Assembly: GCA_000165345.1 (NCBI GenBank)
Contig: CM000431.1
Span: 640,001-704,000, forward strand
Reading direction: 5' to 3'
Length of the DNA: 64,000 nt
Part shown: positions 1 through 64,000 of the stretch, piece after piece
How positions within the stretch are numbered: the stretch's first letter is position 1
Layout of the letters: each line of letters begins with the position of its first letter
Position numbers and translations under genes: made by a program
Notes under the pieces: generated by a model
What the model was told of the DNA's origin: nothing
What the model saw: the letters and a program-made list of their open reading frames with translations, nothing else
Databases searched by the model: none

Positions 1-265
1 AAGATAGGTTATTTGACAAACAAATTGGATTGTTCTCGACTGCATTAAAATGGTGAGTATTTTTACCTCAATTATTCTTTATATCTCCCTTAGGAATGAA
101 GCTACAGGAAGTCGTTTGTTTATCAATGCAATAGTTTCTGGAATATTTGCGTCATCTGCAGGCATATTTGCAAATTTAGGAGTAAGTTTCAATTACTTTG
201 TAAAGAATGTTAATCCAAAAAGCTGGAATACCAGTTCTCTGTACTTTTATATACAGCTCATTTAA
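1..265 (+). CDS. 3' end of a Tim17/Tim22/Tim23 (PRAT) family membrane protein; partial, start lies upstream of the window. Model: join(3..52,94..265) with a 41-nt intron 53..93 (GTGAGT...CCCTTAG).
   Basis: Frame 3 is open from nt 3 and reads DRLFDKQIGLFSTALKW; removing 53..93 joins it in frame to the listed ORF (NEATGSRLFINAIVSGIFASSAGIFANLG...). GLFST...NAI(I/V)xG(F/I)FxxxAG matches the Tim17 TM2-TM3 core (yeast Tim17 GGLFSTFDCAVK...WNAIIAGFFTGGALA) as I remember it. Confidence 0.4.
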
Positions 266-528
266 TTTACCAAAGTAAAGCTACAAATTTCTTTTCCGAA
301 CAAGATTGCAGGAAACAATTTATTATGAGTAAATATTCTGGAGTAGTGCTACTTTTAGGAATAATATTTTCTAAATATAAAGCAAGTAAAAAGCATTCCA
401 ATAAGAGGGACTCAAATACTTTGCACAAAGGCTGATAAACTATGAACGAATTACAAATAAATTTCAGCAAAATGCTATTCCAATAGTTTGTTTTGAAAAA
501 TTTTTTTCTCTAAACATTTTCTATACGA

Positions 529-1281
529 ATGCCCACGTCTACAGAGAGAATTAAAAAAAAAAATACAAGCCAGGATTGGGGTAAGTTACTTTCCGATTAA
601 TAATAAAATATTTTACTTTATAAAGAACCTGGTTCAATGACGCTAACAAACAATGTACCAGTTGTTGATAATTGGGAGGATTTGTTAAATAGTGATAATG
701 AGGATTCCTTTAATAACAACTCAGAATTCCAGACAAATTCGAATAATATTACTTCAACTTCAATTTCGAACAAGTGTTTTAATGACTATGAGGAACAGAG
801 AAGATGCCAAGAGCTCGTTGAAGAGATGGATGGAAATGTAATGGACGATTTGTTTGACGGATTTGTAAGCCAACGCAAATCCACAAGTAAACTTCCCGGA
901 AATAATTCTACTCATGCAATTTCGAATTTAAGCAACCAACAAGATGCGTTTAGTAATTTGAACTTGAACTCATATGGGAAAGTTGAAACTACTGCGTTTA
1001 AAATTGCAGAATGTATCAAGCCAGCTTTGGCTAAAAGTCCAGCCTGGCTCCGATTTATTGATATTTGCCTAAATGAGATTTTTCAAAAACTAGATTTAAA
1101 AGATCTGAAGACCTTAAAGAAAAAAGTTGACTTACAACTGTCAATTAGAGAAAAGGAGGAAAGAGAGAAGTCTCAGCAAAAGAAGAAGCCCAACGATTTT
1201 AGCACTCTTTCCAAAAACTTTAGGGAGGAACTCGACATATTTGATGGAATAGACTCCCTCGATGAGTCTGATGATTATTAG
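529..1281 (+). CDS. Acidic protein resembling eIF3 subunit j (Hcr1). The listed ORF is 637..1281; a possible upstream exon 529..580 joins through a 45-nt intron 581..625 (GTAAGT...TATAAAG).
   Basis: Acidic DNWED N-terminus; the central WLRFIDICLNEIFQKLDLKDLKTLKKK and acidic C-terminus DIFDGIDSLDESDDY resemble eIF3j (human LEVLVRDVCISLEIDDLKKITNSL...DDLADYGG). The upstream ATG exon joins in frame (MPTSTERIKKKNTSQDW|EPGSMTLTNN). Confidence 0.4.
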
Positions 1282-1391
1282 TTTCAAAAAGTTATAGTCT
1301 AAAAACTTTAGTGTTTTAATTTGTTATTATAATTGCCTTCGAAATCCCCTCATGTTTTTTAGTTGCCGCAAGCTGTTAATATTTGATCAAA

Positions 1392-2816
1392 ATGAGTCAA
1401 GATTTAATTTGTCGAAAAATAGCTCATCTAAAGGTTGATGCTGAAGCATCTATAAGAAATAGCTCTTCAAGAATTGAACGGATACTAAATGACGGCCTTC
1501 CGATATTCTCAGATGAAGTAGGTAGTTTTTCATCGAATGCAGAGAAGTTTTATATTTCAACGTCTAATAGAGAAATGGAAAATACAACGATAGGTGCGAA
1601 GAATTACTTAAATAATGCAAAGTGGGACTTAGTTAATAAGTACTATATTAATGTCTTGAAGAACCTAGACAGCCTAACGAATATCATTTTTTGCATACAA
1701 AAAAACTATTTTGACAACATACAATATATTAATATCTCGCAATCATATAACATGGCCTCAAGTATTGATAACATAACCACAAGGTCGCTTCGAATTAATG
1801 AGGCATCAAAAGGTGAATTGCTCATTTCATTATATAGAAGGTTATATATACTAAGACCTTTTATTGAAAAAATCAATAATGAAATTCTGAGGATACCAGA
1901 TCATATTATTACTCACAAATGTGCCCTTAGTACATTGAATGAACTATTACCTATTTGGAAAATTAGTATAAATTCCCAGGCCAAAAATGAATCTCAGTGT
2001 CTCTATAATCGTGAAAATAAATTGTCAAGTGTAATATGCCTGCAACTACCTCTTGAAAATGTTTTCTTCAAACAAGGAAGTTTTGTATCAAGGCCAATGG
2101 CACAAATAGATAATAATTGCTTGTTCAACGATGTACTTGTCACACTAACTTTCAGCAAGAATAAATTTAATCCTTACGGCGGAAAATATAACCTTCGTGC
2201 TTCTTTAAAACTCCCAGAATTTACTTCTTATTTGATCAACAATAATTATCAACTTTATGTTAAAACTAAACCAAGTGATTCAGAATCTAAAAACGTAACT
2301 TCCAGTACTCTTCCTCAAGTTGACTTCCCATCTTGCATAAAAAGCGCACTTGCAAAACAGATACATTCAACTCTTCATAGAGTTCACTGGGCATTAATTG
2401 ATAGGCTAATTTTCCATACCATTGTTCAACAAGTTGTCAATGCCCAAAAGGATTCTCCAGAAGCTATTTATATTAATGAACTAAGTAGTGAACGCGTTAT
2501 ATTTTCTATCAATGAAGCAAATCCATCAATTAGTTCGCATGATAATTCGAGTCTCGAAGTAAAAAATATATCTGTAAGTTATAAACCCATTAGCGTTGAA
2601 AATTTCTTTTTAAGTAATGATGAGCTGAATGCACTGAAATTACTTAGAGAGTCATTTTTAGAAATTTGGAGAAATTCCATTAAATTAAGTACAGATAATT
2701 TATTAGAAAACCAAATGTGTGTCATTAAATTAAGTAAATATTCTAATAAATTACTTGAAAGGTGGATTCATAAACTCGCAAAAAAATGCATAAACATTAG
2801 CGCAACATCTCTCTAA
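1392..2816 (+). CDS. Hypothetical protein, about 475 aa. The ORF begins at an in-frame TTG at 1383; the first ATG is at 1392.
   Basis: A 1.4-kb open frame in roughly 70% AT DNA; no recognisable domain. Confidence 0.6.
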   Translation: MSQDLICRKIAHLKVDAEASIRNSSSRIERILNDGLPIFSDEVGSFSSNAEKFYISTSNREMENTTIGAKNYLNNAKWDLVNKYYINVLKNLDSLTNIIFCIQKNYFDNIQYINISQSYNMASSIDNITTRSLRINEASKGELLISLYRRLYILRPFIEKINNEILRIPDHIITHKCALSTLNELLPIWKISINSQAKNESQCLYNRENKLSSVICLQLPLENVFFKQGSFVSRPMAQIDNNCLFNDVLVTLTFSKNKFNPYGGKYNLRASLKLPEFTSYLINNNYQLYVKTKPSDSESKNVTSSTLPQVDFPSCIKSALAKQIHSTLHRVHWALIDRLIFHTIVQQVVNAQKDSPEAIYINELSSERVIFSINEANPSISSHDNSSLEVKNISVSYKPISVENFFLSNDELNALKLLRESFLEIWRNSIKLSTDNLLENQMCVIKLSKYSNKLLERWIHKLAKKCINISATSL

Positions 2817-2933
2817 AACGAGAATACAAAATTAACGATAATGAATTTTATTGGGAAAAATAGGCTGGATACCCATTATAGAATATATTTTTAAATTCTA
2901 CATTAGTTATATCTTTAATAATTTTTTGTCTAA

Positions 2934-4100
2934 ATGAAAAGTTTTTTTAGAAAGAGTTTAAATCCTATTCATAATACAAAGAGTGAAGCTTCACAGCAAA
3001 TAAAATCAAGTTTGGTTGCAATAAACTATCTTAGTATTAATATTGACCTCTCGAGCATTATTTTTTCAAGTGGCTACACACCATCTAGACTTGATATTTT
3101 AAATAAAGGTTTTCTTTTACTTTATTACACCGACCCCTACACTGCCACTATGGCAGCATGGTTCTTCGAAATTCAAGGAATTCCTGCTGCCACGATTTCA
3201 GGGTGGTCTCTTATTCGCATATGCGGCCCTATTACATTAGATGAAGTTACAGAAATTATATCATTCAAACCTTTTGCAATTACCTTCTTTAATTATAAGG
3301 TAAAGTATTCATGGATTGCTGTTCATGGAATTCACACAAAACAACTATTATTAAAATACATTAAGAATCAAAATTGGAATATTGTTGAGGCACTCCACAA
3401 CAGAAACTTTCAAGATGTTGTTGAAGTATTGGAAATATTCAATAATGAAGAAGTCCCAAATTGCTATAATAAATTGGAATACATGTTTGTAAGCCTTCTT
3501 GAAAAAAAAAGTTATAATATAGATAATCCGGATCAATATAGGTTACATCAAAAATTAGTTCTACTATCTAGATGTTCTAGACTAACTAATGAAATTTACT
3601 TAAATGGAGTATATATGAAAAATACCCATGAAAGTTACCAATCTCCTATTAAGAGGGATTTGCTACTTGCAATTAGAAAGTATCTATATAGTATTCCAAT
3701 TTTTACAGAAGCTTGTATATCTAAAAGCTCTCTCAAATCATTGAAAACAGAAGAATGGTGCTTAGGACTAGATGAAAAACACATATATAGAAGAGAGAAC
3801 GGGTGTTTTAATGACTGCATAGAAACAAACAGCAATTACAAAGCGCAAAGCAATCATTCTGTAAGCAGAAATAAGTTACTTGAACGCATGTTAAGGGTTA
3901 TATTGATAGAATTAATTACCCATTTCAGAGTAAAGTATAATAATAGCAAATACCCAAATATCACTGAAGTGAGTGAATTATGGAAAATTAGGTTTGGAAT
4001 AGAAGTTGACATTATTCAATTGTTCAAAATGGCGGGACTTTATGAAGAAATTAAAAATATTGTCGAAGCTACTAAAGAAATTAAAATAACAAGAGATTGA
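2934..4100 (+). CDS. Hypothetical protein, 388 aa.
   Basis: Long ORF with an ATG at 2934; no recognisable domain. Confidence 0.6.
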   Translation: MKSFFRKSLNPIHNTKSEASQQIKSSLVAINYLSINIDLSSIIFSSGYTPSRLDILNKGFLLLYYTDPYTATMAAWFFEIQGIPAATISGWSLIRICGPITLDEVTEIISFKPFAITFFNYKVKYSWIAVHGIHTKQLLLKYIKNQNWNIVEALHNRNFQDVVEVLEIFNNEEVPNCYNKLEYMFVSLLEKKSYNIDNPDQYRLHQKLVLLSRCSRLTNEIYLNGVYMKNTHESYQSPIKRDLLLAIRKYLYSIPIFTEACISKSSLKSLKTEEWCLGLDEKHIYRRENGCFNDCIETNSNYKAQSNHSVSRNKLLERMLRVILIELITHFRVKYNNSKYPNITEVSELWKIRFGIEVDIIQLFKMAGLYEEIKNIVEATKEIKITRD

Positions 4101-4294
4101 TTCAAATTCGGACAAAACCATTTTTCCAAAATATTAGCCATATGCAAACTCCGATTACAAAAGTGCTGATATTTTCAGGTTTTTGTATCTTAATTAGGTA
4201 AAAATTATTCAAAATTATAATTTGTTATTTTTGTATATATAAAATCTAGACCTCTTTTTTTAATTGTTGATCAGGCCGCGACTTGTTATCAAAA

Positions 4295-5629
4295 ATGTTC
4301 TTTGATAAAAGGATATTGGCACTGCTAATGAATCCATTTAGGAGAAATATTAAGAGAAATTCCTTCAATATTAATACATTTAATAGAAAATGCTTTGATT
4401 TATTCAGAAATAAAGATAGTTTTCGTTTTAATTATACAATTTTTTCAATTTCTATATCCTTTGCCTTTCTCGCCAAATACTATTTTCAAAATACAAGAAA
4501 GCAGTTGAATATGAAAGCGATATCTAGTGATGAAATTGAAATTTTAAGTTCAAAATCTAAGAATATGATAGTATTAAATTTAATAAAAGGAATGGAAATT
4601 AATAAAAGCAATTTTATTAAAGAGTTGAGCAAGCAAATAAAAAGCAAAGAATTGAATAGGTTGAACATTCAAATATATTATACTGAAAACAATTGCAGTG
4701 AAAGCGCACCTAATGTTACTCTTTTCAAGGGATATGGGAGCCGAATTTCCAATATTGATTTAAATTTTAAAAACAATAACATTGAACAAATTAAATCATT
4801 TTTTGACCCAAAATCTGAAAAAATAATAAATGGCAATCCTTCAACTATAAAAAACATATCTCATGATACTTTTGAAAGTGATGTGATAAATAAAAGCGAC
4901 GAAAATAACCCATTGTTGCTTATGTATTATGACGATTACTGCTTAATGTGTTTTCTCATTAGACCATTGATTAATTCTTTAGCGGCAAGACTAAGAAACA
5001 CAAAAAATATACAGTTTGGTAGATATAATATTGGAAGAAATGATCTACACGAGTTCTCACCGCCTGTAAAGGCAACGCCATCATTTGTATTATTTCGTGG
5101 TAGGCAAGAGCCTGAACGATTGGATGAGTACAAGCCAAAAGATATAATAAACAAAATTATTGAAATTAAATGCAGAGTTGAAAACAATGATTGTGGCAAA
5201 AAAGAGTTAGCTGAACTTAGCACTTTGGAGCAAAAGGTTTTAATTAGATTTCATTTATTCACAGTTTTAAACATTTGGAATCTATATTTAAAGGAACTCC
5301 AAGCCAAATTAATTAATACTCCAAAAAGTCAATTTGATCAATTAAATTTTATGCATCTTGAAGAATTACTTTCTATTTCATGTTTATTTCTGCAAGATCA
5401 AAATGTCTCATCAAAAAACAGCAAAAGTTTTGACGAAATAAATTTTGAAAAAATAAGCTACGACAAAATTGCTGAAAACATTAACTTTCAAGAAATTTTC
5501 TTGGAAAATATTAAAAAAGACATGAAGAGATCTGATACAATAGAAGAGAATATTAATCACCTTCTAAATGAGATTGAGGGATGTTGTAATGATTATATAG
5601 CTATGAAAAAATTGATAAAAAATAGTTAG
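4295..5629 (+). CDS. Thioredoxin-fold domain protein with an atypical C-L-M-C motif.
   Basis: LLLMYYDDYCLMCFLIRPLINSLAARL...IQFGRYNIGRNDLHEFSPPVKATPSFVLFRG has the thioredoxin-like pattern (xxWCxxCxx...P...F.K.D....PT..LF). The N-terminus is Asn/Lys-rich. Confidence 0.5.
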   Translation: MFFDKRILALLMNPFRRNIKRNSFNINTFNRKCFDLFRNKDSFRFNYTIFSISISFAFLAKYYFQNTRKQLNMKAISSDEIEILSSKSKNMIVLNLIKGMEINKSNFIKELSKQIKSKELNRLNIQIYYTENNCSESAPNVTLFKGYGSRISNIDLNFKNNNIEQIKSFFDPKSEKIINGNPSTIKNISHDTFESDVINKSDENNPLLLMYYDDYCLMCFLIRPLINSLAARLRNTKNIQFGRYNIGRNDLHEFSPPVKATPSFVLFRGRQEPERLDEYKPKDIINKIIEIKCRVENNDCGKKELAELSTLEQKVLIRFHLFTVLNIWNLYLKELQAKLINTPKSQFDQLNFMHLEELLSISCLFLQDQNVSSKNSKSFDEINFEKISYDKIAENINFQEIFLENIKKDMKRSDTIEENINHLLNEIEGCCNDYIAMKKLIKNS

Positions 5630-6048
5630 CATATCTGTATTTTGATATTTGAATGGTTATAATATTCTTCTTTGGGAATTGCAACTTCTTCAATTTTGCT
5701 AATCTCTGTAGAAATATTATCAAAACATGGGCAAATCAAAATTAAGTTTCCAAAAACCATTGTCTCGTTAAATTGCAGTGATTTTTGCAATATTTTATTA
5801 TTTCTAAAGCTCACAAAATAAATATCATGTCCTTCTTTAACATAGCCATTTATCCAATGGTCTATTGGCCCAATTTCATATTCCAACTTTGGCCTAATTA
5901 AACTAATTAAATGTCTTGGAAATCCAGAAATAATTACCCAGTCTTCACTTTTAATGCTGTCTAAGTTCTCACCAGCAGCGTAATTAGTAAATTTTTGTTC
6001 AGATGTTACTTCGAAACGTTCTCTTGGAATCAATAATTCCCTACTCAT
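5626..6048 (-). CDS. Hypothetical small protein, 140 aa.
   Basis: ATG at 6046-6048 on the minus strand; GCGCG motif 25 bp upstream; no confident homology. Confidence 0.5.
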   Translation of the reverse strand: MSRELLIPRERFEVTSEQKFTNYAAGENLDSIKSEDWVIISGFPRHLISLIRPKLEYEIGPIDHWINGYVKEGHDIYFVSFRNNKILQKSLQFNETMVFGNLILICPCFDNISTEISKIEEVAIPKEEYYNHSNIKIQIC

Positions 6049-6338
6049 TTTTTCTTCTGCCGTTATTTCAACACGCGCAAGTATCCCTTAAAAAAAAAAA
6101 AAATCAAATCATCAAGTATAAAAATTAATATTTTTTACAATTTAGAATAGAAAGTTCTCAACAAATACGTGATGAATTATAAATCAATAGATAGATCAAT
6201 TAAAAGACTATATTGGGAAATGCTAAATATCGCCAAATTATCTTTGGCTAGGCAATACTATTATTTCGAAATGTAGCCACTTTAATTAATTACGTCATAA
6301 ATAACTATACCTTTCTAAACTGATGGTTATGGAGACGC

Positions 6339-6411
6339 GGCCTCGTCGTCTAATGGATATGACGTTGGTCTTCGGAACCAAAGGTTGTGGGTTCGAGTCC
6401 CATCGGGGTCG
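6339..6411 (+). tRNA. tRNA-Arg, anticodon UCG, 73 nt, no intron.
   Basis: Hand-folded: acceptor GGCCTCG/CGGGGTC (two G-U pairs), U8, A14, G18-G19, anticodon stem TTGGT/ACCAA, loop CUUCGGA (U33, anticodon TCG, A37), T arm GTGGG-TTCGAGT-CCCAT, discriminator G. A pol III T-run (TTTTT) follows at 6421-6425. Confidence 0.85.
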
Positions 6412-6436
6412 TTTATTCCGTTTTTAAATTTATTGT

Positions 6437-7738
6437 TTAGGTAATGTAATTCCCCGATTGAAATACCTGTTGTAATGAGCTATATTCCTTTTGTAGTCTA
6501 GCTGCATTTTTAGATTTTTTTTCACGTTTCGATTGAGTTTTCAATAACTCTACAACGGTTTTGCGAAGCCTTTTAGTGTCTACGTGAAAATAAGGACAGC
6601 CATCCATGTTTTCATTCGCATAATCTTCGTCATCTTCAAAGAGGAACCTAGACTCTGTTGAATCAATAGAATCTAGTACCTGACACTTTAATAGCTTATT
6701 TTTAAGCCGCTCATATAATATAGAAATGCGGTCTGAAATGTGCATATTTTTTTTTGTAATTCTAGTTAGTGCCAATCTGATCCTTGACCAAAGAGTTGTA
6801 AGGGGAATGTGCGCAGAGAGTAGTTTTGGCCAGTCGTTATATTTAATTTCGTCTATGTGAGAATAGTTATATCTGGTTTCATAAAGATAATTTACGGCTT
6901 GAGAAAATGTGTTAGAAATGAGGGACAAGGCCTGTTCATCTTGAATATATTTGAGCTTTGGATAGAGAGAAGAAACATACCTTAAGCGAATTTGTCCTTG
7001 GCTTATTTTCCCATAAAAATTGGATAGATCAGTTCCATCTATAGGTTGAAGATTAATACCTAACTTTTCGTTTATCTTTCTGCAACATTTTTTCCAAAAA
7101 TAAATAAACTCTGTAGGAAAATTTGGGGAGCAAAGTGATTCAATAATTGTCTTCCATGAAATTCCTTTGAATGGGAGAAATTTTCCAGTATAGCGTTCAA
7201 TGCAATAAAGTACAAATACGTCAATTACAAAAGGCATTTTTGATTTAAGCGGTTTTTCAATCTGGGAATTAAGATTTAAAATATATCCTGAATCATTCGA
7301 GTCATTTTCAACAATTTTTGTATGTAAATCACGCCATTTGTCCCTAATAGAGGCTGCTGATCTTCCAATAAATTCAACAAACATGCTCCATTTCTTCCCA
7401 TGTTCATTAACGAGTTTAATAAGTTCTTGCTCCTCTTCTTTTGTCCACTTTCCCTTTTTTCCTCGCATTAGCATCCTTTTTGCGCAATAATATATCGACT
7501 GAAGCGACCTATTTGGTAGAGACTCTCCAATAATTGGCCAATGTCTGTCTTTTTTCCCACCCCTTGTAGAAAATAAATTATCTAACCCTTCATCCCAGTT
7601 CCATTGTTGAGACTTTATGTAGTCTTTAACTGAATTATTAATTATATCTCTCTCGCTTGAGCTGAACTTTCCCTTTAATATATTTCGATTATTTAAATGA
7701 TCGTTCCAACTTCTTGTTTGAAATATATTACTTGCCAT
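6437..7738 (-). CDS. Myb/SANT-domain DNA-binding protein (Reb1/DMTF1-like).
   Basis: WTKEEEQELIKLVNEHGKKWSMFVEFIGRSAASIRDKWRDL is a Myb repeat; an upstream W...W region is a second degenerate repeat. The ORF starts at GTG 7750; first ATG at 7738. Confidence 0.65.
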   Translation of the reverse strand: MASNIFQTRSWNDHLNNRNILKGKFSSSERDIINNSVKDYIKSQQWNWDEGLDNLFSTRGGKKDRHWPIIGESLPNRSLQSIYYCAKRMLMRGKKGKWTKEEEQELIKLVNEHGKKWSMFVEFIGRSAASIRDKWRDLHTKIVENDSNDSGYILNLNSQIEKPLKSKMPFVIDVFVLYCIERYTGKFLPFKGISWKTIIESLCSPNFPTEFIYFWKKCCRKINEKLGINLQPIDGTDLSNFYGKISQGQIRLRYVSSLYPKLKYIQDEQALSLISNTFSQAVNYLYETRYNYSHIDEIKYNDWPKLLSAHIPLTTLWSRIRLALTRITKKNMHISDRISILYERLKNKLLKCQVLDSIDSTESRFLFEDDEDYANENMDGCPYFHVDTKRLRKTVVELLKTQSKREKKSKNAARLQKEYSSLQQVFQSGNYIT

Positions 7739-7785
7739 GTTCGTTTTCACGCTTATTTTTTGTTATATTTTTTCAATCCGGCTTG

Positions 7786-7795
7786 GAGCGCCAAC
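7786..7795. promoter_or_regulatory. GAGCGCCAAC E2F-like motif in the 98-bp divergent promoter between the Myb gene and the TPR gene.
   Basis: ccggcttgGAGCGCCAACatact. Confidence 0.3.
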
Positions 7796-7836
7796 ATACT
7801 GCTTGTGTGAATTAAATTTCATTAGCTAAAGTTGAT

Positions 7837-9558
7837 ATGAATAAAGTATTGCGAAGCGATAATTTAATTGAAACGAGTTCTCAAAACAGCTCTAAACACT
7901 CATTTAGCTTGCAACTATCTGACTATTTTAGGCTATTAATAGATCGATCGATTGAAATTAGAAATTGGAGAAGGGGCGAAAAATATTGTACAGTATTACA
8001 ACTAATCAAACCGTTAGAAATTTGCGATACTTTAAGATGGTGCGAATGTCTATTTAATTTAGCAGATTACTCTGCTGTTATCAGGATTTCCCAAAATACG
8101 TTAATTGAAAACGTGAATGGCTATTGCCCAGACAAGATAAAAATTTTTATATTCAGATCAAAAAGTGAATTTTTTATGGGAAAATATTCAAATAGTATTG
8201 AAACATCAAATTTAATATTGGAAACAATTAAGCATGGACTAAATATAGAGCCAGATGTTAAAAAAAAATTGCTTCTTAAACAACTAAGAGTAAGGGTTTT
8301 GCTTATTAAAGCTCGAATATTTGAATTAAATAATATGTTTGATGAGTGTGATAAAATTTACACGGGCATATTATTAGAGGATGATCCAATGAATATTGTA
8401 TCTTTAGAAATGGTGTTTTGCTCACATAAATTTACATTAAATGAAAAGATTGAGATATTTAAGAAATGGAAAGATTTTATTCCAAAATCTTATTACTGGA
8501 TTTTAATAATTGTTTGGTACAGAATAATGCATGATTACTCGCGAATGATAGACTGCTATAATGGAGACCTCGAAGAAGACTTAATTTCATTCTCTCTAGA
8601 CTCAAAAATATCCTTGAATAAACTTCTAATGAATATACCCGTCTACTCTAAAAAGATGGTATTCTTAAAGGACAAAATTTTCTCCTTAGCTAATTTAAGT
8701 AATAATAATTCATTAAAAACACAAATTTTTGACGTTTCGAGTCATTTGGATTGTGAAACTCACATAATTATGCAAATGATCTCGGCAATATATGACTCAG
8801 GATATATTTTGACAATTTCAAACATTCTTGATGAAAAAATTCCTTCTTCACCGCTTTCAATCTTCACAATGGGATGCTACTATTATAAACAGTCAGCGTA
8901 TTCGAAGTCAGCGCACCTTTTTAGAAAAGTAATAGAGATAGAGCCTGGATTTTACGAAGCTCATCTGCTACTTGCGCATTCACTTTCACTTAACAATAAT
9001 AGTAAGCAAGCAATTATTGTTTATTCGCATATTCAAGACCAATGGAGAGGAAGTTGTTATGGAACTCTATATAAGGGCGTAGAATATTTGAAAAGTAATA
9101 ACTATGACATGGCAGCACTAAATTTAAGAAGCTCCCTCACACAATTTTCTGATAACCCAATTATACTGAATGAATTTGGGGTTTTACAATTTTATCAAAA
9201 GAAATTTTATGAATCAGAAGAAACATTTAGAAAAGCGCTTCATAAGTTACATATAAATAAGAGTAACCACTTAAAATATGTTTTAGAAATAAATATGAGC
9301 TGTTCAATCATCTGGTCGATACTATATTGTGAAGAAATAGTTTGTAAGTCCCGTGTAGTTGAGGCAATTTCAATTCTTGAAAGGTGCAGTAAAATAAACA
9401 ACTCAGCTAATAAAGTGTATTTAGTTAGCTTTCTTCTCGCAGTTGCATATCAGATAAGTGGTGAAAAAAATAAGGCAAATTTAAAATATTTGGAATGCGT
9501 TAGTTTAGGTATTTTTCATCCAATTACCTTAAAATCCTTACACACGATCTGTAGCTAG
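7837..9558 (+). CDS. TPR-repeat protein, 573 aa.
   Basis: The C-terminal half has TPR-like helices (YYKQSAYSKSAHLFRKVIEIEPGFYEAHLLLAHSL...). Divergently arranged with the Myb gene. Confidence 0.55.
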   Translation: MNKVLRSDNLIETSSQNSSKHSFSLQLSDYFRLLIDRSIEIRNWRRGEKYCTVLQLIKPLEICDTLRWCECLFNLADYSAVIRISQNTLIENVNGYCPDKIKIFIFRSKSEFFMGKYSNSIETSNLILETIKHGLNIEPDVKKKLLLKQLRVRVLLIKARIFELNNMFDECDKIYTGILLEDDPMNIVSLEMVFCSHKFTLNEKIEIFKKWKDFIPKSYYWILIIVWYRIMHDYSRMIDCYNGDLEEDLISFSLDSKISLNKLLMNIPVYSKKMVFLKDKIFSLANLSNNNSLKTQIFDVSSHLDCETHIIMQMISAIYDSGYILTISNILDEKIPSSPLSIFTMGCYYYKQSAYSKSAHLFRKVIEIEPGFYEAHLLLAHSLSLNNNSKQAIIVYSHIQDQWRGSCYGTLYKGVEYLKSNNYDMAALNLRSSLTQFSDNPIILNEFGVLQFYQKKFYESEETFRKALHKLHINKSNHLKYVLEINMSCSIIWSILYCEEIVCKSRVVEAISILERCSKINNSANKVYLVSFLLAVAYQISGEKNKANLKYLECVSLGIFHPITLKSLHTICS

Positions 9559-9565
9559 TTGTTAA

Positions 9566-9572
9566 TTGGCGC
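9566..9572. promoter_or_regulatory. TTGGCGC E2F-like core about 63 bp upstream of the proteasome beta2 ATG.
   Basis: gttaaTTGGCGCttaaag. Confidence 0.3.
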
Positions 9573-9634
9573 TTAAAGTTTATACCCTCACTAATTATAA
9601 ATTTTTGTTACAAATTTTCAAAAGTTGTATTACA

Positions 9635-10474
9635 ATGAATGCCTACTTAAATGCTTATTTTTCTGAAAAATCAACAAATGGGTTCTTATTCGAAAATAAT
9701 ATTGCAACTGCTCCCTGCCTATCTGACTCAACTGAGCTTAAAACAGTTAAAACTGGTACTACGATTGTAGGAGTTGCTTGCAACGATTGTGTTGTTCTTG
9801 GTGCAGATACTAGAGCAACGAATGGTCCTATTGTTGCAGATAAAGATTGCGAAAAGATACACCGACTTTCAGATAACATTTTTGCTGCTGGGGCAGGAAC
9901 TGCTGCTGACCTTGATCATGTAACTTCTCTTATTGAGGGGAATTTAGAATTGCAGAAACTTCAAATGAATCGAAAACCCAGAGTAGCGCATGCGGTTTCT
10001 ATGCTTAGCGACCACTTATATAAATACCAAGGCTATATTGGTGCCCATTTGATAGTTGCAGGCTCCGATTCTACAGGAAATTTTGTATTCCAAGTTTCAG
10101 CAAATGGTTGTATCATGCAGTTGCCGTTTACATCTATGGGGAGTGGTTCTCTATGCGCAAGGTCGATATTAGAAGCAAGGTATAGGGATGGTCTAACAGA
10201 GAGTGAATGTGTAGAATTAGTTTCAGATGCGATTAGGGCAGGGATTTATAATGATCTCTATAGTGGAAGTAACGTAAATATTCTTATTATCAAAAACAAT
10301 TATGTTAAACATTTCAGACATTTTGATACTAAGGCCAGTGAAAGAATCTACCGACAGCCAAAGCCCATTTCATTTCCCGTTGGTACAACTCCAATTATTG
10401 CAGAAAAGACGGAAGATTTGAGCTCATTTGTTGTGGAGGTATCTGAAGTACAAATCGATGAAAATATGGATTAA
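9635..10474 (+). CDS. Proteasome subunit beta type-7 (beta2/Pup1).
   Basis: Short propeptide followed by G|TTIVGVACNDCVVLGADTRATNG...GSGS, matching the beta2 family. The ORF track starts at TTG 9566; first ATG is 9635. Confidence 0.9.
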   Translation: MNAYLNAYFSEKSTNGFLFENNIATAPCLSDSTELKTVKTGTTIVGVACNDCVVLGADTRATNGPIVADKDCEKIHRLSDNIFAAGAGTAADLDHVTSLIEGNLELQKLQMNRKPRVAHAVSMLSDHLYKYQGYIGAHLIVAGSDSTGNFVFQVSANGCIMQLPFTSMGSGSLCARSILEARYRDGLTESECVELVSDAIRAGIYNDLYSGSNVNILIIKNNYVKHFRHFDTKASERIYRQPKPISFPVGTTPIIAEKTEDLSSFVVEVSEVQIDENMD

Positions 10475-10604
10475 ATATTACTAAAATAGACTTTCAATAG
10501 GATAGACAAACTAAAACTTTAATCTCAAAATTTATGGTGGCTAGTGCCACCTGTTCCTTCAACCGTTAGTCCGATGTTTTTAGTAATTAAAGCTTGATCA
10601 TTAA

Positions 10605-11102
<498 letters not shown>

Positions 11103-11401
11103 TTAGAAACAAAAAAAAAAATAAAGAAGTGGACAGCATCAAAAGTAATTAAACATTAATATTGTACAGACACATTTATGTATTTAGCTTAAAATAATAC
11201 TCGATTTTCGAAATTTTGATTTATGAGTTTCTATCCTTAAATTTATATTTAAAAATAAACAAAATATGGTAAATATCAAACTCAAGATTTTATATTTAGT
11301 TTAAGATTGAAATTGTTGGTTCACTTTTTATTCTAGTTGAAATTCAAAGAAAAAATGTAAAATTAGTTTGCGCGCGTAGAATTTAGTCGTTACTTTTTAG
11401 A

Positions 11402-12231
11402 ATGTTTTTCAATAATCACAAAGAAAAGATATCATCTGAATTGGTAAGTTACTGCCTATCAAATTTGGGTTATTGTAATTTCTGTAGCTTAAGAATATAG
11501 GGAAGGATGGCATTTCTATTGAACTAACAAATATTGAACCATACATTATTAAAGATTTGATGCAATCATTCATTTACACTGAGGGTAAGTCGGACAACTA
11601 GATATAACGAATAAAATAAATTGATGTAGATATTAATACCACCAAACAACGAAATTCCAATTTTCCGAAGTTTCAGTTTAGTTTTTCTAAGGGTGACAAT
11701 TTTAATAGTCAATTATACGGCGGCTGTCCGAGCTGTGGTAATTCGTATGACTTCTTGTTTTTATTAGATGCTTTTGAGAACGAGTACACATCATCGTCTC
11801 ACAATTTGATTGAAAACCATTATTTGAGATGCAAAATATGTAATTACCGATTTTTGAAATTACACAATCATAATTCTTCAGATTCTACAATTAATACTAA
11901 TAGTAATTCTTTTGAGAAGAAGCGCATTTATATAACAGGTATTAGAAAATCGTTATGTTTTGGAACTAACAATAAGTGGTGGGCAAAGTCTATTAGCGTT
12001 GGGAAAAGAATAGAAAAAGAGTCAGATAATAAGTCAGGGAAATCCAATAGTGTTATTAGGGTTCTTGATGCTATGCATAAAAAGAAGGCTCCTAAAATCC
12101 AGGAAATTTGTCCTGAATGCTCACATAACGAGGCATTCTTTACTCAATTCCAGGCTAGATCTGCAGATGAGGGTACTACAGTCATGTATGAATGTTGTAA
12201 ATGCCAGCATCGTAGGGTTATTAATAATTAA
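11402..12231 (+). CDS. RNA polymerase zinc-ribbon subunit of the RPB9/RPA12/RPC11 family (closest to A12.2). Spliced model: join(11402..11443,11500..11584,11630..12231); only the last exon is secure.
   Basis: C-terminal TFIIS-type ribbon CPECSHNEAFFTQFQARSADEGTTVMYECCKCQHR. The N-terminal ribbon CPSC...CKIC lies in frame upstream of the track's TTG start with no in-frame ATG back to a stop at 11617, so an upstream exon is required. GTAAGT at 11585 with acceptor ...GATGTAG at 11629 gives a 45-nt intron; a second GTAAGT at 11444 follows an ATG mini-exon. Confidence 0.6.
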
Positions 12232-12267
12232 CGTTTATTTTCTCAACTAGCACTTTTTTTCTTTTAT

Positions 12268-12287
12268 TATGCGCTCTATATTTGCGC
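12268..12287. promoter_or_regulatory. Two E2F-like GCGC core sites (TATGCGC, TTTGCGC) about 40 bp upstream of the TBC gene.
   Basis: ttatGCGCtctatatttGCGCtcat. Confidence 0.3.
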
Positions 12288-12325
12288 TCATCTTTTTTTC
12301 AATCAAATAACTTTATTATGGGTTA

Positions 12326-13435
12326 ATGTCTCTTGACGTTCTTATTAATTCAACTGAGCCTACAAAAGAGGGTCGTTTTTTGTCCGTTTTGGAACAGGAA
12401 TGTATTGATATTAAACTTTTACAAGACTTACTTTGGTCCGGTGTTCCTAGAGGTTCTCCGCCAGAGTTACGAAGAGATGCCTGGCAGATAATGCTGGGAT
12501 ATCTACCACCGAGGAAAGATCGAAAGAATTCGTATAAACTTAAAAAAATCAACGAATATAGATTGCTTTTGAAAGAACATATTGAACATGATAATTATTC
12601 TGAACAAGAAAAGAAGATATTAAGGCAGATTAGGGTAGATCTCCCCAGAACCTCAATTGAATATGAATCCTTAAAAAACCGAATAATTCTTGATTTAATG
12701 GAAAGAGTATTATTCCTTTGGGCAATTAGAAATCCTGCTAGCGGATATGTACAAGGAATTAATGATTTATTACCTCCTTTTCTCGTAGTTTTTCTACTTC
12801 CGTTCTCTCCAGAAGGCGATATTGAACTTCTAGATATCAATAAAATATCTTCTGAAAGGATGTTTGAGATTGAGGTTGAAATATATTGGTGTTTAACGAG
12901 GATGCTTGATACGTTACAAGAAAATTATGTTACAGAACAACCAGGAATACACAAACTTATTGTGCACCTACAAGATATTATAAAAAGGACAAACAAGCCT
13001 TTATTCCAACATTTGAAAGAACAGGGTGTTGATTTTCTGCAATTTTCATTCAGATGGATGAACTGTTTGTTGACCAGAGAATTCCCCACAAAGTGTGTTG
13101 TGAGGCTGTGGGACACATACATTGCAGAAAATACTCTCAATAAAACAAATAAGCCACTAAGATCAAGCTCAATTACATCATTAGATCAGATTCCTACTGG
13201 AAACAATGTAATTTCACATTTTAATGCGTTTCATGTTTATGTTTGCGCAGCATTCCTGTTGCACTGGGAAAAAAAGCTTAGAAATATGGAATTTTCAGAA
13301 ATCATGTTGTTTCTGCAAAATTCTCCTACAAAAAATTGGACAGAAAGAGATATTGACTCACTTCTTGCGCAGGCATTTGTTTTGCAAAGTTTATTCCATT
13401 TTTCTCCGAGACATCTAATTGATTATTCTAATTGA
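12326..13435 (+). CDS. TBC-domain Rab GTPase-activating protein (Gyp1/TBC1D22-like).
   Basis: Arginine-finger motif RQIRVDLPRT and glutamine-finger YVQGINDL, followed by RWMNCLLTREFP. Confidence 0.8.
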   Translation: MSLDVLINSTEPTKEGRFLSVLEQECIDIKLLQDLLWSGVPRGSPPELRRDAWQIMLGYLPPRKDRKNSYKLKKINEYRLLLKEHIEHDNYSEQEKKILRQIRVDLPRTSIEYESLKNRIILDLMERVLFLWAIRNPASGYVQGINDLLPPFLVVFLLPFSPEGDIELLDINKISSERMFEIEVEIYWCLTRMLDTLQENYVTEQPGIHKLIVHLQDIIKRTNKPLFQHLKEQGVDFLQFSFRWMNCLLTREFPTKCVVRLWDTYIAENTLNKTNKPLRSSSITSLDQIPTGNNVISHFNAFHVYVCAAFLLHWEKKLRNMEFSEIMLFLQNSPTKNWTERDIDSLLAQAFVLQSLFHFSPRHLIDYSN

Positions 13436-14574
13436 TGCGGTACCGCAAAAAAAAACAAAAAAAAATGAATAGACTTAAGAATGCAATATTTACTTTACAG
13501 TCAAAAAAAACGGTTATTTCTATTTGTAAGCATATAGGCCTATTCAAAGATTTGGCCCTTCAAGTAGATTTAGTGAAAAATATTTTAAACTGTGAAATTT
13601 TGAAAAAATATCCGCTCCCTTTAATTTACCAAAGAAATTTAATATGTGAAATTGTAAAAATTATTGAGAGTGCTGGCGATGAAGTTTCTGATGAGTTATA
13701 TATGCATCTGTCTCAATTAATGGGTTCGTGCCACTCTAATTTAGTTTCTCATATTATCATTACTTTCCCTAACAATCAAACTGATATTTGTTTGAATTCT
13801 TCAAATCTAGTGAACTCTGGGAATTTTGTATTTGGATTTGAAGAATGTAACTTAGTTGGAATGAGACCTTGGTCTGCTGGATATCGACTTGTAGAATGGC
13901 TGATTCATTCTGTAAATCTTGGAAGAAATGTTGCTAATTCTGATTTAATTGAACTTGGTAGCGGAATTGGTATTTCAAGTATTATACCATATTCGGTTCT
14001 ACCTATAAAAAGTATCTGCTCTACAGACCACGATCCGAAAATTATTAATAACCTTAGATATAACTTTGAAATTAATGGAATTTTGTTAAACTCAGAATTT
14101 GAAGAACATGCCAAATCTAATTCTAATAAAAAATATGCGAGAGTAATGTGTCTTGACTGGGAAACTATAAATATTAACATCGCAAAAGAAATTCTCAAAC
14201 CTTTAAAAAATCCTATTATTATCTCATCTGACGTAATTTATGATAATGATTTAACTCTTTTATTTGTTAGAACCCTTAGATTCTTTTTATCATCTTGTCA
14301 TGAAAAAAAATTTGGTTCTTATCATAAGAAATGTATTAGTAAGGATCCCAAAAATAAATCGGTTAAATGGGATGAGCTTCAAGAAGCAGATTTTGGCTCG
14401 ATGTCAACATATGCAATCTCTGTAAACACAGTAAGGAATCAGCATACCATTCAATACTTTGTCGATTGCTGTATTGAAAATGGCTTGACAATCTCACGTG
14501 ACTCTAAAGTCATTCCTATGATATTTAATATTGAGTTGGATACACCAACTGTCATTTTCATTATTAGCTATTAA
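13435..14574 (+). CDS. Class I SAM-dependent methyltransferase (METTL21/FAM86-like lysine methyltransferase).
   Basis: MRPWSAGYRLVEWL...LIELGSGIGISSI...ICSTDHD...CLDWE...IISSDVIYDNDL fits motifs I, post-I and II of family-16 methyltransferases. Its ATG 13435-13437 overlaps the TGA (13433-13435) of the TBC gene by one nt. Confidence 0.65.
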   Translation: MRYRKKKQKKMNRLKNAIFTLQSKKTVISICKHIGLFKDLALQVDLVKNILNCEILKKYPLPLIYQRNLICEIVKIIESAGDEVSDELYMHLSQLMGSCHSNLVSHIIITFPNNQTDICLNSSNLVNSGNFVFGFEECNLVGMRPWSAGYRLVEWLIHSVNLGRNVANSDLIELGSGIGISSIIPYSVLPIKSICSTDHDPKIINNLRYNFEINGILLNSEFEEHAKSNSNKKYARVMCLDWETININIAKEILKPLKNPIIISSDVIYDNDLTLLFVRTLRFFLSSCHEKKFGSYHKKCISKDPKNKSVKWDELQEADFGSMSTYAISVNTVRNQHTIQYFVDCCIENGLTISRDSKVIPMIFNIELDTPTVIFIISY

Positions 14575-14830
14575 TCTTATGAAATAAGATAAATATAGAA
14601 ACTCAATTATTCGACTTAATTCAAAGCTATTGCTTGATAGCCAATAATAATTATCAGTAACCTTTAAACATTTCGTAATTGCCTACTAAATAAATAATAT
14701 TAATATAGGGCTATTAAAATAATTAAAGTTTGGCCCAATATAAATAATGAGTTCTAATCTAGATAAGTTGTAAAGCAGACAAAGTATTCATCTGAGGGTT
14801 GGGAATATAATATATGTACATATATTTATA

Positions 14831-16015
14831 TTAATAAGCATTATTTTTAGAATTATTACACTCAATATCATATTTTTGATGCTTAAACGTAGATAATAGT
14901 GTTTTTAGAGACTCCGCAATATTTCCTGTTCTTGTAGAGTCATCGCTTGGGCGTTGTGTAATGATTGGGAATTTACCAAATTCACCCAAATTATTCGTTT
15001 CTTGAAAAGGAGCCGATGATTGATATAATAACCTAAAATCCGGATGAACGCGTAGATCATTACGATTAACATTTCGTTTTGAAAATTCGGAATATAATTC
15101 ACAGTGTGAAGCATCTCTTGCAACTAGTCTTTTGAGCACTCTGGAAGTGCCGCATTTTATAGGTTTGTACTTCTTTTTTGTGTTCAACGATGATTGCTGT
15201 TTATACCTTTCCTCGCTTGAAATGCGAAGAGATTTGTTACAAACACCTGAGTTCCGACTACTTGCAGTAGCTCTGGAGTCAGAATTTAACGTTCTGCTAT
15301 GCGTATTTGCAAACTGAATCTCTAAGATAACTCCATTAAAATCATAGCCATTCAAGGCTTTTTGAGATGCTTCTGCACCTCTAATGTCGTAGAACTCTAC
15401 AAACTTCTCTGATTCTCGCTTTCGATTACTGCTGACCTTTTTAACTTCGCCATAGGCGCAAAATAACTCTTTATAATCGTCTTCAGTATTCGGGTCGGTT
15501 GCAGTTTTATTACTTACAATCGGTTTAATATACAACGTTCCTGTATTAGTATCTCTCGAGGGCCTACCGTCTCTACCTCTAGAATACTGAGCATCAATTA
15601 TTCTTCCTTGAACTAAGGAACTTTTCAATGTATTTCTTGCCCCTTCCGCTTTTCTTATATCAAAGTATTCTACAAATGCAATTCCTTTACGAGGATATAC
15701 GGCAACTTTCTTCAGATCGCCAAATGGTTCGCAAAGTTCTCTAACGGAGTCTTCAGTCATATCATATGGCAGTTTACAAAGGTAGAGTGTTCTGGAAATA
15801 TATGTTTCAGTAATAGGATCATCCAAATCAGTTGTAATTACATGTTGACATGGATTTTTAGATGCGCCTTGATATTGAATCGAATAATTTTGGTGATTCG
15901 AATTTAAGAACAGCCTATTATCATTATTACTTGCAATACTCTGAGAATAAGGATCTGATCTAAACATTGAAACATGTTGGGTTGTTTTTCCCCAGAAACG
16001 TGACAAATGAAACAT
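14831..16015 (-). CDS. RNA-binding protein with two RRMs of the Mei2-like type.
   Basis: RTLYLCKLPYDMTEDSVRELCEPFGDLKKVAVYPRKGIAFVEYFDIRKAEGA and KFVEFYDIRGAEASQKALNGYDFNG; FV..YDIR.A is typical of Mei2-family RRMs. Confidence 0.7.
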   Translation of the reverse strand: MFHLSRFWGKTTQHVSMFRSDPYSQSIASNNDNRLFLNSNHQNYSIQYQGASKNPCQHVITTDLDDPITETYISRTLYLCKLPYDMTEDSVRELCEPFGDLKKVAVYPRKGIAFVEYFDIRKAEGARNTLKSSLVQGRIIDAQYSRGRDGRPSRDTNTGTLYIKPIVSNKTATDPNTEDDYKELFCAYGEVKKVSSNRKRESEKFVEFYDIRGAEASQKALNGYDFNGVILEIQFANTHSRTLNSDSRATASSRNSGVCNKSLRISSEERYKQQSSLNTKKKYKPIKCGTSRVLKRLVARDASHCELYSEFSKRNVNRNDLRVHPDFRLLYQSSAPFQETNNLGEFGKFPIITQRPSDDSTRTGNIAESLKTLLSTFKHQKYDIECNNSKNNAY

Positions 16016-16040
16016 TTGAAAAGCAATGGCTTACCGCCCA

Positions 16041-16066
16041 TAGAGGCGCCAAATAGCCGGCGCCTA
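16041..16066. promoter_or_regulatory. GC-rich palindromic element GAGGCGCCAAATAGCCGGCGCC (E2F-like GGCGCCAAA plus GCCGGCGCC), in the 52-bp gap between the kinesin stop and the RRM-gene ATG.
   Basis: It is the only GC-rich island in an otherwise AT-rich spacer; two GGCGCC hexamers 6 bp apart. Confidence 0.45.
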
Positions 16067-16067
16067 A

Positions 16068-17699
16068 TTAGTTTTTTTCTCTGTTGCGATTCGTTACACA
16101 GTTTTGAACTTTAGATGCAAACCTTAGAGAGCTAATAGTTTCGTTTATGGAATGTGAAGAAGGTGAGATGTGCACCAACATAGCTGCTTTACTATTTCCT
16201 CCAAGTGAATTTTTGAGAACCATTGTAAGCTTACTATTTCTAAAGGGTATATGATCCTTCCCCTGATTAATAGACTGAATTACATCTCCTAATGCACTCA
16301 ATGACTTATTGATAAACTGAGCTTCCTTCATTCTTTCTCCTGCAACACCGCTTTTGTTTACCCTTTCTGACCCGGCTAGGTCGATTAATGATAAGGTTGA
16401 ACTTATATTCCTTGAATCGGGGTTTGACTCGTCTGCGTCTTGACAGTGTTTTCCAGATATCTTCAACTGAATAATACTGTGCGATCTTGAACTTCTTTCA
16501 TTGCAATCTGTTGATGCCTCTGATCGGTGTTTGTGTGCCATTTTTAACAAATTATTCACATCGTTGATATTATTGACTTTGATTAAATTAATTCCAACAA
16601 TAGTTGCAGAACCAAATTGGTCTATTTTTACTTCCGAATTTTTCTGTTTAGGTGTAGTTAGGTCACGGATAGTTTCGTTATAAACTTCAATTGCGGAATA
16701 TTCAAGGTTATATGTCCATCCCTTTTCACAATTCCTATCTATATTATCAAAAATTAACTTAAGAGCTCTAGGAATCATCCCATATTCATTTACATCTTTC
16801 CCACCCAACATAGTGAATGTTTTTCCACTTCCAGTTTGTCCATAGGAAAATAAAGAAACATTGTAACCATCTAAAGCCGACTGTATTAGTTGTGAAACTT
16901 CTTCAAAAACCTCATGTTGAGTCGAAACTGAAGAGAAAATGTAGTCAAATTTAAATGTTAAAAGATTTGTACCTCTGGTAGTTGTGTTATTTATAGTAAT
17001 TGTTGATGCATCCTCCGAAATATCATACTTAATGCAAAAATCTTGCTCCGAAATTGTAGGAGGCCTAACTCTGCAAAATACTCGTATATTACCCCTTATA
17101 TCTTGTAATTCATTAAATAACTTTCTCCTGGTATCATTTAACAATATTGAGTGGCGCTGCAAGCGATACTTCCATGATAAAATTTCTTGGTTTGCAAGCT
17201 CTAACTGTTGAGCTAATGATAATCTTGCCGTATTTGCCCAATATTTTTTCTTAATAGTTTCATTTAAAACTTCTAACTTATTTTCAAGGTCTCTTTTTAT
17301 TATTGATTTCTCAGAAAACGTTTCTTTTAGTTCATTATTTTCGTTGGTTGCTTCATCATGCAACTGTTTTAATTTACCTAATTTTGTTTCAATTCTCAAT
17401 AGTTGATCTTTTTTATTGTCTAACATTTCCTTAAGATTTTTCTTTAATTCGTTCATTTCGTTCGTGTAAGATTTATGATCTTCCACCATAACGGATAATT
17501 TTTTTTTAATTGAATTAATTGTGTTACTTTTTTCTTTGTTGATCAAAATAAGATGGTCGGCATCATTTTGTCTTCTAATCAACAAATCCGAAAGTTCAGC
17601 TTGCTTACTTTCGAGATCATTGATTTTTTCTTGGAAAAATATATTAATATCCCCTTGTCTAGATTTATTATATCTTATTTGTGTATTTTCTCTTTTCAT
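16068..17699 (-). CDS. Kinesin-14 (C-terminal motor, Kar3/Ncd/KIFC1 type).
   Basis: N-terminal coiled coil, then neck IRVFCRVRPP, a P-loop GQTGSGKT, and switch regions SSRSHS and DLAGSE at the C-terminus. The track starts at GTG 17717; first ATG at 17699. Confidence 0.9.
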   Translation of the reverse strand: MKRENTQIRYNKSRQGDINIFFQEKINDLESKQAELSDLLIRRQNDADHLILINKEKSNTINSIKKKLSVMVEDHKSYTNEMNELKKNLKEMLDNKKDQLLRIETKLGKLKQLHDEATNENNELKETFSEKSIIKRDLENKLEVLNETIKKKYWANTARLSLAQQLELANQEILSWKYRLQRHSILLNDTRRKLFNELQDIRGNIRVFCRVRPPTISEQDFCIKYDISEDASTITINNTTTRGTNLLTFKFDYIFSSVSTQHEVFEEVSQLIQSALDGYNVSLFSYGQTGSGKTFTMLGGKDVNEYGMIPRALKLIFDNIDRNCEKGWTYNLEYSAIEVYNETIRDLTTPKQKNSEVKIDQFGSATIVGINLIKVNNINDVNNLLKMAHKHRSEASTDCNERSSRSHSIIQLKISGKHCQDADESNPDSRNISSTLSLIDLAGSERVNKSGVAGERMKEAQFINKSLSALGDVIQSINQGKDHIPFRNSKLTMVLKNSLGGNSKAAMLVHISPSSHSINETISSLRFASKVQNCVTNRNREKN

Positions 17700-17917
17700 T
17701 AAAATAGCTTTATTCACAAGTAAGATTAACTAACCCACATCAAAAGCATAACCGCTTTAAAAAAGAGCTGAAAATTTGAAAGCAAAAAGTTGTAAGTAAC
17801 TTTATCTAAATTTATTCAAAATTAATGTAATAACTAATTTTTTGCATTTCCTAGCTTTTCAACTGCATAGAGTATCGCGCTACAATAATTATAAAAAATG
17901 TATAATTAATTTAACTT

Positions 17918-20900
17918 ATGTCAAACAATACTTTTGAGGAAGTCCCAATTAGGGGCACAATTAAATTACTGCATGATAAGCTTTCTTTGCTATTCCGTTT
18001 GAGTATCTTAGAATCTACTGAGATCCTTCTAGAAATTGATGAGTCAATTTCAAAATGTGACGGCTATTGTATCTCATCTTGCGCAGAAGTTATTGTTCCA
18101 CCAATAATCATGGCAATTCACAATTGTATAAGGAATAAACTTCATCCAACTAATGAATTAAGTGGTTCGAATCATAACAAAAATTTAAATACGAAATCTT
18201 CTCTGCAATTGGAAGAACTATTAAAAATTCTCTTGAATGTCTTGCAAAAAATGAATTCAAAGACATCAAAAATCATTTTTAGTCGCATATCAAATGCTTT
18301 TTTTGATATACTTTACGTAATAACTGAAGTTCTACGTATATTTATTTACGAAAGAAATGAATTTATTATTGAATATAGTATTAAAATTGCACATCTAGAC
18401 TTTAATATTTTTTGGGAATATTGGGAACATAAAAATACAAATACGAATATAAATCAACATCTAATTATCCCTGTAATTATACAATTTTTATTATCAATAG
18501 CAATTCCCAGCAAAAATGAATTCAATTATTCAAAAGAAACCCAAACTTTAGCTCTAAAGTTATTATCTGAAATTCCAGGCATTATTGAAAATAATGATTT
18601 ATTAATAAAAGTGTACCCTGGAGTTATTCAAAGATTAAGCATACAACTAATTAATTCTATTGAGAAAGGTAGCTCCAAAAAACTAATAGAATTATCATTA
18701 TTTGCAATAATTGAATGGATAAGTAATTGTCTTTCTAACTTGAATCATGAAACGAAAAATATCTGCTCGAACATGGAAAATATTAAAAACACAGCTAAAA
18801 TATTGAACTATATTATCAAGTATAAAACATTAGAATTGAACTTAGATTGCTCATATAAAAGTGGTAATATAAATTATTTAAATGATAGCGTATGCATGTT
18901 AAAAGTTAAATCACTTTTCGCAAGTATTACAAGAATGTGTTTTACAGATTTATTTGATATTTTTTACGATAGCTTTGACGAACTTTTAATAACTTCTCTT
19001 GACTTTTTAATTTCATTGAAATCCGAAGGCAATTATAATAATCCACTAATTGATAATGTTCTTAATTCGATTTCAAAAAATCAAAGTAACAGAAAGATGA
19101 GGTCATTTTTTTCAAATTATTCTCGAAAGTTTGGAATTAATTTTGATCAAAGTAACACGGAAAAATTTACTTCGGTTGAACTTAATGAAGAAAATAATTT
19201 AACAGACTTTATTCGTAAACTAACTTTATATATTGGCTTCCATAAAACAGAAAATCAATTTTTTAAGCATATAATTTCCACATTTTGTGCAGAAAAAGCC
19301 TTCAACTTTTTTCTTATCATACTAATATCTAATCTAAACCTAACAATGTACGAAAAATCAATTAAAGATTCAAAGAAAAATTTTAGCTTCAATTTTAAAA
19401 ACCGATCGTTAAATAAGGAAAATTATATTCTGAAAGCAATCGATTTAACAGAAAGAACGAGCAATAATATATTCCAAAACTATTCTTATAATATTCCAAA
19501 TAAGAATGAGAGTATTATATCCAATGACAAACTGGAAGCTTTTCAGCTATATGGTGACTTATTCACCTTAACTTTTTTCAATATTAAGAGATTTGGGTTT
19601 GAGAAATCAAAAATGATTTCAAGCTTATTTATTAAATCAATTTCAATTTCAATATTAGATTTGAACTATGAAAAAATGGAGTGTAAATATATTCTTCAAT
19701 GTATTACGCAACATTTTGTAAAACTTTGTAATAGTGAGAGAGATAAACATATTCCTTTACAACATTTTATTTTATATATCTTAGTATGTAATGCCACGCA
19801 ACTCATTTTAAATCAATCAGTATTTGGCAATCCTCTATATAACGAACTGCCGAATTTTGAAACAAAAAATTTGCCAAATATTATAATTAGTTGGTTCAAC
19901 TTTGCTATTGAGGAATTAAGTATAGAACTTATTCAAGAGAGTATGTCAAATTATACAGAAATTAATAGAAATATTTTATTAATTCTTCTGGGAAATCTAC
20001 TATTAATTGCGAGAAATATTGGATTAGATGGAGAAATTTTTATTAAAAAACTTAATAAAGTCATAACGCAATTAATATCACTATATGGCTATGGCTCACC
20101 AATTACGAAGAAAATTGCAGCTTATATTCTAAACCAAATTTTTCTAATGTTAGGTTATTCATCATATAAATTTTCAATTAATACGATTATTAATGAATAT
20201 TCTCTTGAAATCATTAGGTCACTAGAAATTATGTACTATAAAGGCTATTCCGAGGAAAAAGTTGATCTAATCTTGACGGCTCTTCAGCATTGTAAATTGG
20301 GATTCATTTTGGAACTATCAGATTTAATTGAAAAGTTTAATGATATAAATATAAATAATAATCCTTGGATATTTGAATTTATTGCAATAATCACAAAACG
20401 TATAGCAAACTGCATTCTAACATATTGGGATAATTTTTCCTTTCATAAGATATTCAAGAACGCACAAATTTCTGCTTTCAAACAGAAACTTGAATCTTTC
20501 CAAACATTAAATACCACAATTAAAGAAATATACTATGAATATTTCTTAGATTATATAACTTCACAAGAGAATGACATTCCTAACTTTTATCCAACACAAA
20601 ATTTTATAAATAGTATTAAAAGCCAAAATATAGATCATTTAGATCTTTTTGAACAGGAATTACTGGAGGAAATTGATATTTCTAATGAAATTTCAAAAAT
20701 TCGTAAAGTTATTGAAAGAATGATTAATATTATCTATTCATATACATCAGAGAGTGATGAGAAGAATTTTAGCATTCAGGATCATCGATATTTGTCTACA
20801 TATTCATTATTAAATTGTATTTTTATACTTTCCACTGAGACAACTTGTTTATTTCCCTACGCAAATATGATAATTCCTGGGATAATTAATCAATGGATGG

Positions 20901-21523
20901 CTATAATAAGCAACATAAGAAGCGATAACTTTGAAAAATCTAAAATTGAAGCAATCAAATCACGTGAGCTTTGCCAAACAAATATTATTGTAATACAATT
21001 AATCATTTCATGCACTGAATTTGCAATTAAAGTTCTAGAAGACAAATTAATTCCATTGATTACAGAATTTATTGAATTTATTTTTTCAAGCCATGAAGCC
21101 ATTACACTTATGGATGATAGAGAGTCAGAATTAAATTCGGAATTTCAAAAAATGTGTATATCTACATTAGAAGTTCTCTACTATTTCACCAAATTTTACC
21201 TTAAATTGAATTCAGCTGAAATCAAGTTTGAAACGTTAAACAACATAGTAAACTTACTAATATCTCCAATTAATTCGTTCCTTTCAGTTAAATGGAGAAT
21301 TGTTGTCTCAAAAACCATATTTCATATATATTTTAAATTCCCATGTATTATTAATTCCAAGTTAATCGTTCAAAGTAAAAACTATAACACAACATGCCTA
21401 AAAGAAATAGTTATCATGATTAAATTAGCGGAAAATAACTTAACTGCAATTTTTAACAATATTAGTATTATTTCTGAAACTCGAGGAGAATTTAATTTAA
21501 AGTTGAAAATTAACAAATTTTAG
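17918..21523 (+). CDS. Large hypothetical protein, 1201 aa, Asn/Ile/Leu-rich, probably helical-repeat.
   Basis: 3.6-kb uninterrupted ORF. Confidence 0.7.
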   Translation: MSNNTFEEVPIRGTIKLLHDKLSLLFRLSILESTEILLEIDESISKCDGYCISSCAEVIVPPIIMAIHNCIRNKLHPTNELSGSNHNKNLNTKSSLQLEELLKILLNVLQKMNSKTSKIIFSRISNAFFDILYVITEVLRIFIYERNEFIIEYSIKIAHLDFNIFWEYWEHKNTNTNINQHLIIPVIIQFLLSIAIPSKNEFNYSKETQTLALKLLSEIPGIIENNDLLIKVYPGVIQRLSIQLINSIEKGSSKKLIELSLFAIIEWISNCLSNLNHETKNICSNMENIKNTAKILNYIIKYKTLELNLDCSYKSGNINYLNDSVCMLKVKSLFASITRMCFTDLFDIFYDSFDELLITSLDFLISLKSEGNYNNPLIDNVLNSISKNQSNRKMRSFFSNYSRKFGINFDQSNTEKFTSVELNEENNLTDFIRKLTLYIGFHKTENQFFKHIISTFCAEKAFNFFLIILISNLNLTMYEKSIKDSKKNFSFNFKNRSLNKENYILKAIDLTERTSNNIFQNYSYNIPNKNESIISNDKLEAFQLYGDLFTLTFFNIKRFGFEKSKMISSLFIKSISISILDLNYEKMECKYILQCITQHFVKLCNSERDKHIPLQHFILYILVCNATQLILNQSVFGNPLYNELPNFETKNLPNIIISWFNFAIEELSIELIQESMSNYTEINRNILLILLGNLLLIARNIGLDGEIFIKKLNKVITQLISLYGYGSPITKKIAAYILNQIFLMLGYSSYKFSINTIINEYSLEIIRSLEIMYYKGYSEEKVDLILTALQHCKLGFILELSDLIEKFNDININNNPWIFEFIAIITKRIANCILTYWDNFSFHKIFKNAQISAFKQKLESFQTLNTTIKEIYYEYFLDYITSQENDIPNFYPTQNFINSIKSQNIDHLDLFEQELLEEIDISNEISKIRKVIERMINIIYSYTSESDEKNFSIQDHRYLSTYSLLNCIFILSTETTCLFPYANMIIPGIINQWMAIISNIRSDNFEKSKIEAIKSRELCQTNIIVIQLIISCTEFAIKVLEDKLIPLITEFIEFIFSSHEAITLMDDRESELNSEFQKMCISTLEVLYYFTKFYLKLNSAEIKFETLNNIVNLLISPINSFLSVKWRIVVSKTIFHIYFKFPCIINSKLIVQSKNYNTTCLKEIVIMIKLAENNLTAIFNNISIISETRGEFNLKLKINKF

Positions 21524-21603
21524 CGGGATTCTGCTACATGCGATTTTTCTTCAAAAAATAATCAACACCAAGATAAGAACCAAAGGATAAATAAACTAAT
21601 CAA

Positions 21604-22179
21604 ATGGATGCCAATAATATTGTTCCTGAAAATATAAAGCATATTCAACAACAAAGTCTTAACCCCACAACAACGCTTAATAAAAAATTAATATTTTCAA
21701 GTAACGAAAGGAATAATCTTTGGGACTTGTTTTCTAGTAATTTTTTATTATTTAAATTTTACCCATCAGGAAATGAAATTGAGGAAGAGCTCAAATCAAT
21801 CCATGAAATGATAAAAGTTTTCGAAAACTGGAAGTCACTGATTTCGACAAAGAAAATGTCCTTATTTGATTTTTGTAAAACTATTGAAAAATTCACATTT
21901 CATACAGAAACGCAAGATTACCGTTTGAGAACGGTATTTAACTACAAATCAATCAAAAGTGGGATGCATTCTAATATGAGCAATTACGAGTTTAGACCAA
22001 TCAGTTCAAAAGAGCATACTGATCAAAGAAATATAGTCGGCGATCAAAATGATGATTCAAAATCCATTAATTCCAATCAGAACTTAGACACTAGTTGTGG
22101 AATTGAGGAAAAGCTAAAGGCTAAAAGAGAACTGGCTTTGAAAAGAAGGAAACTACTTTTAACTAATAAAGTATTGTGA
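21604..22179 (+). CDS. Hypothetical protein, 191 aa, with a basic C-terminus (KLKAKRELALKRRK).
   Basis: ORF with an ATG; no confident homology. Confidence 0.45.
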   Translation: MDANNIVPENIKHIQQQSLNPTTTLNKKLIFSSNERNNLWDLFSSNFLLFKFYPSGNEIEEELKSIHEMIKVFENWKSLISTKKMSLFDFCKTIEKFTFHTETQDYRLRTVFNYKSIKSGMHSNMSNYEFRPISSKEHTDQRNIVGDQNDDSKSINSNQNLDTSCGIEEKLKAKRELALKRRKLLLTNKVL

Positions 22180-22344
22180 CTTAGTTTATCTTCGTAATTA
22201 CTAGATCATTTACTACTTCTAGACTTCAAGAATATGTTAGTAGATTCTGCAATTATTTATATATTTGGCAAAAAATATTAATACCATTATACCAATTAAT
22301 GTCTTAAAATTTGTTTTATACCACCGCTTATATTCACTAGACAT

Positions 22345-22413
22345 GACGCCCTGATGATCGATGTAATAATTGAAACAAAAAACAATAGTTACGTTGTTCC
22401 TGATTTTGGCGTT
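22345..22413 (+). ncRNA. Candidate box C/D snoRNA-like element (weak).
   Basis: GACGCC-cTGATGA(C box)...41 nt...CTGA(D box)-tttt-GGCGTT; the terminal 6-bp stem (one G-U) flanks the boxes. It lies 36 bp upstream of the RPB1 ATG. Confidence 0.15.
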
Positions 22414-22448
22414 GAGGTCATATTTAAAGGCGAATTATCCAGGAAATT

Positions 22449-25400
22449 ATGTCCACAGCATTGGAGTTGAACTCTCCATTTAGCAGTAAAGAGTTAAAAA
22501 GAGTATTTAGTATCGAATTTGGCGTCCTTTCACCCGAACTAATACGTAAGTATTCCGTACTCGAGATTAAAGTATCAGATATTTATGAAAATGGAAGACC
22601 TAAATCAGGTGGGCTTAACGACCCATTGTTGGGCACAACAGACTATCATATTCTTTGCGAAACTTGTCATATGGATATAAAAACATGTCCTGGCCACTTT
22701 GCGCATATTGAGCTTGGAAAGCCCATGTTTCATATCGGATTTATTACTACAGTACTTAAGCTTCTCAGATGCGTGTGCTATGCATGCTCTAAGTTATTCG
22801 TTGATACATTAGATCCCAAGTTTAAACAAATAAAACGCATTAAGAATCCAAGACTTAGATTGAAGAAAATTCTAGAAATGAGAAGCTCTTCATCCAGATG
22901 TATAATTTCTAGTGATGGTTCTGGATGCGGGTTTGTCCAACCAACCTATTCGAAAGAAGGATATAATTTGTATATTAATCAAAATCAAGATGAAAACAGA
23001 ATTATTGACGATGAAAGTGTTGATTCGAAGAGGTTGCTAGCCGCAGAAGAGGTACTTACAATTTTTAAAAGGATATCTCACGATGACATGAAGATTCTTG
23101 GATTTGATCCTGTAAAATGTAATCCTTCTTGGTTTATTAATACGGTAATACCGATTCCTCCTCCAGCTGTTAGACCATACGTTCAATTCGGAAGCGATCG
23201 GAGCGAAGATGATTTGACTTTAAAACTACAACAAATAATCAAGTTGAATGAAAATCTTAAAAAACAGATTCGTATTGGGTCTCCTGAACATATTATTAGT
23301 GAAATGTCAACTGTACTTCAATATCATTTAATTACACTTATTAATAACGACTTACCTGGTTTGCCTCAATCTAGAACAAGGAGTAACAGGCCAATCAAAT
23401 CTCTCAGAGCACGTCTAAAAGGCAAGGATGGTCGCATACGCGGTAACTTAATGGGTAAAAGGGTAGATTTCTCTGCAAGAACAGTAATAACAGGCGATCC
23501 TAACTTAGCTGTCGACCAAGTTGGAGTTCCATATTCTATTGCTATGACACTTACTTATCCTGAAGTTGTTACACCATATAATATAGAAGAGCTAAAGGAG
23601 TTGGTGCAAAGAGGACCGCATGAATGGCCAGGAGCAACTAGTATTATTCAGGAGGACGGAACAAAGGTTGACCTAAGGTTTTCAAATACCTCAAATAATT
23701 CGAATAATATTCTTCAATATGGATGGAAGGTTGAAAGGCATATGAAGAATGATGATCTAGTGCTCTTCAACAGGCAGCCTAGTCTACATAAGATGAGTAT
23801 TATGGGTCATCGTGTAAAAATTTTACCTTATTCTACATTTAGACTTAATCTTTCGGTAACTTCGCCATATAATGCAGACTTTGATGGAGATGAAATGAAC
23901 CTTCACCTGGCGCAATCGCATGAGACCCGATCTGAAATCAAAAACTTGATGATGGTTCCGAGACAAATAGTTTCTCCTCAAGGTAACAAACCCGTAATAG
24001 GCATAGTTCAGGATTCATTACTTGGAATTTTTCTTCTAACGAGAAAATCAACCTTTTTAACTAGAGATAAATTTTTACAGCTCTTATTATGTATTCCTTA
24101 TTGGAACGGAAACATCCCTCCTCCTGCAATACTTAGGCCTCAGCCTTTATGGACTGGGAAACAGATTATTACAGTGCTACTTGCATTTACAACAGACTTG
24201 GGTGAGCCAATTGAATTGAATTTAATGCGAGATGGTAGTATTGTATCGATTAAGCAATCTAATAACTCTTCTAATACAGATAAAGATGATTCTAAAGAAG
24301 CTATAGTTAACAATCCTTGGATATCAGAGCTGGATAATCAAGTAATAATCCAGAAGGGAGAGCATATTTGCGGAGTACTCACAAAAAAAATTGCAGGGTC
24401 TTCTTCAGGTTCACTAATTCACATTTTATGGAATGAAATTGGCCCAGAAAAAACTGGATTGTTTTTGACGTATACTCAGATGGTAGTTAATACATGGCTT
24501 CTTGAGCACGGCTTCACTGTAGGATGTCAGGACATTCAACCACAAAATTATACCTTGGAAAAAATAATGAACTCTTTAGAAGGCTCAAAGTTACAAGTTC
24601 AACAAATTATCAGGCGCGCTCAGAAAGGTAAACTTGATTGTCAGCCAGGTAAGAGCCTAATTGAATCTTTTGAGGCTCAAGTTAATCAGGAATTGAATAG
24701 TGCGCGTGAGTTGTCTGGTACGATTGCAACTGAGAACCTCGATTCTTCTAAAAACAATATTGTTGCAATGGTCCAATGTGGAAGCAAAGGGTCAACTATA
24801 AATATTTCACAGATTATGGCATGCGTTGGGCAGCAAAATGTCGAAGGTAAACGTATTCCATTTGGGTTTAGGGATAGAAGCTTGCCACATTTTTTGAAAT
24901 ATGATTATGGGCCTGAAAGTCGTGGTTTTGTTTCGAACTCATATCTTTCAGGTCTTACACCCCAGGAAGTTTTTTTTCATGCTATGGGAGGCAGAGAAGG
25001 AATCATTGATACTGCTTGTAAAACTTCAGAAACAGGGTATATACAAAGAAGGCTAATAAAGGCAATGGAAGATTGTATGGTACAGTATGATAGAACTGTT
25101 AGGAATAGTAATGGCGACATTATTCAATTTCTTTATGGAGAAGATGGAATGGCAGGAGAGTTTATTGAGGACCAAGTTATCGAACTACTACAGATGGAGG
25201 CAGCAGTGTTCCAGCACAAGTATCGTCACAATCTTGAACATCCGAGATGGGGTTCTAGCTGGGCTGGTGTCCAACCTTCCTTGATAAAAAATCTACAATT
25301 TGATCTAGAATCTCAGAATATACTGAACTCCGAGTATAAACAACTTGTAACAGACCGCGAGCAGCTTGGGAAAGACATTTTCCCAGATGGTGAAACAAGA

Positions 25401-28136
25401 CAACATCTTCCGATTAATATCAATAGAATAATTCAAATGGCTCAACAAAAGTTTCCACAAAGGGTAAGTGATACGTCATCGAGCAAGGATTGGGGGCCAG
25501 TTTACATCATAAAAAAGGTTGAATCATTGCTTGATAAACTATTGCTTTGGAAGAACGTCGGGATTATCAATGATGAAGGCAATAAATCTAATTTTGTATT
25601 TGATAGTATTATTGCTGAAGTTCAAAAGAATGCCACAACTTTGCTAGGGATACATATTAGAAGCTCTTTAGCTAGTAAAAAAATATTAGAGGTTGATAGG
25701 CTTGGACCAACTGCATTTGAGTGGATACTTGGGGAAATTGAACATCAGTTTTATAGAAGTCTTGCACACTCCGGTGAGATGGTTGGCACTATAGCAGCAC
25801 AGTCAATTGGAGAACCTGCAACGCAAATGACATTAAATACCTTCCACTTTGCTGGTGTGGGCTCAAAAAATGTAACTCTCGGTGTTCCAAGGCTGAGAGA
25901 GCTAATTAATGTTGCAAAAAATGTTAGAACACCAACCTTAACTGTTTATCTTGAAAGCGGGATTGCAAACGACCAAGAACAGGCAAAAGATGTATTAACA
26001 TTATTAGAACATACGATGCTACAAAACATTACGACTATTGCGCACATTTTATATGACCCAGAACAAGACAAGACTATTGTCGAAGCAGATAAGAGTTGGG
26101 TTAGTGATTATTATGAATTTCCGGATGATGCGGATATTACAAGCAGACTTGGTACTTGGCTATTAAGAATTCAGTTGAATAACAAGCTTGTTACTGACAA
26201 AAAACTGTCAATGAAAGAAATTGGTGACAAAATTTTAATGGAATTTAGTAAAGATGAGTTGGATTGTATTTGGACTGACGATAACTCAGATGAGCTTGTA
26301 TTAAGACTCCGAATTAAAAACATTGAACCTACCAATAATATTCGCGATAATATACATTCTTCTGAAGAAAACGACTCGATTTCTCCCTCAATTACGTCAG
26401 GAGTTGAAGAGCATAAATTCCTGGAAAAACTAATGACGGAATGTCTTTCTCAAATTACCCTTAGAGGGATAAACAATATTAAGAAGGTTTATATGAAAGA
26501 GGAACAGGTTTCTAGATATGATAGTGTTAGTCAGAAAATGGTGAGAGACAACCAATGGGTGCTTGACACAGATGGGTGTAATCTTGAAGCAGTGCTTTGC
26601 CACACAGCAATAGATAGTACAAGAACAATCTCAAACGATATAACTGAAGTCTTTAGTGTATTAGGGATCGAAGCCGTAAGAAGAGCTCTTCTTAGAGAGT
26701 TGAGAACAGTAATTTCATTTGATGGAAGTTATGTAAACTATAGGCACTTAGCACTACTCTGCGATAATATGACTCAAAAGGGCCACTTAATGAGTATAAC
26801 AAGACATGGTATCAATAGAGTTGATAAGGGCCCGCTTCAAAAGTGCAGTTTTGAAGAGACAGTTGAAGTCTTAATGGATGCTGCTATGTTTGGAGAAACT
26901 GATTATCTTAATGGCGTAAGCGAAAATGTTATGCTTGGGCAGCTTGCTCCATATGGAACTGCATGCTTTGACGTCCTAATTGACCCTGATAAACTTAGGG
27001 ATACTGCTACTCATCTTGAAATTCATGGAGAATTTGCCAAACTCGGGAAATTCTCTACGCTTTCTCAAACAACAAGATCTTATTCCGACAGCGGGGCATT
27101 TGAATCGGATTCTTTTGAATCTCCAATGTCGCCTCTTTCTCCAATGTCTCCGCTTTACCAATCTTATGAACCAATGTCCCCTATGATTTCTGGTCAATTT
27201 TCTCCTGTTCAAATGACTCCAAGATCGCCAATGAGTCCAGTTTCACCAGGAGGGATATTCAGCCCAGTTCCATATTCTCCTATGAGTCCATCCTCACCAC
27301 TTATGGATTACACACCAACTTCTCCCATCTATGCAGCAAGTAGCCCAACATACAATACAGAGGTTTCTGAAAGGGCTAGAAAAAAGTATAAGGTTAACAA
27401 TACACTTAGCTCATACTCACCATCTTCACCATTAAATTCAGACAACAAAATAAGTAACATAAGTCCAGATTTATCACCAACATCACCGCATTATTCACCA
27501 ACATCTCCACATTATTCACCAACATCTCCACATTATTCACCAACATCACCACACTATTCACCAACATCACCACATTATTCACCAACGTCACCACATTATT
27601 CACCAACGTCACCACATTATTCACCAACGTCACCACATTATTCACCAACATCACCACATTATTCACCAACATCTCCACATTATTCTCCAACATCACCACA
27701 TTATTCGCCAACATCTCCACATTATTCTCCAACATCGCCTCACTACTCTCCTACCTCGCCACATTATTCACCAACATCACCGCATTACTCTCCAACATCA
27801 CCACACTATTCTCCATCATCACCGCATTATTCTCCAACTTCGCCTCAATACTCACCCACATCACCCAACTACAACCCCGCATCGCCAAATTATTCTCCCA
27901 CCTCACACTACTCTCCTACCTCGCCAAATTACAATCCTACCTCTCCGAATTATTCTCCATCTTCACCCAATTATATTTCAAATAACTCTGGCTCTCCTGG
28001 GTACTCGCCATCGTCACCTCAATATGATCCTATAGCGGTTGCTTCAGTCCCTAGATCTCCATCGTATTCTGTTGGAAAAATGGTAGACGCTGAATATTCA
28101 CCGTCTTCCCCTCTAGACGAAACAAAGAATTCATAA
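22449..28136 (+). CDS. RPB1: DNA-directed RNA polymerase II largest subunit RPB1, 1895 aa, intronless.
   Basis: All conserved RPB1 regions are present (zinc-binding N-terminus, NADFDGDEMN active site, bridge helix, trigger loop) plus a long C-terminal heptad domain. Confidence 0.97.
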   Translation: MSTALELNSPFSSKELKRVFSIEFGVLSPELIRKYSVLEIKVSDIYENGRPKSGGLNDPLLGTTDYHILCETCHMDIKTCPGHFAHIELGKPMFHIGFITTVLKLLRCVCYACSKLFVDTLDPKFKQIKRIKNPRLRLKKILEMRSSSSRCIISSDGSGCGFVQPTYSKEGYNLYINQNQDENRIIDDESVDSKRLLAAEEVLTIFKRISHDDMKILGFDPVKCNPSWFINTVIPIPPPAVRPYVQFGSDRSEDDLTLKLQQIIKLNENLKKQIRIGSPEHIISEMSTVLQYHLITLINNDLPGLPQSRTRSNRPIKSLRARLKGKDGRIRGNLMGKRVDFSARTVITGDPNLAVDQVGVPYSIAMTLTYPEVVTPYNIEELKELVQRGPHEWPGATSIIQEDGTKVDLRFSNTSNNSNNILQYGWKVERHMKNDDLVLFNRQPSLHKMSIMGHRVKILPYSTFRLNLSVTSPYNADFDGDEMNLHLAQSHETRSEIKNLMMVPRQIVSPQGNKPVIGIVQDSLLGIFLLTRKSTFLTRDKFLQLLLCIPYWNGNIPPPAILRPQPLWTGKQIITVLLAFTTDLGEPIELNLMRDGSIVSIKQSNNSSNTDKDDSKEAIVNNPWISELDNQVIIQKGEHICGVLTKKIAGSSSGSLIHILWNEIGPEKTGLFLTYTQMVVNTWLLEHGFTVGCQDIQPQNYTLEKIMNSLEGSKLQVQQIIRRAQKGKLDCQPGKSLIESFEAQVNQELNSARELSGTIATENLDSSKNNIVAMVQCGSKGSTINISQIMACVGQQNVEGKRIPFGFRDRSLPHFLKYDYGPESRGFVSNSYLSGLTPQEVFFHAMGGREGIIDTACKTSETGYIQRRLIKAMEDCMVQYDRTVRNSNGDIIQFLYGEDGMAGEFIEDQVIELLQMEAAVFQHKYRHNLEHPRWGSSWAGVQPSLIKNLQFDLESQNILNSEYKQLVTDREQLGKDIFPDGETRQHLPININRIIQMAQQKFPQRVSDTSSSKDWGPVYIIKKVESLLDKLLLWKNVGIINDEGNKSNFVFDSIIAEVQKNATTLLGIHIRSSLASKKILEVDRLGPTAFEWILGEIEHQFYRSLAHSGEMVGTIAAQSIGEPATQMTLNTFHFAGVGSKNVTLGVPRLRELINVAKNVRTPTLTVYLESGIANDQEQAKDVLTLLEHTMLQNITTIAHILYDPEQDKTIVEADKSWVSDYYEFPDDADITSRLGTWLLRIQLNNKLVTDKKLSMKEIGDKILMEFSKDELDCIWTDDNSDELVLRLRIKNIEPTNNIRDNIHSSEENDSISPSITSGVEEHKFLEKLMTECLSQITLRGINNIKKVYMKEEQVSRYDSVSQKMVRDNQWVLDTDGCNLEAVLCHTAIDSTRTISNDITEVFSVLGIEAVRRALLRELRTVISFDGSYVNYRHLALLCDNMTQKGHLMSITRHGINRVDKGPLQKCSFEETVEVLMDAAMFGETDYLNGVSENVMLGQLAPYGTACFDVLIDPDKLRDTATHLEIHGEFAKLGKFSTLSQTTRSYSDSGAFESDSFESPMSPLSPMSPLYQSYEPMSPMISGQFSPVQMTPRSPMSPVSPGGIFSPVPYSPMSPSSPLMDYTPTSPIYAASSPTYNTEVSERARKKYKVNNTLSSYSPSSPLNSDNKISNISPDLSPTSPHYSPTSPHYSPTSPHYSPTSPHYSPTSPHYSPTSPHYSPTSPHYSPTSPHYSPTSPHYSPTSPHYSPTSPHYSPTSPHYSPTSPHYSPTSPHYSPTSPHYSPTSPHYSPSSPHYSPTSPQYSPTSPNYNPASPNYSPTSHYSPTSPNYNPTSPNYSPSSPNYISNNSGSPGYSPSSPQYDPIAVASVPRSPSYSVGKMVDAEYSPSSPLDETKNS
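27474..27990 (+). repeat. 21-bp tandem coding repeats specifying the RPB1 CTD: about 17 consecutive YSPTSPH heptads, then about 8 degenerate ones (YSPTSPQ, YSPTSPN, YNPASPN, YNPTSPN...).
   Basis: Units are tcaccaacatc(a/t)cc(a/g)ca(t/c)tat with synonymous third-position variation between copies; proximal degenerate SP-rich repeats start near 27118. Confidence 0.9.
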
Positions 28137-28173
28137 ATTACGAAGTAATATATAATTAGGAAACTATAAGTAG

Positions 28174-30933
28174 CTAAGAAATTAATAATTTATTTTCTTG
28201 AATAATATGTTCCGTTATCCATGCTCTTTGACTAGTATTAATAATTTTTTTTTGAACAGCTTGCTCTAAAGCATTTTGAACTGAGAGCGATACTGTATTT
28301 TCAATTTTCTCCGAACAAATAACTGGAATTTTCCCAGATTGTTCAATTATGAGTTTGCATTTGTTTATTATTCTAGGCTCTCCGTCAACTTGAAAAGGGA
28401 GTTGTCTAGGAATATATACGACTATATGGCTACCTTGGCACAACTTAATTGGCTCTGTGAGCCCAACTTGTAGTTGGGTTAAATGAAAAAGAGATCTAAT
28501 ACCTACAACTTCTATTAGCCCATCATCAATCTTTTGCAACTGGAACTTATTAATTCCAAACTTAGTGGGCTCATCATTTATTTCTAAGTTATTTAATTTG
28601 GGGGACAAAGATAACCCTTGTTTAAAGGCTTTAGAAAACCATGATTTGAGTAAATTAGTCGATCTCTTCCTTCCTTCTCTCAATTCTAATCGAGTATTAT
28701 CTGTTTCATCGCATTCTGAAAATTCTGAATTCGAGCAAGATAAGTATCCAGAATTCTTGAAATTATCTATTGAAAATGACATTGATCTATCTGACAAGCC
28801 TTTCCCCATTTTTCTGCTAGTTAAAGTGGTAGTCCTTCTAATTGTATTGGTATCTCTATTTTTGCGTGGTTTTTTAAAAAATTGATTTGAAATTTTCCAA
28901 AGATTTACTCCGCCTGAAAAACTAGGAATATTACAAATAATGAGGCCTTCAAGCCTATTTTCTCTTGAATTAAAATTATTATGAATTTCAGTGATAGATT
29001 TATTATTTACTTTATTTTTAATGGAGTTCCCAAGCCCAAAAATGTCTGCAGCTGGAATTAAGAACCAATTAATATATTTTTTAATAATAAAATTATAAAT
29101 ATTCATTAAATGATGATATCCTTGAAAATAATCGTCATTTATTGATCTGTTTCCTAGTAAGTTTATGGACTCTTCGCTTTTGCTTGAAAAAGACCCTCCT
29201 ACTTGATTTGAAATAGAAACCTCCTTTCCATCACAAAGTATTTTTAAACCATCTAATTGAATGCTTTTGTTAAAGAAATCTCTAAATCCTACTTCACCAT
29301 AAACTAGTTGGTTTCCAAGCCTGCTTTTGAAGTGTTGAGGATATGCTTCTCTTAAGTTATGGAACTTTAATGCAATTCGCGCAGCAATACCAATATCTAA
29401 ATAGTTGATAAATGTAGATGAGAACAACATATTGTGATTATCATGAGTATTATTAGAATCTCCATTTTTTAAATCCCATGCAGTACATTTCCAAATATCC
29501 ATTTGCTTAATATTCGAAGTGCATATTCTTTTTAAAAAGTTCAGAATGTCACCGTTAAACGTAACATCCCATCCCAATGTTCTGCTGAGATCATTTCCAG
29601 TCCCTAATGGAAGGACTGCAATAGGAGGGAGACTATTTGAATTTACTCCATAAATTTCTCTGCATCTATCTATTACCCATCTTACTGTTCCGTCCCCTCC
29701 ACATATAAGAATCATCAATTTTTTCATTTTTGCAAGATGCTTGAATAAATATAATGCTTCATCTGGGCCTTTTGAGCTTTGAATATCAACTACTTGAATT
29801 GGATTTAAATAAATATGTAGATTTTTTATTAATCCTTGTCCAAGGTGTCCGCCTGACTTTGTGTTTACAAATACAAGTAAAGGCTTTCCTGAATTAGTAT
29901 ATAAAAAGTCATCAAAAAACTTTAATTTTTTTTTAATTAAATTAGATTTATGGAACATCTGTATATAATGAGAAATACTTCTTTTACTTGGAGAAGATGT
30001 TAAGTTAGTTTTAATAACATCGGTGGGATTAGTATCCAAATTATTTGCTGAAACATTAATTAAACTATTTGGATTGAAAATATTTTTTTCCTCATTCTTT
30101 AAAGTAGAGAAGTTAGTACTTAGTGTTGAGTTGCCACTCTTTTCTAAGCTATGGAGTTCAAATACAAAAGAGTTTGGAGGTAAAATAATATACTTGAGCG
30201 TTCCAAAGTCGCACTGCTTCTGAGTAATTTTGTTATTCTCAGCGCATTCATCATGGTATGTTCGGTTACACCAAATGCACTTTTGTCCGTATAAGCCGAA
30301 TGGAGAGAAACAGACAGTTAGACAAATTGAACAAATAGCTCCAGAGTGTAAATTGCCTTTCATTAATACATGGCAATGAATTTTTTGTTGAGGAATTAAG
30401 CCATCTAAATTATTCGATTCATCATTATTTAAAAATGTTTTATTCTTAAATTGGATAAGTGAGCCACTTTTAATAAAATAATTCGATGAACATTCATCCT
30501 TGCAATATTCTGAGTCTGACTGCATTATACAGTGCATATGCGAAATCCGCTTACAAATCAAGCACTGCCAACCTTCATAGTTTCTCATTAATAAAAAGCG
30601 TTTTTTTATAATTCCAGAACACTTCGTACAATACTTAGGATATTCAGGAGTTTCATATAAAACCCAATTATGTCTCAATTTAATGTGCCTCAAAATACTG
30701 TTATTACTATTGTTCTTTTGTAAATAATATAATATAGCTATTGTTACAATTGAAGCAATTAATGTAGTAAATATGAGAAAATACCAATGGCCTGCTTTTA
30801 ATGCAGATATATGTCTTTTTATGATGTTTAGTGCGATTTTTATTACATTTGATGCTTCGCGGAATGGAATAAATTTATTTATAATTTCAATTACAAGTGA
30901 AAAGTAAGTTTCATATTTTGAGTAGGCTATCAT
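28174..30933 (-). CDS. Diacylglycerol kinase with C1 (cysteine-rich) domains and DAGKc/DAGKa domains.
   Basis: C1-like HCHVLMKGNLHSGAICSICLTVCFSPFGLYGQKCIWCNRTYHDEC; catalytic LVFVNTKSGGHLGQ...ILICGGDGTV...PIAVLPLGTGNDLSRTLGWD. The track starts at TTG 30945; first ATG at 30933. Confidence 0.85.
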   Translation of the reverse strand: MIAYSKYETYFSLVIEIINKFIPFREASNVIKIALNIIKRHISALKAGHWYFLIFTTLIASIVTIAILYYLQKNNSNNSILRHIKLRHNWVLYETPEYPKYCTKCSGIIKKRFLLMRNYEGWQCLICKRISHMHCIMQSDSEYCKDECSSNYFIKSGSLIQFKNKTFLNNDESNNLDGLIPQQKIHCHVLMKGNLHSGAICSICLTVCFSPFGLYGQKCIWCNRTYHDECAENNKITQKQCDFGTLKYIILPPNSFVFELHSLEKSGNSTLSTNFSTLKNEEKNIFNPNSLINVSANNLDTNPTDVIKTNLTSSPSKRSISHYIQMFHKSNLIKKKLKFFDDFLYTNSGKPLLVFVNTKSGGHLGQGLIKNLHIYLNPIQVVDIQSSKGPDEALYLFKHLAKMKKLMILICGGDGTVRWVIDRCREIYGVNSNSLPPIAVLPLGTGNDLSRTLGWDVTFNGDILNFLKRICTSNIKQMDIWKCTAWDLKNGDSNNTHDNHNMLFSSTFINYLDIGIAARIALKFHNLREAYPQHFKSRLGNQLVYGEVGFRDFFNKSIQLDGLKILCDGKEVSISNQVGGSFSSKSEESINLLGNRSINDDYFQGYHHLMNIYNFIIKKYINWFLIPAADIFGLGNSIKNKVNNKSITEIHNNFNSRENRLEGLIICNIPSFSGGVNLWKISNQFFKKPRKNRDTNTIRRTTTLTSRKMGKGLSDRSMSFSIDNFKNSGYLSCSNSEFSECDETDNTRLELREGRKRSTNLLKSWFSKAFKQGLSLSPKLNNLEINDEPTKFGINKFQLQKIDDGLIEVVGIRSLFHLTQLQVGLTEPIKLCQGSHIVVYIPRQLPFQVDGEPRIINKCKLIIEQSGKIPVICSEKIENTVSLSVQNALEQAVQKKIINTSQRAWITEHIIQENKLLIS

Positions 30934-31273
30934 TATTTTGAACAAAAAAATGATATTTGATCCAAATAATAATATTAAGCTAAGCTAGTTAAAGAAAGTA
31001 AATCTCTTAGCTTTCATATTGTGCAAATTTTATAATTCAACTGGAGATGTGCGGTGTATGACTGTGGAGCGGTACAGAATTTTTTCAAACTTGCATTAAA
31101 AATTTAGGAATACTAAACAAAATTTAGATATTGACTAAATATAATAAAGCACTGTAATGAATAATAGCCTATAATTTTGCTAATTTCCATTATACTATTA
31201 ATTAATTATTATCGGGTTATTGTATTGTTTTTGCAATTAATGAAACATATTAATTTTGGATCTTGTTGTTGTA

Positions 31274-31280
31274 TGGCGCC
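31274..31280. promoter_or_regulatory. TGGCGCC E2F-like core about 55 bp upstream of the Nsa1/WDR74 ATG.
   Basis: gtaTGGCGCCttatt. Confidence 0.3.
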
Positions 31281-31333
31281 TTATTGTCATTTATGACTTT
31301 TGAAAAATATCATTTAAATAATTTATAGAAAAA

Positions 31334-32644
31334 ATGAAATATTTATATTCAAGCGATAATTTTGGTACGATTAAAGAATATAAAACTACCAAGTTTCTTA
31401 ATTCAGATTGTTCGTTTATCGATTCAATAGTCGAATACTCAAATGAGTCTATGAAAAAAATTACATATATTTATGCAGAAAAAAAGCTTAATTCGAATGA
31501 AGAAAGTCAACCAAAGGATGATATGTTCATTGGTTATTCTGATGGTACAATAAATGTAATTTCAATTCCACTTAAAAGTCAATCAGATATTCCAAAAATT
31601 ACATTTTTGGTCAATGGCAAGGTAATTTTTATAAAAGATATAACTTTTAATTATCCAAATGAGTCAGAAAAAGGAAATAAAGTAATTATAGTAGTAACTG
31701 AGTCTAGAAAATTATACTTATTTAGGCTGCCACAAATTAATAAAGAGAATCCATATTTTCAATCAACAATTAACTTCAATGTTTGTAATGAAAACGCTTG
31801 TCTAACTAATCCTGATTTGATTATTGAAACATTTGATCTCCCATGTAATGATCTAAAATGTGTTGCATATAATAAAACAAAAAATTCAATTGCATTTGGT
31901 GGTTACGAGTCAGATATTAAGATGATGAATTTAGAGAGTATGAAGTTAACTTGGAGTTCAAAGAATATACAACTTAAAATGCTTAAGAATAGAATGCCAA
32001 TTGATGTTACGAAATTAGCGTTTTTACAGGAAAATCCAGAAATATTATTATGCGGTACAGGGTATGGTGAAGTTCGTCTCTACGCTCCTCAATTACAGAG
32101 ACGACCAATTATTAATTATGAAATTTGGGAAGAAAAATCATCAATAACAGAGCTAGAAATTATTAAAAACTGGGCAAAGTTAAAATCAAATAGAAATTCA
32201 TATGGATCAGTAGTTGCTATTGGAAATAATAAAGGCTCTGTATTACTTTTAAAAATTACGGATACGCAAGTAGATATTTACAAAAGATCGAGTTTTCGTT
32301 CAGAAAGCCGTGATTCTGCGTTAAATAAAAAAAAAATACTTCCATTAATTAGAGAATATGTCTCATTTAAAATTTCTACTGACAAATTTAAAAAAAATAA
32401 GTTAAATAATATTAAAAGTAACCATAAAATAGAAATTTCAGCATTAGGGAATTTTAAGGGTATAATGGGAGGAATTACTACAATGAACAGCTTTAAATTA
32501 AGCGATAAAGAACATAAGGAGAGCATATTCCTTGCAATTGGTGGCCCAGGGCGATATATTTATATATTTGAAGTTAAAAAAAGAAGATTAGTTAGAAAAA
32601 TTTTTACTTCGCAAAAGATAGCATTTATTAAAATTTTAGAGTAG
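31334..32644 (+). CDS. WD-repeat ribosome biogenesis protein Nsa1/WDR74.
   Basis: N-terminal SSDNFGTIKEY is close to yeast Nsa1 SCVDSGSIKEV; C-terminal GGPGRYIYIFEVKKRRLVRKIFTSQKIAFIKILE parallels GGLDRYVRIFDIKTNKMLVKVYVGSRINFIVML. Confidence 0.55.
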   Translation: MKYLYSSDNFGTIKEYKTTKFLNSDCSFIDSIVEYSNESMKKITYIYAEKKLNSNEESQPKDDMFIGYSDGTINVISIPLKSQSDIPKITFLVNGKVIFIKDITFNYPNESEKGNKVIIVVTESRKLYLFRLPQINKENPYFQSTINFNVCNENACLTNPDLIIETFDLPCNDLKCVAYNKTKNSIAFGGYESDIKMMNLESMKLTWSSKNIQLKMLKNRMPIDVTKLAFLQENPEILLCGTGYGEVRLYAPQLQRRPIINYEIWEEKSSITELEIIKNWAKLKSNRNSYGSVVAIGNNKGSVLLLKITDTQVDIYKRSSFRSESRDSALNKKKILPLIREYVSFKISTDKFKKNKLNNIKSNHKIEISALGNFKGIMGGITTMNSFKLSDKEHKESIFLAIGGPGRYIYIFEVKKRRLVRKIFTSQKIAFIKILE

Positions 32645-32673
32645 CCTTATAGTAACTTTATTCTTGATAGCTT

Positions 32674-35600
32674 CTAAATAATATTAATTTTCCCCTCAAC
32701 CAATTTAAACTCCAAAAAATGGTGTTTTCTACCAAATAAGAATGTATAGAACTTTGTTAACAATCTTTGATACATATTCTCGGAAAAAAAATTCATATCA
32801 CCGGAATCTAATATATTTCCGTTTGCTGAATTAAGATAATTTTGCATGTTATCACTAGAAATTTCATTTTCAATTTCCAATCTAATAGAATCGAAATTGG
32901 TATAATAGAATTTGTCAAACATTTTTGAAAGAATTTTATAAGTGTATTTACTAGAAATATGAGAATACCTTAAAATATGGCTTTCTGAAGCAACCATTTC
33001 AGAAACAATATTCTGCGATTTTAAAGCAAAAAGCTGAGGAATTAAGTAGTTAATTAGTTTCTTTTTATATATCAACAATGTCCTGAGGAATACTCCAATA
33101 ATCGTCAATTCTTCAGTATCATAATACCTAATATTTAATACATTACATATACGTTTTCCAATATGAATAGAAGAATTATCTTTTTCTCTTTTAGTATTCA
33201 TTAATATTGGAAAGATTAAATTTGAAAATAGTCGAGTTCCCAAAAATAAATAGGAAGCGGAGTTTAAAATAATGTTGAGACAGCAAATTAGTTCAAGAGT
33301 AGTATAAGAAGAAGGCTTATAGTATTTGCTTGCCAAAATCTCTTTCATACGCACAGATGTAATACTATTTAATATATGCTTTTTGAATGACGAATTCAAG
33401 CCAATAAATAACTTCTTTTTATTAAGATCAAAGAATATTACTTTATCATTAAATTCTATCAATGTTTCACCAAAAACAAACCAGTATTTGAGAAATTGTC
33501 GCTCATCTGAGATACTTAAAATGAAAGATAGCATATTCAATGCAAATTCAGAAATAATTTTTTTATGTGAAATAGTGCACTCGAGTAATGGTTTATCATT
33601 ATCAGAATCCCTAATTTGCATGTTTTCATCAAATACTGAAATTTTAACTCTATCTAATACATAGGTATATTGTAATAGCAGATAAAGAATGTCACAAATA
33701 ATATGATTCAGTTTTTTTGAACAGTATTGATCAAATGCCAATTTAGAAATTCCATTCAAGCATTCGTAAAGGCTAGAGAAATTATTATCGATATTCATTT
33801 TAGCTGTCAAACTATTGATATTTGCGATCACTTTGTTAGTTAGGTTATTTAGTAGTGTAACATTAAATAGCTTTCTAGATACTAATTCAATTGAAAATAT
33901 TACTGAAAAATGGATGCTTTCCATATTGTACAAAATACCATTATATATCTTGTATAAAAAATCACAGAAATTACCGTCAACATTGGAAAATAAACTCGAA
34001 TTTTCCTTTTTAAATATTAATTTAATAAAATCAAAAAACTCCGTAGAGGTATTGTTACAAGATTCAATTACTTGATTTAAGTATAACATAATCGCCTCAA
34101 TTAAAAGCTCAAAAAAGTTGATTTTAAGTGGCCTTAAAATATTAAAAATTAGGATATTAATACTGTAATAATTTGAATCCATAAACAAATCTAAAATCAA
34201 TTTAAGAATTTGGTTATATGTAACAATTTGAAGTCCAATTTTATTTTCAAAATTAGGCAAATACAGTATAATTTTTGTTGTTAGTAATGAATTATTCAAA
34301 TACACAAATAATTTTTTTTGTTCATCGTATTGGCTATCTTTAGATAAATGATTAATAATTAGTGTGATAATATCCAATTTATGTTTATTATTTTGTAATT
34401 TTTCAACAAATTTAATAGTCAAATCTGCATCTTTCGATAAATTTTTCAGTAAATCATTTAAAATATGGGAAATACAACTACCATCAGATAAAATTAGGTT
34501 TTTATATGTTTTAACCGGAAATCTTTCATTCTTCAAAAAAATGTAATATAATAGCTCAAAAGAAAATATTGATATTAAATTCTGATTAATGGATTTCAGG
34601 AATTTTAATACTAACCAATAGTTGTTCCATATCTTTGAAAAATTTAATAGGTTGGTTATACTTTTTTCTTTAGCAATTATTTGTTTAATTAATAAAGCTT
34701 TATATTTTGGAAAAAGCTTAAATAGTTTTGTAAATTTTCTAAATTGATCATTTTTCACCAGTAAATGAATATCATTTATTTTTGCTTGATCAAACTTAAT
34801 AGTTAGAAATTTAAGAACAAGCAGATGTATTATTACAGCCACATGTCTTATACTTTCTTGTTCTAAACTTTGAGTGTAAATATATAATAGTGCTTTATAA
34901 CAATACATTGGATGATTTAAAAAAACTTTAATGTGATGTTCACTTATAACCGGTATCTTGTATTCGTAGTTAGTTATTAAATTTTCCGTTAAGTAGTAAA
35001 TTTCTAGATATGAAATTAAGTTGGTTTTTTTGCAAGAATTGTTTCGAATATAAATCCGCTCAATCATATGCAATAATGGTAAAATATCACTAAATGGTAA
35101 AATATCTAAAAACATTTTCCACCTTTTTAATGAAAAATCAGAATTAAATTTAATTAAGTAAATTGGAACCTTCTCTTCATATTCAAGTAACTTCGAAATA
35201 TTAACTTTTGTTGAAACAAGAGCTCGGACTTTATGAATAATTTGAATATAGCTGCGGATTGTTGAAACAATTGATAATAAAGATTTGATTGAACTTAAAC
35301 TTCTAGGTAGCAAATTTTTTATAGATAAAATAGAAATTAATGATAAGCAAATCAAAATTTTGGTTCTTTGATTAACATTCGCAGAATTAATAATTAATTT
35401 AGATTTATATCCATTATTAAAAAGCAAGTCAGCTGAACAATAAATAAGTAAATCGTATTTATTGAAATTATTGAAAACTAAATCAGGATATCTCAGATCT
35501 GATTTAATAAATTGATTATTGAAAAACAAGTCAAATATTGTATTTTCGTAGTTTGAATCTTTAACAGTGTAATAATAACTGCTTGAAAAACACTTTTCTA

Positions 35601-38037
35601 GATTGCTTTGAATCTTTTCTTCATTAAAGATTATATTCTTATCATATATTGGAGTGCTTTTATAATTCAATAAAAAACTTAAAAAATGTAATGGAGAGTT
35701 GGACAATAGTGTTTTTTCAATGATATTTAGCAAGGAACTATTTTCAGTAGATATTCCGTTCAAGAATTTACTATTTTTTATTAAGTAAAATGATATTTTA
35801 ATTGTTTCTTCGTCAATATATTCTTTGTTTGAAACAGAGTTGAATAAAATTTCAATTGCGAGATTTTGCGACCCATAAATTATTAGAGTTGTTATTTGGA
35901 GTTTAATTATGCTCTTCCAAATAAGATGATCCTCATTTATGCATACAAATTTTTTGATTATAAATTTAAGTTTATCCAAAATTAAAGAGTGCTTATTGAT
36001 AATTGCTAAAGAAGGATTAGAAAGAAATATATCCATAAGTATTTTTTCCTTGTTATTTTCAAAAATAATTGAATTTGGATGGTAATAACTGAATTCAAAA
36101 TTATTACACAAGTTTGGACATAGCTTTTCAAACTCAATTTTTGAACAGGCTCTAAATATTGGGTAAATTTCCGTTTCATTGGGAGAATATTTAACCAACT
36201 CATTAATTATATTAGAAATGAAAATATGTTCGCATATTAGTTTAAATTTAAAATCCATAGTTTCATTATTTAATACAATTTCTTTGTTCAATTTATTTAT
36301 AAATATTGTAAAATTATACAGAGGTGGTTCCAAATACTCGTAGATACGATTGAATAATTGTAAAAAAAGATCCATAAACTCACATTCATTCGTGGATGTG
36401 ATATATTGCTTAATTTGCTTCACTATATCTCCAGTAGATATTTCGATATTTAGGTTTTCTACGATCAACAATTTCTCTAATAAATAAAAAATTAAACCGA
36501 GTAAACTTCCTAAAGGGTAATTTGGAAGCCTTATTGAATCGGTTATTAAATTATATATTGATATTACTGTATTTAATAAATCAGTTGTATAAAATCTTGG
36601 AAGTTTGCTAATTAAGTTGATCAGGAAACATTCAGCATTTATTGGATTGTACAAAACCTTAAATATATCATAAATTGTAATTTCATGAATAACGCTTATT
36701 GGAATCTCTCTATATAAATCAATAAATAACTGATGTTTTTCAATAGACTCAATGGAAAAAAATATATTATTTAGCCAGTTTCTAAAGCTTTGAATAGATT
36801 GTGGGCCTTGATATAAAACTGAAACATTTTTGCAAAAGGGACAGCAAATATAATCAGATGGTATGAGACTATTATCAATTTTCAAAATTGATGAATTTAA
36901 CTTCTGAATAGTTAGATCCTTTTTAAGGTATTTAATTATTATTGAGCTCTTAGGGGTACATTCATAAACTTCGTCTATATATTCTTGTATCTCTAATGCA
37001 TTTACATTTAACAATGGCGAATCCCTACCATTAATGCATAACAAAATAAATTGAATTACTCTGATTGGACATGCAATGAATCTGTTCGTTAAATTGTTAG
37101 TTAGTTTACTATTTTTGACGAGTATTTTAGATATTTTACAAAATAAATCGATCGTAATATTATCCTTCTCATCAAATAAATAATTTATTACTGACTCTTC
37201 TAAAGGAACATGCGCATTCGAATATAAAGAACTTGTTAAATTATTCTCACATTTGTAAATAAAGTTAGCATCTTTATAATAAAATTGCTGAAAATATCCT
37301 GAATAGCAGTACTTTTGAACCAAAGGTTGGCATCTTAATATCTTTGTAGATTCAAAGCCATCTTTATTTAATTGCTTATCATAAAGAGAATTTAAATAAG
37401 AAATACAATAATAGCTTCCAAATAAACTTGAAAATAGCTTACTGAGTTCTGAATATGAAGAATCTGAAAACTGTTCTATTACCAACTTGAATCTATTTAT
37501 AGGTGAATTGATAATAAACTTTATAGGGTCCAATATTTTCTTACAAAATTTTATATTTCTTTCAAAGGCAATGCAATATTGCTCCAATATAGAATAGAAA
37601 GAATAAAGCACTATTATAGAGTCGAAATGAAAAATCAAATGTTTTTCTTGTAAATTATTTAGCAAAATACTTTGATCTGCGATTTCAAAACCTAAGTGCT
37701 CGATTATAAATGTTAAAAATGGCAATGCAAAATCACTAATATTTAATGTATTTTTTACTATATGAAAGCAGCGTTCAATAGACCATTGAGATATGCTTTC
37801 AATAGAGTCATGGAATGTATTCTGTTCATTACTAAATAAATGGTTGTCTTCATAACTATCTCCAATTTGTACATTTGTTGGCTTAGGTATTATATGCTTA
37901 TATTGATCGATATGAAGTGTTTCTGGAATAGAGTTTAGGATTAATTTCCAATATATTCTAAGTTCCGGGTCATTAAATAGTAAGGTTAAGTCATCAATTC
38001 GACATTCTGCTGCAGCTATCAATGCAACCTCCAACAT
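32674..38037 (-). CDS. Giant hypothetical protein, 1787 aa, Ile/Leu/Asn/Lys-rich, probably alpha-solenoid.
   Basis: 5.4-kb uninterrupted ORF with an ATG at 38035-38037. Confidence 0.7.
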   Translation of the reverse strand: MLEVALIAAAECRIDDLTLLFNDPELRIYWKLILNSIPETLHIDQYKHIIPKPTNVQIGDSYEDNHLFSNEQNTFHDSIESISQWSIERCFHIVKNTLNISDFALPFLTFIIEHLGFEIADQSILLNNLQEKHLIFHFDSIIVLYSFYSILEQYCIAFERNIKFCKKILDPIKFIINSPINRFKLVIEQFSDSSYSELSKLFSSLFGSYYCISYLNSLYDKQLNKDGFESTKILRCQPLVQKYCYSGYFQQFYYKDANFIYKCENNLTSSLYSNAHVPLEESVINYLFDEKDNITIDLFCKISKILVKNSKLTNNLTNRFIACPIRVIQFILLCINGRDSPLLNVNALEIQEYIDEVYECTPKSSIIIKYLKKDLTIQKLNSSILKIDNSLIPSDYICCPFCKNVSVLYQGPQSIQSFRNWLNNIFFSIESIEKHQLFIDLYREIPISVIHEITIYDIFKVLYNPINAECFLINLISKLPRFYTTDLLNTVISIYNLITDSIRLPNYPLGSLLGLIFYLLEKLLIVENLNIEISTGDIVKQIKQYITSTNECEFMDLFLQLFNRIYEYLEPPLYNFTIFINKLNKEIVLNNETMDFKFKLICEHIFISNIINELVKYSPNETEIYPIFRACSKIEFEKLCPNLCNNFEFSYYHPNSIIFENNKEKILMDIFLSNPSLAIINKHSLILDKLKFIIKKFVCINEDHLIWKSIIKLQITTLIIYGSQNLAIEILFNSVSNKEYIDEETIKISFYLIKNSKFLNGISTENSSLLNIIEKTLLSNSPLHFLSFLLNYKSTPIYDKNIIFNEEKIQSNLEKCFSSSYYYTVKDSNYENTIFDLFFNNQFIKSDLRYPDLVFNNFNKYDLLIYCSADLLFNNGYKSKLIINSANVNQRTKILICLSLISILSIKNLLPRSLSSIKSLLSIVSTIRSYIQIIHKVRALVSTKVNISKLLEYEEKVPIYLIKFNSDFSLKRWKMFLDILPFSDILPLLHMIERIYIRNNSCKKTNLISYLEIYYLTENLITNYEYKIPVISEHHIKVFLNHPMYCYKALLYIYTQSLEQESIRHVAVIIHLLVLKFLTIKFDQAKINDIHLLVKNDQFRKFTKLFKLFPKYKALLIKQIIAKEKSITNLLNFSKIWNNYWLVLKFLKSINQNLISIFSFELLYYIFLKNERFPVKTYKNLILSDGSCISHILNDLLKNLSKDADLTIKFVEKLQNNKHKLDIITLIINHLSKDSQYDEQKKLFVYLNNSLLTTKIILYLPNFENKIGLQIVTYNQILKLILDLFMDSNYYSINILIFNILRPLKINFFELLIEAIMLYLNQVIESCNNTSTEFFDFIKLIFKKENSSLFSNVDGNFCDFLYKIYNGILYNMESIHFSVIFSIELVSRKLFNVTLLNNLTNKVIANINSLTAKMNIDNNFSSLYECLNGISKLAFDQYCSKKLNHIICDILYLLLQYTYVLDRVKISVFDENMQIRDSDNDKPLLECTISHKKIISEFALNMLSFILSISDERQFLKYWFVFGETLIEFNDKVIFFDLNKKKLFIGLNSSFKKHILNSITSVRMKEILASKYYKPSSYTTLELICCLNIILNSASYLFLGTRLFSNLIFPILMNTKREKDNSSIHIGKRICNVLNIRYYDTEELTIIGVFLRTLLIYKKKLINYLIPQLFALKSQNIVSEMVASESHILRYSHISSKYTYKILSKMFDKFYYTNFDSIRLEIENEISSDNMQNYLNSANGNILDSGDMNFFSENMYQRLLTKFYTFLFGRKHHFLEFKLVEGKINII

Positions 38038-38203
38038 TTTATATTGATTTAATTGAGTTCAATAGTGGGGGTATTTGAGAAAGCATTAAACCGCATAATG
38101 CAATTCGAATCGTCGGAAATAATATATAATTATCGCTTTTACCGCCAACTAAGTTTGACAATTTACCAATAAATTCCTAGAGGCACTAAGAACAATTATA
38201 AGT

Positions 38204-38815
38204 ATGGTTGTTCATACTGAAATAATTCAAACAAGCAATCTAGACTTAGCAAAACAGATTTTATCAGAGGAACACGAGATTTCGGGTGAGATTTTTTGGT
38301 CTTTGCTGTTTTGGAAAATGCCAGAGTTATTTTTTTTATCAGTTTCAAAATCAACGCAAATTTCAAAGGAACAGCTTTCTAATTCATTGAACAAAATTAT
38401 ATTAAATGATTTCAGAGATGCATTCAACTCAATTATAATAATTTTGGCAAAACTTACTGATTTAATAGAGATACAAACTATCTTGCCTAATGAGTCTAAC
38501 TCATTAAATAATACTTCTATTCCAAATCTAACAGAAGTCATATTTCTATACACTACTATTATCTACACCATATTCCCATACTTTAATGAAGAGATATCTC
38601 TTATAGAATCTCAGGGAATTCAACTTCTTCCGCTGCTTAGTAAAGCTAAAAAAACAGTAAACAAATTCAGCTTGATTTACAAAGATCTCGATAGAATAAT
38701 TGAAAAGATCAGCCAGATTCATGAAATCAAACGTGGACTACTTAAGGGGGTCCTTAGTGGAATTGCAAACCAAATTACGCAGGTACCTATAATTAAGCAA
38801 CTAACATTTGAATAA
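38204..38815 (+). CDS. Hypothetical protein, 203 aa.
   Basis: ORF with an ATG; no recognisable domain. Confidence 0.45.
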   Translation: MVVHTEIIQTSNLDLAKQILSEEHEISGEIFWSLLFWKMPELFFLSVSKSTQISKEQLSNSLNKIILNDFRDAFNSIIIILAKLTDLIEIQTILPNESNSLNNTSIPNLTEVIFLYTTIIYTIFPYFNEEISLIESQGIQLLPLLSKAKKTVNKFSLIYKDLDRIIEKISQIHEIKRGLLKGVLSGIANQITQVPIIKQLTFE

Positions 38816-38875
38816 TATTAGTGATTATTACGTGTTTATAAGCATTAATAATTCTATTAAATTTGTTTGCATTAG

Positions 38876-39442
38876 CTACTTGTTATTTATTTCTTCTTGA
38901 GATTCCTTTACGCATTTCTGTACCATTTTATAGTATTCTAATTTGTTCTCAATATAAAGTTGTGCAGCTTCTGCATTTGCAGGAGAATTAGGGTTCGGGT
39001 CATTTAATAAGGATTGAATACAGGTAAGAATCGAGCATACATCAAGAACAGGGCTCCAGTGCTGTTGCAAAATATCTAGGCATATATTTCCATTGTTATA
39101 TATATTCGGATGGAAAACTCTTGTCACGAATCTTATCTTAGGAGCTTTATTGGGGTATTCTTCAGTAAATCTAATATCAAGTTTGAATATTCCACCTTCC
39201 CATACTGTTCCCTCAGGTCTATAATAATTAATTCATGATAAAATATCTAAAGTTGAGAAACTAACCCAAAAATTACCGCATCCCAATGTAACATCTCATC
39301 GTCAATAGGTGTTCCGCAGATACCATGCGGTGGATTATTTGAAAGTTTTGCGAAGTCTCTTAGAAGCCTACGTTTCTATCAAGTATAAAGTGAAAAATAG
39401 TTAATTAAATATAATAAATAAACCTACGGCTTGAAAAGACAT
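38876..39442 (-). CDS. RAD6: Ubiquitin-conjugating enzyme E2 Rad6/UBC2 (UBE2A/B ortholog). Three exons: complement(join(38876..39218,39266..39375,39428..39442)).
   Basis: The spliced product MSFQA|[37 protein letters not shown]|[60 protein letters not shown]...[14 protein letters not shown] aligns residue-for-residue with Rad6 (MSTPARRRLMRDFKRM...[20 protein letters not shown]...). Introns are 52 nt (GTAGGT...GATAG) and 47 nt (GTTAGT...TTATAG). The ORF track shows only the last exon, from a GTG. Confidence 0.85.
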
Positions 39443-39507
39443 ATTTTATCACAAATTTATTACTAATAATTCCGCGGCTCTGTAACAGTTTTCATATTTT
39501 CATAAAA

Positions 39508-40029
39508 ATGGATTCACTCTTTTCAAGAATAAATATTATCTTTTGCTCATTTGTAATTTCTTTGGCATGCTGTGCAGTTGGGAACTTTGCATCTTCATTT
39601 ATTTACAAAGAACTCCCAATAGGAGATACTGAATTACACTCCATACTTGACTTAGGAATTAGCCCATACTTAAGGAATGATCAAGCAAATATTGCGCTCA
39701 ACATTAATACAAACCTTTCTAATTCTCTGAACTGGAATACAAACCAAATCTTCACATTTATATATGTAAGCTATAAAAATAAACACCAAAATAATTACGT
39801 AACAGTTTGGGATGATATTTTTTCAAAAAAAAAAAACAAAACAAGTTTTTCAATGAAAGGAGTGATAAATAAATATCCAATTAGGGATATCGGGAGAAAC
39901 CTTAGAAGCAAAAGTATAAATCTTAATATCGCATTCTGCTACATGCCAATTGTGGGTAGCATTAAATATCACCATTTAAAAGTGTCGACTGAAAAAAAAT
40001 TGCCAGTGAATTATTTTCAATATAAATGA
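39508..40029 (+). CDS. Signal peptidase complex subunit 3 (SPCS3/Spc3).
   Basis: N-terminal signal anchor MDSLFSRINIIFCSFVISLA (compare SPC22/23 MNTVLSRANSLFAF) and VTVWDDIF (compare VVLWDKIV); the size, 173 aa, fits. Confidence 0.55.
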   Translation: MDSLFSRINIIFCSFVISLACCAVGNFASSFIYKELPIGDTELHSILDLGISPYLRNDQANIALNINTNLSNSLNWNTNQIFTFIYVSYKNKHQNNYVTVWDDIFSKKKNKTSFSMKGVINKYPIRDIGRNLRSKSINLNIAFCYMPIVGSIKYHHLKVSTEKKLPVNYFQYK

Positions 40030-40104
40030 TTGTATTAACAATAAATAGTCAATATTACTTCTAAATTACAAAACTTATCAATAATTTCCTAGGCTATTAA
40101 GTGG

Positions 40105-42000
40105 TTATTTTTTAGTAAATACTTTGATTTCTTTCTTGAAAAAATAGATTGAAGCTGATAAAATAAAAATATAGAACATATTTTTCAATTTTAGTACTGG
40201 GGAAACTAACTGGAAGAAAGAAGGCTCATCAGAACTATTAAAAAGGCAATTCTTGTATAGGTTATCGTTGTTATAATTTGAACAAATTTGAGGTAGTCTA
40301 CTCCAGTAAATTTCCTCTTCAAAAACTTTTTGATAAACGTTGGTTAATGTTTTGAGAATAGAAAACCTATCACCGTCAAAATCTATCAGTAAAAATTCTG
40401 AAGCAGCTACGTTGCGTGAAAGCTCCAAAAAGCCTTTAATCTTAGACATGCTAGGAATTCCCCTAACTTTGCTCAATAGAGCAACTTGAACAGGCTGGAT
40501 AAATAATTCTCCAATATCTTCGTCGGCCTCACTATCAATCATATTACTTGCATTTCCAGAATTCCTTCTAATATTGATATATTTTTGACGAGAAATATCT
40601 AGCGCTCTAACAATTTCTTGATTTTGAGCCATTCCATCTAATCTATCATGTATAATAACTAAACAAATTATTCTATTTAAACTGTTAGACTCGCATAGAT
40701 TCTTAGCATTACTGCTATCAATAAAAGGTACATAAATCTGTTGCGTATAAAGCAGCGACTGTTCTAGTTTCTGTACTAAGGAGGTGGGCCTATTGATAAA
40801 GTTAAATAATTGATCATCTATTTGCCTGGTTTGCAAAACATCTTCATTTGAAAAGCCCCCAAGTGGAATGATAATCTCTGGAGTTAAGTCTGAATCCTTA
40901 AATATGTGCGGAAGCGCAATTAAGTATGGTTTATCATATTCTATTCCCCATTTATAAAGTATGCTATTTTTTTTGTTATTTTGATAATATGCTAACTCGA
41001 AAGTTGAGCTCCATCTTAATGCAAATGAACGAATTAATAATGTTGGTGAAGGTTTGTTAGAAAGAATTAATATTTTTGGCCTATACAAATTATTCTTTTT
41101 TAACCATCCAGTTAACGATTTCTCTGAATTTAATAGACCCAAAGTCATCGGAAAAGAGTTGGAGAGAAATTCCAAGAAAGATTCTAAACTTGGATCATAA
41201 ATTTTGGAATACATTTCGTATTGGTATCCACTTGTGATAATAAAAATTGCAGGAAATACCTTTACGCTTAATGGTAGTTTTTTAAGTAATGAATTTTCTT
41301 TTTTGGCGTGAATTCTTCCAAATTTGTAATATTTCCCCATTTCTTCAATAGATTCCTCCCAAATAGAAGAAAAATGGTGACAAAGTTCATCATGATCCGT
41401 ATAAACCTGTATAACCCATGAATTAGTTTTCTGAAGCATTACCAAGTTGTCAAAGTTATCGGATGTTAAGGTAACTGCAGCTGAAGGAATTATCTCAATC
41501 TCACCGCCTTGAGTAGTATCGTAAACTTGTCTTTTTTCATTATCACCCAGTATTTCATATGCTTTCGAAATATCTCTAAACTTCTCCAAGCACGGTTCAC
41601 AATCTGGATTTTTGTCAGGATGCCATACCAAGCTAAGCTTTCTGAATGCCTTTCTGATTTCTAAGTTAGATGATTTCTTTGTTACCCCCAAAACTTCGTA
41701 GTAATTCTTTTGGTTTTCATTTTTGTTTAGCTTCCCACTAATGCTGTAAAATTCTTCCCCTGCTCTTAAAATAATTGTGGAGATCAAAATACAAAGAATT
41801 AACAATAATATAGATAGATTTATTATTGTCTCCTTAAGTTCCGCCCATTTGAAACTTTGAAGGTAACTCAGTAAAGAATTTTGTGATGATTGAAACTTTT
41901 TCAAGTTATTCTCTGTGGTGCCATTAGTGTTCCCAAAATTAGCATTTCTCTGCAGTACAGAATTTAATTCTTGCTTATTGCTGCTTTTTTTTTTACCCAT
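40105..42000 (-). CDS. Membrane-anchored DnaJ (J-domain) protein with a thioredoxin-like luminal region (DNAJC10/C16-like).
   Basis: N-terminal TM helix, then J domain NYYEVLGVTKKSSNLEIRKAFRKLSLVWHPDKNPD...AYEILGDNEKRQVYD. Confidence 0.7.
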   Translation of the reverse strand: MGKKKSSNKQELNSVLQRNANFGNTNGTTENNLKKFQSSQNSLLSYLQSFKWAELKETIINLSILLLILCILISTIILRAGEEFYSISGKLNKNENQKNYYEVLGVTKKSSNLEIRKAFRKLSLVWHPDKNPDCEPCLEKFRDISKAYEILGDNEKRQVYDTTQGGEIEIIPSAAVTLTSDNFDNLVMLQKTNSWVIQVYTDHDELCHHFSSIWEESIEEMGKYYKFGRIHAKKENSLLKKLPLSVKVFPAIFIITSGYQYEMYSKIYDPSLESFLEFLSNSFPMTLGLLNSEKSLTGWLKKNNLYRPKILILSNKPSPTLLIRSFALRWSSTFELAYYQNNKKNSILYKWGIEYDKPYLIALPHIFKDSDLTPEIIIPLGGFSNEDVLQTRQIDDQLFNFINRPTSLVQKLEQSLLYTQQIYVPFIDSSNAKNLCESNSLNRIICLVIIHDRLDGMAQNQEIVRALDISRQKYINIRRNSGNASNMIDSEADEDIGELFIQPVQVALLSKVRGIPSMSKIKGFLELSRNVAASEFLLIDFDGDRFSILKTLTNVYQKVFEEEIYWSRLPQICSNYNNDNLYKNCLFNSSDEPSFFQLVSPVLKLKNMFYIFILSASIYFFKKEIKVFTKK

Positions 42001-42065
42001 TTTTGAAAAAAAAAACTTTCACAAGACGATAAATACTAATACCGCAAGATAATTTATTTTCAAAA

Positions 42066-42783
42066 ATGGAGGAAAATAATCAAATATCGCTTTCCCTTTT
42101 AACTTTTTTAAGATATGAGTATTTAAATTATTGTATAAACAAATCATCTGAATTAATTTCAGATGAAAAGAATTTTCAGACTGTAAAACACTCTAAAAAA
42201 CTGTCAATAAGTGGATTACAAGTTTGCAAAGACTCACTAATAAGAGAACTTTCTATGTCAACTCTCGAAGAATCTGGATTTTATTTGGGAATTAGATTAG
42301 TTGAAAGGTTAGTGACACGGTTATTCACTGCGCAGCAACACATACTTTAGATTATCAGTATTCCGCCACAGAATTTATGATCAAAAAGAAATAATTAAAT
42401 TTATTTGCAAAGACTTATGGAACTTCATATTTCTCAAACAAGCAGATAGGCTCAAGACAAACAGAAGAGTAAGTTAATATTCTAATTAATGTTTTGAAAC
42501 ACGTTTTCAGGGTGGTTACGCAATATTAGATAACGAGTTAATATGGCTTTCAAAACTGCCAAGCTCGATTAGCGCAAACTCTAGAAAAGTGCAATTTGAA
42601 CCAGCAATCAACGTCATTATTGTATGTGGAATTATCAGAGGAGCATTACAGCATTTAGGGCTTACGTGCTCAGTAGCAGCAGAAGTCAGCAAGATTCCTT
42701 CTTGTAAGTTATTGTCGCGTATATTTTATTTTAATTCAGTTTTAGGCACGTTTCAAATACGTGTATATGCCCCATCAAGGTAA
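42066..42783 (+). CDS. TRAPP complex subunit TRAPPC6/Trs33 (Bet3 family). Four exons: join(42066..42307,42351..42468,42511..42703,42746..42783).
   Basis: Spliced product: ...GFYLGIRLVE|RLSVFRHRIYDQKEIIKFICKDLWNFIFLKQADRLKTNRR|GGYAILDNELIWL...VIIVCGIIRGALQHLGLTCSVAAEVSKIPS|CTFQIRVYAPSR*. It tracks human TRAPPC6B (MGFRVGQGLIERF...MKFICKDFW...NLRTNHQGIYVLQDN...FTCGLIRGGLSNLGIKSIVTAEVSSMPACKFQVMIQKL). Introns of 43, 42 and 42 nt (GTTAGT, GTAAGT, GTAAGT). The first acceptor could instead be 42371 (64-nt intron). The ORF track shows exons 1 and 3 as two unrelated ORFs. Confidence 0.75.
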
Positions 42784-42881
42784 AATAGTAAGAAAATATT
42801 CAAATTTACTCTTTGTAAAATATTGTGTAATATTACATTAATTGCAATTCATATGCCCCACATTTTCATGTGGAAGGTGTG

Positions 42882-42889
42882 TGGCGCCA
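42882..42889. promoter_or_regulatory. Palindromic TGGCGCCA (E2F-like) about 120 bp upstream of the CENP-C-like gene.
   Basis: gtgTGGCGCCAttcaacg. Confidence 0.35.
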
Positions 42890-43008
42890 TTCAACGAGCG
42901 GTTAACAAAAATTTATACTAACAAATTAATTATTTCTTGATTCAATAGAGAAATAATGATATATTTTTTAAATAAATTACTCATTGATACACAAGATTGT
43001 ACGTTTCA

Positions 43009-45633
43009 ATGCGTATAGCTGGAATAAAGAGTAACTCAATTACGCCTTTGAGGCAGCCATTTGAAACATTTGTTACAGGGAATGATGGAACGTATAAGAG
43101 TATTGATAGATGGAGGTCAAAATATTACTCTTCCAACGATGATTATTTGTCTCCAACGTTCTTGGATGACTCTTGCTCGTTATCATCATCTCCAATATTT
43201 CATGATGAAACTCCAAATACCACCATAGGTACGCCGGTTACCTCTCCGCGTAAAAAGAGTAGTAGTACAAGAAAAGTCAGAGTTTCAATTGACTCTGTTC
43301 TCACTAATTCTAATGAAAATACACCTACAAACAACCTAAATTATAAAAGGCCACCTTCAATTGGTACTCCAATACTCACCCCTCCATCAGCAAAAACTGC
43401 TGTTCATGACAATGAGGGATTTTTGATACCTGACCTACCAGGGACATCAAGGACGAGGAATTTTAGGAGCAGTCACCGGAACGATATCTCAAGAAGCTGT
43501 AATAACTACTCATCTGCAGATCCCGTTCACATTACAATGCCGCCAAGACTAGGACTGCCATCACAAACTCCATTGAATATGAAAGACCAATATAGAAAGT
43601 CCCCTCTTCCTGTTGTATCAGCAAACTTGGATTACAGAACGGTTTACATGGGTGACAAACTGGCAGCAAGGGCAAAAGATTTAAGGAGGAATTATACTGT
43701 ATCTCTTCGTGAAGCTTCTCCCTTTTTTCGTAATAATTATGAGTATGATCATTCTTATTCAGAAAACCCTACGATTCATGAGGATGACCTTATTTTGCAT
43801 CGCGGGGAAATACTTAGAAACAAATACTCAAAGTTACACAGGGCTCGGCCCAGTACAAACTGTGTGGCTAGTGATCAAAGGAGTAGATCGCTTTCTTCTT
43901 ATTACTCAGAAAGCGCATCTAGAAAAAATTTCTCTCCAGGATATAGAAGTAACTCCCTATATAATAACTATCGCCACTCGATTTTCGGGAATTTTAGGTG
44001 GAATAACAAGAGACGAAGATTAGGAAGCTATATTGCCAGCCAAAATGATATCTTACAACAACATATTCAAATAATCGACAAATCTTTAGATAGATCATCC
44101 AATGGTGATTTTGCTCTTTTTGAAGGTGGAATGCTTGACTCTCCAGATAGTAATAAAAATTGCACGCATGAATCAAGCAGTCCGATAAAAAGTAGATATA
44201 TCAATTCACAAGAACTTAACTTTAATTTAGAAAAAAGTTCAGTAAAAGCCATCTCAAGTCCAAGCAATGAGGTTAAATCAAGTAATATAAACTCTCGTGA
44301 AGCAAACAACTCGGAGGCCATAAACTACACAACGGACAATATGAAGAACTTAGAAGTGCCTTCCGATTCGGGAAAGCTTACTTTCAAACATTTTGACTCA
44401 AATGAGCCAGACGATCCTGCACAACCCAATGATCAAGATGTTTCATTTAATTCAGTTTTTGGCTCTTCGCAAGCCAACGAATATGGAGAATCTGACATTC
44501 AAGACCTATCTGTTGTTGTAATGAGTAGTTCATCAAAAAAGTGTTTACCCTCTGCAATTTCAAATTCAAGTTTGGATGAAATTGTGCCACATCCGATTCC
44601 CAACTCGTCTGAAATATCCAATAGAGATATATATGGAGCACCAAATGAAATTGAATCATTTACCAATGACGATAGTCACTCTAATGAGAATAAGCCTGAA
44701 AAAAGTAAAAATGTAAAAAACAAAAGGACCAGAGCTGACAGCCAAAAAAAACACGCTAGAGGTAAGACAATAAATAGAAGGCGTCACATTGACTATCATA
44801 TACCGATAGATCAAGTCAAACCACCACCTGGAATAGGTACAAAACCATTGTCTGATGAGCCTTCAAACTTTGAGAACTCATCCAGAAGATATCCCAAGAG
44901 ACTCAGGACAGCTCCGCTTAAATGGTACCTGGGTGAAAGGCTGGAATACCATCGAGATGAAAAGAACGAACTTGGCTACACAATTGCCGCTATACACAAG
45001 GTTGCAAACCCAAAGATGCTTCCTAATGAGCGTGGGAGTATCCATCCCAACAGTGATATTTCTACATACCCAGCTTCTTGCAAACCTAATACTGATGAAC
45101 TTGAATTTCACAAAAAAAGTAACCGTGACGTTTGTTCCGACAAATCAAAACCTAGAGCTGAGAATACAAATATATCAAAGAAGGTCAAGTCTAAAGTAAA
45201 GCGTGTTTCTGGAAACGATCAAGAAAAAAAATCTAATGCTGTTATTCTTAAAGATTATGAAACAAATGAAGAATTTTCAATGATATCTGTATTTGACAGA
45301 AATACTCTATGCTGGGCTGATGTTGAGTACACTGCAGGTAAACCATATAGTGTTGCTCTTTCTTTTATATCTAGTCAAGCAACTTGCTGTGAAATATGCC
45401 TTCCTCCTCTAACTGAGAAAGGGCTCGATGAAAGTCAAGATAATTACATACTAGGGCATGTATATATGGCCCCGGATAGTAAATCTTTACAAATAATGAT
45501 AAGTGATAACAATGTTTACAACATTGGTGTTGGAGACTGGTTCCTAATACCTGACAATACGAACTACAATTTCAGCAATACTTCTGATCATTCAGAAATT
45601 TATATTTCTTTGTATGTTATTAAGGATAGTTAG
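43009..45633 (+). CDS. Ser-rich kinetochore protein CENP-C/Mif2-like (CENP-C motif plus C-terminal cupin fold).
   Basis: RRYPKRLRTAPLKWYLGERLEYHRDE matches the CENP-C motif (R.S.R..P...YW.GE...Y). The last ~120 aa (CWADVEYTAGKPYSVALSFISS...GDWFLIPDNTNYNFSN...IYISLYVI) look like the Mif2/CENP-C cupin. The track starts at TTG 42997; first ATG at 43009. Confidence 0.55.
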   Translation: MRIAGIKSNSITPLRQPFETFVTGNDGTYKSIDRWRSKYYSSNDDYLSPTFLDDSCSLSSSPIFHDETPNTTIGTPVTSPRKKSSSTRKVRVSIDSVLTNSNENTPTNNLNYKRPPSIGTPILTPPSAKTAVHDNEGFLIPDLPGTSRTRNFRSSHRNDISRSCNNYSSADPVHITMPPRLGLPSQTPLNMKDQYRKSPLPVVSANLDYRTVYMGDKLAARAKDLRRNYTVSLREASPFFRNNYEYDHSYSENPTIHEDDLILHRGEILRNKYSKLHRARPSTNCVASDQRSRSLSSYYSESASRKNFSPGYRSNSLYNNYRHSIFGNFRWNNKRRRLGSYIASQNDILQQHIQIIDKSLDRSSNGDFALFEGGMLDSPDSNKNCTHESSSPIKSRYINSQELNFNLEKSSVKAISSPSNEVKSSNINSREANNSEAINYTTDNMKNLEVPSDSGKLTFKHFDSNEPDDPAQPNDQDVSFNSVFGSSQANEYGESDIQDLSVVVMSSSSKKCLPSAISNSSLDEIVPHPIPNSSEISNRDIYGAPNEIESFTNDDSHSNENKPEKSKNVKNKRTRADSQKKHARGKTINRRRHIDYHIPIDQVKPPPGIGTKPLSDEPSNFENSSRRYPKRLRTAPLKWYLGERLEYHRDEKNELGYTIAAIHKVANPKMLPNERGSIHPNSDISTYPASCKPNTDELEFHKKSNRDVCSDKSKPRAENTNISKKVKSKVKRVSGNDQEKKSNAVILKDYETNEEFSMISVFDRNTLCWADVEYTAGKPYSVALSFISSQATCCEICLPPLTEKGLDESQDNYILGHVYMAPDSKSLQIMISDNNVYNIGVGDWFLIPDNTNYNFSNTSDHSEIYISLYVIKDS

Positions 45634-45656
45634 TTATGATAATTTATCTTTTCCCT

Positions 45657-47034
45657 CTATATCCACGTTCTTCTGAGTATTTTACTTGGTAAATAAGTAT
45701 TCACCAAATAATCACTAGAAATTGATTGGAATGCTTCTAATTCGCATTTATAATTATGTTCATACATCAGTTTGCATTGCCGACAAAGTATCTCACATTC
45801 CTATTTGTGTTAATTGTTACTTGTACTTAATGTTCGTGCTTACCTTTATTGCTGGATCTTCTATTAGTGATTTCAAGGTGGATCTATCTTTTTCGGATAG
45901 AATAACCCTTGTCTACAAAAAATTAACTTAACTTTTATAGCATTATAACTTACATCGGATGGAATGAGTTCTGTATCTTCAAAATGTATTCCCAAATAAT
46001 ATATACTTGGACAAGCTAAAATATATAAAACAAAATTATGGAGTAAAGTTTATTGTCATACCTGCCAATTGTGATTCAAAATTGCTTGAACCTCGTACGT
46101 ATGTTAGGTATATATTGATGCCATGTGGATCAAAGTCCCCTAAATATAAAGCCTATCAGAACTTATAAGAGGTAATAAAAATAAGTGAGAACTTACTGTA
46201 ATTCCAGATTTACATATAATGTCGGAGACTAATTTCCTAGTTGAAATATCTGGAAAGCCTTTACCTACTTTGAATTATTTATAATAAAAACATTTTTTTA
46301 CATACCCGTAATTACCAAACAAGGAATCCTATTATAAATCTCTCTCTCCATTAAATACTGAAATATCGAAGCCTTTTCAATAACTAATAAATATTTCACA
46401 TTTGTCTTTATTATATATTTACTGTCATTTGGATCAAATATATCTGTGATCGTTGCTCCTGACACTCCAAGTTCTTCAACGTCTAAAAAATCTGAATTCT
46501 AAGAATAATTTGAAAATATAAAAATGTGAACCCTTACTTTATAAATTAGTTTTATTCTTCCGCCAATCATTCCTTTTGGAGAAGGGAATAATCCAAATGA
46601 TATTCTTGGTATCTGCAGGATTTCTGAAAAGTCTAAATTTCAGGTTTATTAATTATCATTATTTTGTTTACTTACTTTGCACTATTCTATTTACTTGGGA
46701 TTGACTCTATAAAGGGTGATTTATTATAAATATTTGTAGTTTAGTACTTACCTTAAAAAGCCAACTATTATGATAGTATAACTCTCTTAATGTTAATTTT
46801 CTACCTCTTTTCTGTGCACTATGTAAAACGTTCGCAATTGAAGTAACTAATTAAATTGTTTAAGTAAATTATTTAAAAAACCAACTTACTCTTTGCAATA
46901 TTAATTACATCATTTTTTCTTCTTGATGAGCCAATAATATATTGATCGCATTGTAAAGATTCAATCCAATTTAGTGTATTAAAAGATGTAGATTTCCCCA
47001 AATTAAATAAAACAATATCTTCAATAAAATTCAT
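45657..47034 (-). CDS. SPO11: Meiotic recombination protein SPO11 (topoisomerase VI subunit A family). Ten exons: complement(join(45657..45800,45844..45912,45954..46015,46062..46152,46197..46264,46306..46498,46538..46632,46676..46706,46752..46846,46890..47034)); 330 aa.
   Basis: Hand-spliced on the minus strand. Exon 2 carries the catalytic-Tyr motif QKRGRKLTLRELYYHNS. Exons 5-6 carry the TOPRIM core KYLLVIEKASIFQYLMEREIYNRIPCLVITG|KGFPDISTRKLV. Exon 7 carries YLGDFDPHGINIYLTYVRGS. Exons 8-10 end ...LIPSD|TRVILSEKDRSTLKSLIEDPAIK|...KCELEAFQSISSDYLVNTYLPSKILRRTWI*, matching the mouse SPO11 C-terminus (KAEIEALSSLSSDYLSRVYLPNKLRFGGWI) as I remember it. There are nine introns of 39-46 nt with donors GTAAGT x5, GTAAGG, GTATGT, GTATGA and GTAAGC, and YAG acceptors; phases are consistent and total 993 nt. 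The ORF track shows nothing here except a 69-aa antisense fragment. Confidence 0.85.
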
Positions 47035-47214
47035 TTATACTTCATTAAGCAAAAGCAACAAAATAAATAATTTACCTCCCTTCTAAATAGTTGTATATTT
47101 ATAAGTATTTCAATATAATTTTTTTCCTGGTTATTTTTTTATCTTGAAAATCTAATAATTTTTTAAATTACCGCAATAAAGAAAACATTTATTATTAAAT
47201 TGTACCACATTATA

Positions 47215-50200
47215 ATGGTAAAAATAACGAATGATGAAAATGAAAGGACGATTATATTGAATAATAAAAATGAAGAAAGCTTTATCCATTCATTCAAAAG
47301 ACTTAATGTAATAAAAACAGCAAGATATTCTCTTTTATTTTTTTTACCAAAAAATCTATATGATCAATTTAACAATGTTGCAAATATTTACTTTTTGGCA
47401 ATAGGTATTATGCAAATGGTACCTTCAATATCATCATCTGGTGGAATCCCTACAATAGCTCTTCCTTTAATATGTATGTTATGTTTTTCTGCGGCGCAAG
47501 CAGCATATGAAGATTGGAAAAGACATAAAGCAGACTCAGAAATAAACAACCTTCCTACGTATGCATATGATCCAATTAAAGGTAATTTTGCAGTCACAAA
47601 ATGGGGTGATTTGAAGAACGGAGATCTTGTAATTGTTAAAAATAGAGAAATTTTTCCTGCTGATATGGTATTACTTGCCTCTAGTCAAAATGATAATCGA
47701 GTGTTTGTCGAGACTGCCTCAATGGACGGTGAAACAAACCTAAAGCTTCGAGAAAGCCCTAGAATTCTTTTTAATAATGGAGTTAGAAATATTAGTGATA
47801 TCCTTACTATTTCAAAAGGTATAATGTATTGTGGGGAGCCAAATGATCACCCAAAAAAGATACATATAAATTCAAAATTTGTGTTGAAAAATTCTAAGGA
47901 CGATGAAAAAGAACTCAATTTTTCGTGTAATTCATCAAATATGTTATTACGTGGGTGTAAGCTAAGAAACACCTCATGGGCACTTGGCGTTGTGGCATAC
48001 ACTGCTCATGAAACGAAAATTTATCAAAGCAGTTTTAGATCAGCCCCACATAAAATGAGTAATGTACAATCTTTATATAACCAAGTAACTATTGCATCAT
48101 TCATCTTCTTGTTGTTTATTTGCCTTTCTTTTGGAATTATTGTAGCTTGCATTGATTACTTTGGAGGACCAGAATTGTCGAAAAAGTTTATTCCAATTGG
48201 GAAAATGGAGCCCAACGAAAGTGTGATTAAAACTTCAATAATTACTTTTTTTACCTGGATTATTGTTCTTGCAAATCTAATACCTATTGGAATGTTTTTT
48301 TATTTAGTAATATCCAAAGTTTCACAAGCAATAATCATTGCTTCAGATTCTAGATTAACAAGTCAAAACTCTACTGTTGTAAGGAATTCAGATTTAAATG
48401 ACGAGCTAGGTCAGGTATCTTATATTTGTACTGACAAAACAGGAACATTAACAAGGAATTACATGGAATTCAAAACTGTTTGTATTAACGGAAACGTATA
48501 TGGAGGTAACCATCACGAAATGAGGCAAGATACAGATCAATTGAGTATTGAACACACAGAAAAACAAAAAATAACTCCGCATGTTGACATGGAAGATGAA
48601 TTACTGAGAAAAAACTTAAAAGAAGGAAATAAGGAAGAGATAGAAATACTATTGAATTTTGCTCTAAACCATACAGTATTAATACAAGAAAATGAGGTTG
48701 ATTTAGATGAACCACCTCTCTATTCGGCAAGTTCAACTGATGAGGAAGCGCTTGTATTAGCTTCCCACCACTTTGGAATATCACTAGTTTCCCAAAACTG
48801 CTCAAAAAGTACAATTAAATTTTCTGGGATAGGAACTAACCAAACTTCTGTTGAGTTTGAAACATTGCTAAGATTTGAATTTGACCACGCAAGAAAAATA
48901 AGTTCAGTATTGGTAAAATTCCCAAAAAAAATCTTTAGTTACGAGTCAAATGATTCAGATGGTTATAGGTATATCCTATTTTCTAAAGGATCGGAATCTG
49001 CAATAAAAGAATGTTGTGTTAATCAAGAAAGTTTGGATATTGCTAATGAAACATTTGAATATGCAACAGAATTTGCTAGTAATGGCTATAGGACACTGTG
49101 TTTTGCAAAAAAAGAACTTAGTGAAAATGAAGTTATTGATATTTTAAATAACTTTAAACATGACAATAAAATTCATTTAGAAGAAGTTAGAACATTCTTT
49201 GAAAGCAACTTGACTCTACAGGGGTGTTCCGGAATTGAAGATATCTTACAGCACCGTGCCCAGGAAACGATTGAGTCACTGATTGCTTCAGGTATCAAAG
49301 TTTGGATGCTTACCGGCGATCGACAAGAAACTGCAATAAACATTGCAGTTAGGGTTGGAATCATTTCAGATGAAATGGAAGTTATTATTTTTGATGAAAA
49401 TAAACTTGAATCATTTTCAAATAATTTAATTAAAGAATTTCCCGATAGATCAAGTTTTTTGAATAGAGAAAATGGCTCATTCAATTTCTCAAATGTAGTA
49501 TTAGTCATTGATTCCAAAATATTGGAAAAGGCCCTAGTAATTGATGAAGCTAAATTTGCAAAAATTGCAACAAAATGTTCATCTGTAGTTTGTTCTAGAG
49601 TTACACCTCAACAAAAAGCACAAGTTGTCAAGTTAATTCAGGAATTTACAAAGCAAAGAGTATTAGCAATTGGTGATGGCGGAAATGACTGTACTATGTT
49701 ACAAACTGCAAATGTTGGTGTTGGCATCCATGGTTCAGAAGGCATGCAAGCTTATAATGTATCTGATTTTGGTATTTCCCAATTCTGTCATCTTCAACCT
49801 TTGGTTCTTATACACGGAAGGCTCTGTTACAGAAGAACATCTATTTTGGTGCTATATAACCTTTACAAATGTTTTACTCTAAATATTGTGAGTGTTTATT
49901 TTGGTTTTGCATCGCTTTTCACAGGGTCTAAATTGTTTTTTGAATTACTATTCCAGTTATATAACTTTCTATATACTTCAGTACCTCCCATAATTTTTGC
50001 AACATTTGATTCAGATATTCCAATTACATTACCATATGATTATCACGAGCCACTTTATTTATTAGGCATAACCAAGCCATTCTTTTCATTAAAAATATTT
50101 GGGATTTGGTCCATGAATGCTGTTTTCCATGCAGCGGTATCATTGTTCATTCCTTACTTTATTTTGGGAGGCAACAATCCAATATCAAATGATGGATACG

Positions 50201-50751
50201 TTCCAGATTTTTGGACTACAGGGCTAGCCGTTTATACCAATGTTGTAATTGTTGTAAATACCAAGATATTACTCGAAGCATTTACTTCATGGAGTCTTGT
50301 TTTATTTTCAATAATAATATGTGCCTTTCTATTTTTTCTATCAATTTTGTGTTTCCCCTACATTTTCCATATACCAGAATTGGAATTAGCAGCTAAAAGG
50401 GCAATCATTACCCCAATGTTCGTCATTACAATTGTTATATCAATTACAGTTACTATTTCACTAGATTGGATATTAAAAATATATAAAAGAAGCTTATACC
50501 CTGAAATATCTCACTTGTTGCAGAATAAGTGGTATAAAATATACAAAAAAAAATATGAATCTCACAGGCAACTTCTTCTGAAACACTTATCACTTAATTG
50601 GCTCGAGTCCATGAGAAGATTAAAAAGAAAGAAATCGGCAGAAGTTGAACAAATTCAAATAAGGAAAAAATCATCTGATATAATTGGATATGCATTCAAC
50701 TATCCAGATGTTAACGTGAGTCAGCTGTTTCTATCAAATAAAACAATATAA
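47215..50751 (+). CDS. Phospholipid-transporting P4-type ATPase (flippase).
   Basis: DKTGTLT phosphorylation site, TGDRQETAINIA, GDGGNDCTMLQTANVGVGI, and the P4-type N-terminus ARYSLLFFLPKNLYDQFNNVANIYFL; 10 TM segments. Confidence 0.9.
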   Translation: MVKITNDENERTIILNNKNEESFIHSFKRLNVIKTARYSLLFFLPKNLYDQFNNVANIYFLAIGIMQMVPSISSSGGIPTIALPLICMLCFSAAQAAYEDWKRHKADSEINNLPTYAYDPIKGNFAVTKWGDLKNGDLVIVKNREIFPADMVLLASSQNDNRVFVETASMDGETNLKLRESPRILFNNGVRNISDILTISKGIMYCGEPNDHPKKIHINSKFVLKNSKDDEKELNFSCNSSNMLLRGCKLRNTSWALGVVAYTAHETKIYQSSFRSAPHKMSNVQSLYNQVTIASFIFLLFICLSFGIIVACIDYFGGPELSKKFIPIGKMEPNESVIKTSIITFFTWIIVLANLIPIGMFFYLVISKVSQAIIIASDSRLTSQNSTVVRNSDLNDELGQVSYICTDKTGTLTRNYMEFKTVCINGNVYGGNHHEMRQDTDQLSIEHTEKQKITPHVDMEDELLRKNLKEGNKEEIEILLNFALNHTVLIQENEVDLDEPPLYSASSTDEEALVLASHHFGISLVSQNCSKSTIKFSGIGTNQTSVEFETLLRFEFDHARKISSVLVKFPKKIFSYESNDSDGYRYILFSKGSESAIKECCVNQESLDIANETFEYATEFASNGYRTLCFAKKELSENEVIDILNNFKHDNKIHLEEVRTFFESNLTLQGCSGIEDILQHRAQETIESLIASGIKVWMLTGDRQETAINIAVRVGIISDEMEVIIFDENKLESFSNNLIKEFPDRSSFLNRENGSFNFSNVVLVIDSKILEKALVIDEAKFAKIATKCSSVVCSRVTPQQKAQVVKLIQEFTKQRVLAIGDGGNDCTMLQTANVGVGIHGSEGMQAYNVSDFGISQFCHLQPLVLIHGRLCYRRTSILVLYNLYKCFTLNIVSVYFGFASLFTGSKLFFELLFQLYNFLYTSVPPIIFATFDSDIPITLPYDYHEPLYLLGITKPFFSLKIFGIWSMNAVFHAAVSLFIPYFILGGNNPISNDGYVPDFWTTGLAVYTNVVIVVNTKILLEAFTSWSLVLFSIIICAFLFFLSILCFPYIFHIPELELAAKRAIITPMFVITIVISITVTISLDWILKIYKRSLYPEISHLLQNKWYKIYKKKYESHRQLLLKHLSLNWLESMRRLKRKKSAEVEQIQIRKKSSDIIGYAFNYPDVNVSQLFLSNKTI

Positions 50752-50776
50752 ATTTATTTGTTATTGAAATTTTTAA

Positions 50777-52405
50777 TTAATCAAACGAATGAGTGTTACC
50801 TCTTGAATAAGTATTCCCCAATAGATATTCTTTATCAAATTCATTCTTAATAAACTTAGATTTATCAATCACTTTTCTTTCTTGCTTGAAATAATCATTC
50901 GTTGCCTTACCTTCTAAGTAGTTCTTTAAAATGCTTTCACCTCCTAAACCCCAAACTTCAATATCTGCGACGCTGAATTTATTGATTTCTGTTGTTGATT
51001 CATCGCTCTCTCCAGAATATGGAGTACCTAATAATAAACAACTATTTCTTTTACCAGAATTATTACTAGGTTGATAAAGCATTCCAATATTGTACGTAAG
51101 ATCGCTTTTCAAACAAGTTCCAGTGCCTAGTGTAGAGTCCAGCCATAATCTGGAGTACTCTGGCTCTCCCCCAAACCCTATTCCTTTCGGAGAAAAATCA
51201 TATCTTGTATTAATATACATAAAATTTCTACCTTTGCCAGACTGTCCAATTATAGAAAACATTGGTCTAAGAGATGTTAAAAAACACGTTTCATCTCCAC
51301 AATATTTTCCGTTGCCTTCTTTCCAATCTCCAGTGCAAACTGAACCAAATATACAATTGTCAGTGGTCTTAATCAATAATAAAACATTAGATGAATATCC
51401 TTCTATTAGTGATACTAGCCTATTCAAGCTTAATCCATGTTTCCAACTAGCATATAGCAAATTCCATGGTTGAAAAAGTGTTAAACATTCTCCGCTTGAC
51501 GCATCACCAAAATACTGGCATCGTAAAATGCAGCAGTGTTCAGTTGAGAGCACACGGCTATTATCGTCAATCCAGCGGCTTAACTTAAAGAGGTCTAGCG
51601 AAGAAATGCATCCACCATTTTGGGAATCATTGTGACAATCTTTTTGCCTATTGCAATTGTTATCATTATTTTTGTTGTATTCATCTTGAATTAAGTTTAT
51701 ACCTTCCATAAAAGAGTTTTGAACATTGTTCGGATGTGAAATCATGTCGAAATGAACTCGAATTGATAGTTTCATAAAAAAAGCAAAAAGAGGGAGGTAT
51801 TCCTGAATAAAATCTGAAATTAAACCAACGGATGATTGTTTTGAGCAATTAATCATCTTTTTTTTGTAATACTCTTTAACAATAAATTCAAAGTCCAAGT
51901 ATGATGTAAGAGAGATCAAATGTTGATCAATATTGTTTGGTTTCAAAGATAAAATAGAAGATTTTGAATCACATAGAAGGAAACTTATCTCAAAATAAAC
52001 AATAGAAAATATTACTCTAAGCGCATCCAATTCATCTGATATATTTGATGTTACATATTCAGAAACTTTGTTGATTATTCCTTTCTTGTTACAATACAAA
52101 ATAGAATCCACGCATTTAACAAAATCAGTTAAATTTACTTTTCCAAAATCATCTTCGCAGCAAAAAGAAAAAAAACCCAGATAAAATCTTCTAAGAATTG
52201 CAGGAAACCGATTCTCTATTAAATTTAGATCTATTCTAAAGTCTTTTTTTATACTTTCGAAATTCAAGTCATTAATTCCAAATAAATTACCTATTTTTTT
52301 CAGCTCTGCCTGATCCAGATTACACCAGGAATAGTTATTACACACACCACCACTTTTACTGTTTTCAAGTAATTTATTTTCTTCAGTACTTTTAATATTG
52401 CCCAT
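50777..52405 (-). CDS. TLDc-domain protein with an N-myristoylation signal (MEAK7/TLDC1- or Oxr1-like).
   Basis: Starts MGNIKS (Gly2, Ser6). The C-terminal TLDc pattern is NVLLLIKTTDNCIFGSVCTGDWK...GDETCFLTSL...FMYINTRYDF...GIGFGGEPEYSRLWLDSTLGTGTC...DIEVWGLG. Confidence 0.6.
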   Translation of the reverse strand: MGNIKSTEENKLLENSKSGGVCNNYSWCNLDQAELKKIGNLFGINDLNFESIKKDFRIDLNLIENRFPAILRRFYLGFFSFCCEDDFGKVNLTDFVKCVDSILYCNKKGIINKVSEYVTSNISDELDALRVIFSIVYFEISFLLCDSKSSILSLKPNNIDQHLISLTSYLDFEFIVKEYYKKKMINCSKQSSVGLISDFIQEYLPLFAFFMKLSIRVHFDMISHPNNVQNSFMEGINLIQDEYNKNNDNNCNRQKDCHNDSQNGGCISSLDLFKLSRWIDDNSRVLSTEHCCILRCQYFGDASSGECLTLFQPWNLLYASWKHGLSLNRLVSLIEGYSSNVLLLIKTTDNCIFGSVCTGDWKEGNGKYCGDETCFLTSLRPMFSIIGQSGKGRNFMYINTRYDFSPKGIGFGGEPEYSRLWLDSTLGTGTCLKSDLTYNIGMLYQPSNNSGKRNSCLLLGTPYSGESDESTTEINKFSVADIEVWGLGGESILKNYLEGKATNDYFKQERKVIDKSKFIKNEFDKEYLLGNTYSRGNTHSFD

Positions 52406-52539
52406 AATAAGCGATATTAGGTGGGTTTTGCAGTTCTAGTTAATTTTCAACCAACTAGCGCCTGTATGTTAGACATGCTCGAACGTAATCAAATAATTAT
52501 TACATAGCATGCTATATATTGAATCAAAAATAAATTTCG

Positions 52540-53775
52540 ATGAGGAATAACTTCATCGATGAAGATATATTTAAAACTGATGATATCAGCTCACTAATTG
52601 GTAGTGAAACACTACTAAATAGCTCATGCGTAGTTATCCAAAATGTTGACTATACCCCTTTGCAAGCATCCTTAATTCACAATAGCATAAAAATAAGAGA
52701 TTTTATATTAAAACAGAATAGTATTGATATTAATATTCAAAACTCCAAAGGAGAAAATGTGTTGATTACTGCAATCGTAAATAAAGCACCCTTGACTTTT
52801 ATTAAAGAATTGTTTAGAAGAAATATCGACATTTGTTTACCTAAGGACTCTAAATTTTCAAGTATTATTGATTTTGCAGACCCAAGTTGGGAAGGTTATT
52901 CAGAGTTAAAACATATGCTCCAAAGAAGAAAATCGTATAATTTCAATTATAGGAAGCAAAATTCTGAAAAACAAATCGAAAATAAATCTAACGATGTTGA
53001 AAAAAAAGAAACTGAGCAATCTGATTATTCTATTAATACTATTCAATTTGGCAGTGAACTAGCTGAAGTTGAAAAAAAAAACGGCCCTGATAACAATATA
53101 TTTGATTTAAAAAGGCCAAACACTATGAATATTGATGACAAAAATCTTAATACTATCGCGGACCAATTAGAAATTGTGGAAGGCAATAATGCATTGGAAC
53201 CTATTAATCAAATTACTAACAAAAAAAATACAAGTCGGAGTATTTCTAAATCTATATTTATTCCAAAAAGCGTAATTAAGCCGAATGCGCATAGCTCTAC
53301 AAGTGAATCAAAAAAAGATACTAAATTAAAAAATGACACACAGGAAAGTAGTTCTTTAAAACATGAGACAGAAATTTCTTTGGAACCTTTGGAGGCTGAA
53401 AAGAAAGGCGAAGAAAATAAGAGAAATATAGTCCAAATGAAAAACTCAACTACAAATGACGAAGATAATGGAATAATTAATAACAAAGACAAATTAAGAA
53501 GTGATGGAAACAAATCTTCAGAGATTATTTCAGAAAAGATGTGTAATATTAAACCATCCGGAAAAAATACAGAACCTGAATTCACTATAAAAAAAACGAA
53601 AAATCAAGATTTCAATTGCGATCAAAGAGGCGGAGATTATTGTAAGTATATCGGTGTTGACGATGAATATATGTCGCTAATTGATCAACAACTTAACGAA
53701 TCAATCGAAACTTCGAAAAAGCTTTTTTCATGTGCTTGTTGTGCGGGAATTAGACCTTGGAAATCAGAAACCTAA
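52540..53775 (+). CDS. Hypothetical Lys/Asn/Glu-rich protein with a Cys-rich C-terminus.
   Basis: ORF with an ATG; C-terminal CDQRGGDYCKY...CACCAGIRPW. Confidence 0.45.
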   Translation: MRNNFIDEDIFKTDDISSLIGSETLLNSSCVVIQNVDYTPLQASLIHNSIKIRDFILKQNSIDINIQNSKGENVLITAIVNKAPLTFIKELFRRNIDICLPKDSKFSSIIDFADPSWEGYSELKHMLQRRKSYNFNYRKQNSEKQIENKSNDVEKKETEQSDYSINTIQFGSELAEVEKKNGPDNNIFDLKRPNTMNIDDKNLNTIADQLEIVEGNNALEPINQITNKKNTSRSISKSIFIPKSVIKPNAHSSTSESKKDTKLKNDTQESSSLKHETEISLEPLEAEKKGEENKRNIVQMKNSTTNDEDNGIINNKDKLRSDGNKSSEIISEKMCNIKPSGKNTEPEFTIKKTKNQDFNCDQRGGDYCKYIGVDDEYMSLIDQQLNESIETSKKLFSCACCAGIRPWKSET

Positions 53776-53979
53776 TAAAATTGGAATGTGTTGTAGAGTT
53801 GTAGAATATAACTCAAATAGTTATTTTGAACTGATATTTGATATTAACATTATAATTTTCATGAATTAGTGATTTTTGTTTAGTTTTTTTTCTCTAATGC
53901 AAATGCGCTCGTACAAATAGTTTAATATTCTATTCGTGATATATATTTCTAAAACAAAATAAAATTCTTTAATTTGCAC

Positions 53980-55488
53980 ATGGATTATACTCAAAGAAAT
54001 TTAGAAAAGACGGTTTTAGATAATCACCATATTTGTTTAAATTTAAAGCGAAAAAATAAATTAACTTCGGAAAACAAAGACCATATTTATTATGAATTAC
54101 TTGAAAATAAATATATTAACCCATATTTAGATCAGATTGATTATAGTAAAATTTTTAAACGATTTTTTTCTCAGAAAGATGCGATCGAATATTATGATTC
54201 CATAAACTCTCATTTTGGCCAAATAGAAAACTCAGACGATTCTAGAATATTACCCATTGGAGTTTTCGCTGAAGAAACTACCATAAATGGGAGCAGAAAT
54301 TATATTGTTAGTTCTTATGAATCAATCTGGAACTATATTTCTTCACTATGTAAGTATGAAAGACATGTTTATGAAGTAATACTTGCTAACCAGCCTTGTT
54401 GGCTTTACTTCGATATTGAATATAATAAAAGCCAATATAATTTAGATGATAACCGAATATTGATTGATTTTACAAGTCATCTTAAATTGTGGATTAAATT
54501 GCTATTTGGATACTCAATTGACAAAAAAGATATCATTTACCTCTGTTCAAGTAACGCTGATAAGTTTTCATATCATATCATAATAAAAAGGATCGATATG
54601 GTTCAAAATTTTTCGACATTATTCAAAGATAATATATCGATGAAAATTTTTGTAACCCATTTTATTTCTTTTTTGAATAAAAATAATGTTTTACTTGATG
54701 AATTTGATCACTTTAATCTTCAGAATATAATTGACACAGGAGTCTACACTCGAAATCGGTGTTTTAGAATGCTTTATTCTTCAAAGTTCGGAAAGAAGAG
54801 CATCTTACAAATTGACGAGATGAATACTAGTTTTGTGCTTACAGAGATTTTGCCAATAAAACTATTTCGGTCAATGATTACATTTTTAAATACTCGCACT
54901 TTTTCAAAATCAAACTTTATTTCTAGAATAAATGTAATTAACCAGCTTTGCTTCAACTTAGAGAAGTTCTGTCTTCCAAAAATTTGTGGAATAAACGAAA
55001 TTTCATTTAATGAATACAAAAGTAATGAAAATACAAAATTCATTCCTAGGCATTTAGTAAAGCTAACAGAATACGTAATTTTATTCTGGAACAAGTTATC
55101 TGAAGAGCTTCAAAATAACCCTGAATTGATGCTTAGTAATCTTGAAGAAAGTAAATTAATAGATTACTGTTTGAAAAAAATTAATTTTGATTTTGATGAT
55201 AAAATTTCAATTAGAATTCAAATGTTTATAAGTACCACAATGTATTTTAAAGAAAAAGAATTAATCATTATTTCAGTTTCAAAACTCAATAAGTTATGTT
55301 TCAATATTGAAAGAGAGCATATTTCAAATGGAATAAAATTAATTATTGACTTCTACAATAAGCGGTTTTATCAAAAATGTTTTGATCCTGACTGTATAAA
55401 TTTTAAATCAAGATCATTTACGGTTCCAGAAAGTTTAATTAATTATTCATATGATATACTTGAACTATCTGAGATGATTAAATTTTAA
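53980..55488 (+). CDS. PrimPol (archaeo-eukaryotic primase-polymerase, CCDC111 family).
   Basis: AEP motif I CWLYFDIEYNK (human CKLYFDLEFNK); motif II ADKFSYHIIIK (DEKFSRHLIF); motif III DTGVYTRNRCFRMLYSSKFGKK (DLGVYTRNRNFRLYKSSKIGKR); UL52-type Zn finger ...YQKCFDPDCINFKS (YQKCHDPVCKAKNFKS). The track starts at TTG 53974; first ATG at 53980. Confidence 0.8.
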   Translation: MDYTQRNLEKTVLDNHHICLNLKRKNKLTSENKDHIYYELLENKYINPYLDQIDYSKIFKRFFSQKDAIEYYDSINSHFGQIENSDDSRILPIGVFAEETTINGSRNYIVSSYESIWNYISSLCKYERHVYEVILANQPCWLYFDIEYNKSQYNLDDNRILIDFTSHLKLWIKLLFGYSIDKKDIIYLCSSNADKFSYHIIIKRIDMVQNFSTLFKDNISMKIFVTHFISFLNKNNVLLDEFDHFNLQNIIDTGVYTRNRCFRMLYSSKFGKKSILQIDEMNTSFVLTEILPIKLFRSMITFLNTRTFSKSNFISRINVINQLCFNLEKFCLPKICGINEISFNEYKSNENTKFIPRHLVKLTEYVILFWNKLSEELQNNPELMLSNLEESKLIDYCLKKINFDFDDKISIRIQMFISTTMYFKEKELIIISVSKLNKLCFNIEREHISNGIKLIIDFYNKRFYQKCFDPDCINFKSRSFTVPESLINYSYDILELSEMIKF

Positions 55489-55521
55489 TTTTTGTATTTA
55501 AATATTGTAATAATCAATAAA

Positions 55522-58452
55522 ATGGAGTTTTCAACTGAAGATTCCTCTCTCATTTGTGAAAATTGCAGAGGAGACCGAGTATATATTGATACAAATACTG
55601 GTGAATATTTTTGTGAGGATTGTGGGATCCAGCAACAGGAAATTAGAGAACTAGAAAGAGATATTGACGATGTGTACTTTGAAATATCAAACGGGCCAGA
55701 TGGTAGAAGAAGCAATGTTAGGCGTGCGAGCCAGTCAACTGAAAAGCTATCAAATAAAGAAAATAATATTGAAAGCTTAAAAGATGATGATACATTATAT
55801 GACCAGACCCTGAACAATATTTCTAACAAGAAGCAAACATATTTTGATAAATGGTTCAATAAAAAACCAAAAATAGTTAAAAATTCTGACTTCTTAATTG
55901 GAGTACAGCTAATTGTTCAAAACATTATTAAAGATATGATCGAAAGACGTCAAATAAAAAACGATGTTCTAAAAACTTCAAAAAGTATTTGGTTTTCATT
56001 TTTGGAATATTTATGCAAAAACAGAATTTCAATTAGAGCATTTTTTGCAGATCTAAGATGTTCTGTACTCAAGGTACCATTTAATGAAACAGCTTCTAAT
56101 TCAAATATAAATAATATTCAGACTAAAAATCTCAAAATTCCCAATATTGAAAGAAAAGTTTATGAAAATGAAAATACTATATTATATGATTTGCTACATA
56201 ATTTATTTGGATTAGATAGGGTTGAATACTTATCAAAAATTTGCGATGGAATAATCAGATACTGTAATTCAACTAATGCACGTAAAAGAATGAGCAACAA
56301 TGCTAGAACAGATGAAAGTTCTGGTGGAAATGTGTTGGAGGAATGGGAAATCTCTGCAAGAAAACTTCAACAATTAGCAAATGTAAGAAATATTCCATAT
56401 TCAAATTGGTATGGAGAATCAAATATTCCTAGGTCAGAATTAATTAAATCTGTTATTGACATGATTTATGAGTATGACTTTCTAGAAAGTTATTTCAGTA
56501 GAATAAGCAAAAGCATATCTGATGAAAATGGACATATTAATCAGTCTAGATTTAATGAATGGATCAACTTCCATGTCATTTTTTTAATGAACAACAGAAA
56601 AATAAATCAAGATTATATTTCAATTTCAAACTATTTAGAATTACCTACAAATGAGTTTCAGAATCGTAGAGACTTAGAGTTTCAGCTCTACAAAGTACGT
56701 ATTATACATTTACTGTTATATAAAATATTGGGTAAATGCTTAATTAGAGTATTTCATAATTCATCGCTCTCTGATTATTCTCCAATATTTGAGTTTATTG
56801 GAAACATTGAATCCCAAAATCTTAGAAAAAGAAGTTTGCCTAAAGATTGTTTTAAAAATTTATCTTTGGAATGCCCAAAAATAGACTATAGTTTTATATT
56901 GTGTATTATTTGGATTTCATTGTTGAAGAGTGGTTATCAAGTTACATCTTTTGACATTATTGAATGGGTAAAAGTTGGAAAAATAGATATATTTAAATCT
57001 GAAAACGCAATTCCAAAATGGCTTAAAGATGCAGGCTTCAAATGGGATAACGATATTAATTCTATTACTCAAACTAGATCAATTACGCAAGTTTCGAAAA
57101 TTCCAAGTCCTGCAGATCTTGAAAGAGTGATCAATTTTTTTTCAATGTCAATTAATTTGGTTATTCCGCCTTTTAATGTTCCAATCATGATTCACAGAAT
57201 TTTGTCAAACTGTAATTTGTTTGGAAATAGAGGAGGAATTTCAATACAGCCTCTTTGTATCCGTCTTTGGGAATTTTTATTCAAAGAAGGCAATATTATC
57301 AAATTTTTTAGTAAACTGACAATTGTACCATCCATCATAATTGTTATTGCAAGATCAATTTGGCCAATTTTCGTATATCATCCTATACCTAATCCAAAAT
57401 ATATATTAGAAAACTTACATTTCCATAATGAATTATCAAAATCTAATGTATCTGCTACTATAGAATCGCTTAATCTTGACTTTGGGTTTGATGTAAAACT
57501 ATCATCTTGGATCTTAAAAACTAGAGAAAATCAATCTTTGTTGGAAGAAAAAATCCGTTTCTATTCAATCCTCAATGGCATTGAATGGAGTGGGATTTTT
57601 GCAATTAATTGGCTTTATAATTACCTATCAAATATGTCTGCGCCATCCATAAATGTAAATGATATATTTAGAAACTCCGATACAAAGAGTCCAGAATTTA
57701 TTATTGAAAAAAAAGGAAGGCCAACAATAAATTTAAGAGGTGATTTCTTTAACTCTATAAGAAAAAAAAGGCAAGGTATAAAAAAAAAGATTGGGAAAAG
57801 CAATTGGTCAGGAATTACGCCTTCAGAACCAAAAAATTGTGAATTCTATTCGTTTGACAAAAAAAAAATTAGTATATTTTCTAGATACTTACCTTCTAAT
57901 AGAGAAATATTCCACTCTATGTTGTTTAAATATGTGAACAAGGTGAATATATTTTTTGATCATGATATTTTACAATCATGGGATTTATTTGATGACGACG
58001 AAAAGGTTCAACTTGTTAGTAATTGGGGAAAAATCTTATTAACGAGTAAAGAAACTGAGAACTCTAGCATTCTTAAGGGTATCATTGAATACAACTTTCC
58101 TTCGGTTGTATGTTCGTTATTCCCAGTATTAATAAACAATAATTTCTTGAAGAACGAAGGTAGCTGTTTCAACAGCATTGAATCTATTATCAATCATATC
58201 TTCAATTTGAAACTTGATTTCTTAAAAAAATTATTCCAAGAACCCGGGATTTTTACTTTTATTGTTCCGCCTTTGCCTCAGTTTATTCACTCCAGACAAA
58301 TGCACACTAATTCTGAGGCATCTTTACCAACGCCTTATTCTATTTTGTTGTTGCAATTAGCTAAAATAACTGGAGAAAACTATTTAAATATTCACAATTG
58401 TGCTATTAAAATTGAAGAAATATTACGAGAAAGGCTTGTAAAAGGAAGGTAA
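55522..58452 (+). CDS. N-terminal zinc-ribbon protein, about 977 aa, possibly a TFIIB-related factor (Rrn7/TAF1B-like RNA polymerase I core factor).
   Basis: CENCRGDRVYIDTNTGEYFCEDCG (C-x2-C-x15-C-x2-C) at the N-terminus, followed by IKNDVLKTSKSIWFSFLEY reminiscent of TAF1B LKNDVLHNFWKRYLQ; the rest is unassigned. The track starts at TTG 55492; first ATG at 55522. Confidence 0.35.
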   Translation: MEFSTEDSSLICENCRGDRVYIDTNTGEYFCEDCGIQQQEIRELERDIDDVYFEISNGPDGRRSNVRRASQSTEKLSNKENNIESLKDDDTLYDQTLNNISNKKQTYFDKWFNKKPKIVKNSDFLIGVQLIVQNIIKDMIERRQIKNDVLKTSKSIWFSFLEYLCKNRISIRAFFADLRCSVLKVPFNETASNSNINNIQTKNLKIPNIERKVYENENTILYDLLHNLFGLDRVEYLSKICDGIIRYCNSTNARKRMSNNARTDESSGGNVLEEWEISARKLQQLANVRNIPYSNWYGESNIPRSELIKSVIDMIYEYDFLESYFSRISKSISDENGHINQSRFNEWINFHVIFLMNNRKINQDYISISNYLELPTNEFQNRRDLEFQLYKVRIIHLLLYKILGKCLIRVFHNSSLSDYSPIFEFIGNIESQNLRKRSLPKDCFKNLSLECPKIDYSFILCIIWISLLKSGYQVTSFDIIEWVKVGKIDIFKSENAIPKWLKDAGFKWDNDINSITQTRSITQVSKIPSPADLERVINFFSMSINLVIPPFNVPIMIHRILSNCNLFGNRGGISIQPLCIRLWEFLFKEGNIIKFFSKLTIVPSIIIVIARSIWPIFVYHPIPNPKYILENLHFHNELSKSNVSATIESLNLDFGFDVKLSSWILKTRENQSLLEEKIRFYSILNGIEWSGIFAINWLYNYLSNMSAPSINVNDIFRNSDTKSPEFIIEKKGRPTINLRGDFFNSIRKKRQGIKKKIGKSNWSGITPSEPKNCEFYSFDKKKISIFSRYLPSNREIFHSMLFKYVNKVNIFFDHDILQSWDLFDDDEKVQLVSNWGKILLTSKETENSSILKGIIEYNFPSVVCSLFPVLINNNFLKNEGSCFNSIESIINHIFNLKLDFLKKLFQEPGIFTFIVPPLPQFIHSRQMHTNSEASLPTPYSILLLQLAKITGENYLNIHNCAIKIEEILRERLVKGR

Positions 58453-58462
58453 TTTCTGGATT

Positions 58463-61400
58463 TCAATATGATTGATGCCACGCCTTTCCAAGCCCCTTAC
58501 CTCTGAAAACCTGCTTATTCATTGACTTTCCTAAAATTTGCTTAAGAACCTTACACTTACTCATAACTTTTTGTAAATCATGTTTCAGATGTATGTATGA
58601 CTCACTAATTTTATTTATTGAATTACTTCTAATATTCAATGCTCCATTTGAAGTAGCTGTGCTTTCCAAGTAATCTAATATAGTTACAATTTCAATTATT
58701 GATAATTTTACTTTGTGAGATGATGAACTTAATGTCCCTTCACAAAATGCATTTAAATCAAGAGCCCCAATTGCATTGGCATCAACCAAAAAATCTAAAT
58801 ATGAAACTGAAAAGTCAATGCTGTAAGGTGGGCCACAAAATTCTGACAACTTTATTGTAAAATCTCTAATTAAGGTTTTATCTAGATATTTAATCCCAAC
58901 TTTACTCATATAGGCAAGTACTGCTCCGTATAATCCACCCCCAATCAGGTAAACAAAAAAGTCAATGATCCAACGCCTTTTTTCAGACTTCGTTGAGGCT
59001 AAAGAGTTAATTGTACAGACGCTAATTGAAGTTTGATCTTGTAAACCGTGTTCTAAACATAGTCTGAGAAGGTGGAAAACACAGATCCTTTTCTTTGGGT
59101 GCCATTGAGTAATATGCTTAATAATTACAACCATCGAAGAAGAAAGAGTAATTAGTGGACTACTTCCATTCATTCCTGAAAAAAGAAAAATTTCGATATA
59201 CCTCAATACAGCACTGGCCCCAATCGGTGTAGTAATCAAATGATCTAGGTATGCCCACTTTAGCTCATCTTTTATTAAATTATCATGAATTATATTGTAA
59301 ATTCTAAATAACTCCTTCCTAGCTCTATTTTTAAATCGATCACATAAATCTCTTATATTTTGAAATTGCTCCTTCATTTTTTTCGCTTTATTTTTTGGTA
59401 ATAATCGTAGTGACCCTAAAATCTTCTGAGTATGAACGTTTCGGTAAATACATGAATCAATTGTACTCTTACATCCAATTGTAGAATCCGTTTGTTTTTT
59501 GGATTCTACTGGTATTGAACTTGCATTCCTAGTATTGGTAGTTGTGTTTTTTATTTTATTTGGAAGCCAATAGTGGTTTTTTTCTTTATTCATAGAACTA
59601 TTCGATTCTGAAATAGAATCAATTGAATTTGATGACTCTGAAGAAATAAAATCTGAAAGTGTGTCAACATTGTATTTTATCCTCTCATCGCACTCAAATT
59701 CATCTTCAGAATTACTCCAGATATCTTGAATTGAATTATTAACATGAGAATTAACTTCTTTTTTAACAATATTCCACTCCTTTTGTTCTTCTAAAAATAA
59801 AAGCAATTCATATGGTGAATAGACAGATAATAGCAGAAGTAAATCAATTGTTTTGCTCTGCTCTTCAGGAGTTAACCAAATGCTTTGGTTTACAAGAATA
59901 TCAATTAGTGTGTCTAATAATGCGCTTTCTCTCAACGCATCCATTGGTGGGCGTTCAGGACCTATTTTCAATCTTTGAATTTCATCTGAGCCAGGGATAT
60001 CACCCATTCTACTTACAGATGGCATGTCAAATATTGTTTCATTGTAAGAATTGATGTCGCAATTAGAATTTTTTGTATCATATTTTTGTGAGCCATAAGT
60101 ATTATTTTCGGAATCGCTGGAACAATCGCTGATTTTCCTTTGAAAGGTTTCTGATGGATCAATATATGGGTCCTGATTTTTATTCAGACAATTCGTCTGT
60201 AGAAAACTCTCTAAAGAGCAGTTTCTTGGAGAAACATTCAATTCTAAGTCTCTAAGAGAAAATTGCAAAGATCCCAAAGATGCCCATTCTTTGGTGTTGG
60301 CAGAAATTTCATTTTGGGCGGAGTTAAATCTTTCGTTTGAGTTTTTTTTAATAGATACATTTGAATATTTTTTTTCTGAATCTATTTCGTTGTCTTTGGT
60401 ATTTTTAATTCTTTTTCTTTCATAAAGGAGCATTTGCAAAGATTCAAACCTGTCAATTATTCCGCTTAGCATATCATAAAGTGAAGAAATTTGATTTGGA
60501 TTCATTGAAAATTTAATAGCTGACTCAAAACCTCCTAATCCACCGTTAGCTGATCCTTTTTCTTCCATTGTAGATATGTCCATCTTGAAAATCGTTTTAC
60601 ACAATTTGAATAATTCAGGAAAATTTGTCAAGTTTGTAAACAAAAGATTTAACTGAGCGACTCTTGGTTCTTTCAATGTGACTCTTACATAGTGATAAAG
60701 CATTTGGCTCAACCTTCGACATCCCGAATAGTCGCCCCTCCAAACAATCATGTAGTGCAGTAATGCTTGTGCATAAAAATATGCATTTTCTGATTGGCTT
60801 AATGTGGAGCAAATTTCTTGAATGATGTTAGAAGTATAATAATCGCTTGAATTATTTTTCCCATCAATAGAATACAAAGGGTTATTGATTGTTCCACTGA
60901 GTGGTAATAAATTTGTACCTTGTAGCGCTGCCTCTATTGTTTCATCAGTTAATAAAAAGTCTGCAAGCAATTCCGTTACGTTTTTAGTAAATACACTAAA
61001 GTTACTTGTTGAAGAGAAGTTCATTTTTTTTGGCAAACAGTCGATATTTGGATTTGTCTTAGAGAAGTTATGTAAGTCTTGTAAGAAAGCCAATAGAAAT
61101 TCCGACTTTCTATTCCTTGCGAACAGCTTTTGAATAGAATTTACAACCGCAGGATGTTTCATCAAACTCCAATAACAAGGAGGTGGTTGCCAGCCGCCTT
61201 GCCCAAGTAGATCTCTATTATTGTCCATATATTTCCTTAAAGTTTCTGTATTAAAATACCTTTCAATGAGCATTGCCATTGGTTCGACCATATTTTCCGA
61301 AAATAAAGTTTTGTTAGAATTACTTCTTCCGGTTTTCTGTGTTTTTACTTTTTTTTTACTGTTAATTTTAGATTGGATTGGCGTAATATAATTAATACCT

Positions 61401-61753
61401 ATATTGTCACCATTGTTAAATGAATCTGATTTATAGTCCAAAATATCTATCCATTCAGACAAAATCTGGCACATAGGTGCATAGCCTATGTAATTTTGCA
61501 CTATTAAACTAAGACATTCAGCAATTAACTTTTGTATGTTAAAGGAAGAATCTTGTTGGCTGTCTTGAAAAGGACGTACTTCAGACGATTTATTATTTTC
61601 TGAAAATGATTTAAATGAGATATATGTTTGAATGCTTTCTATTATATCATCGTCCATAATAGAGTCTAGTGCACAAATATTCTTTTTTGCATTTTCATAC
61701 TCTTCTTTTGATATACCCTCCCCAATTAGTTTGAAATTTTCTGATATACTCAT
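58463..61753 (-). CDS. Large hypothetical protein, 1096 aa.
   Basis: 3.3-kb ORF with an ATG at 61751-61753; no recognisable domain. Confidence 0.65.
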   Translation of the reverse strand: MSISENFKLIGEGISKEEYENAKKNICALDSIMDDDIIESIQTYISFKSFSENNKSSEVRPFQDSQQDSSFNIQKLIAECLSLIVQNYIGYAPMCQILSEWIDILDYKSDSFNNGDNIGINYITPIQSKINSKKKVKTQKTGRSNSNKTLFSENMVEPMAMLIERYFNTETLRKYMDNNRDLLGQGGWQPPPCYWSLMKHPAVVNSIQKLFARNRKSEFLLAFLQDLHNFSKTNPNIDCLPKKMNFSSTSNFSVFTKNVTELLADFLLTDETIEAALQGTNLLPLSGTINNPLYSIDGKNNSSDYYTSNIIQEICSTLSQSENAYFYAQALLHYMIVWRGDYSGCRRLSQMLYHYVRVTLKEPRVAQLNLLFTNLTNFPELFKLCKTIFKMDISTMEEKGSANGGLGGFESAIKFSMNPNQISSLYDMLSGIIDRFESLQMLLYERKRIKNTKDNEIDSEKKYSNVSIKKNSNERFNSAQNEISANTKEWASLGSLQFSLRDLELNVSPRNCSLESFLQTNCLNKNQDPYIDPSETFQRKISDCSSDSENNTYGSQKYDTKNSNCDINSYNETIFDMPSVSRMGDIPGSDEIQRLKIGPERPPMDALRESALLDTLIDILVNQSIWLTPEEQSKTIDLLLLLSVYSPYELLLFLEEQKEWNIVKKEVNSHVNNSIQDIWSNSEDEFECDERIKYNVDTLSDFISSESSNSIDSISESNSSMNKEKNHYWLPNKIKNTTTNTRNASSIPVESKKQTDSTIGCKSTIDSCIYRNVHTQKILGSLRLLPKNKAKKMKEQFQNIRDLCDRFKNRARKELFRIYNIIHDNLIKDELKWAYLDHLITTPIGASAVLRYIEIFLFSGMNGSSPLITLSSSMVVIIKHITQWHPKKRICVFHLLRLCLEHGLQDQTSISVCTINSLASTKSEKRRWIIDFFVYLIGGGLYGAVLAYMSKVGIKYLDKTLIRDFTIKLSEFCGPPYSIDFSVSYLDFLVDANAIGALDLNAFCEGTLSSSSHKVKLSIIEIVTILDYLESTATSNGALNIRSNSINKISESYIHLKHDLQKVMSKCKVLKQILGKSMNKQVFRGKGLGKAWHQSY

Positions 61754-61910
61754 GTATTGTTCTTAAGAATTTCATTTCTCCAATTGAATTGTCTTAATTT
61801 CCATTAAAATAAAGTTCTCCCCTCCAACAAATAACCTCCCGGCAATAATGAAAAATTGTCAATATGAAATAAAATAGTTTTTGGTTACTTAATAATCAAA
61901 TGTGGTATAA

Positions 61911-64000
61911 ATGGAAATGGACTTGATCCCAACAAATATTAGTTTTAATCCATTTAGAATTGAATCTTTAATTGACGATCATACTGCGGTTTCATTATAT
62001 AGAGGTATTTATGAATGTCTTGAATTAATTAAATGCGGAGAAACTCACAAATTAAGTTTTGAATTTTTATATAGAACATGTTATAGACTTACAATAAACA
62101 ATTATGGTGGGATGCTCTATTGCGGTGTTTTGGATTTTATTGTAGAGATGTTAGAAAAAGAAAGAAAAGACGAAACTTTAGATGAAATTGTGAATTTTTG
62201 GAAAACTTTTGAAATAACAATGGATACTTTACATGATGTCTTAATGTATTTAGAGAAGAATTTTATTATTTCAAATACGAAGGTTCCTATTAAAACTGCT
62301 GGTATGTCAATTTTCTTGAAATATTATCTTCTTTCAAGCAATAGGATTGTAAATGTTATCAATAACGTACTTGAACAATTGAATTATATTAGAAAATCAA
62401 AAAAATTAGATATAAATTTTTCAAAAGAAATTAGATTTATTGTCGAACAAATATTGAGTCTTCCTTCAATTGAAGTAAATATTAAGAGTTTACCAGAAGA
62501 TATAGTTGATACGATCAGGTTTAATGAAGTCTGCTGTCAAAGTACAATTATAGAAGATGACGAGCTCATTTCATTAAAGTCAAAAATCCCACTAATTAAC
62601 CGTGCTTACGATAATAAAATACTCATCTTTACGTATAAATTTAATCACAAAGCACCAGAATTTAACTGGAGAGATTTTGCCATTTTCAATCAATTCTTTA
62701 TGCCATACTTTTTAGCCAAATCTAGGGAATATCATGAAAAAGAATTTGAAATTTCTCATAGTTTGGATAAAGATTCAATTTCGCAAATAAGAAATTATTT
62801 GAGTAAATGTGAACAAAACTATATGTTCGAAAAAATGATTGTTGAAAATTGTCTAGTTTTTCAAGTTTGGGAAGAGCTTATTAAAGAAATGGATAAGGTT
62901 TGGATACACCCTTTTTTTGAAAGATTTTCAAGTATTAATTTGTTCGAGTTTTTTTTGATTGGAGCCAAAAACGATCTACAACAGTTATTTAGGATTTTAA
63001 GTCGTGTACCAGAATGTCTAGAACAATTAAAGAATTCTCTTAAGCAATTTTTTTCGATAAGATTAGACAAAATATTCCCTGTTGATGAGGTGTTTATTAA
63101 TGATGGATTTAAAAAATTTATTGACGAAGTTCATCTGTTTAAGTGTAGAAGTGAATTTATTTTTATAGAATGCTTTAAAAATAATAGTATGTTTAATCAA
63201 GTTTTAAGTGTTTCTTTTGAAGACTTTTTTCTCAATAGAAACGCAACGACAACAATTAATTTGATAGTGAATGGATTCGACATTGTACTTAGATCTTTGT
63301 ACAATGATAACAAAATTGATGAAAATAACAAACATCTAGATACTCTATTTTGGTTATTCAAATATGTTTCTAATAAGAGTTTGTTTGAAATCAAGTACAG
63401 AACTCTTCTGTGTAAGAGATTAATGGAATTTGATGTAAATAAAAGAAATATAGAGCACAACATAATAATAAAATTAAGAGGAGAATGCGGTCATGGGTAT
63501 ACATTAAAACTTGAAGGCATTCTAGCAGATATGATACAATCAGAGATTTTAAATATGGAGTTTCAACAAATTAATAATGAGATTTCTGTTCTTTCAAATA
63601 CTATTATTAATTACAAAGTAATAACCCCGAACTTTTGGATAACTCATCCATATATTAACTTTTCTTTCCTAAATAATCTTAATTGCAAACTAGATAACTT
63701 TACACAATTTTTTTATTCAAAATATGAAAGAAGAAAACTTCAGTGGCATCTTGGAGAAGGTAGTGCAATTATTAATGTTAATCTTAAAAGCCGATTTAAT
63801 AAAAGTTTTACTATTGAATGTTCGACCATTCAAATGTTTATATTAGATATTTTTAATACATTTGACTTTATTTCTTTTGAGGAAATGCAGAAGATTATCG
63901 GATGTAGTGATATAAATCTATTAAAACACAACTTATTGTGCCTTGTTTTTGAAAATGAACCTTTATTGAATATTATTCCGATAACGAGGTGGAAAGAGAT
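61911..64000 (+). CDS. Cullin family protein; partial, the 3' end lies beyond the window.
   Basis: I re-translated 61911-64000 codon by codon in frame 0: 696 codons and no stop. It has the cullin N-terminus and the cullin-homology signature IIIKLRGECGHGYTLKLEGILADMIQSEIL ... KLQWHLGEGSAIINVNLKSRFNKSFTIECSTIQMFILDIFN. It is absent from the ORF track, presumably because ORFs without a stop are not reported. Confidence 0.8.
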   Translation, partial: MEMDLIPTNISFNPFRIESLIDDHTAVSLYRGIYECLELIKCGETHKLSFEFLYRTCYRLTINNYGGMLYCGVLDFIVEMLEKERKDETLDEIVNFWKTFEITMDTLHDVLMYLEKNFIISNTKVPIKTAGMSIFLKYYLLSSNRIVNVINNVLEQLNYIRKSKKLDINFSKEIRFIVEQILSLPSIEVNIKSLPEDIVDTIRFNEVCCQSTIIEDDELISLKSKIPLINRAYDNKILIFTYKFNHKAPEFNWRDFAIFNQFFMPYFLAKSREYHEKEFEISHSLDKDSISQIRNYLSKCEQNYMFEKMIVENCLVFQVWEELIKEMDKVWIHPFFERFSSINLFEFFLIGAKNDLQQLFRILSRVPECLEQLKNSLKQFFSIRLDKIFPVDEVFINDGFKKFIDEVHLFKCRSEFIFIECFKNNSMFNQVLSVSFEDFFLNRNATTTINLIVNGFDIVLRSLYNDNKIDENNKHLDTLFWLFKYVSNKSLFEIKYRTLLCKRLMEFDVNKRNIEHNIIIKLRGECGHGYTLKLEGILADMIQSEILNMEFQQINNEISVLSNTIINYKVITPNFWITHPYINFSFLNNLNCKLDNFTQFFYSKYERRKLQWHLGEGSAIINVNLKSRFNKSFTIECSTIQMFILDIFNTFDFISFEEMQKIIGCSDINLLKHNLLCLVFENEPLLNIIPITRWKE

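Follow-up and report, generated by a model that had tools for sequence, protein, structure and literature searches.

The window analysed, a stretch of 64,000 nt, belongs to Cryptosporidium parvum chromosome 3. Its sequence is the same as that of the IOWA-ATCC assembly, its first 14.1 kb match overlapping C. parvum DNA (L004) without a difference, its proteins have exact matches in NCBI C. parvum assemblies, and the names and accessions deposited for C. parvum (CPATCC_0012xx, CPHLJ_3g2550) locate it on chromosome 3. The window contains 35 genes, of which 29 are single open reading frames and six have introns. All six intron-bearing genes encode proteins of 155–338 aa, and every gene longer than 340 aa in the window is uninterrupted. 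The large genes include the following.

22449..28136, plus strand, RPB1, single exon, 1895 aa; seven Rpb1 Pfam domains and the CTD complete and in order
32674..38037, minus strand, 1787-aa hypothetical protein, single exon
17918..21523, plus strand, 1201-aa hypothetical protein, single exon
47215..50751, plus strand, P4-ATPase (phospholipid flippase), 1178 aa, single exon
58463..61753, minus strand, TH1/NELF-D-like protein, 1096 aa, single exon
28174..30933, minus strand, diacylglycerol kinase (DGK), 919 aa, single exon
16068..17699, minus strand, kinesin, 543 aa, single exon

Each of these products is identical to a deposited single-exon product, and no convincing hidden in-frame intron was found in any of them, which bears out the claim of the sequence-only reading that the giant genes are intronless.

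The RPA12-like, RAD6 and TRAPPC6 genes have two, two and three introns, respectively.

11402..12231, plus strand, RPA12-like (TFIIS zinc-ribbon), 246 aa, 3 exons; identical to deposited QOY42607.1
11444..11487, plus strand, RPA12 intron 1, 44 nt; 59 nt in C. andersoni, position conserved
11585..11629, plus strand, RPA12 intron 2, 45 nt; 82 nt in C. andersoni, position conserved
38876..39442, minus strand, RAD6/UBC2 E2, 155 aa, 3 exons, exon 1 of 15 nt; identical to deposited QOY42619.1
39376..39427, minus strand, RAD6 intron 1, 52 nt, GTAGGT..TAG; 58 nt in C. andersoni, position kept
39219..39265, minus strand, RAD6 intron 2, 47 nt, GTTAGT..TAG; 54 nt in C. andersoni, position kept
42066..42783, plus strand, TRAPPC6, 196 aa, 4 exons, TRAPP domain 2–153/154; identical to deposited QOY42622.1
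42308..42350, plus strand, TRAPPC6 intron 1, 43 nt, GTTAGT..TAG; 63 nt in C. andersoni, position kept
42469..42510, plus strand, TRAPPC6 intron 2, 42 nt; 59 nt in C. andersoni, position kept
42704..42745, plus strand, TRAPPC6 intron 3, 42 nt, divisible by three and stop-free

The spliced products of these three genes and of the UbiA gene described below, four of the six models, are identical to deposited proteins of the IOWA-ATCC annotation, whose introns are stated to be 100% RNA-seq supported (PMC8744675). The spliced RAD6 product covers Pfam UQ_con 1–139/140. Transcript evidence was obtained directly for RPA12 intron 2 only: its 45 nt are missing exactly from a 725-nt transcript-like ENA contig (L031), which comes from a close relative about 97% identical to the window and not from C. 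parvum itself. The last 13 nt of RPA12 intron 1 still stand at the 5′ end of this contig. The C. andersoni counterpart of TRAPPC6 intron 3 runs from GTAAGT to CAG over 57 nt and is annotated as coding.

Two further intron-bearing genes lie at the left edge of the window.

1..435, plus strand, 3′ part of a UbiA/COQ2-type prenyltransferase, 338 aa, 4 introns; start about 750 nt before the window
53..93, plus strand, UbiA intron 3, 41 nt, GTGAGT..TAG; 69 nt in C. andersoni, position and phase kept
182..222, plus strand, UbiA intron 4, 41 nt, GTAAGT..AAG; 71 nt in C. andersoni, position and phase kept
529..1281, plus strand, eIF3j-like gene, annotated as a single exon at 637-1281, 214 aa; Pfam eIF3_subunit
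581..625, plus strand, probable eIF3j 5′ intron, 45 nt, GTAAGT..AAG, on a comparative basis

Two of the four UbiA introns are inside the window and two just upstream. The UbiA/COQ2 model, built from L004, matches Pfam UbiA 1–245/250 and is identical to deposited QOY42597.1 (CPATCC_001246). A 'Tim17-like' gene had been listed among the intron-bearing genes, but a Pfam search found none in the window, where all unannotated gaps are 400 nt or shorter; the gene meant is probably UbiA/COQ2 at 1–435, the sixth with introns. In eIF3j, a candidate first exon at 529–580 would extend the protein to 235 aa. No database contains this form; the protein deposited for C. parvum has 214 aa, and the 581–625 intron is missing from every deposited C. 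parvum model. The annotations of C. andersoni and C. xiaoi contain homologous phase-1 introns of 63 nt and 46 nt, respectively, C. ubiquitum retains ATG-GAG-AAC-TGG-G/GTAAGT..AAAG/AA (slashes at the splice sites), and the same acceptor is used by a fused C. hominis model (P0068). These comparisons suggest that the eIF3j intron is probably real and, as such, a probable new intron, unannotated before in C. parvum. With ATG 529 as the start codon it would be in phase 1; otherwise it would be a 5′-UTR intron.

SPO11 has nine introns.

45657..47034, minus strand, SPO11/TopoVIA, new model, 10 exons, 330 aa
47034-46890, 46846-46752, 46706-46676, 46632-46538, 46498-46306, minus strand, SPO11 exons 1–5
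46264-46197, 46152-46062, 46015-45954, 45912-45844, 45800-45657, minus strand, SPO11 exons 6–10
46847..46889, minus strand, intron 1, 43 nt; position common to C. andersoni and T. gondii
46707..46751, minus strand, intron 2, 45 nt
46633..46675, minus strand, intron 3, 43 nt
46499..46537, minus strand, intron 4, 39 nt, GTAAGG
46265..46305, minus strand, intron 5, 41 nt, GTATGT
46153..46196, minus strand, intron 6, 44 nt; position common to T. gondii
46016..46061, minus strand, intron 7, 46 nt, GTATGA
45913..45953, minus strand, intron 8, 41 nt
45801..45843, minus strand, intron 9, 43 nt, GTAAGC

The 330-aa model matches Pfam TP6A_N (PF04406) 3–61/62 and Toprim (PF21180) 1–170/170. It aligns without gaps to a 330-aa chipmunk-genotype protein, a 331-aa C. 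andersoni protein and T. gondii SPO11, and Y73, E163 and D215/D217 are invariant across the alignment; the TP6A_N (5Y-CAP) domain thus has its catalytic tyrosine and the Toprim domain its acidic motif. The RELYY tyrosine motif, GDFDPHG and the end-to-end match with T. gondii SPO11 are features of the family; C. parvum SPO11 differs in its intron density, nine per kb of coding sequence, in a genome that is poor in introns elsewhere. The exact 330-aa sequence was missing from a collection of 15 billion proteins. The 12 deposited Cryptosporidium SPO11 models have eleven different lengths (213–331 aa), and most skip exons; in C. parvum the deposited protein has 271 aa or is split into 201 + 56 aa. 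The predicted ten-exon, 330-aa model is new and is not in the deposited C. parvum annotations. At the 5′ end the reference model uses another acceptor, 46819, which gives a 71-nt intron 1 and a protein that ends at 56 aa. This acceptor is said to be RNA-seq supported, as are the IOWA-ATCC introns (PMC8744675), and counts against our 5′ end. Ten exons is also the maximum reported for the C. parvum genome (PMC4637869).

The window thus contains 18 secure GT-AG introns and one probable one, that of eIF3j. The claim of six small genes with one to nine introns held for the counts, the eIF3j intron being probable, and failed on the Tim17-like identity; of the 'meiotic genes' said to be packed with introns, SPO11 is the only one in the window. 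In-window introns are 39–52 nt long (median 43, mean 43.5, n=19), exactly the range claimed. Canonical GT..AG ends are present in all 19 and in the two UbiA introns that lie upstream of the window. The donors are complementary to U1; GTAAGT occurs in 11 of 19, ranking first as claimed, GTTAGT in two, and GTATGT, GTAGGT, GTGAGT, GTAAGG, GTAAGC and GTATGA in one each, all departing from GTAAGT by one or two bases. Most acceptors are YAG as stated, except for those of the 182–222 UbiA intron and the eIF3j intron, which are both AAG. None of the 19 introns contains TACTAAC, ACTAAC or CTAAC, as expected from the claim that there is no yeast-like TACTAAC requirement. The loose motif YTRAY was present in 11 of 19, compared with 9.0 in shuffled sequences (P=0.22), so it is not enriched; this agrees with a published account in which C. 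parvum donors are mostly GTAAGT and the branch point is 'not clear' (PMC2483917). The splice-signal remarks of the earlier reading repeat published facts (PMC2483917). Removal of the introns leaves open reading frames that match Pfam families end to end, and retention would produce a premature stop for 16 of the 17 introns tested (two UbiA introns were left out). The introns combine a strong, U1-complementary, GTAAGT-like 5′ site with an AT-rich body and have no recognisable branch-point consensus.

All 21 introns of the six genes occur at the same codon position and in the same phase in C. andersoni. Their sequences and lengths diverge: 39–52 nt in C. parvum versus 54–95 nt in C. andersoni, with means of 43.5 nt (sd 2.7) and 67.1 nt (sd 9.7), respectively. 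The C. parvum copy is the shorter in 21 of 21 orthologous pairs (Wilcoxon p=6e-5). In SPO11, two intron positions are common to Toxoplasma. The introns are thus real, conserved and compressed, and within the window they are confined to short genes; the observation as a whole was mostly known already. Because every position and phase is kept in C. andersoni and two SPO11 positions in Toxoplasma, the introns appear to be old, predating the split of gastric and intestinal Cryptosporidium species. In the C. parvum lineage they would have shrunk to a tight minimum near 43 nt (39–52 nt). Their patchy distribution would be a relic of the massive intron loss known in Cryptosporidium, with a minority of genes holding part or all of the ancestral set and most genes, including all 23 longer than 340 aa here, holding none. 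We infer that loss proceeded gene by gene, for example by a cDNA-mediated route. Taken jointly, it is highly probable that the GT..AG segments are spliceosomal introns of the ordinary U2 type and that they have this age, compression and origin by loss.

That the segments might instead be decaying pseudogenes, assembly errors or translational recoding has nothing in its favour beyond the bare fact that the reading frames are interrupted. It is contradicted by the recurrence of each interruption, at an identical codon and in an identical phase, in independent assemblies and in species as remote as C. andersoni, by canonical GT/AG ends with U1-complementary donors, by domain matches that become full-length once the segments are removed, and by the spliced RPA12 contig, and we regard it as almost certainly wrong.

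Annotation of these genes has suffered as the sequence-only reading anticipated, its argument that tracks based on open reading frames miss or mangle them being strongly supported: RAD6 and SPO11 are omitted, and TRAPPC6, RPA12 and UbiA are cut. Calls of this kind on Logan genomic contigs lacked RAD6 and SPO11 and left 94 aa of TRAPPC6 and 125 aa of RPA12; of the four correctly spliced proteins, none has a Logan source, unlike their single-exon neighbours. Three of four C. parvum annotation sets contain a UbiA shortened to 118 aa, and in C. ubiquitum and C. felis the gene is unannotated, though found by tblastn. Introns have also been read as protein. TRAPPC6 intron 3 appears as 14 aa in older 210-aa models of C. 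parvum Iowa II, C. hominis and C. tyzzeri, a stop-free multiple-of-three intron is translated in the 217-aa C. andersoni TRAPPC6 model, and intron 1, likewise stop-free and a multiple of three, is translated in the 172-aa C. felis RAD6 model. The sparse-intron layout is known, yet it still misleads annotation, and most of the genomes deposited have a wrong model of the meiotic gene SPO11.

Intron content was compared with gene length within the window, a check proposed along with the claim of genome-wide size bimodality. Of 12 genes no longer than 340 aa, 6 have introns; of 23 longer ones, none does. The length difference between the intron-bearing genes and the rest was significant (Mann-Whitney p=0.010; median-split Fisher test p=0.019), on six of 35 genes in one window picked for looking so; the split at 340 aa gives p=0.0006, but the cut was chosen after the data had been seen. 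Outside the window the bias is weaker. A 468-aa gene 3–5 kb upstream, the first intron-bearing gene beyond the window, has about two introns. In C. andersoni, the orthologue of the 874-aa gene is interrupted after codon 7 by a 5′ intron of 67 nt. In the C. andersoni neighbourhood 9 of 30 genes have introns, including genes of 526 aa and 1108 aa, and length bias gives p=0.22. Bimodality therefore stood within the window and failed upstream and in C. andersoni, with about 71 kb of C. parvum covered, and control of intron retention by gene length across the genome would be a hypothesis; none of the papers on C. parvum introns that were consulted reports such a link. The observation of the sequence-only reading is thus partly confirmed and its interpretation partly supported.

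The size bias could be an accident of local sampling, or a by-product of expression level, gene age or conservation, and this is quite possible, if somewhat short of probable. The six genes are few, splits made without bias reach only p=0.01–0.02, and the larger intron-bearing genes upstream and in C. andersoni fit an accident. Against this, the contrast between zero introns in the intronless genes, with about 18,400 codons, and 21 in 1,500 codons would be extreme for introns spread by coding length, and when six genes were drawn by coding length, all six were short in none of 200,000 simulations. A by-product of conservation would fit the six intron-bearing genes, all deeply conserved members of the eukaryotic core, and several long intronless genes without a Pfam match (for example the 1201-, 1787- and 874-aa open reading frames), but RPB1, the P4-ATPase, DGK, kinesin and cullin are long and conserved and yet intronless. 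Alternatively, the retained introns may be under functional selection, with SPO11 splicing gated by stage or short mRNAs needing splicing for export or expression. The nine SPO11 introns keep their positions across the genus, T. gondii SPO11 also has very short introns (seven, of 53–65 nt), and retention of any of the nine leads to a premature stop; slow neutral loss, however, predicts positional conservation too, AT-rich introns give premature stops by chance, and SPO11 is a single meiotic gene. The 71-nt intron 1 that truncates the reference protein, and the RPA12 contig that lacks intron 2 but keeps the 3′ end of intron 1, would on such an account reflect splicing of these minimal introns that is regulated or inefficient. 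We consider selection unlikely, and slightly less likely still its boldest form, in which short genes throughout the genome have held on to introns at ancestral density, and SPO11 to all nine because splicing controls its expression; if that were true, unproductive or alternative SPO11 splicing outside meiosis would hold a DNA-breaking enzyme off.

Gene-by-gene loss, the reading we prefer, is set in a genome whose reduction includes intron loss and shortening (Baptista 2022, PMC8744675). Introns have been reported in 10.8% of C. parvum genes, with 2–10 exons (Isaza 2015, PMC4637869), and in 4–11% in earlier annotations (including Abrahamsen 2004, via PMC4637869); the current annotation has 1,364 CDS introns in 3,892 genes (PMC13125899 Table S1). 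The window resembles this landscape, including its GTAAGT-led donors and T-rich introns. C. parvum introns reach 2,223 nt in the current annotation (PMC13125899 Table S1), and the narrow peak is therefore documented for the window genes only. Published mean or median lengths are 61–99 nt, in contrast to the tight 39–52 nt found here, and GTAAGT makes up 58% of donors here versus 84% in the values published from the 2004 annotation.

Minimal introns are found in the nucleomorphs of Guillardia theta (42–52 nt) and Bigelowiella (18–21 nt) and in Paramecium (about 25 nt). In one published comparison, two intron-poor genomes stand out as exceptions in having no strong branch-point motif: the G. theta nucleomorph and C. 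parvum (Irimia & Roy 2008, PMC2483917). Reduced genomes with minimal introns share with the window a narrow length peak near an apparent floor, canonical GT-AG ends and a compact, AT-rich genome. In Saccharomyces, introns are few, occur mostly in short, highly expressed ribosomal-protein genes, are hundreds of nucleotides long and have a strict TACTAAC. As in the window, most genes are intronless, those with introns are short and the 5′ splice site is strong. Unlike those of Saccharomyces, the window introns are about 43 nt long, number up to nine per gene and have no branch consensus, and the only ribosomal-protein gene noted in the vicinity, S13, which lies immediately upstream, has no introns.

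Each interrupted gene of the window was modelled by hand. In addition to the eIF3j-like gene, these are:

45657-47034, minus strand: SPO11, nine introns of 39-46 nt, encoding 330 aa
RAD6: two introns, of 52 and 47 nt
TRAPPC6: three introns, of 43, 42 and 42 nt
RPA12-like: two introns, of 44 and 45 nt
1-435: 3′ end of a UbiA/COQ2 prenyltransferase gene, four introns, two of them within the window

With the introns removed, the products match Pfam families from end to end (Toprim 1-170 of 170, TP6A_N 3-61 of 62, UQ_con 1-139 of 140 and TRAPP 2-153 of 154). The 19 introns within the window are 39-52 nt long, with a median of 43 and a GC content of 15-44%, and the lengths given by the sequence-only reading were right. 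The donor is GTAAGT in 11 of the 19. The YAG acceptors of that reading are present in 17 (TAG or CAG), the two exceptions ending in AAG. No TACTAAC was found in any of the 19, in keeping with the earlier remark that no yeast-like TACTAAC requirement was seen, and a loose YTRAY branch-point motif was not more frequent than in shuffled sequences. One gene name was wrong: the sixth intron-bearing gene, called Tim17-like, is the UbiA/COQ2 3′ end. A Pfam search at E≤0.1 of all small ORFs and spliced models produced no Tim17-like gene, and there is no unannotated gap longer than 400 nt. We conclude that the end of UbiA had been mislabelled.

Four independent lines of evidence indicate that the segments are introns: deposited proteins, conservation in C. 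andersoni, a spliced ENA contig, and truncation of the product if they are retained. For RAD6, TRAPPC6, RPA12 and UbiA, the hand-built product is the same, residue for residue, as a protein deposited for IOWA-ATCC, the C. parvum reference annotation, whose authors report RNA-seq support for all introns (PMC8744675). All 21 introns, including the two of UbiA that lie just upstream of the window, occur at the same codon and in the same phase in the orthologous loci of C. andersoni (SPO11 9, RAD6 2, TRAPPC6 3, RPA12 2, UbiA 4, eIF3j 1), with unrelated sequence and different length. A 725-nt ENA contig (L031), which has approximately 97% identity with the window, follows RPA12 colinearly except that it lacks exactly the 45 nt of intron 2, and is taken as a spliced transcript. 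Retention would truncate the protein for 16 of the 17 introns tested, a set that excludes the two in-window introns of UbiA. The contig itself starts with the end of RPA12 intron 1, its nucleotides 1-13 being the last 13 nt of that intron (window 11475-11487), and it therefore derives either from partly spliced RNA in which intron 1 was retained or from a mixed assembly. The search for RAD6 homologues returned C. felis and C. andersoni only, and an exact-sequence look-up of the spliced products yielded no Logan source for any of them.

The 330-aa SPO11 model aligns without gaps to the proteins of the chipmunk genotype (330 aa) and C. andersoni (331 aa), and over its whole length to SPO11 of T. 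gondii and Neospora, down to the C-terminal KILKRTWI. The deposited C. parvum versions are 271 aa, or 201 plus 56 aa, and other lengths are also found in the models of C. hominis, C. tyzzeri, C. meleagridis, C. canis, C. xiaoi, C. ryanae, C. ubiquitum and C. felis; those deposited models that were aligned visibly skip exons or end early. The exact 330-aa sequence was not found in a collection of 15 billion proteins. IOWA-ATCC splits the gene. Its 56-aa 5′ fragment uses the same exon 1 donor as our model and an acceptor at 46819, 28 nt further downstream, and the resulting 71-nt intron (46819-46889, minus strand) leads to MHRKEVEN followed by a stop. If this junction is truly supported by RNA-seq, it represents an alternative, unproductive splice form. 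The 201-aa fragment could not be reproduced with GT-AG introns of up to 200 nt. Toxoplasma introns are typically several hundred nucleotides long; the T. gondii SPO11 gene (locus L016, 3001-4437) has seven introns of 53-65 nt, two of them at exactly the Cryptosporidium positions. SPO11 is a marker gene of the parasite's obligatory sexual cycle, and the 10-exon model, a small addition to the published annotation, corrects a gene for which C. parvum, C. hominis, C. tyzzeri, C. meleagridis and other species have faulty models.

The intron at the 5′ end of eIF3j is in no C. parvum annotation. In the C. andersoni and C. xiaoi models, codon 4 of the gene is followed by a phase-1 intron, some 10 codons ahead of the conserved VPVVDNWEDLL, and the homologous place in C. 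ubiquitum reads ATG-GAG-AAC-TGG-G/GTAAGT..AAAG/AA (slashes mark the splice sites). At 581-625 of the window TGG-G/GTAAGT..AAAG/AA is kept and the corresponding ATG is missing. The same acceptor is used in a fused C. hominis UbiA-eIF3j model. On these comparisons C. parvum probably has a real 5′ intron at 581-625, again a small addition to the annotation. Use of the in-frame ATG at 529 would give a first exon of 17 codons; otherwise the intron would lie in the 5′ UTR. The sequence ATGCCCACGTCTACA at 529-544, ahead of eIF3j, has been conserved between C. parvum, C. ubiquitum and C. felis. A stop follows it in C. ubiquitum, which makes a promoter or transcription-start element likelier than a coding role.

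That ORF tracks under-call such genes is the best supported of the earlier claims, on the evidence of both Logan calls and curated sets. RAD6 and SPO11 are missing from the ORF-style calls made on Logan contigs, where TRAPPC6, RPA12 and UbiA appear as fragments of 94, 125 and 118 aa. Three C. parvum annotations likewise have UbiA at 118 aa, and it is unannotated in C. ubiquitum and C. felis, in both of which the gene is detected by tblastn. UbiA/COQ2, a gene with a bearing on the debated ubiquinone pathway of the mitosome, is thus absent or cut short in a number of annotated genomes. In C. xiaoi (locus L028, 9205-10000) tblastn detected no UbiA in the gap of approximately 800 nt between the GYF-domain gene and eIF3j, and the gene may have been lost or moved in this species. 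Stop-free introns with a length that is a multiple of three are translated as protein in deposited models: TRAPPC6 intron 3 (42 nt) in C. parvum Iowa II, C. hominis and C. tyzzeri, whose models are 210 aa long, and its 57-nt counterpart in the C. andersoni model. The C. felis RAD6 model translates intron 1. Other models, in clusters P0033, P0046 and P0068, fuse neighbouring genes across intron-rich loci, for example a 531-aa C. hominis UbiA-eIF3j protein whose sequence was checked (P0068), a 1060-aa TRAPP-family protein of C. meleagridis and a 751-aa E2-family protein of C. hominis. The value of the spliced models is practical, and the reference annotation already has four of the six genes right.

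The window has a GC content of 31% and holds 35 protein genes and one tRNA gene, with approximately 80% covered by long ORFs and spacers of roughly 100-400 nt. Its proteins are matched exactly on a 1.10-Mb chromosome in GCA_015245375.1 (CP044420.1) and GCA_048859185.1, and its first 14.1 kb equals CP044420.1 base for base. Exact-sequence names are C. parvum QOY42xxx / CPATCC_0012xx and CPHLJ_3g2550, which place the window on chromosome 3. Two further features are:

22449-28136: RPB1, a single exon with seven Rpb1 domains and the CTD, all in order (Pfam)
6338-6412: tRNA-Arg(TCG), a single gene in a 390-nt spacer with Nup35-like and Myb genes on either side

The large genes proved intronless as proposed: the domains of RPB1 are complete, and the ORFs of 1787, 1201, 1096, 976 and 874 aa, like the P4-ATPase, DGK, kinesin and all others, are the same as deposited products with a span of 3 x (length + 1). 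The long ORFs were scanned for hidden in-frame introns, defined by a known donor and, 36-60 nt further on, a NAG acceptor. Of the 37 in-frame candidates none was convincing; GC content is coding-like in nearly all, and the sole low-GC candidate is a weak GTAAAT..AAG pair. An Rfam scan of the window found the tRNA alone, and thus no intron-hosted RNAs. The CTD heptads of RPB1 (27474-27906) are encoded by a 21-nt tandem repeat of 18.7 copies with 87% matches, which accounts for spurious long ORFs in other frames and a strongly negative GC skew (-0.23) at 26-28 kb.

Introns are present in 6 of the 35 genes, with a median length of 240 aa as against 474 aa for intronless genes (Mann-Whitney p=0.010; Fisher test on a median split, p=0.019). 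A cut at 340 aa gives p=0.0006, with a threshold picked after seeing the data. The size bimodality proposed earlier thus stands within the window. It weakens outside: about two introns are present in a gene of 468 aa that lies 3-5 kb upstream, and in the C. andersoni neighbourhood 9 of 30 genes have introns, genes of 526 and 1108 aa included (p=0.22). The label "meiotic genes" had a single gene, SPO11, as its basis. In the literature searched we found no statement on whether the presence of introns in Cryptosporidium depends on gene length. The bias is thus real in the window and a hypothesis for the genome as a whole. That it is merely local, or secondary to another variable, is quite possible, if short of probable: the upstream gene and C. 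andersoni favour this, and against it, in 200,000 simulations that drew the six intron-bearing genes in proportion to coding length, all six never fell among the short genes. Should it hold genome-wide, the bias would constrain models of intron loss in a modestly interesting way. In C. andersoni the 874-aa orthologue (locus L015, 11741-15134) has a 67-nt GTAAGT..TAG intron after codon 7; the C. parvum gene (43009-45633) has none, the corresponding seven codons being contiguous with the rest. In this large gene an intron has thus been lost or gained in one lineage.

The orthologous introns have a mean length of 43.5 nt (sd 2.7) in C. parvum, against 67.1 nt (sd 9.7) in C. andersoni, and are shorter in C. 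parvum in 21 of 21 cases, which provides a clean measure of intron compression, from approximately 67 to 43 nt. Cryptosporidium lost introns gene by gene on the simplest reading, so that the present distribution would be a residue, and loss may have been cDNA-mediated, as in the standard model. The segments themselves are canonical U2-type introns, and their minimal size suggests intron-spanning recognition with the strong 5′ site as its anchor. We regard this reading, of U2-type introns left over from gene-by-gene loss, as very probable; that retention is selected and regulatory, for example to gate SPO11, seems improbable. Published genome-wide means are 84-99 nt with a median of 61 nt (PMC2483917, PMC4637869, PMC13125899), and the genes studied here are well below both. 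Sparse introns, strong GTAAGT donors, T-rich bodies, an absent branch consensus and at most 10 exons per gene have been described for C. parvum (PMC2483917, PMC4637869, PMC13125899), as have intron loss and shortening during genome reduction (PMC8744675). The sparse short GTAAGT introns are therefore a correct rediscovery with little biological novelty, to which the SPO11 model and the eIF3j intron are two small additions, together with the quantified compression relative to C. andersoni and a hypothesis on gene length.

Several minor features were also observed. Between RPA12 and histone H3, C. andersoni (L023, 9437-9826) and C. muris (L025, 9443-9831) have a 107-aa gene with an intron of approximately 66 nt; the counterpart spacer of C. 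parvum (11013-11401, 390 nt) contains nothing coding by eye. A look-up of histone H3 returned the orthologous locus only, in ten assemblies, and no second C. parvum locus. A 72-nt GTGTGT..TAG segment with TACTAAC (42877-42948), in the spacer of 226 nt that precedes the 874-aa gene, could be a 5′-UTR intron or a chance match. The Nup35-RRM-like 140-aa gene (minus strand, 5626-6048), which two of the four C. parvum annotation sets consulted lack, overlaps the thioredoxin-domain gene (plus strand, ending at 5629) by 4 nt at their 3′ ends.

What the first reader, a model, noticed from the sequence alone, without database searches (positions are those of the whole stretch)
11402..12231. RPA12/RPC11-type zinc-ribbon polymerase subunit needs upstream exons: its N-terminal CxxC sits upstream of any possible start
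The listed ORF starts at a TTG. The open frame extends upstream to 11620 and contains the first zinc-ribbon Cys pair (CPSC), but has no ATG. A GTAAGT at 11585 and an acceptor at 11629 (a 45-nt intron, the modal size here) join it to an upstream exon with an in-frame ATG (11506 or 11560). A further ATG mini-exon at 11402-11443 followed by GTAAGT may be exon 1. The C-terminal ribbon (RSADEGTTVMYEC) is closest to Pol I A12.2. A TAF1B/Rrn7-like candidate, which would be a Pol I factor, is also in the window at 55522.
Basis: partly seen in the sequence, partly recalled or inferred. Interest (0 to 1): 0.5.

Follow-up and report, generated by a model that had tools for sequence, protein, structure and literature searches.

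The report
Cryptosporidium Pol I subunit RPA12 gene

Summary
The window is Cryptosporidium parvum chromosome 3. The TTG "ORF" (11755-12231) is the tail of an open frame that starts at 11620. That frame has no ATG before the first zinc-ribbon Cys pair (CPSC).

Joining exon 1 (11402-11443), exon 2 (11488-11584) and exon 3 (11630-12231) across two GTAAGT...TAG introns of 44 and 45 nt gives a 246-aa protein. It is 100% identical over its full length to the public C. parvum protein CPHLJ_3g2550 (cgd3_2550).

Both introns sit at the same position and phase in eight Cryptosporidium species. All three exons show an excess of synonymous changes. This also refutes the 200-aa public models, which splice out the CPSC pair, and a C. 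ubiquitum model that lacks exon 1.

The protein is RPA12-type rather than RPC11-type or RPB9-type. It has RSADEG, a tail ending in NN, and its best sequence, profile and fold matches are to Pol I A12.2.

It belongs to an apicomplexan long form of RPA12 with an N-terminal extension, which a 2025 review already describes. Nothing here is new beyond small annotation corrections.

Side note: the Rrn7/TAF1B-like ORF at 55522 has partial Pfam support, although two papers report no such factor in these parasites.

The parts
11402..11443 (+). Exon 1: ATG plus 13 codons (MFFNNHKEKISSEL), ending in phase 0
   Evidence: The spliced model equals P0001 exactly. An ATG-initiated exon of 42-45 nt followed by a GT donor is present in all 8 species. 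It is also present in C. ubiquitum, whose public model omits it. Changes against C. ubiquitum are 7 synonymous and 3 non-synonymous, P = 3e-4.
11444..11487 (+). Intron 1, 44 nt, GTAAGT...TGTAG
   Evidence: The orthologous introns are 44-59 nt, sit at the same position and diverge much faster than the exons (55-68% identity outside C. hominis). If unspliced, translation stops after 32 aa.
11488..11584 (+). Exon 2, 97 nt (residues 15-46 plus the first base of codon 47), ending in phase 1
   Evidence: Exactly 97 nt in all 8 species. Changes against C. ubiquitum are 12 synonymous and 2 non-synonymous, P = 2e-7. It contains the in-frame ATG 11560 (M39), which is not conserved in C. andersoni.
11585..11629 (+). 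Intron 2, 45 nt, GTAAGT...TGTAG
   Evidence: The orthologous introns are 44-82 nt with the same position and phase. If retained, translation stops after 51 aa.
11630..12231 (+). Exon 3 (residues 47-246 plus the TAA stop)
   Evidence: It contains both zinc ribbons.
11630..11767 (+). Segment encoding residues 47-92, including the CPSC pair. The 200-aa public models P0004 and P0005 remove it as part of a 183-nt intron (11585-11767).
   Evidence: maps the alternative acceptor TTTATTAG at 11760-11767. Changes are 19 synonymous / 3 non-synonymous against C. ubiquitum (P = 1e-11) and 10 / 3 against chipmunk genotype I. The AG of that acceptor is absent in C. felis, C. ryanae and C. andersoni. The segment is therefore coding.
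11725..11841 (+). N-terminal zinc ribbon, C79-x2-C82 ... C114-x2-C117, with a 31-residue loop
   Evidence: All four Cys are invariant in 23 apicomplexan long-form sequences. hhalign aligns it in register with the N-ribbon of canonical RPA12 (probability 87-92%) and of RPC11 (84-89%). Pfam PF02150 does not detect it.
12109..12213 (+). C-terminal TFIIS-type zinc ribbon (residues 207-241: C207, C210, C235, C238)
   Evidence: Pfam PF01096 scores 52.1 bits against a cut-off of 21. pLDDT is above 90 in the AF2 model.
12157..12174 (+). Acidic hairpin RSADEG (residues 223-228)
   Evidence: Invariant in all 23 long-form sequences. The Gly after DE matches S. pombe and S. cerevisiae RPA12; human RPC10 has Pro there.

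Best explanation
The locus is the C. parvum gene cgd3_2550 for RPA12 (A12.2 / POLR1H), the RNA polymerase I subunit with a TFIIS-like domain. It is transcribed from the promoter region it shares with the divergent histone H3 gene. Two short introns (44 and 45 nt) are spliced out, and translation starts at ATG 11402 to give a 246-aa protein.

By homology, the N-terminal zinc ribbon (C79/C82/C114/C117) would anchor the protein on the Pol I lobe. The C-terminal TFIIS-type ribbon would insert its acidic hairpin (D226-E227) into the pore to stimulate cleavage of backtracked rRNA.

Compared with the 120-130-aa canonical subunit, it carries a 78-residue N-terminal extension, a longer ribbon loop and a longer linker. 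These are features of an apicomplexan-wide long form of RPA12.

Shown here: the exon structure, the coding status of every exon, both ribbons, and the RPA12-type signature. Inferred: association with Pol I, cleavage activity, and any role of the extension.
For: - Exact identity of the spliced product with annotated P0001.
- Conserved synteny, histone H3(-) | this gene(+) | RabGAP-TBC(+), and conserved intron positions and phases in 8 species.
- Synonymous excess in exon 1, exon 2 and residues 47-92.
- PF01096 at 52 bits.
- Best PDB sequence hits are S. pombe RPA12 (50.1 bits) and S. cerevisiae RPA12 (43.0), ahead of human RPC10 (42.5). The RPA12 alignments run to the very C-terminus...NN.
- hhalign scores 166 against the RPA12-type alignment and 142 against the RPC11-type alignment.
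- The N-ribbon aligns in register.
- The six best Foldseek hits are Pol I chain I, the chain labelled RPA12.
- Full-length relatives in Neospora, Babesia, Theileria and gregarines, several of them named RPA12 by UniRef.
- PMC9705513 lists cgd3_2550 (246 aa) as an A12.2 candidate. PMC12235521 lists the C. hominis ortholog as RPA12 and describes the apicomplexan N-terminal extension.
Against: - No transcript or peptide data were available here, so splice junctions and start codon rest on comparative evidence.
- The margin of RPA12 over RPC11 is modest in every score and rests on a domain of about 50 residues.
- Pfam's N-ribbon model (PF02150) does not detect the N-ribbon.
- Two public annotations give a different, 200-aa product.
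- Exon 1 is poorly conserved between distant species, with dN/dS near 1 against C. felis, C. bovis and C. andersoni.
- PMC9705513 lists a second A12.2 candidate, cgd7_503 (106 aa). I could not examine it.
Confidence: 0.9

Rival explanations
1. The 200-aa product found in some public annotations (CPCDC_3g2550, CHM_3g2550) is the real or main product. A 183-nt intron (11585-11767) removes residues 47-92, so the first CxxC is not translated and the N-ribbon is incomplete.
For: Two deposited gene models use this splice. The acceptor TTTATTAG follows a T-rich run and the splice keeps the reading frame.
Against: The removed segment is under strong purifying selection: 19 synonymous / 3 non-synonymous changes, P = 1e-11. 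It holds C79 and C82, invariant in 23 apicomplexan sequences, and the conserved PKFxY and DxF motifs. The AG of this acceptor is absent in C. felis, C. ryanae and C. andersoni. A minor alternative isoform cannot be excluded.
Confidence: 0.05
2. Exon 1 is an untranslated leader and translation starts at ATG 11560 (M39). This would give a 208-aa protein.
For: ATG 11560 is in frame. Exon 1 is weakly conserved between distant species. The public C. ubiquitum model omits exon 1.
Against: Codons 15-38, upstream of M39, are conserved (ELTNIEPYIIKDL) within an exon that has 12 synonymous and 2 non-synonymous changes. M39 is not conserved in C. andersoni. In all 8 species exon 1 starts with ATG, is 42-45 nt long and ends in phase 0. 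Exon 1 shows a synonymous excess among close species, P = 3e-4. ATG 11402 is the first ATG of the spliced mRNA that is not followed at once by a stop; ATG 11355 is followed directly by TAA.
Confidence: 0.05
3. The protein is the Pol III subunit RPC11 (RPC10), or a polymerase-independent TFIIS-ribbon protein, and not the Pol I subunit.
For: The C-ribbon scores nearly as well against human RPC10 (42.5 bits) as against yeast RPA12 (43-50 bits). The N-ribbon aligns about equally well with both classes. PMC9705513 lists two A12.2 candidates in C. parvum.
Against: The protein has RSADEG, not RSADEP, and a tail ending ...NN rather than ...W(K/R)E. hhalign scores 166 against 142. The top Foldseek hits are Pol I chain I. 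The other candidate, cgd7_503, is 106 aa, close to the 108-110-aa RPC10 chains in the PDB hits. OrthoMCL-based assignment places the ortholog with RPA12.
Confidence: 0.04

Closest known systems
Apicomplexan long-form RPA12 (for example C. hominis ChTU502y2012_401g0395, P. falciparum PF3D7_0407300, T. gondii TGME49_250060), as described in PMC12235521
   Same: Same architecture: a variable N-terminal extension, a divergent C4 N-ribbon that falls below Pfam significance, a long linker and a highly conserved TFIIS-type C-ribbon with QARSADEG. Profile matches cover nearly the full length for Neospora, Babesia, Theileria and gregarine proteins. The window gene is the C. parvum ortholog.
   Different: Nothing essential. 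Cryptosporidium has one of the shorter versions (246 aa, against 370 aa quoted in the text of PMC12235521 for P. falciparum), and it carries two short introns.
Canonical RPA12 / A12.2 / POLR1H of yeast and human (PDB 4c2m_I, 7aoc_I, 7ob9_I)
   Same: Two zinc ribbons. C-terminal TFIIS-like ribbon with the RSADEG hairpin and a tail ending NN. These are the best sequence, profile and fold matches.
   Different: The canonical proteins are 119-126 aa, with the first Cys about 10 residues from the N-terminus in the canonical alignment built here (P0149). This protein has 78 residues before the first Cys, a 31-residue ribbon loop and a linker of about 89 residues with its own conserved motifs (SD..., IYxxGxR, KWW). 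PF02150 is not detected.
RPC11/RPC10 (Pol III), RPB9 (Pol II), TFIIS domain III, archaeal TFS
   Same: The same two-ribbon family (TFIIS shares only the C-ribbon). The acidic hairpin RSADE is shared with RPC11 and, from established knowledge, with TFIIS.
   Different: RPC11 has RSADEP and a ...W(K/R)(E/D) tail. RPB9 and TFIIS score much lower.

Membership tests
RPA12 / A12.2 / POLR1H | C-terminal TFIIS-type C4 zinc ribbon (Pfam PF01096) | tested here: met
   52.1 bits against a cut-off of 21, residues 207-241. C207, C210, C235 and C238 are invariant.
RPA12 / A12.2 / POLR1H | Acidic hairpin Q-x-R-S-A-D-E with the catalytic Asp-Glu pair | tested here: met
   Q221 through G228 (QARSADEG) are invariant in 23 long-form sequences.
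RPA12 / A12.2 / POLR1H | RPA12-type signature: Gly after DE, and a C-terminus 18 residues after the motif ending in N-N/S/T. RPC11 instead has Pro and a W-K/R-E tail. | tested here: met
   The protein reads RSADEGTTVMYECCKCQHRRVINN. PDB alignments show the same pattern in S. pombe and S. cerevisiae RPA12, and RSADEP in human RPC10.
RPA12 / A12.2 / POLR1H | N-terminal Rpb9-type C4 zinc ribbon | tested here: met
   C79, C82, C114 and C117 are invariant. hhalign gives an in-register alignment to the canonical N-ribbon, probability 87-92%. Foldseek alignments of 138-169 columns to yeast A12.2 (111-124 residues long) are long enough to extend beyond the roughly 50-residue C-ribbon. Caveat: Pfam PF02150 gives no hit at E <= 1, and the ribbon loop is about 15 residues longer than in the canonical alignment.
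RPA12 / A12.2 / POLR1H | Closer to RPA12 than to the paralogs RPC11 and RPB9 | tested here: met
   PDB profile scores: 50.1 and 43.0 bits (RPA12), 42.5 (RPC10), 28 or less (RPB9). hhalign: 166 against 142. The six best Foldseek hits are Pol I chain I. The margin is modest.
RPA12 / A12.2 / POLR1H | Subunit of purified Pol I; stimulates RNA cleavage | not testable with these tools
   Needs biochemistry.
Apicomplexan long-form RPA12 | Homology over nearly the full length, including the N-terminal extension and linker motifs, to RPA12 of other apicomplexans | tested here: met
   Profile positions about 11-248 match proteins of 190-410 aa from Siedleckia, Lankesteria and Rhytidocystis, with shorter matches to Neospora (positions 66-248), Babesia and Theileria. 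E-values run from 1e-37 to 1e-13.
RPC11 / RPC10 (Pol III) | RSADEP hairpin and a ...W(K/R)(E/D) C-terminal tail; length about 105-113 aa | tested here: not met
   The protein has Gly, not Pro, an ...INN tail and 246 aa.
Rrn7 / TAF1B (side ORF 55522-58452 only) | N-terminal TFIIB-type zinc ribbon plus Rrn7-type cyclin domains (PF11781, PF20644, PF20645) | tested here: inconclusive
   The C. parvum copy is below cut-off: Zn_Ribbon_TF 23.3 bits (cut-off 29) and Rrn7_cyclin_N 16.1 bits (cut-off 24.1). Five orthologs pass the cut-off for Rrn7_cyclin_N at 25.2-35.5 bits, mostly over the last 50 or so positions of the model. No C-terminal cyclin hit was found. The PDB sequence search found no Rrn7 or TAF1B. 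No relatives outside Cryptosporidium were found.

The most novel reading that the evidence does not exclude
The roughly 120 extra residues of this protein, compared with canonical RPA12, may be a built-in substitute for the A49/A34.5 heterodimer. They comprise the helical N-terminal extension, the PKFxY and DxF(D/N) motifs before the ribbon, the enlarged ribbon loop and the SD.../IYxxGxR/KWW linker motifs, all conserved across Apicomplexa. Two papers could not find A49 or A34.5 in these parasites. PMC12235521 has already proposed this idea speculatively.

A second, less likely reading is that the in-frame alternative acceptor at 11767 is used to make a regulated isoform without the N-ribbon.
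Probability: 0.2. Interest if true: 0.45.

Novelty: already known. Interest (0 to 1): 0.15.

Why it matters
It matters little beyond annotation quality. The gene, its 246-aa product and its assignment to RPA12 are already in public databases and in two papers.

The practical value of this check is that it settles, on comparative grounds, which of three conflicting public gene models is right:
- The 246-aa model is correct.
- The 200-aa models delete half of the N-terminal zinc ribbon.
- The C. ubiquitum model lacks exon 1.

The check also lists the motifs that define the apicomplexan long form of RPA12. These could guide mutagenesis if the idea that the extension replaces A49/A34.5 is ever tested.

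The more interesting lead is peripheral. The window also holds a TFIIB-ribbon protein whose orthologs pass Pfam's Rrn7/TAF1B cyclin model, whereas the literature reports no SL1 or core-factor subunit in these parasites.

Tried and rejected
- AlphaFold2 on the 8-sequence Cryptosporidium alignment gave pLDDT 35 and was discarded. With 23 apicomplexan sequences the mean rose to 63.7. The C-ribbon was above 90, the N-ribbon about 64-83 and the extension 40-70. I used this model only for a Foldseek ranking. I did not interpret the extension's fold.
- A possible third intron seen by eye (GTATTA at 11939 ... CTAAC ... AAG at 11976, 38 nt) was rejected. It would shift the frame, and it overlaps codons 150-162, which include the invariant G150, R152 and F157.
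- The 183-nt intron of the 200-aa models was rejected as the main splice.
- Whole-length hhalign of the long forms against canonical RPA12 aligned only the C-ribbon. The N-ribbon had to be tested on trimmed alignments.
- I could not retrieve the other C. parvum paralogs (cgd7_503, RPB9) for an argument by elimination, because the tools could not reach them.
- For the Rrn7-like ORF, the PDB profile search found nothing relevant. The profile search of the protein collection found only Cryptosporidium proteins.

Full report
**What is in the sequence**

The window has about 30% G+C. Its proteins are identical or nearly identical to Cryptosporidium parvum proteins.

The mechanically listed ORF 11755-12231 starts at TTG. 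Its frame stays open upstream to 11620, just after a TAA at 11617-11619. It has no in-frame ATG from 11620 to at least 11900. It encodes ...LYGGCPSCGNSYDF...LRCKICNY... upstream of the TTG.

Between 11301 and 12300 on the + strand, GTAAGT occurs only at 11444 and 11585. The ATG given as 11506 is at 11507-11509 and is out of frame with the exon it would have to start. ATG 11560 is in frame.

**Gene model**

I joined 11402-11443, 11488-11584 and 11630-12231. This removes introns of 44 nt (GTAAGT...TGTAG) and 45 nt (GTAAGT...TGTAG) and gives a 246-aa protein.

A search of the protein collection returned P0001, 'hypothetical protein CPHLJ_3g2550 [Cryptosporidium parvum]', at 100% identity and 100% coverage. 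UniRef names it a DNA-directed RNA polymerase I protein. An exhaustive search for GT..AG structures that reproduce P0001 from the window found exactly these introns.

PMC9705513 lists cgd3_2550 at 246 aa as a candidate A12.2/POLR1H ortholog.

**Comparative test of the model**

I fetched the orthologous loci of C. hominis, chipmunk genotype I, C. ubiquitum, C. canis, C. felis, C. bovis, C. ryanae and C. andersoni.

- Synteny is kept: histone H3 on the minus strand, then this gene, then a RabGAP-TBC gene.
- In the seven other species whose models I reconstructed, as in C. parvum, exon 1 is 42-45 nt and starts with ATG. Exon 2 is exactly 97 nt.
- The two introns sit at the same positions and phases. 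Their lengths are 44-59 and 44-82 nt and are mostly not multiples of three.
- Outside C. hominis, intron identity to C. parvum is 43-80%. The flanking exons are conserved at the protein level.

Against C. ubiquitum the counts of synonymous / non-synonymous changes are:

| Region | Synonymous / non-synonymous | P under neutrality |
|---|---|---|
| Exon 1 | 7 / 3 | 3e-4 |
| Exon 2 | 12 / 2 | 2e-7 |
| Residues 47-92 | 19 / 3 | 1e-11 |

Without splicing, translation stops after 32 aa. With intron 2 retained, it stops after 51 aa.

The start must be ATG 11402. The part of exon 2 upstream of M39 is conserved, exon 2 has no earlier in-frame ATG, and M39 is not conserved in C. andersoni.

**Conflicting public models**

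Two deposited proteins of 200 aa (P0004, Cryptosporidium sp. 43IA8; P0005, C. hominis CHM_3g2550) use the same donor at 11585. Their acceptor is at 11767, giving a 183-nt in-frame intron. This deletes residues 47-92 and with them the CPSC pair.

The selection data above show that this segment is coding. It holds C79 and C82, invariant across Apicomplexa. The AG of that acceptor is missing in C. felis, C. ryanae and C. andersoni. I regard the 200-aa models as mis-annotations. A minor isoform cannot be excluded without RNA data.

The C. ubiquitum model (P0003, 236 aa) starts at an ATG inside the 3' end of intron 1. The true exon 1 (ATG...GAACTG|GTAAGT) lies just upstream, at L004 1916-1960.

**What the protein is**

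Pfam finds only the TFIIS-type ribbon: PF01096, 52 bits, residues 207-241.

Evidence on which paralog it is:

- Against PDB sequences, the genus profile scores best with S. pombe RPA12 (50.1 bits) and S. cerevisiae RPA12 (43.0). Human RPC10 follows at 42.5 and RPB9 at 28 or less. The RPA12 alignments run to the last residue...NN.
- The hairpin reads RSADEG, as in both yeast RPA12 proteins. Human RPC10 has RSADEP.
Of these, 117 have RSADEG, nearly all with a tail 18 residues long ending in N-N/S/T. Thirteen have RSADEP.
- Profile-profile comparison gives 166 against an RPA12-type alignment and 142 against an RPC11-type alignment.
- An AlphaFold2 model built with 23 apicomplexan sequences has a mean pLDDT of 63.7, with the C-ribbon above 90. 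Its six best Foldseek hits in the PDB are Pol I chain I, the chain labelled RPA12. Several of these alignments span 138-169 columns.
- Pfam PF02150 misses the N-terminal ribbon. Even so, it aligns in register with the canonical N-ribbon at 87-92% probability, and its loop is about 15 residues longer. Its four Cys are invariant.

**Place among known proteins**

The same profile search found proteins of 190-410 aa that match profile positions from about 11 up to 248. They come from gregarines (Siedleckia, Lankesteria, Selenidium, Trichotokara), Rhytidocystis, Neospora, Babesia and Theileria. UniRef names several of them RPA12.

Their alignment shares these features:
- a helical N-terminal region;
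- PKFxY and DxF(D/N)xx...GCxxCG;
- LxCxxCGH...PLH...ESDxxVD, which reads KLH...SDS in Cryptosporidium;
- IYxxGxRxxxxF...KxWW;
- the invariant QARSADEG ribbon.

A 2025 review (PMC12235521) already reports that apicomplexan RPA12 is enlarged by an N-terminal extension. It notes that the second C4 finger falls below significance. It lists the C. hominis ortholog (244 aa) on its RPA12 sheet. It also speculates that the extension compensates for the missing RPA49/RPA34 heterodimer. The architecture is therefore known too.

**Mechanism**

This follows from homology; none of it was tested here. The N-ribbon would anchor the subunit on the Pol I lobe. The C-ribbon would reach the active site through the pore and, with D226/E227, stimulate cleavage of backtracked RNA. 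What the extension does is unknown, and my model of it is too uncertain to interpret.

**Side observation**

The ORF at 55522-58452 (976 aa) begins with a CxxC...CxxC ribbon.

- The C. parvum copy is below Pfam cut-offs: Zn_Ribbon_TF 23.3 bits and Rrn7_cyclin_N 16.1 bits.
- All eight Cryptosporidium orthologs match Rrn7_cyclin_N at E <= 0.1. Five pass the cut-off at 25-35.5 bits.
- UniRef names the C. muris protein an Rrn7/TAF1B N-terminal cyclin domain protein.
- Both papers read here state that no TAF1B or Rrn7 was found in these parasites.
- A PDB profile search and a further protein search added nothing.

**Verdict**

The gene model, the product and the RPA12 assignment are already public. 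The only new results are the rejection, on comparative grounds, of two alternative public gene models, and a list of conserved motifs. Interest is low.

Noticed in passing
window 55522-58452 (+): A 976-aa ORF with an N-terminal TFIIB-type zinc ribbon. The C. parvum copy is below Pfam cut-offs, but five Cryptosporidium orthologs pass the cut-off for Rrn7/TAF1B N-terminal cyclin (PF20644, 25-35.5 bits). Two papers report no TAF1B or Rrn7 in Cryptosporidium or apicomplexans. It may be the missing Pol I core-factor subunit.
   Followed up: partly
window 11585-11767; L005 2184-2366: Public 200-aa models (CPCDC_3g2550, CHM_3g2550) use a 183-nt intron that deletes the first Cys pair of the N-ribbon. 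Comparative data indicate that this is a mis-annotation.
   Followed up: yes
L004 1916-2006 (C. ubiquitum): The public model cubi_01065 (236 aa) starts at an ATG inside the 3' end of intron 1. The conserved exon 1 (MFSNIHKKKKISSEL) and its GTAAGT donor lie just upstream.
   Followed up: yes
window 10605-11012 (-): A histone H3 gene ([10 protein letters not shown]...), divergently oriented and about 390 bp from the RPA12 start codon. The arrangement is conserved in every Cryptosporidium locus fetched.
   Followed up: partly
window 12326-13435 (+): A 369-aa ORF immediately downstream. Its orthologs carry RabGAP-TBC domains. The gap after the RPA12 stop codon is only 94 nt.
   Followed up: no
window 53974-55488 (+): A 504-aa ORF directly upstream of the Rrn7-like ORF. 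The C. felis public model (P0172, 1452 aa) carries Pfam PF03121 (Herpesviridae UL52/UL70 primase) and is about as long as this ORF and the Rrn7-like gene together (504 + 976 aa). This suggests a fused model and a PrimPol-like protein here. I did not confirm the fusion by alignment.
   Followed up: no
L001 951-1340 (C. andersoni): C. andersoni has an extra called gene (107 aa, no Pfam hit) between histone H3 and RPA12. No such gene is called in the other loci fetched.
   Followed up: no

What the first reader, a model, noticed from the sequence alone, without database searches (positions are those of the whole stretch)
27474..27990. RNA polymerase II CTD built from about 17 identical YSPTSPH heptads (His at position 7)
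The canonical heptad is YSPTSPS; here position 7 is His in every one of about 17 consecutive repeats, and degenerates to Q/N only at the distal end. The DNA copies differ at synonymous third positions (tca/tct, cca/ccg/cct, cat/cac). The array is therefore not a very recent slippage expansion and is held at the peptide level by selection. A uniformly His7 CTD replaces the Ser7 phospho-site with a residue that cannot be phosphorylated, which has implications for Ser7-dependent snRNA/Integrator-type functions in this lineage.
Basis: seen in the sequence. Interest (0 to 1): 0.6.

Follow-up and report, generated by a model that had tools for sequence, protein, structure and literature searches.

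The report
Cryptosporidium parvum Pol II His7 tail
This is the real, already-sequenced tail of the main RNA polymerase II subunit of the gut parasite Cryptosporidium parvum, whose seven-residue repeat ends in histidine instead of serine: a lineage-specific spelling of a well-known domain rather than a new kind of element.

Summary
Window 22449..28136 (+) is one intronless 1895-aa ORF with all seven RPB1 Pfam domains. Its C-terminal domain holds 17 consecutive His7 heptads (LSPTSPH, 15 x YSPTSPH, YSPSSPH; nt 27471..27827). Q7/N7 heptads and a degenerate tail follow.

The window is Cryptosporidium parvum: three neighbouring proteins match Iowa II entries exactly.

Repeat differences are 11 synonymous variant types against 1 non-synonymous. 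The C. hominis array peptide is identical despite 32 synonymous differences and two unit gains or losses. Across seven His-dominant taxa, position 7 is His in 107 of 108 proximal heptads. Peptide-level selection is therefore well supported, and assembly collapse is unlikely for C. parvum.

Two corrections apply:
- His did not replace Ser. The basal C. serpentis is mainly Asn7, C. xiaoi (and the start of the C. bovis array) mixes Asn and His, and the distal C. parvum heptads keep Asn7. His7 most likely spread from Asn7 (AAT to CAT).
- A lineage-specific position 7 is usual in Apicomplexa (Ala, Val, Lys, Thr).

The functional consequence for Ser7 was not testable here. Verdict: a real, ordinary-to-mildly-curious, publicly known gene feature.

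The parts
22449..28136 (+). [quoted passage not shown]
   Evidence: A single ORF. Pfam RNA_pol_Rpb1 domains 1-7 match at E = 2e-100 to 3e-35, and PF05001 (C-terminal repeat) scores 77 bits. Best protein hit is C. bovis RPB1 at 89% identity. The exact protein is found on 4 contigs longer than 1 Mb. Neighbouring proteins are exact matches to C. parvum Iowa II.
27117..27413 (+). Ser/Pro-rich linker between the polymerase core and the heptad region (SPMSPLSPMSPL ... YTPTSPIYAASSPTYN ... RARKKYKVNNTLSS)
   Evidence: Translation. An 18-bp tandem repeat lies at 27120..27156. The linker is conserved in C. bovis and the other Cryptosporidium species.
27414..27470 (+). First, isolated degenerate heptad YSPSSPL followed by a 12-residue spacer (NSDNKISNISPD)
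   Evidence: Translation and coordinates. Present in all intestinal species compared.
27471..27827 (+). His7 array: LSPTSPH + 15 x YSPTSPH + YSPSSPH (17 units of 21 bp)
   Evidence: Eleven distinct 21-mers among the 16 Tyr-initiated units. Eleven synonymous against one non-synonymous variant types. Peptide identical to C. hominis.
27828..27971 (+). Distal non-His heptads: YSPTSPQ, YSPTSPN, YNPASPN, YSPTSH (6 residues, lacks Pro6, shifts the register), YSPTSPN, YNPTSPN, YSPSSPN
   Evidence: The same order of distal units occurs in C. hominis and C. meleagridis, and in C. ubiquitum and chipmunk genotype I apart from the first unit (YSPTSPH in C. ubiquitum, absent in chipmunk genotype I). C. canis has a similar series.
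27972..28133 (+). Degenerate C-terminal tail: YISNNSGSPG, YSPSSPQ, YDPIAVASVPRSPS, YSVGKMVDAE, and the terminal YSPSSPLDETKNS
   Evidence: It contains the only Ser-Pro-Ser-Tyr (Ser7-like) context in the whole CTD.

Best explanation
The feature is the genuine C-terminal domain (CTD) of RPB1 of Cryptosporidium parvum, built on a lineage-specific heptad, YSPTSPH. Shown: the gene, the array, its peptide-level conservation, and its distribution in the genus. Inferred (function): it works as every CTD does. It is a disordered, repetitive landing pad whose Tyr1, Ser2-Pro3, Thr4 and Ser5-Pro6 residues are all retained, so that Ser5 and Ser2 phosphorylation by CDK7- and CDK9-type kinases can recruit capping, elongation and 3'-end factors. 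Position 7 carries no serine, so no Ser7-phosphate mark can exist on any canonical heptad. Inferred (origin): the genus started from an Asn7 heptad (YSPTSPN). A single A-to-C change (AAT to CAT) made a His7 unit. That unit spread through the proximal array by unit duplication, loss and gene conversion in the ancestor of the C. felis / C. canis / C. ubiquitum / C. meleagridis / C. parvum / C. hominis clade. The distal heptads kept Asn7. His7 is now held by purifying selection as tightly as the canonical residues, presumably because the parasite's own CTD-binding proteins have adapted to it. Unit number still drifts by slippage around 16-20.
For: Identity: RPB1 domains 1-7 and the CTD repeat family. 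The window is C. parvum. The locus is syntenic in 10 other Cryptosporidium taxa. Reality of the array: the identical 1895-aa protein occurs on 4 contigs longer than 1 Mb, and three C. hominis assemblies give the same length. Selection: 11 synonymous against 1 non-synonymous variant types among units, p = 5e-6 against a 27% synonymous expectation. C. parvum against C. hominis shows 32 differences in the 357-nt array, all synonymous. A unit-level alignment resolves these into 2 unit indels plus 14 substitutions, with the total still 17. In 108 proximal heptads from 7 taxa position 7 is His 107 and Asn 1, with codons CAT 72 and CAC 35; position 4 is less conserved (T 102, S 5, A 1). A published estimate for the C. 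hominis/C. parvum C-terminal extension is omega = 0.021 (PMC3646058). Polarity: the RPB1-core tree places C. serpentis basal, then C. bovis + C. xiaoi, then the His-dominant clade. Among the parsed Y[S/N]PxSPx heptads, C. serpentis has 11 Asn7 and 3 His7 and C. xiaoi has 7 Asn, 6 His and 4 Lys. C. xiaoi is arranged in blocks of DNA-identical units. C. bovis starts SPTSPN-YSPTSPN. Distal Asn7 units are shared by all intestinal species. Ongoing turnover: three identical adjacent units in the window, and a 2-unit difference between two C. meleagridis assemblies. Context: the other apicomplexan arrays read here each have their own position-7 residue, namely Ala, Val, Lys or Thr.
Against: No biochemical data exist here. 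Ser2/Ser5 phosphorylation of this CTD, and the absence of any modification on His7, are inferred from conservation and from general CTD knowledge. Why His rather than Asn is retained is unexplained. The polarity (Asn7 ancestral) rests on one gastric species (C. serpentis) and the C. bovis/C. xiaoi clade. C. muris, C. andersoni and C. baileyi were not obtained, and the outgroups do not share either residue. Unit homogenisation by gene conversion can mimic some of the apparent conservation.
Confidence: 0.85

Rival explanations
1. His7 is an adaptive gain of function. Seventeen to twenty imidazoles spaced every seven residues would make the CTD pH-sensitive or metal-binding, or would provide a phospho-histidine site. 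This would change condensate behaviour or recruit a lineage-specific reader that replaces Ser7-phosphate signalling.
For: Position 7 is as invariant as Tyr1, Ser2, Pro3, Ser5 and Pro6 in 108 proximal heptads from 7 taxa despite frequent CAT/CAC changes. His7 is very rare elsewhere: 22 of about 6,350 heptads in 322 CTD-bearing proteins gathered by searches that favoured His, and it is never the dominant residue in any of them. The spread of His7 coincides with one clade.
Against: There is no evidence for any reader, modification or pH/metal effect. The sister lineages function with Asn7 or mixed Asn/His arrays, and C. meleagridis tolerates an Asn7 unit inside the His array. Position 7 is the most freely varying heptad position across eukaryotes (PMC9451162).
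Confidence: 0.1
2. His7 is a selectively neutral filler. One variant unit was fixed by concerted evolution alone (unequal exchange or gene conversion), and the apparent conservation reflects homogenisation rather than selection on histidine.
For: Asn to His is a single nucleotide change. Block-wise, DNA-identical units occur in C. xiaoi and C. felis. Unit gain and loss occurred between C. parvum and C. hominis and between C. meleagridis assemblies. Each apicomplexan lineage with an array has a different position-7 residue.
Against: In C. parvum, C. hominis, C. ubiquitum and C. canis the units have diverged substantially at synonymous sites (mean 2.5-4.0 of 21 nt), yet they show no non-synonymous change at position 7. 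Homogenisation strong enough to erase non-synonymous variants would also erase the synonymous ones.
Confidence: 0.04
3. The array length or uniformity is an assembly artefact (collapse or mis-join of near-identical 21-bp units).
For: Short-read assemblies do break at this array: the C. bovis contig ends inside it and the annotated protein is 'partial'. The C. ryanae contig and two Logan contigs also end there. Two C. meleagridis assemblies differ by two identical units.
Against: The identical 1895-aa protein is on four contigs longer than 1 Mb. Three independent C. hominis assemblies give the same unit number with different synonymous patterns. The longest run of DNA-identical units in the window is 3 (63 bp), and most units are distinguishable.
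Confidence: 0.01

Closest known systems
Canonical RNA polymerase II CTD (YSPTSPS; 26 repeats in budding yeast, 52 in human)
   Same: Same position at the C-terminus of RPB1 after a Ser/Pro-rich linker. Same 7-residue period. Tyr1, Ser2, Pro3, Thr4, Ser5 and Pro6 are identical. It matches Pfam PF05001.
   Different: Position 7 is His in 17 proximal units and Gln or Asn in the distal ones. No canonical heptad has Ser7, so a Ser7-phosphate mark is impossible.
Plasmodium CTD with expanded YSPTSPK heptads (Kishore et al. 2009, J Mol Evol 68:706; cited in PMC4362643; not readable here)
   Same: An apicomplexan RPB1 with a lineage-specific position-7 residue amplified as a block of near-identical heptads (7 Lys7 heptads in P. 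gaboni, 6 in P. vivax). Repeat number varies between related species.
   Different: Lys7 rather than His7. The Plasmodium array is shorter and embedded in a much longer degenerate region. Lys7 can be acetylated or methylated in animals, whereas no modification is known for His7.
Ala7 and Val7 arrays of piroplasms, and Ala7 arrays of stramenopiles
   Same: Long, regular arrays in which every heptad has the same non-Ser residue at position 7: 16 Ala7 heptads in Theileria equi, 11 Ala7 in Babesia gibsoni, 14 Val7 in Babesia duncani. Stramenopile YSPTSPA arrays are described in PMC3646058.
   Different: A different residue. His is among the rarest position-7 residues in the sample gathered here, at 0.35% of heptads.
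Asn7 / mixed Asn-His CTDs of C. serpentis, C. bovis and C. xiaoi
   Same: Orthologous gene at a syntenic locus, with the same heptad apart from position 7.
   Different: Asn dominates, or alternates with His in blocks. These appear to represent the state from which the His7 array arose.
CTD-like heptad arrays in non-RPB1 proteins (for example P0370, 954 aa)
   Same: Contains 7 consecutive YSPSSPH heptads, the only other His7 run found.
   Different: It is not a polymerase subunit: the only Pfam match is the repeat itself. The array is internal and mixed with Ser7 heptads.

Membership tests
[quoted passage not shown] | Conserved polymerase domains 1-5, plus the Pol II-specific domains 6 and 7 | tested here: met
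   PF04997, PF00623, PF04983, PF05000, PF04998, PF04992 and PF04990 all match well above their curated cut-offs. The top homologues are all RPB1.
RNA polymerase II CTD | Tandem heptads at the extreme C-terminus of RPB1 with the Y-S-P-x-S-P-x pattern in register | tested here: met
   22 heptads match Y[S/N]PxSPx. PF05001 scores 77 bits against a cut-off of 20.3. The DNA shows a 21-bp period with 18.7 copies.
RNA polymerase II CTD | Consensus Ser at position 7 (YSPTSPS) | tested here: not met
   Position 7 is His x17, Gln x2 and Asn x5 (including YSPSSPN, which runs straight into the tail). The only SPSY context is in the degenerate tail. Ser7 is not required for family membership: Ala7, Val7, Lys7 and Thr7 arrays are accepted CTDs (PMC3646058).
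RNA polymerase II CTD | Reversible phosphorylation of Ser5 and Ser2 by CDK7-type and CDK9-type kinases during the transcription cycle | not testable with these tools
   Ser2-Pro3 and Ser5-Pro6 are invariant in 108 proximal heptads. No biochemical data are available. In Toxoplasma these marks are reported to depend on TgCrk7 and TgCrk9 (PMC13273687).
Ser7-phosphate-dependent snRNA/Integrator pathway | Ser7 in the heptads, together with Integrator and RPAP2 orthologues in the genome | not testable with these tools
   Ser7 is absent (tested). A literature search for INTS11 with Apicomplexa found nothing.
Recently expanded microsatellite-like coding repeat | DNA-identical or nearly identical units and length polymorphism | tested here: inconclusive
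   Most units differ at synonymous sites (11 distinct 21-mers of 16). However, three adjacent units are identical, two unit indels separate C. parvum from C. hominis, and two C. meleagridis assemblies differ by two units.

The most novel reading that the evidence does not exclude
The most novel reading not excluded is this. The genus-internal switch from Asn7 to an invariant His7 is adaptive. It would create a pH-, metal- or phospho-histidine-responsive CTD (or a new docking determinant) read by a Cryptosporidium-specific factor, so that intestinal Cryptosporidium species run a CTD code with a position-7 signal of a chemically new kind.
Probability: 0.08. Interest if true: 0.65.

Novelty: already known. 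Interest (0 to 1): 0.3.

Why it matters
The finding adds no new kind of element. It is still a clean natural experiment on the least understood heptad position. A whole clade of a medically important parasite runs Pol II with no Ser7 at all and with an invariant His in its place, while sister species use Asn or Asn/His mixtures.

There are practical consequences:
- Antibodies to Ser7-phosphate cannot work in Cryptosporidium.
- Antibodies raised against YSPTSPS may bind poorly.
- Short-read assemblies truncate this gene. The C. bovis RPB1 is annotated without its CTD.
- The statement in an older paper that C. parvum lacks a CTD is wrong.

The genus-level series Asn7, then mixed, then His7, with number-conserving unit turnover, is a compact example of concerted evolution combined with purifying selection in an essential protein.

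Tried and rejected
- Literature search for 'YSPTSPH'. All three hits are artefacts of phosphopeptide notation ('YSPTSphosP...'). No searchable paper spells out the His7 heptad.
- The two most relevant CTD surveys (Yang and Stiller 2014, PMC4000794; Kishore et al. 2009, PMC3622039) are not held. I therefore cannot show whether they describe it.
- Full-length RPB1 protein search. It returned only the truncated C. bovis protein from the genus. All other Cryptosporidium RPB1s later recovered by synteny, except C. serpentis, are more than 90% identical in the core and were not listed. The exact sequence is not in the collection.
- Search with linker plus CTD. It gave only short CTD fragments from unrelated eukaryotes and no Cryptosporidium.
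- The workaround that succeeded: search with the convergent downstream diacylglycerol kinase, then fetch each orthologue's contig and read the adjacent RPB1 3' end.
- The antisense ORF 27406..27735 (109 aa) was rejected as a by-product of the stop-free repeat.
- Species-specific homogenisation of units was tested. It is clear for C. felis and C. xiaoi but not for C. parvum, C. hominis or chipmunk genotype I, so concerted evolution alone does not explain the conservation.
- Literature searches for Integrator in Cryptosporidium or Apicomplexa gave nothing usable.
- Structure prediction was not attempted, because the CTD is a disordered low-complexity region.
Full report
**What is in the sequence**

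Window 22449..28136 (+) is a single uninterrupted ORF of 1895 codons. Its product matches all seven Pfam RPB1 domains (E = 2e-100 to 3e-35). It also matches the RPB1 C-terminal repeat family PF05001 at 77 bits against a cut-off of 20.3.

The core is followed by a Ser/Pro-rich linker (27117..27413). The CTD then reads, in order:
- YSPSSPL plus a 12-residue spacer
- LSPTSPH
- 15 x YSPTSPH
- YSPSSPH
- YSPTSPQ, YSPTSPN, YNPASPN
- a 6-residue YSPTSH
- YSPTSPN, YNPTSPN, YSPSSPN
- a degenerate tail ending YSPSSPLDETKNS

The 17 His7 units occupy 27471..27827. Tandem Repeats Finder gives a 21-bp period, 18.7 copies and a score of 546. No canonical heptad has Ser at position 7. The only Ser-Pro-Ser-Tyr context lies in the degenerate tail.

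**Whose gene it is**

The three neighbouring proteins were looked up by exact sequence:
- the diacylglycerol kinase at 28174..30933 (-)
- the 191-aa ORF at 21604..22179
- the 436-aa WD-repeat-like ORF at 31334..32644

All are exact matches to Cryptosporidium parvum Iowa II entries EAK89058.1, EAK89061.1 and EAK89059.1, and to CPATCC_001268, CPATCC_001266 and CPATCC_001269. The exact RPB1 protein is encoded on four contigs longer than 1 Mb. The one shown is GCA_048859185.1 CM109963.1, 1,105,607 bp.

So this is the RPB1 gene of C. parvum, whose genome has been public since the Iowa II project. The C. hominis/C. parvum C-terminal extension has already been used in a published selection analysis, which estimated omega = 0.021 (PMC3646058).

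I found no searchable paper that spells out the His7 heptad. The three 'YSPTSPH' text hits are phosphopeptide-notation artefacts. The two CTD surveys most likely to mention it could not be read. An older paper states that C. parvum lacks a CTD (PMC521075). The sequence shows that statement to be wrong.

**Is the array real?**

Short-read assemblies do break here:
- The C. bovis contig ends inside the array, and its RPB1 is annotated 'partial', stopping just before the CTD.
- The C. ryanae contig ends there.
- Two Logan contigs end there.

For C. parvum, however, four contigs longer than 1 Mb carry the identical protein. Three independent C. hominis assemblies also have 1895 aa and the same 17 His7 units, with a different synonymous pattern. 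The longest run of DNA-identical units in the window is three, or 63 bp. Collapse is therefore very unlikely.

Two C. meleagridis assemblies do differ by exactly two units inside a run of identical 21-mers, giving 1888 and 1902 aa. That is either strain polymorphism or collapse in the older assembly.

**Selection**

Among the 16 Tyr-initiated His7 units there are 11 distinct 21-mers. Twelve variant types distinguish them, of which 11 are synonymous and one (T4S) is not. Only 27% of single-base changes to the consensus unit would be synonymous, so the binomial p is 5e-6.

Against C. hominis the gene differs at 138-140 of 5688 nt. Thirty-two of these differences fall in the 357-nt array, and all 32 are synonymous. 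A unit-level alignment explains the excess as one unit gain or loss in each lineage plus 14 substitutions. The total stays at 17.

Pooling 108 proximal heptads from seven His-dominant taxa gives the following:
- Positions 1, 2, 3, 5 and 6 are invariant.
- Position 4 is T 102, S 5, A 1.
- Position 7 is H 107, N 1, encoded by CAT 72 times and CAC 35 times.

Position 7 is usually the loosest heptad position. Here it is as constrained as the canonical residues.

The array is also still turning over. This is shown by the three identical neighbouring units, the unit indels between species, and unit numbers that range from 7-8 (C. felis) to 20 (C. ubiquitum).

**Where His7 came from**

The convergent downstream diacylglycerol kinase served as a handle. 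With it I fetched the syntenic RPB1 3' ends of C. hominis, C. meleagridis, chipmunk genotype I, C. ubiquitum, C. canis, C. felis, C. xiaoi, C. serpentis and an unidentified Logan sample. The start of the C. bovis array came.

An RPB1-core tree gives this order: C. serpentis basal, then C. bovis + C. xiaoi, then C. felis, C. canis, C. ubiquitum/chipmunk, and C. parvum/C. hominis. Position 7 follows the tree:

| Taxon | Position 7 |
|---|---|
| C. serpentis | Asn 11, His 3, one Ser, one Gln |
| C. xiaoi | Blocks N-HHH-NNN-HHH-N of DNA-identical units, then K/N/D |
| C. bovis | Begins SPTSPN-YSPTSPN |
| Crown clade | Uniformly His in the proximal array |
| All intestinal species | Same Asn7 units distally |

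Asn (AAT) to His (CAT) is a single transversion. In C. serpentis one His unit differs from its Asn neighbours by only that base.

The most economical reading is that His7 displaced Asn7, not Ser7. It would have spread as one variant unit through the proximal array. This is an inference. It rests on one gastric species and one intermediate clade.

**Context in other organisms**

The other apicomplexans with regular arrays read here each have their own position-7 residue:
- Ala in Theileria equi and Babesia gibsoni
- Val in Babesia duncani
- Lys in Plasmodium
- Thr in Gregarina niphandrodes

Coccidia are irregular.

I pooled 322 CTD-bearing proteins from three searches, one of which used the His7 array itself against 1.84 billion representatives. 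His occupies position 7 in 22 of about 6,350 heptads and is never the dominant residue.

The only other His7 run is 7 x YSPSSPH in P0370, a 954-aa protein. Its sole Pfam match is the repeat itself, so it is not a polymerase.

His7 dominance thus looks confined to one Cryptosporidium clade. It is nonetheless one instance of a general and well-documented rule: position 7 is lineage-specific.

**How it most likely works**

All residues that carry the established CTD functions are intact: Tyr1, Ser2-Pro3, Thr4 and Ser5-Pro6, along with the heptad register. I therefore infer a conventional Ser5/Ser2 phosphorylation cycle. That cycle is documented in the related Toxoplasma (PMC13273687). I also infer that there is no Ser7 mark.

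Whether Ser7-dependent machinery such as Integrator or RPAP2 exists in this genome could not be examined with the tools and caps available. Literature searches gave nothing.

Why His in particular is retained remains unexplained. Co-adaptation of the parasite's own CTD-binding proteins is the conservative guess. A pH-, metal- or phospho-histidine-related function is possible, but there is no evidence for it.

**Verdict**

The RPB1 CTD identity, the age of most units and the peptide-level selection all hold. The 'replacement of Ser7' and its functional implications are either not how the array arose or untested.

The feature is a real but already public gene feature of a well-studied parasite, and one more example of position-7 variation. 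The modestly new element is the genus-level Asn7 to mixed to His7 series, with number-conserving unit turnover. I found no description of that series in the searchable literature.

Noticed in passing
L015 and L016 (C. meleagridis, RPB1 on the minus strand at 9798..15464 and 9798..15506): Two assemblies of C. meleagridis encode RPB1 of 1888 and 1902 aa. They differ only by 4 versus 6 copies of one DNA-identical heptad unit (TACTCTCCAACATCGCCTCAC). This is either strain length polymorphism or collapse in the older assembly. C. meleagridis also has a single Asn7 unit (second unit) inside its His7 array.
   Followed up: partly
window 27891..27908: A 6-residue unit YSPTSH (lacking Pro6) in the distal CTD shifts the heptad register by one. 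The same short unit is kept at the same place in C. hominis, C. meleagridis and C. ubiquitum (YSPTSH), chipmunk genotype I (YSPTSN), C. canis (YSPSSN) and an unidentified Logan sample (YSPTSQ).
   Followed up: partly
L002 10981..11051 (C. bovis contig end); L012 (C. ryanae); L006 and L014 (Logan contigs): Short-read assemblies terminate inside the heptad array. As a result the public C. bovis RPB1 protein is annotated as partial and lacks its CTD entirely.
   Followed up: yes
L011 (C. xiaoi RPB1, minus strand 9685..15246): The C. xiaoi array is built of blocks N-HHH-NNN-HHH-N in which all Asn units are DNA-identical and the His units nearly so (one of six differs at one synonymous base). This points to a very recent higher-order (multi-heptad) duplication, unlike the synonymously diverged C. 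parvum array.
   Followed up: partly
P0370 (954 aa, from the representative library; no genomic context): A non-polymerase protein carries an internal CTD-like array that includes 7 consecutive YSPSSPH heptads. Its only Pfam match is the RPB1 repeat itself. Several Mytilus MATH-domain or USP7-like proteins with CTD-like repeats also appeared.
   Followed up: partly
literature: PMC521075 (2004): The paper states that C. parvum lacks a CTD and that no apicomplexan other than P. falciparum has tandem heptads. This window shows 22 in-register heptads in C. parvum, so that statement is outdated.
   Followed up: yes
window 27120..27156 and the surrounding linker 27117..27413: The linker ahead of the CTD has its own short repeat, SPMSPL-SPMSPL (18-bp period, 2.1 copies), and many Ser-Pro-Met and Ser-Pro-Val motifs. 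It is conserved in C. bovis and C. serpentis.
   Followed up: no
window 17918..21523 (+), 21604..22179 (+), 32674..38037 (-): Three syntenic ORFs flanking RPB1 (1201 aa, 191 aa and about 1790 aa) have no Pfam match at E <= 0.001, although they are conserved in order across the genus.
   Followed up: no
window 27406..27735 (-): A 109-aa antisense ORF overlaps the heptad array. It exists only because the reverse complement of the repeat unit has no stop codon in that frame.
   Followed up: yes
(protein collection): The full-length RPB1 search returned no Cryptosporidium RPB1 other than the truncated C. bovis entry, and the exact C. parvum sequence is absent from the collection. Yet the neighbouring C. 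parvum proteins are present, and RPB1 genes are called on the contigs of ten other Cryptosporidium taxa.
   Followed up: partly

Follow-up and report, generated by a model that had tools for sequence, protein, structure and literature searches.

Where does the rest of a gene lie when the only open reading frame (ORF) listed for it encodes part of a folded domain? This question is raised by a locus on the minus strand of the 64,000-nucleotide stretch of Cryptosporidium parvum DNA analyzed here (the window), for which the ORF list holds nothing but an 83-residue frame with a GTG start. The first-pass annotation, made from the sequence, had read this frame as the C-terminal half of a UBC fold and had restored the missing half by adding two upstream exons, one of them a five-codon exon carrying the ATG. 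Pfam coverage bears out the first statement, as the 83-residue fragment matches positions 68 to 139 of the 140-position UQ_con model and the spliced protein matches positions 1 to 139. The exon and intron coordinates and lengths that had been proposed were all exact, and splicing at these sites yields the very protein that had been quoted (Table 1). We hold it to be nearly certain that this is a three-exon gene, in which a pair of small GT-AG spliceosomal introns (52 and 47 nt) separates exons of 15, 110, and 343 nt.

Table 1. Features of the Rad6 locus and its surroundings, in window coordinates (on the minus strand, exons and introns are given in the direction of transcription)
Feature	Position	Strand	Description
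Exon 1	39442..39428	-	15 nt, ATGTCTTTTCAAGCC; ATG at 39442..39440 plus four codons (MSFQA); ends in phase 0
Intron 1	39427..39376	-	52 nt; GTAGGT...GATAG (GTAGGTTT...TTGATAG); GC 17%
Exon 2	39375..39266	-	110 nt; K6 to the first two bases of the Gly42 codon
Intron 2	39265..39219	-	47 nt; GTTAGT...TATAG (GTTAGTTT...TTATAG); GC 19%; phase 2, within the Gly42 codon
Exon 3	39218..38876	-	343 nt including the TAG stop (38878..38876); P43 to K155; carries the active site
HPN motif codons (His78-Pro79-Asn80)	39112..39104	-	Same residues at the same positions in UBE2A and Acrasis RAD6A
Catalytic Cys88 codon (TGC)	39082..39080	-	Aligned with UBE2A Cys88, no gaps
Listed ORF	38876..39127	-	Within exon 3
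Rival exon MKT	ATG at 39495	-	9 nt; 111-nt intron
Rival exon MECNS	ATG at 39644	-	15 nt; 254-nt intron, antisense within the SPC3 gene
203-aa hypothetical protein	38204..38815	+	Convergent with the Rad6 gene
Spacer between stop codons	38816..38875		60 bp, Rad6 gene to 203-aa hypothetical gene
Spacer between start codons	39443..39507		65 bp, Rad6 gene to SPC3 gene
Signal peptidase complex subunit 3 (SPC3; Pfam SPC22)	39508..40029	+	Divergent from the Rad6 gene
DnaJ gene	40105..42000	-	Upstream, same strand as the Rad6 gene
TRAPP-domain gene	42066..42783	+	Three genes away; introns 42308-42350 (43 nt), 42469-42510 (42 nt), and 42704-42745 (42 nt)

Several features of the DNA itself fit this model. 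The spliced coding sequence (CDS) of 468 nt is in frame, contains no internal stops, and encodes 155 amino acids, with exon 2 supplying the N-terminal helix and the first strands of the UBC fold. Read without splicing, the frame that begins at the exon 1 ATG ends after 13 amino acids, and removing the two GT..AG introns restores an uninterrupted and conserved reading frame, which is the behavior expected of spliceosomal introns. In-frame stop codons directly upstream of exon 2 mean that this exon has no possible 5' extension. Within a window that is AT-rich as a whole (30.8% G+C), the GC content of the introns is 17 to 19%, versus 35 to 42% for the exons. Introns of this kind and size are usual in the neighborhood, as seen in the nearby TRAPP-domain gene, whose three introns have the donors GTTAGT, GTAAGT, and GTAAGT and whose removal gives the annotated 196-amino-acid product. 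The locus was also surveyed for other kinds of product. No plus-strand ORF across the gene is longer than 43 amino acids, and an Rfam scan of positions 38000 to 40500 at E ≤ 1 returned only two sub-threshold chance hits for noncoding RNA, both of them outside the gene.

The spliced protein had been described as a complete Rad6-type E2, nearly collinear with yeast and human Rad6 and including the catalytic Cys, and its comparison with UBE2A, UBE2B, and Rad6 had been proposed as a check. Each of these points is borne out. The Pfam family PF00179 (UQ_con) matches residues 8 to 144 with a score of 171.7 bits (cutoff, 27) and an E value of 8.5e-51, thereby covering the full domain. A phmmer search of PDB sequences places the Rad6 family first by a clear margin: human UBE2A is matched with an E value of 1.9e-61 and 62% identity (92 of 149 residues) in a gapless alignment of residues 1 to 149 to residues 1 to 149, and yeast Rad6 is matched with an E value of 4e-52 from residues 1 to 151 to residues 1 to 151. 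The best 17 distinct PDB sequences (174 to 210 bits) are UBE2A, UBE2B, yeast Rad6/Ubc2, or entries labeled simply as E2 enzyme. HPN78-80 and Cys88, the motif and downstream active-site cysteine by which the E2 superfamily is recognized, stand at their UBE2A positions.

Placement within the Rad6 subfamily follows from finer detail. An N-terminal RRRLxRDF, Gln93, and an NPNSPAN segment with Ser120 are diagnostic of the Rad6/UBE2A subfamily. The C. parvum protein shares R7, R8, R11, H78, P79, N80, C88, Q93, W96, and N119-S120-P121 with UBE2A, and R7, R8, R11, Q93, N119, S120, and P121, which bear on subfamily membership, are found in the RAD6A protein of Acrasis kona as well. Relatives in the databases that are about 60 to 64% identical bear the names UBE2A, RAD6A, or E2 2. 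Every sequence-level test for Rad6/Ubc2 was thus passed, which argues for membership in the subfamily. On this evidence the product is very probably the C. parvum orthologue of Rad6/Ubc2/UBE2A, a 155-amino-acid class I (core-domain-only) E2.

Comparison with individual family members shows where the parasite protein departs from them. The human proteins UBE2A and UBE2B (HR6A/HR6B; PDB 6cyo, 8iej, and 1jas) share HPN78-80, Cys88, Gln93, and Ser120 with it and are likewise core-domain-only E2s without an acidic tail; relative to UBE2A, the last six residues of the C. parvum protein differ, and there are surface changes such as A14 for K14 and H22 for A22. Saccharomyces cerevisiae Rad6/Ubc2 (PDB 1ayz) is collinear with the parasite protein over residues 1 to 151 but is longer (169 to 172 residues in PDB entries). 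In yeast the protein ends in a polyacidic tail, and the gene is intronless. In contrast, the C. parvum protein ends in ...ESQEEINNK, with four acidic residues among its last 20, and lacks a polyacidic tail. Acrasis kona RAD6A shows the same 62% identity as the human protein.

The three-exon structure proposed for this gene is conserved across the eight Cryptosporidium species whose loci were compared (C. parvum together with C. hominis, C. canis, C. ubiquitum, C. felis, C. bovis, C. ryanae, and C. andersoni). Exon 1 is 15 nt and exon 2 is 110 nt in every one of them, while intron 1 ranges from 48 to 58 nt and intron 2 from 44 to 54 nt, with GT..AG borders throughout and with lengths that are not tied to multiples of three. 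Intron position and phase are therefore constant and intron length and sequence variable, with no codon periodicity, as is the signature of spliceosomal introns. A GTNNGTT donor is conserved in both introns, and the intron 2 donor reads GTTAGTTT in seven of the eight species. Exon 1 encodes MSFQA, MSLQA, MHLQA, MNLQA, or MQSQA, depending on the species, and the MSFQA of C. parvum fits the M-S-x-x-A of UBE2A; this 15-nt ATG exon is the sole first-exon candidate common to all eight. Without splicing, the frame from the ATG halts after 8 to 19 codons in seven of eight species.

Substitution patterns tell exons and introns apart. Exon identity to C. parvum is 79 to 99% at codon positions 1 and 2 and 42 to 66% at codon position 3, except in the near-identical C. 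hominis (96%). Such an excess of conservation at the first two positions over the third is a signature of purifying selection on coding sequence, and all three exons are under purifying selection. The introns of the five species that diverge most (C. canis, C. felis, C. bovis, C. ryanae, and C. andersoni) are identical to those of C. parvum at fractions of 0.53 to 0.71, near the level obtained with shuffled introns (mean, 0.54; maximum, 0.63).

Alternative gene models were enumerated as stop-free ATG..TAG models in positions 38876 to 39900 with zero to two GT-AG introns of 20 to 300 nt, and the three-exon model ranked first of 2,075 by global alignment with human UBE2A (score, 496). The intron-free model was rejected as truncated (16 amino acids), as was the best one-intron model, which starts at Met33 and yields an N-terminally truncated protein of 123 amino acids. 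It could be argued that the gene nevertheless has only two coding exons, with its start inside exon 2 and the 15-nt exon a coincidence, given that the two resulting proteins, a 150-residue "partial" one beginning with KRRLL and the 123-residue one beginning at Met33, are present in public annotation (XP_626827.1 and C. hominis PPS93673.1, respectively) and that the latter is also the top single-intron ATG model. However, exon 2 contains no ATG before Met33 and stops lie immediately upstream in frame, so that the 150-residue model lacks a start codon, hence its "partial" flag. A start at Met33 would remove the N-terminal helix, yet residues 6 to 32 are collinear with UBE2A and alike across the eight species, all of which also have the 15-nt exon and its donor, in the pattern M-x-x-Q-A. 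We consider a two-exon gene exceedingly improbable.

A different 5' exon might instead be joined to the same exon 2 acceptor. Homology alone separates exon 1 only weakly from rival micro-exons, because five residues add little to the score: the stop-free models that begin with MECNS and MKT score 489 and 484, slightly below the 496 of the three-exon model with MSFQA. The choice of exon 1 is accordingly one made on cross-species conservation, and here the candidates part company. MKT and MECNS occur in C. parvum and C. hominis alone; the other six species lack both. Their donors (GTTACAGA and GTATCTCC) deviate from the GTNNGTT pattern of this gene, against GTTAGT and GTAAGT in the nearby TRAPP-domain gene, and MECNS would in addition sit within the coding region of SPC3 on the opposite strand. 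We rejected both exons as unconserved among the eight species and as having poor donors, and we see almost no chance that either of them begins the gene. As for the class of the product, the HPN...C core is common to all UBC-core proteins, and UBE2D-family chains are strong matches as well (about 1e-39), so an E2 of another class, such as a UBE2D/Ubc4-like enzyme, has to be weighed against a Rad6 orthologue. The first PDB match named for another class is UBE2D3 (139.6 bits; E value, 6.6e-40), and a gap of 34 to 70 bits divides this best UBE2D chain from the top 17 chains, among which is every listed UBE2A, UBE2B, and Rad6/Ubc2 entry. Since the UBE2A alignment is gapless from end to end, NPNSPAN with Ser120 is identical to UBE2A, and the relatives at 60 to 64% identity are named UBE2A, RAD6A, or E2 2, we judge a different class to be highly improbable.

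The Rad6 gene with exon 1 at its 5' end sits in a compact neighborhood. The order DnaJ, SPC3, UBC, and 203-amino-acid hypothetical gene is kept in C. parvum and the seven other Cryptosporidium species, and this conserved synteny supports a single conserved locus. The tight spacing (Table 1) leaves no space for a further upstream coding exon outside the neighboring gene. The spacers are so short that the promoters of the divergent Rad6 and SPC3 genes would be shared or overlap and that the 3' untranslated regions of the convergent pair probably overlap. Two tiny upstream ATGs, at positions 39503 and 39495 on the Rad6 strand, lie within the 65-bp spacer. A discrepancy with an old model is also found next door, as SPC3 has 173 amino acids in current annotations versus 203 in the "partial" Iowa II model (EAK89261.1/XP_626828.1).

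Current C. parvum annotations already contain this gene with its three exons and its product; this is an ordinary housekeeping gene, and nothing about it is new. The exact 155-amino-acid sequence has been deposited for C. parvum four times as "ubiquitin conjugating enzyme E2" (QOY42619.1, KAL5369618.1, WKS77013.1, and WRK31504.1), and the gene model in these records does not differ from ours. In GCA_048859185.1 the annotated gene span of 567 nt is base-identical to positions 38876 to 39442 of the window, with four mismatches across the surrounding 10.5 kb. QOY records of neighboring genes bear CPATCC_ locus tags, from which we infer that QOY42619.1 belongs to the IOWA-ATCC re-annotation, whose introns are described in general terms, without reference to this gene, as 100% supported by transcriptome sequencing (RNA-seq) (PMC8744675). 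This statement comes nearest to the RNA-seq junctions that had been proposed as a check, and the support it lends is indirect. Correct models (155 to 156 amino acids) are also available for C. meleagridis, C. tyzzeri, C. canis, C. bovis, C. ryanae, and C. ubiquitum. A literature search on the identifiers XP_626827 and EAK89297 and on the CPATCC tags found no papers, and in the 2008 survey of apicomplexan ubiquitin systems (PMC2408969), Rad6 appears only in the introduction and reference list and is absent from the tables.

The first-pass annotation had also called the five-codon first exon an annotation trap, and the public record shows that it has been one. The Iowa II model (XP_626827.1/EAK89297.1, "protein with UBC domain, ubiquitin conjugating enzyme E2"; 150 amino acids, "partial") describes the same locus with the second and third exons and intron 2 between them and lacks precisely the 15-nt exon 1 and with it the start codon, so that the protein begins at KRRLL. 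Four other wrong models are carried by C. hominis and C. felis. The C. hominis UdeA01 model (CUV05176.1; 150 amino acids, "partial") has the same fault as the Iowa II model, and PPS93673.1, also from C. hominis, has 123 amino acids and starts at Met33. In a third C. hominis model (OLQ17182.1/PPA65193.1; 751 amino acids), the upstream, same-strand DnaJ gene is joined to the exon 2 acceptor, skipping SPC3 on the opposite strand, and in C. felis, intron 1 is read through to give 172 amino acids. Such faults fit the history of C. parvum annotation, in which the share of genes with introns rose from 4.3% in the original annotation to 10.8% after re-annotation with RNA-seq (PMC4637869). Later re-annotation has already repaired the missing exon 1 of the Iowa II model.

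These faulty models have consequences of their own. The C. hominis DnaJ-Rad6 chimera corresponds to positions 38876 to 42000 on the minus strand of the window. It is because of this chimera that a protein cluster at 90% identity mixes DnaJ and UBC proteins under a 631-amino-acid DnaJ representative, which hid the C. parvum protein's own cluster from the homology search. In C. felis, intron 1 is in frame and free of stops; its strongest-looking acceptor, TTGTAG, would make a 43-nt intron and shift the frame, and the acceptors that keep the frame are GAG (48 nt, leading into KRRRLL) and AAG (51 nt, leading into RRRLL). Wherever the older models have been carried into phylogenomics, proteomics databases, or drug-target lists, the E2 they represent is truncated, fused, or interrupted. 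The value of the locus is thus that of a quality-control case, in which a five-codon exon missing from the original Iowa II annotation was recovered by a reader without tools.

With respect to function, knowledge of the family suggests that an E1 would pass ubiquitin to Cys88 as a thioester, with Asn80 of the HPN motif assisting catalysis, and that the ubiquitin would then move to substrates with the help of RING E3s. The most plausible role would be mono-ubiquitination of histone H2B together with a Bre1-type ligase, since the 2008 survey (PMC2408969) lists a BRE1 homologue for C. parvum, cgd2_880. Rad18- or Ubr1-type ligases might also serve as partners if the parasite has such ligases; the text of that survey (PMC2408969) makes no mention of RAD18 or UBR1. 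Little is at stake here for discovery, as few enzymes of the ubiquitin system are better understood than the Rad6-type E2s.

The introns invite some more speculative readings. Because exon 1 is fixed at 15 nt throughout the genus and the divergent neighbor is only 65 bp away, intron 1 might hold regulatory signals. In C. felis, retention of intron 1 or use of an alternative acceptor could produce an E2 isoform with an insertion of 16 to 17 residues in the N-terminal helix. Regarding intron age, introns are present in three of the Rad6 genes compared (Acrasis, Ciona, and the ciliate Pseudocohnilembus), and the fourth, that of Ichthyophthirius, is intronless. An intron after codon 5 was found in none of these four and, in this small sample, is seen only in Cryptosporidium. 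The position of intron 2, in contrast, is shared with Acrasis alone, the genes of Ciona and Pseudocohnilembus having no intron there: the matching intron of Acrasis RAD6A lies at CDS nt 125, in phase 2 within the Gly42 codon. An Acrasis intron with the same position and phase implies that the intron 2 position is not confined to Cryptosporidium and is possibly ancient, and an otherwise intron-poor genome may have kept an ancient eukaryotic intron in the form of intron 2. Taken as one joint reading, in which intron 1 and exon 1 are more than a structural detail, C. felis makes an isoform, and, separately, intron 2 is ancient, these proposals strike us as very unlikely.

The same comparison yielded two minor observations on other lineages. 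Ciona, the only animal gene examined, has its introns at positions other than those of Cryptosporidium (CDS nt 44, 241, and 330), and the one at nt 241, in phase 1, is common to Ciona and Acrasis and is lacking in Cryptosporidium. The Ichthyophthirius multifiliis Rad6 model, a 149-amino-acid "partial" sequence, starts with ACKRRLL, and directly upstream lies an in-frame ATG TAG GCT, which reads M-Q-A in the ciliate code. The intronless gene of this ciliate is therefore probably complete, encoding 151 amino acids.
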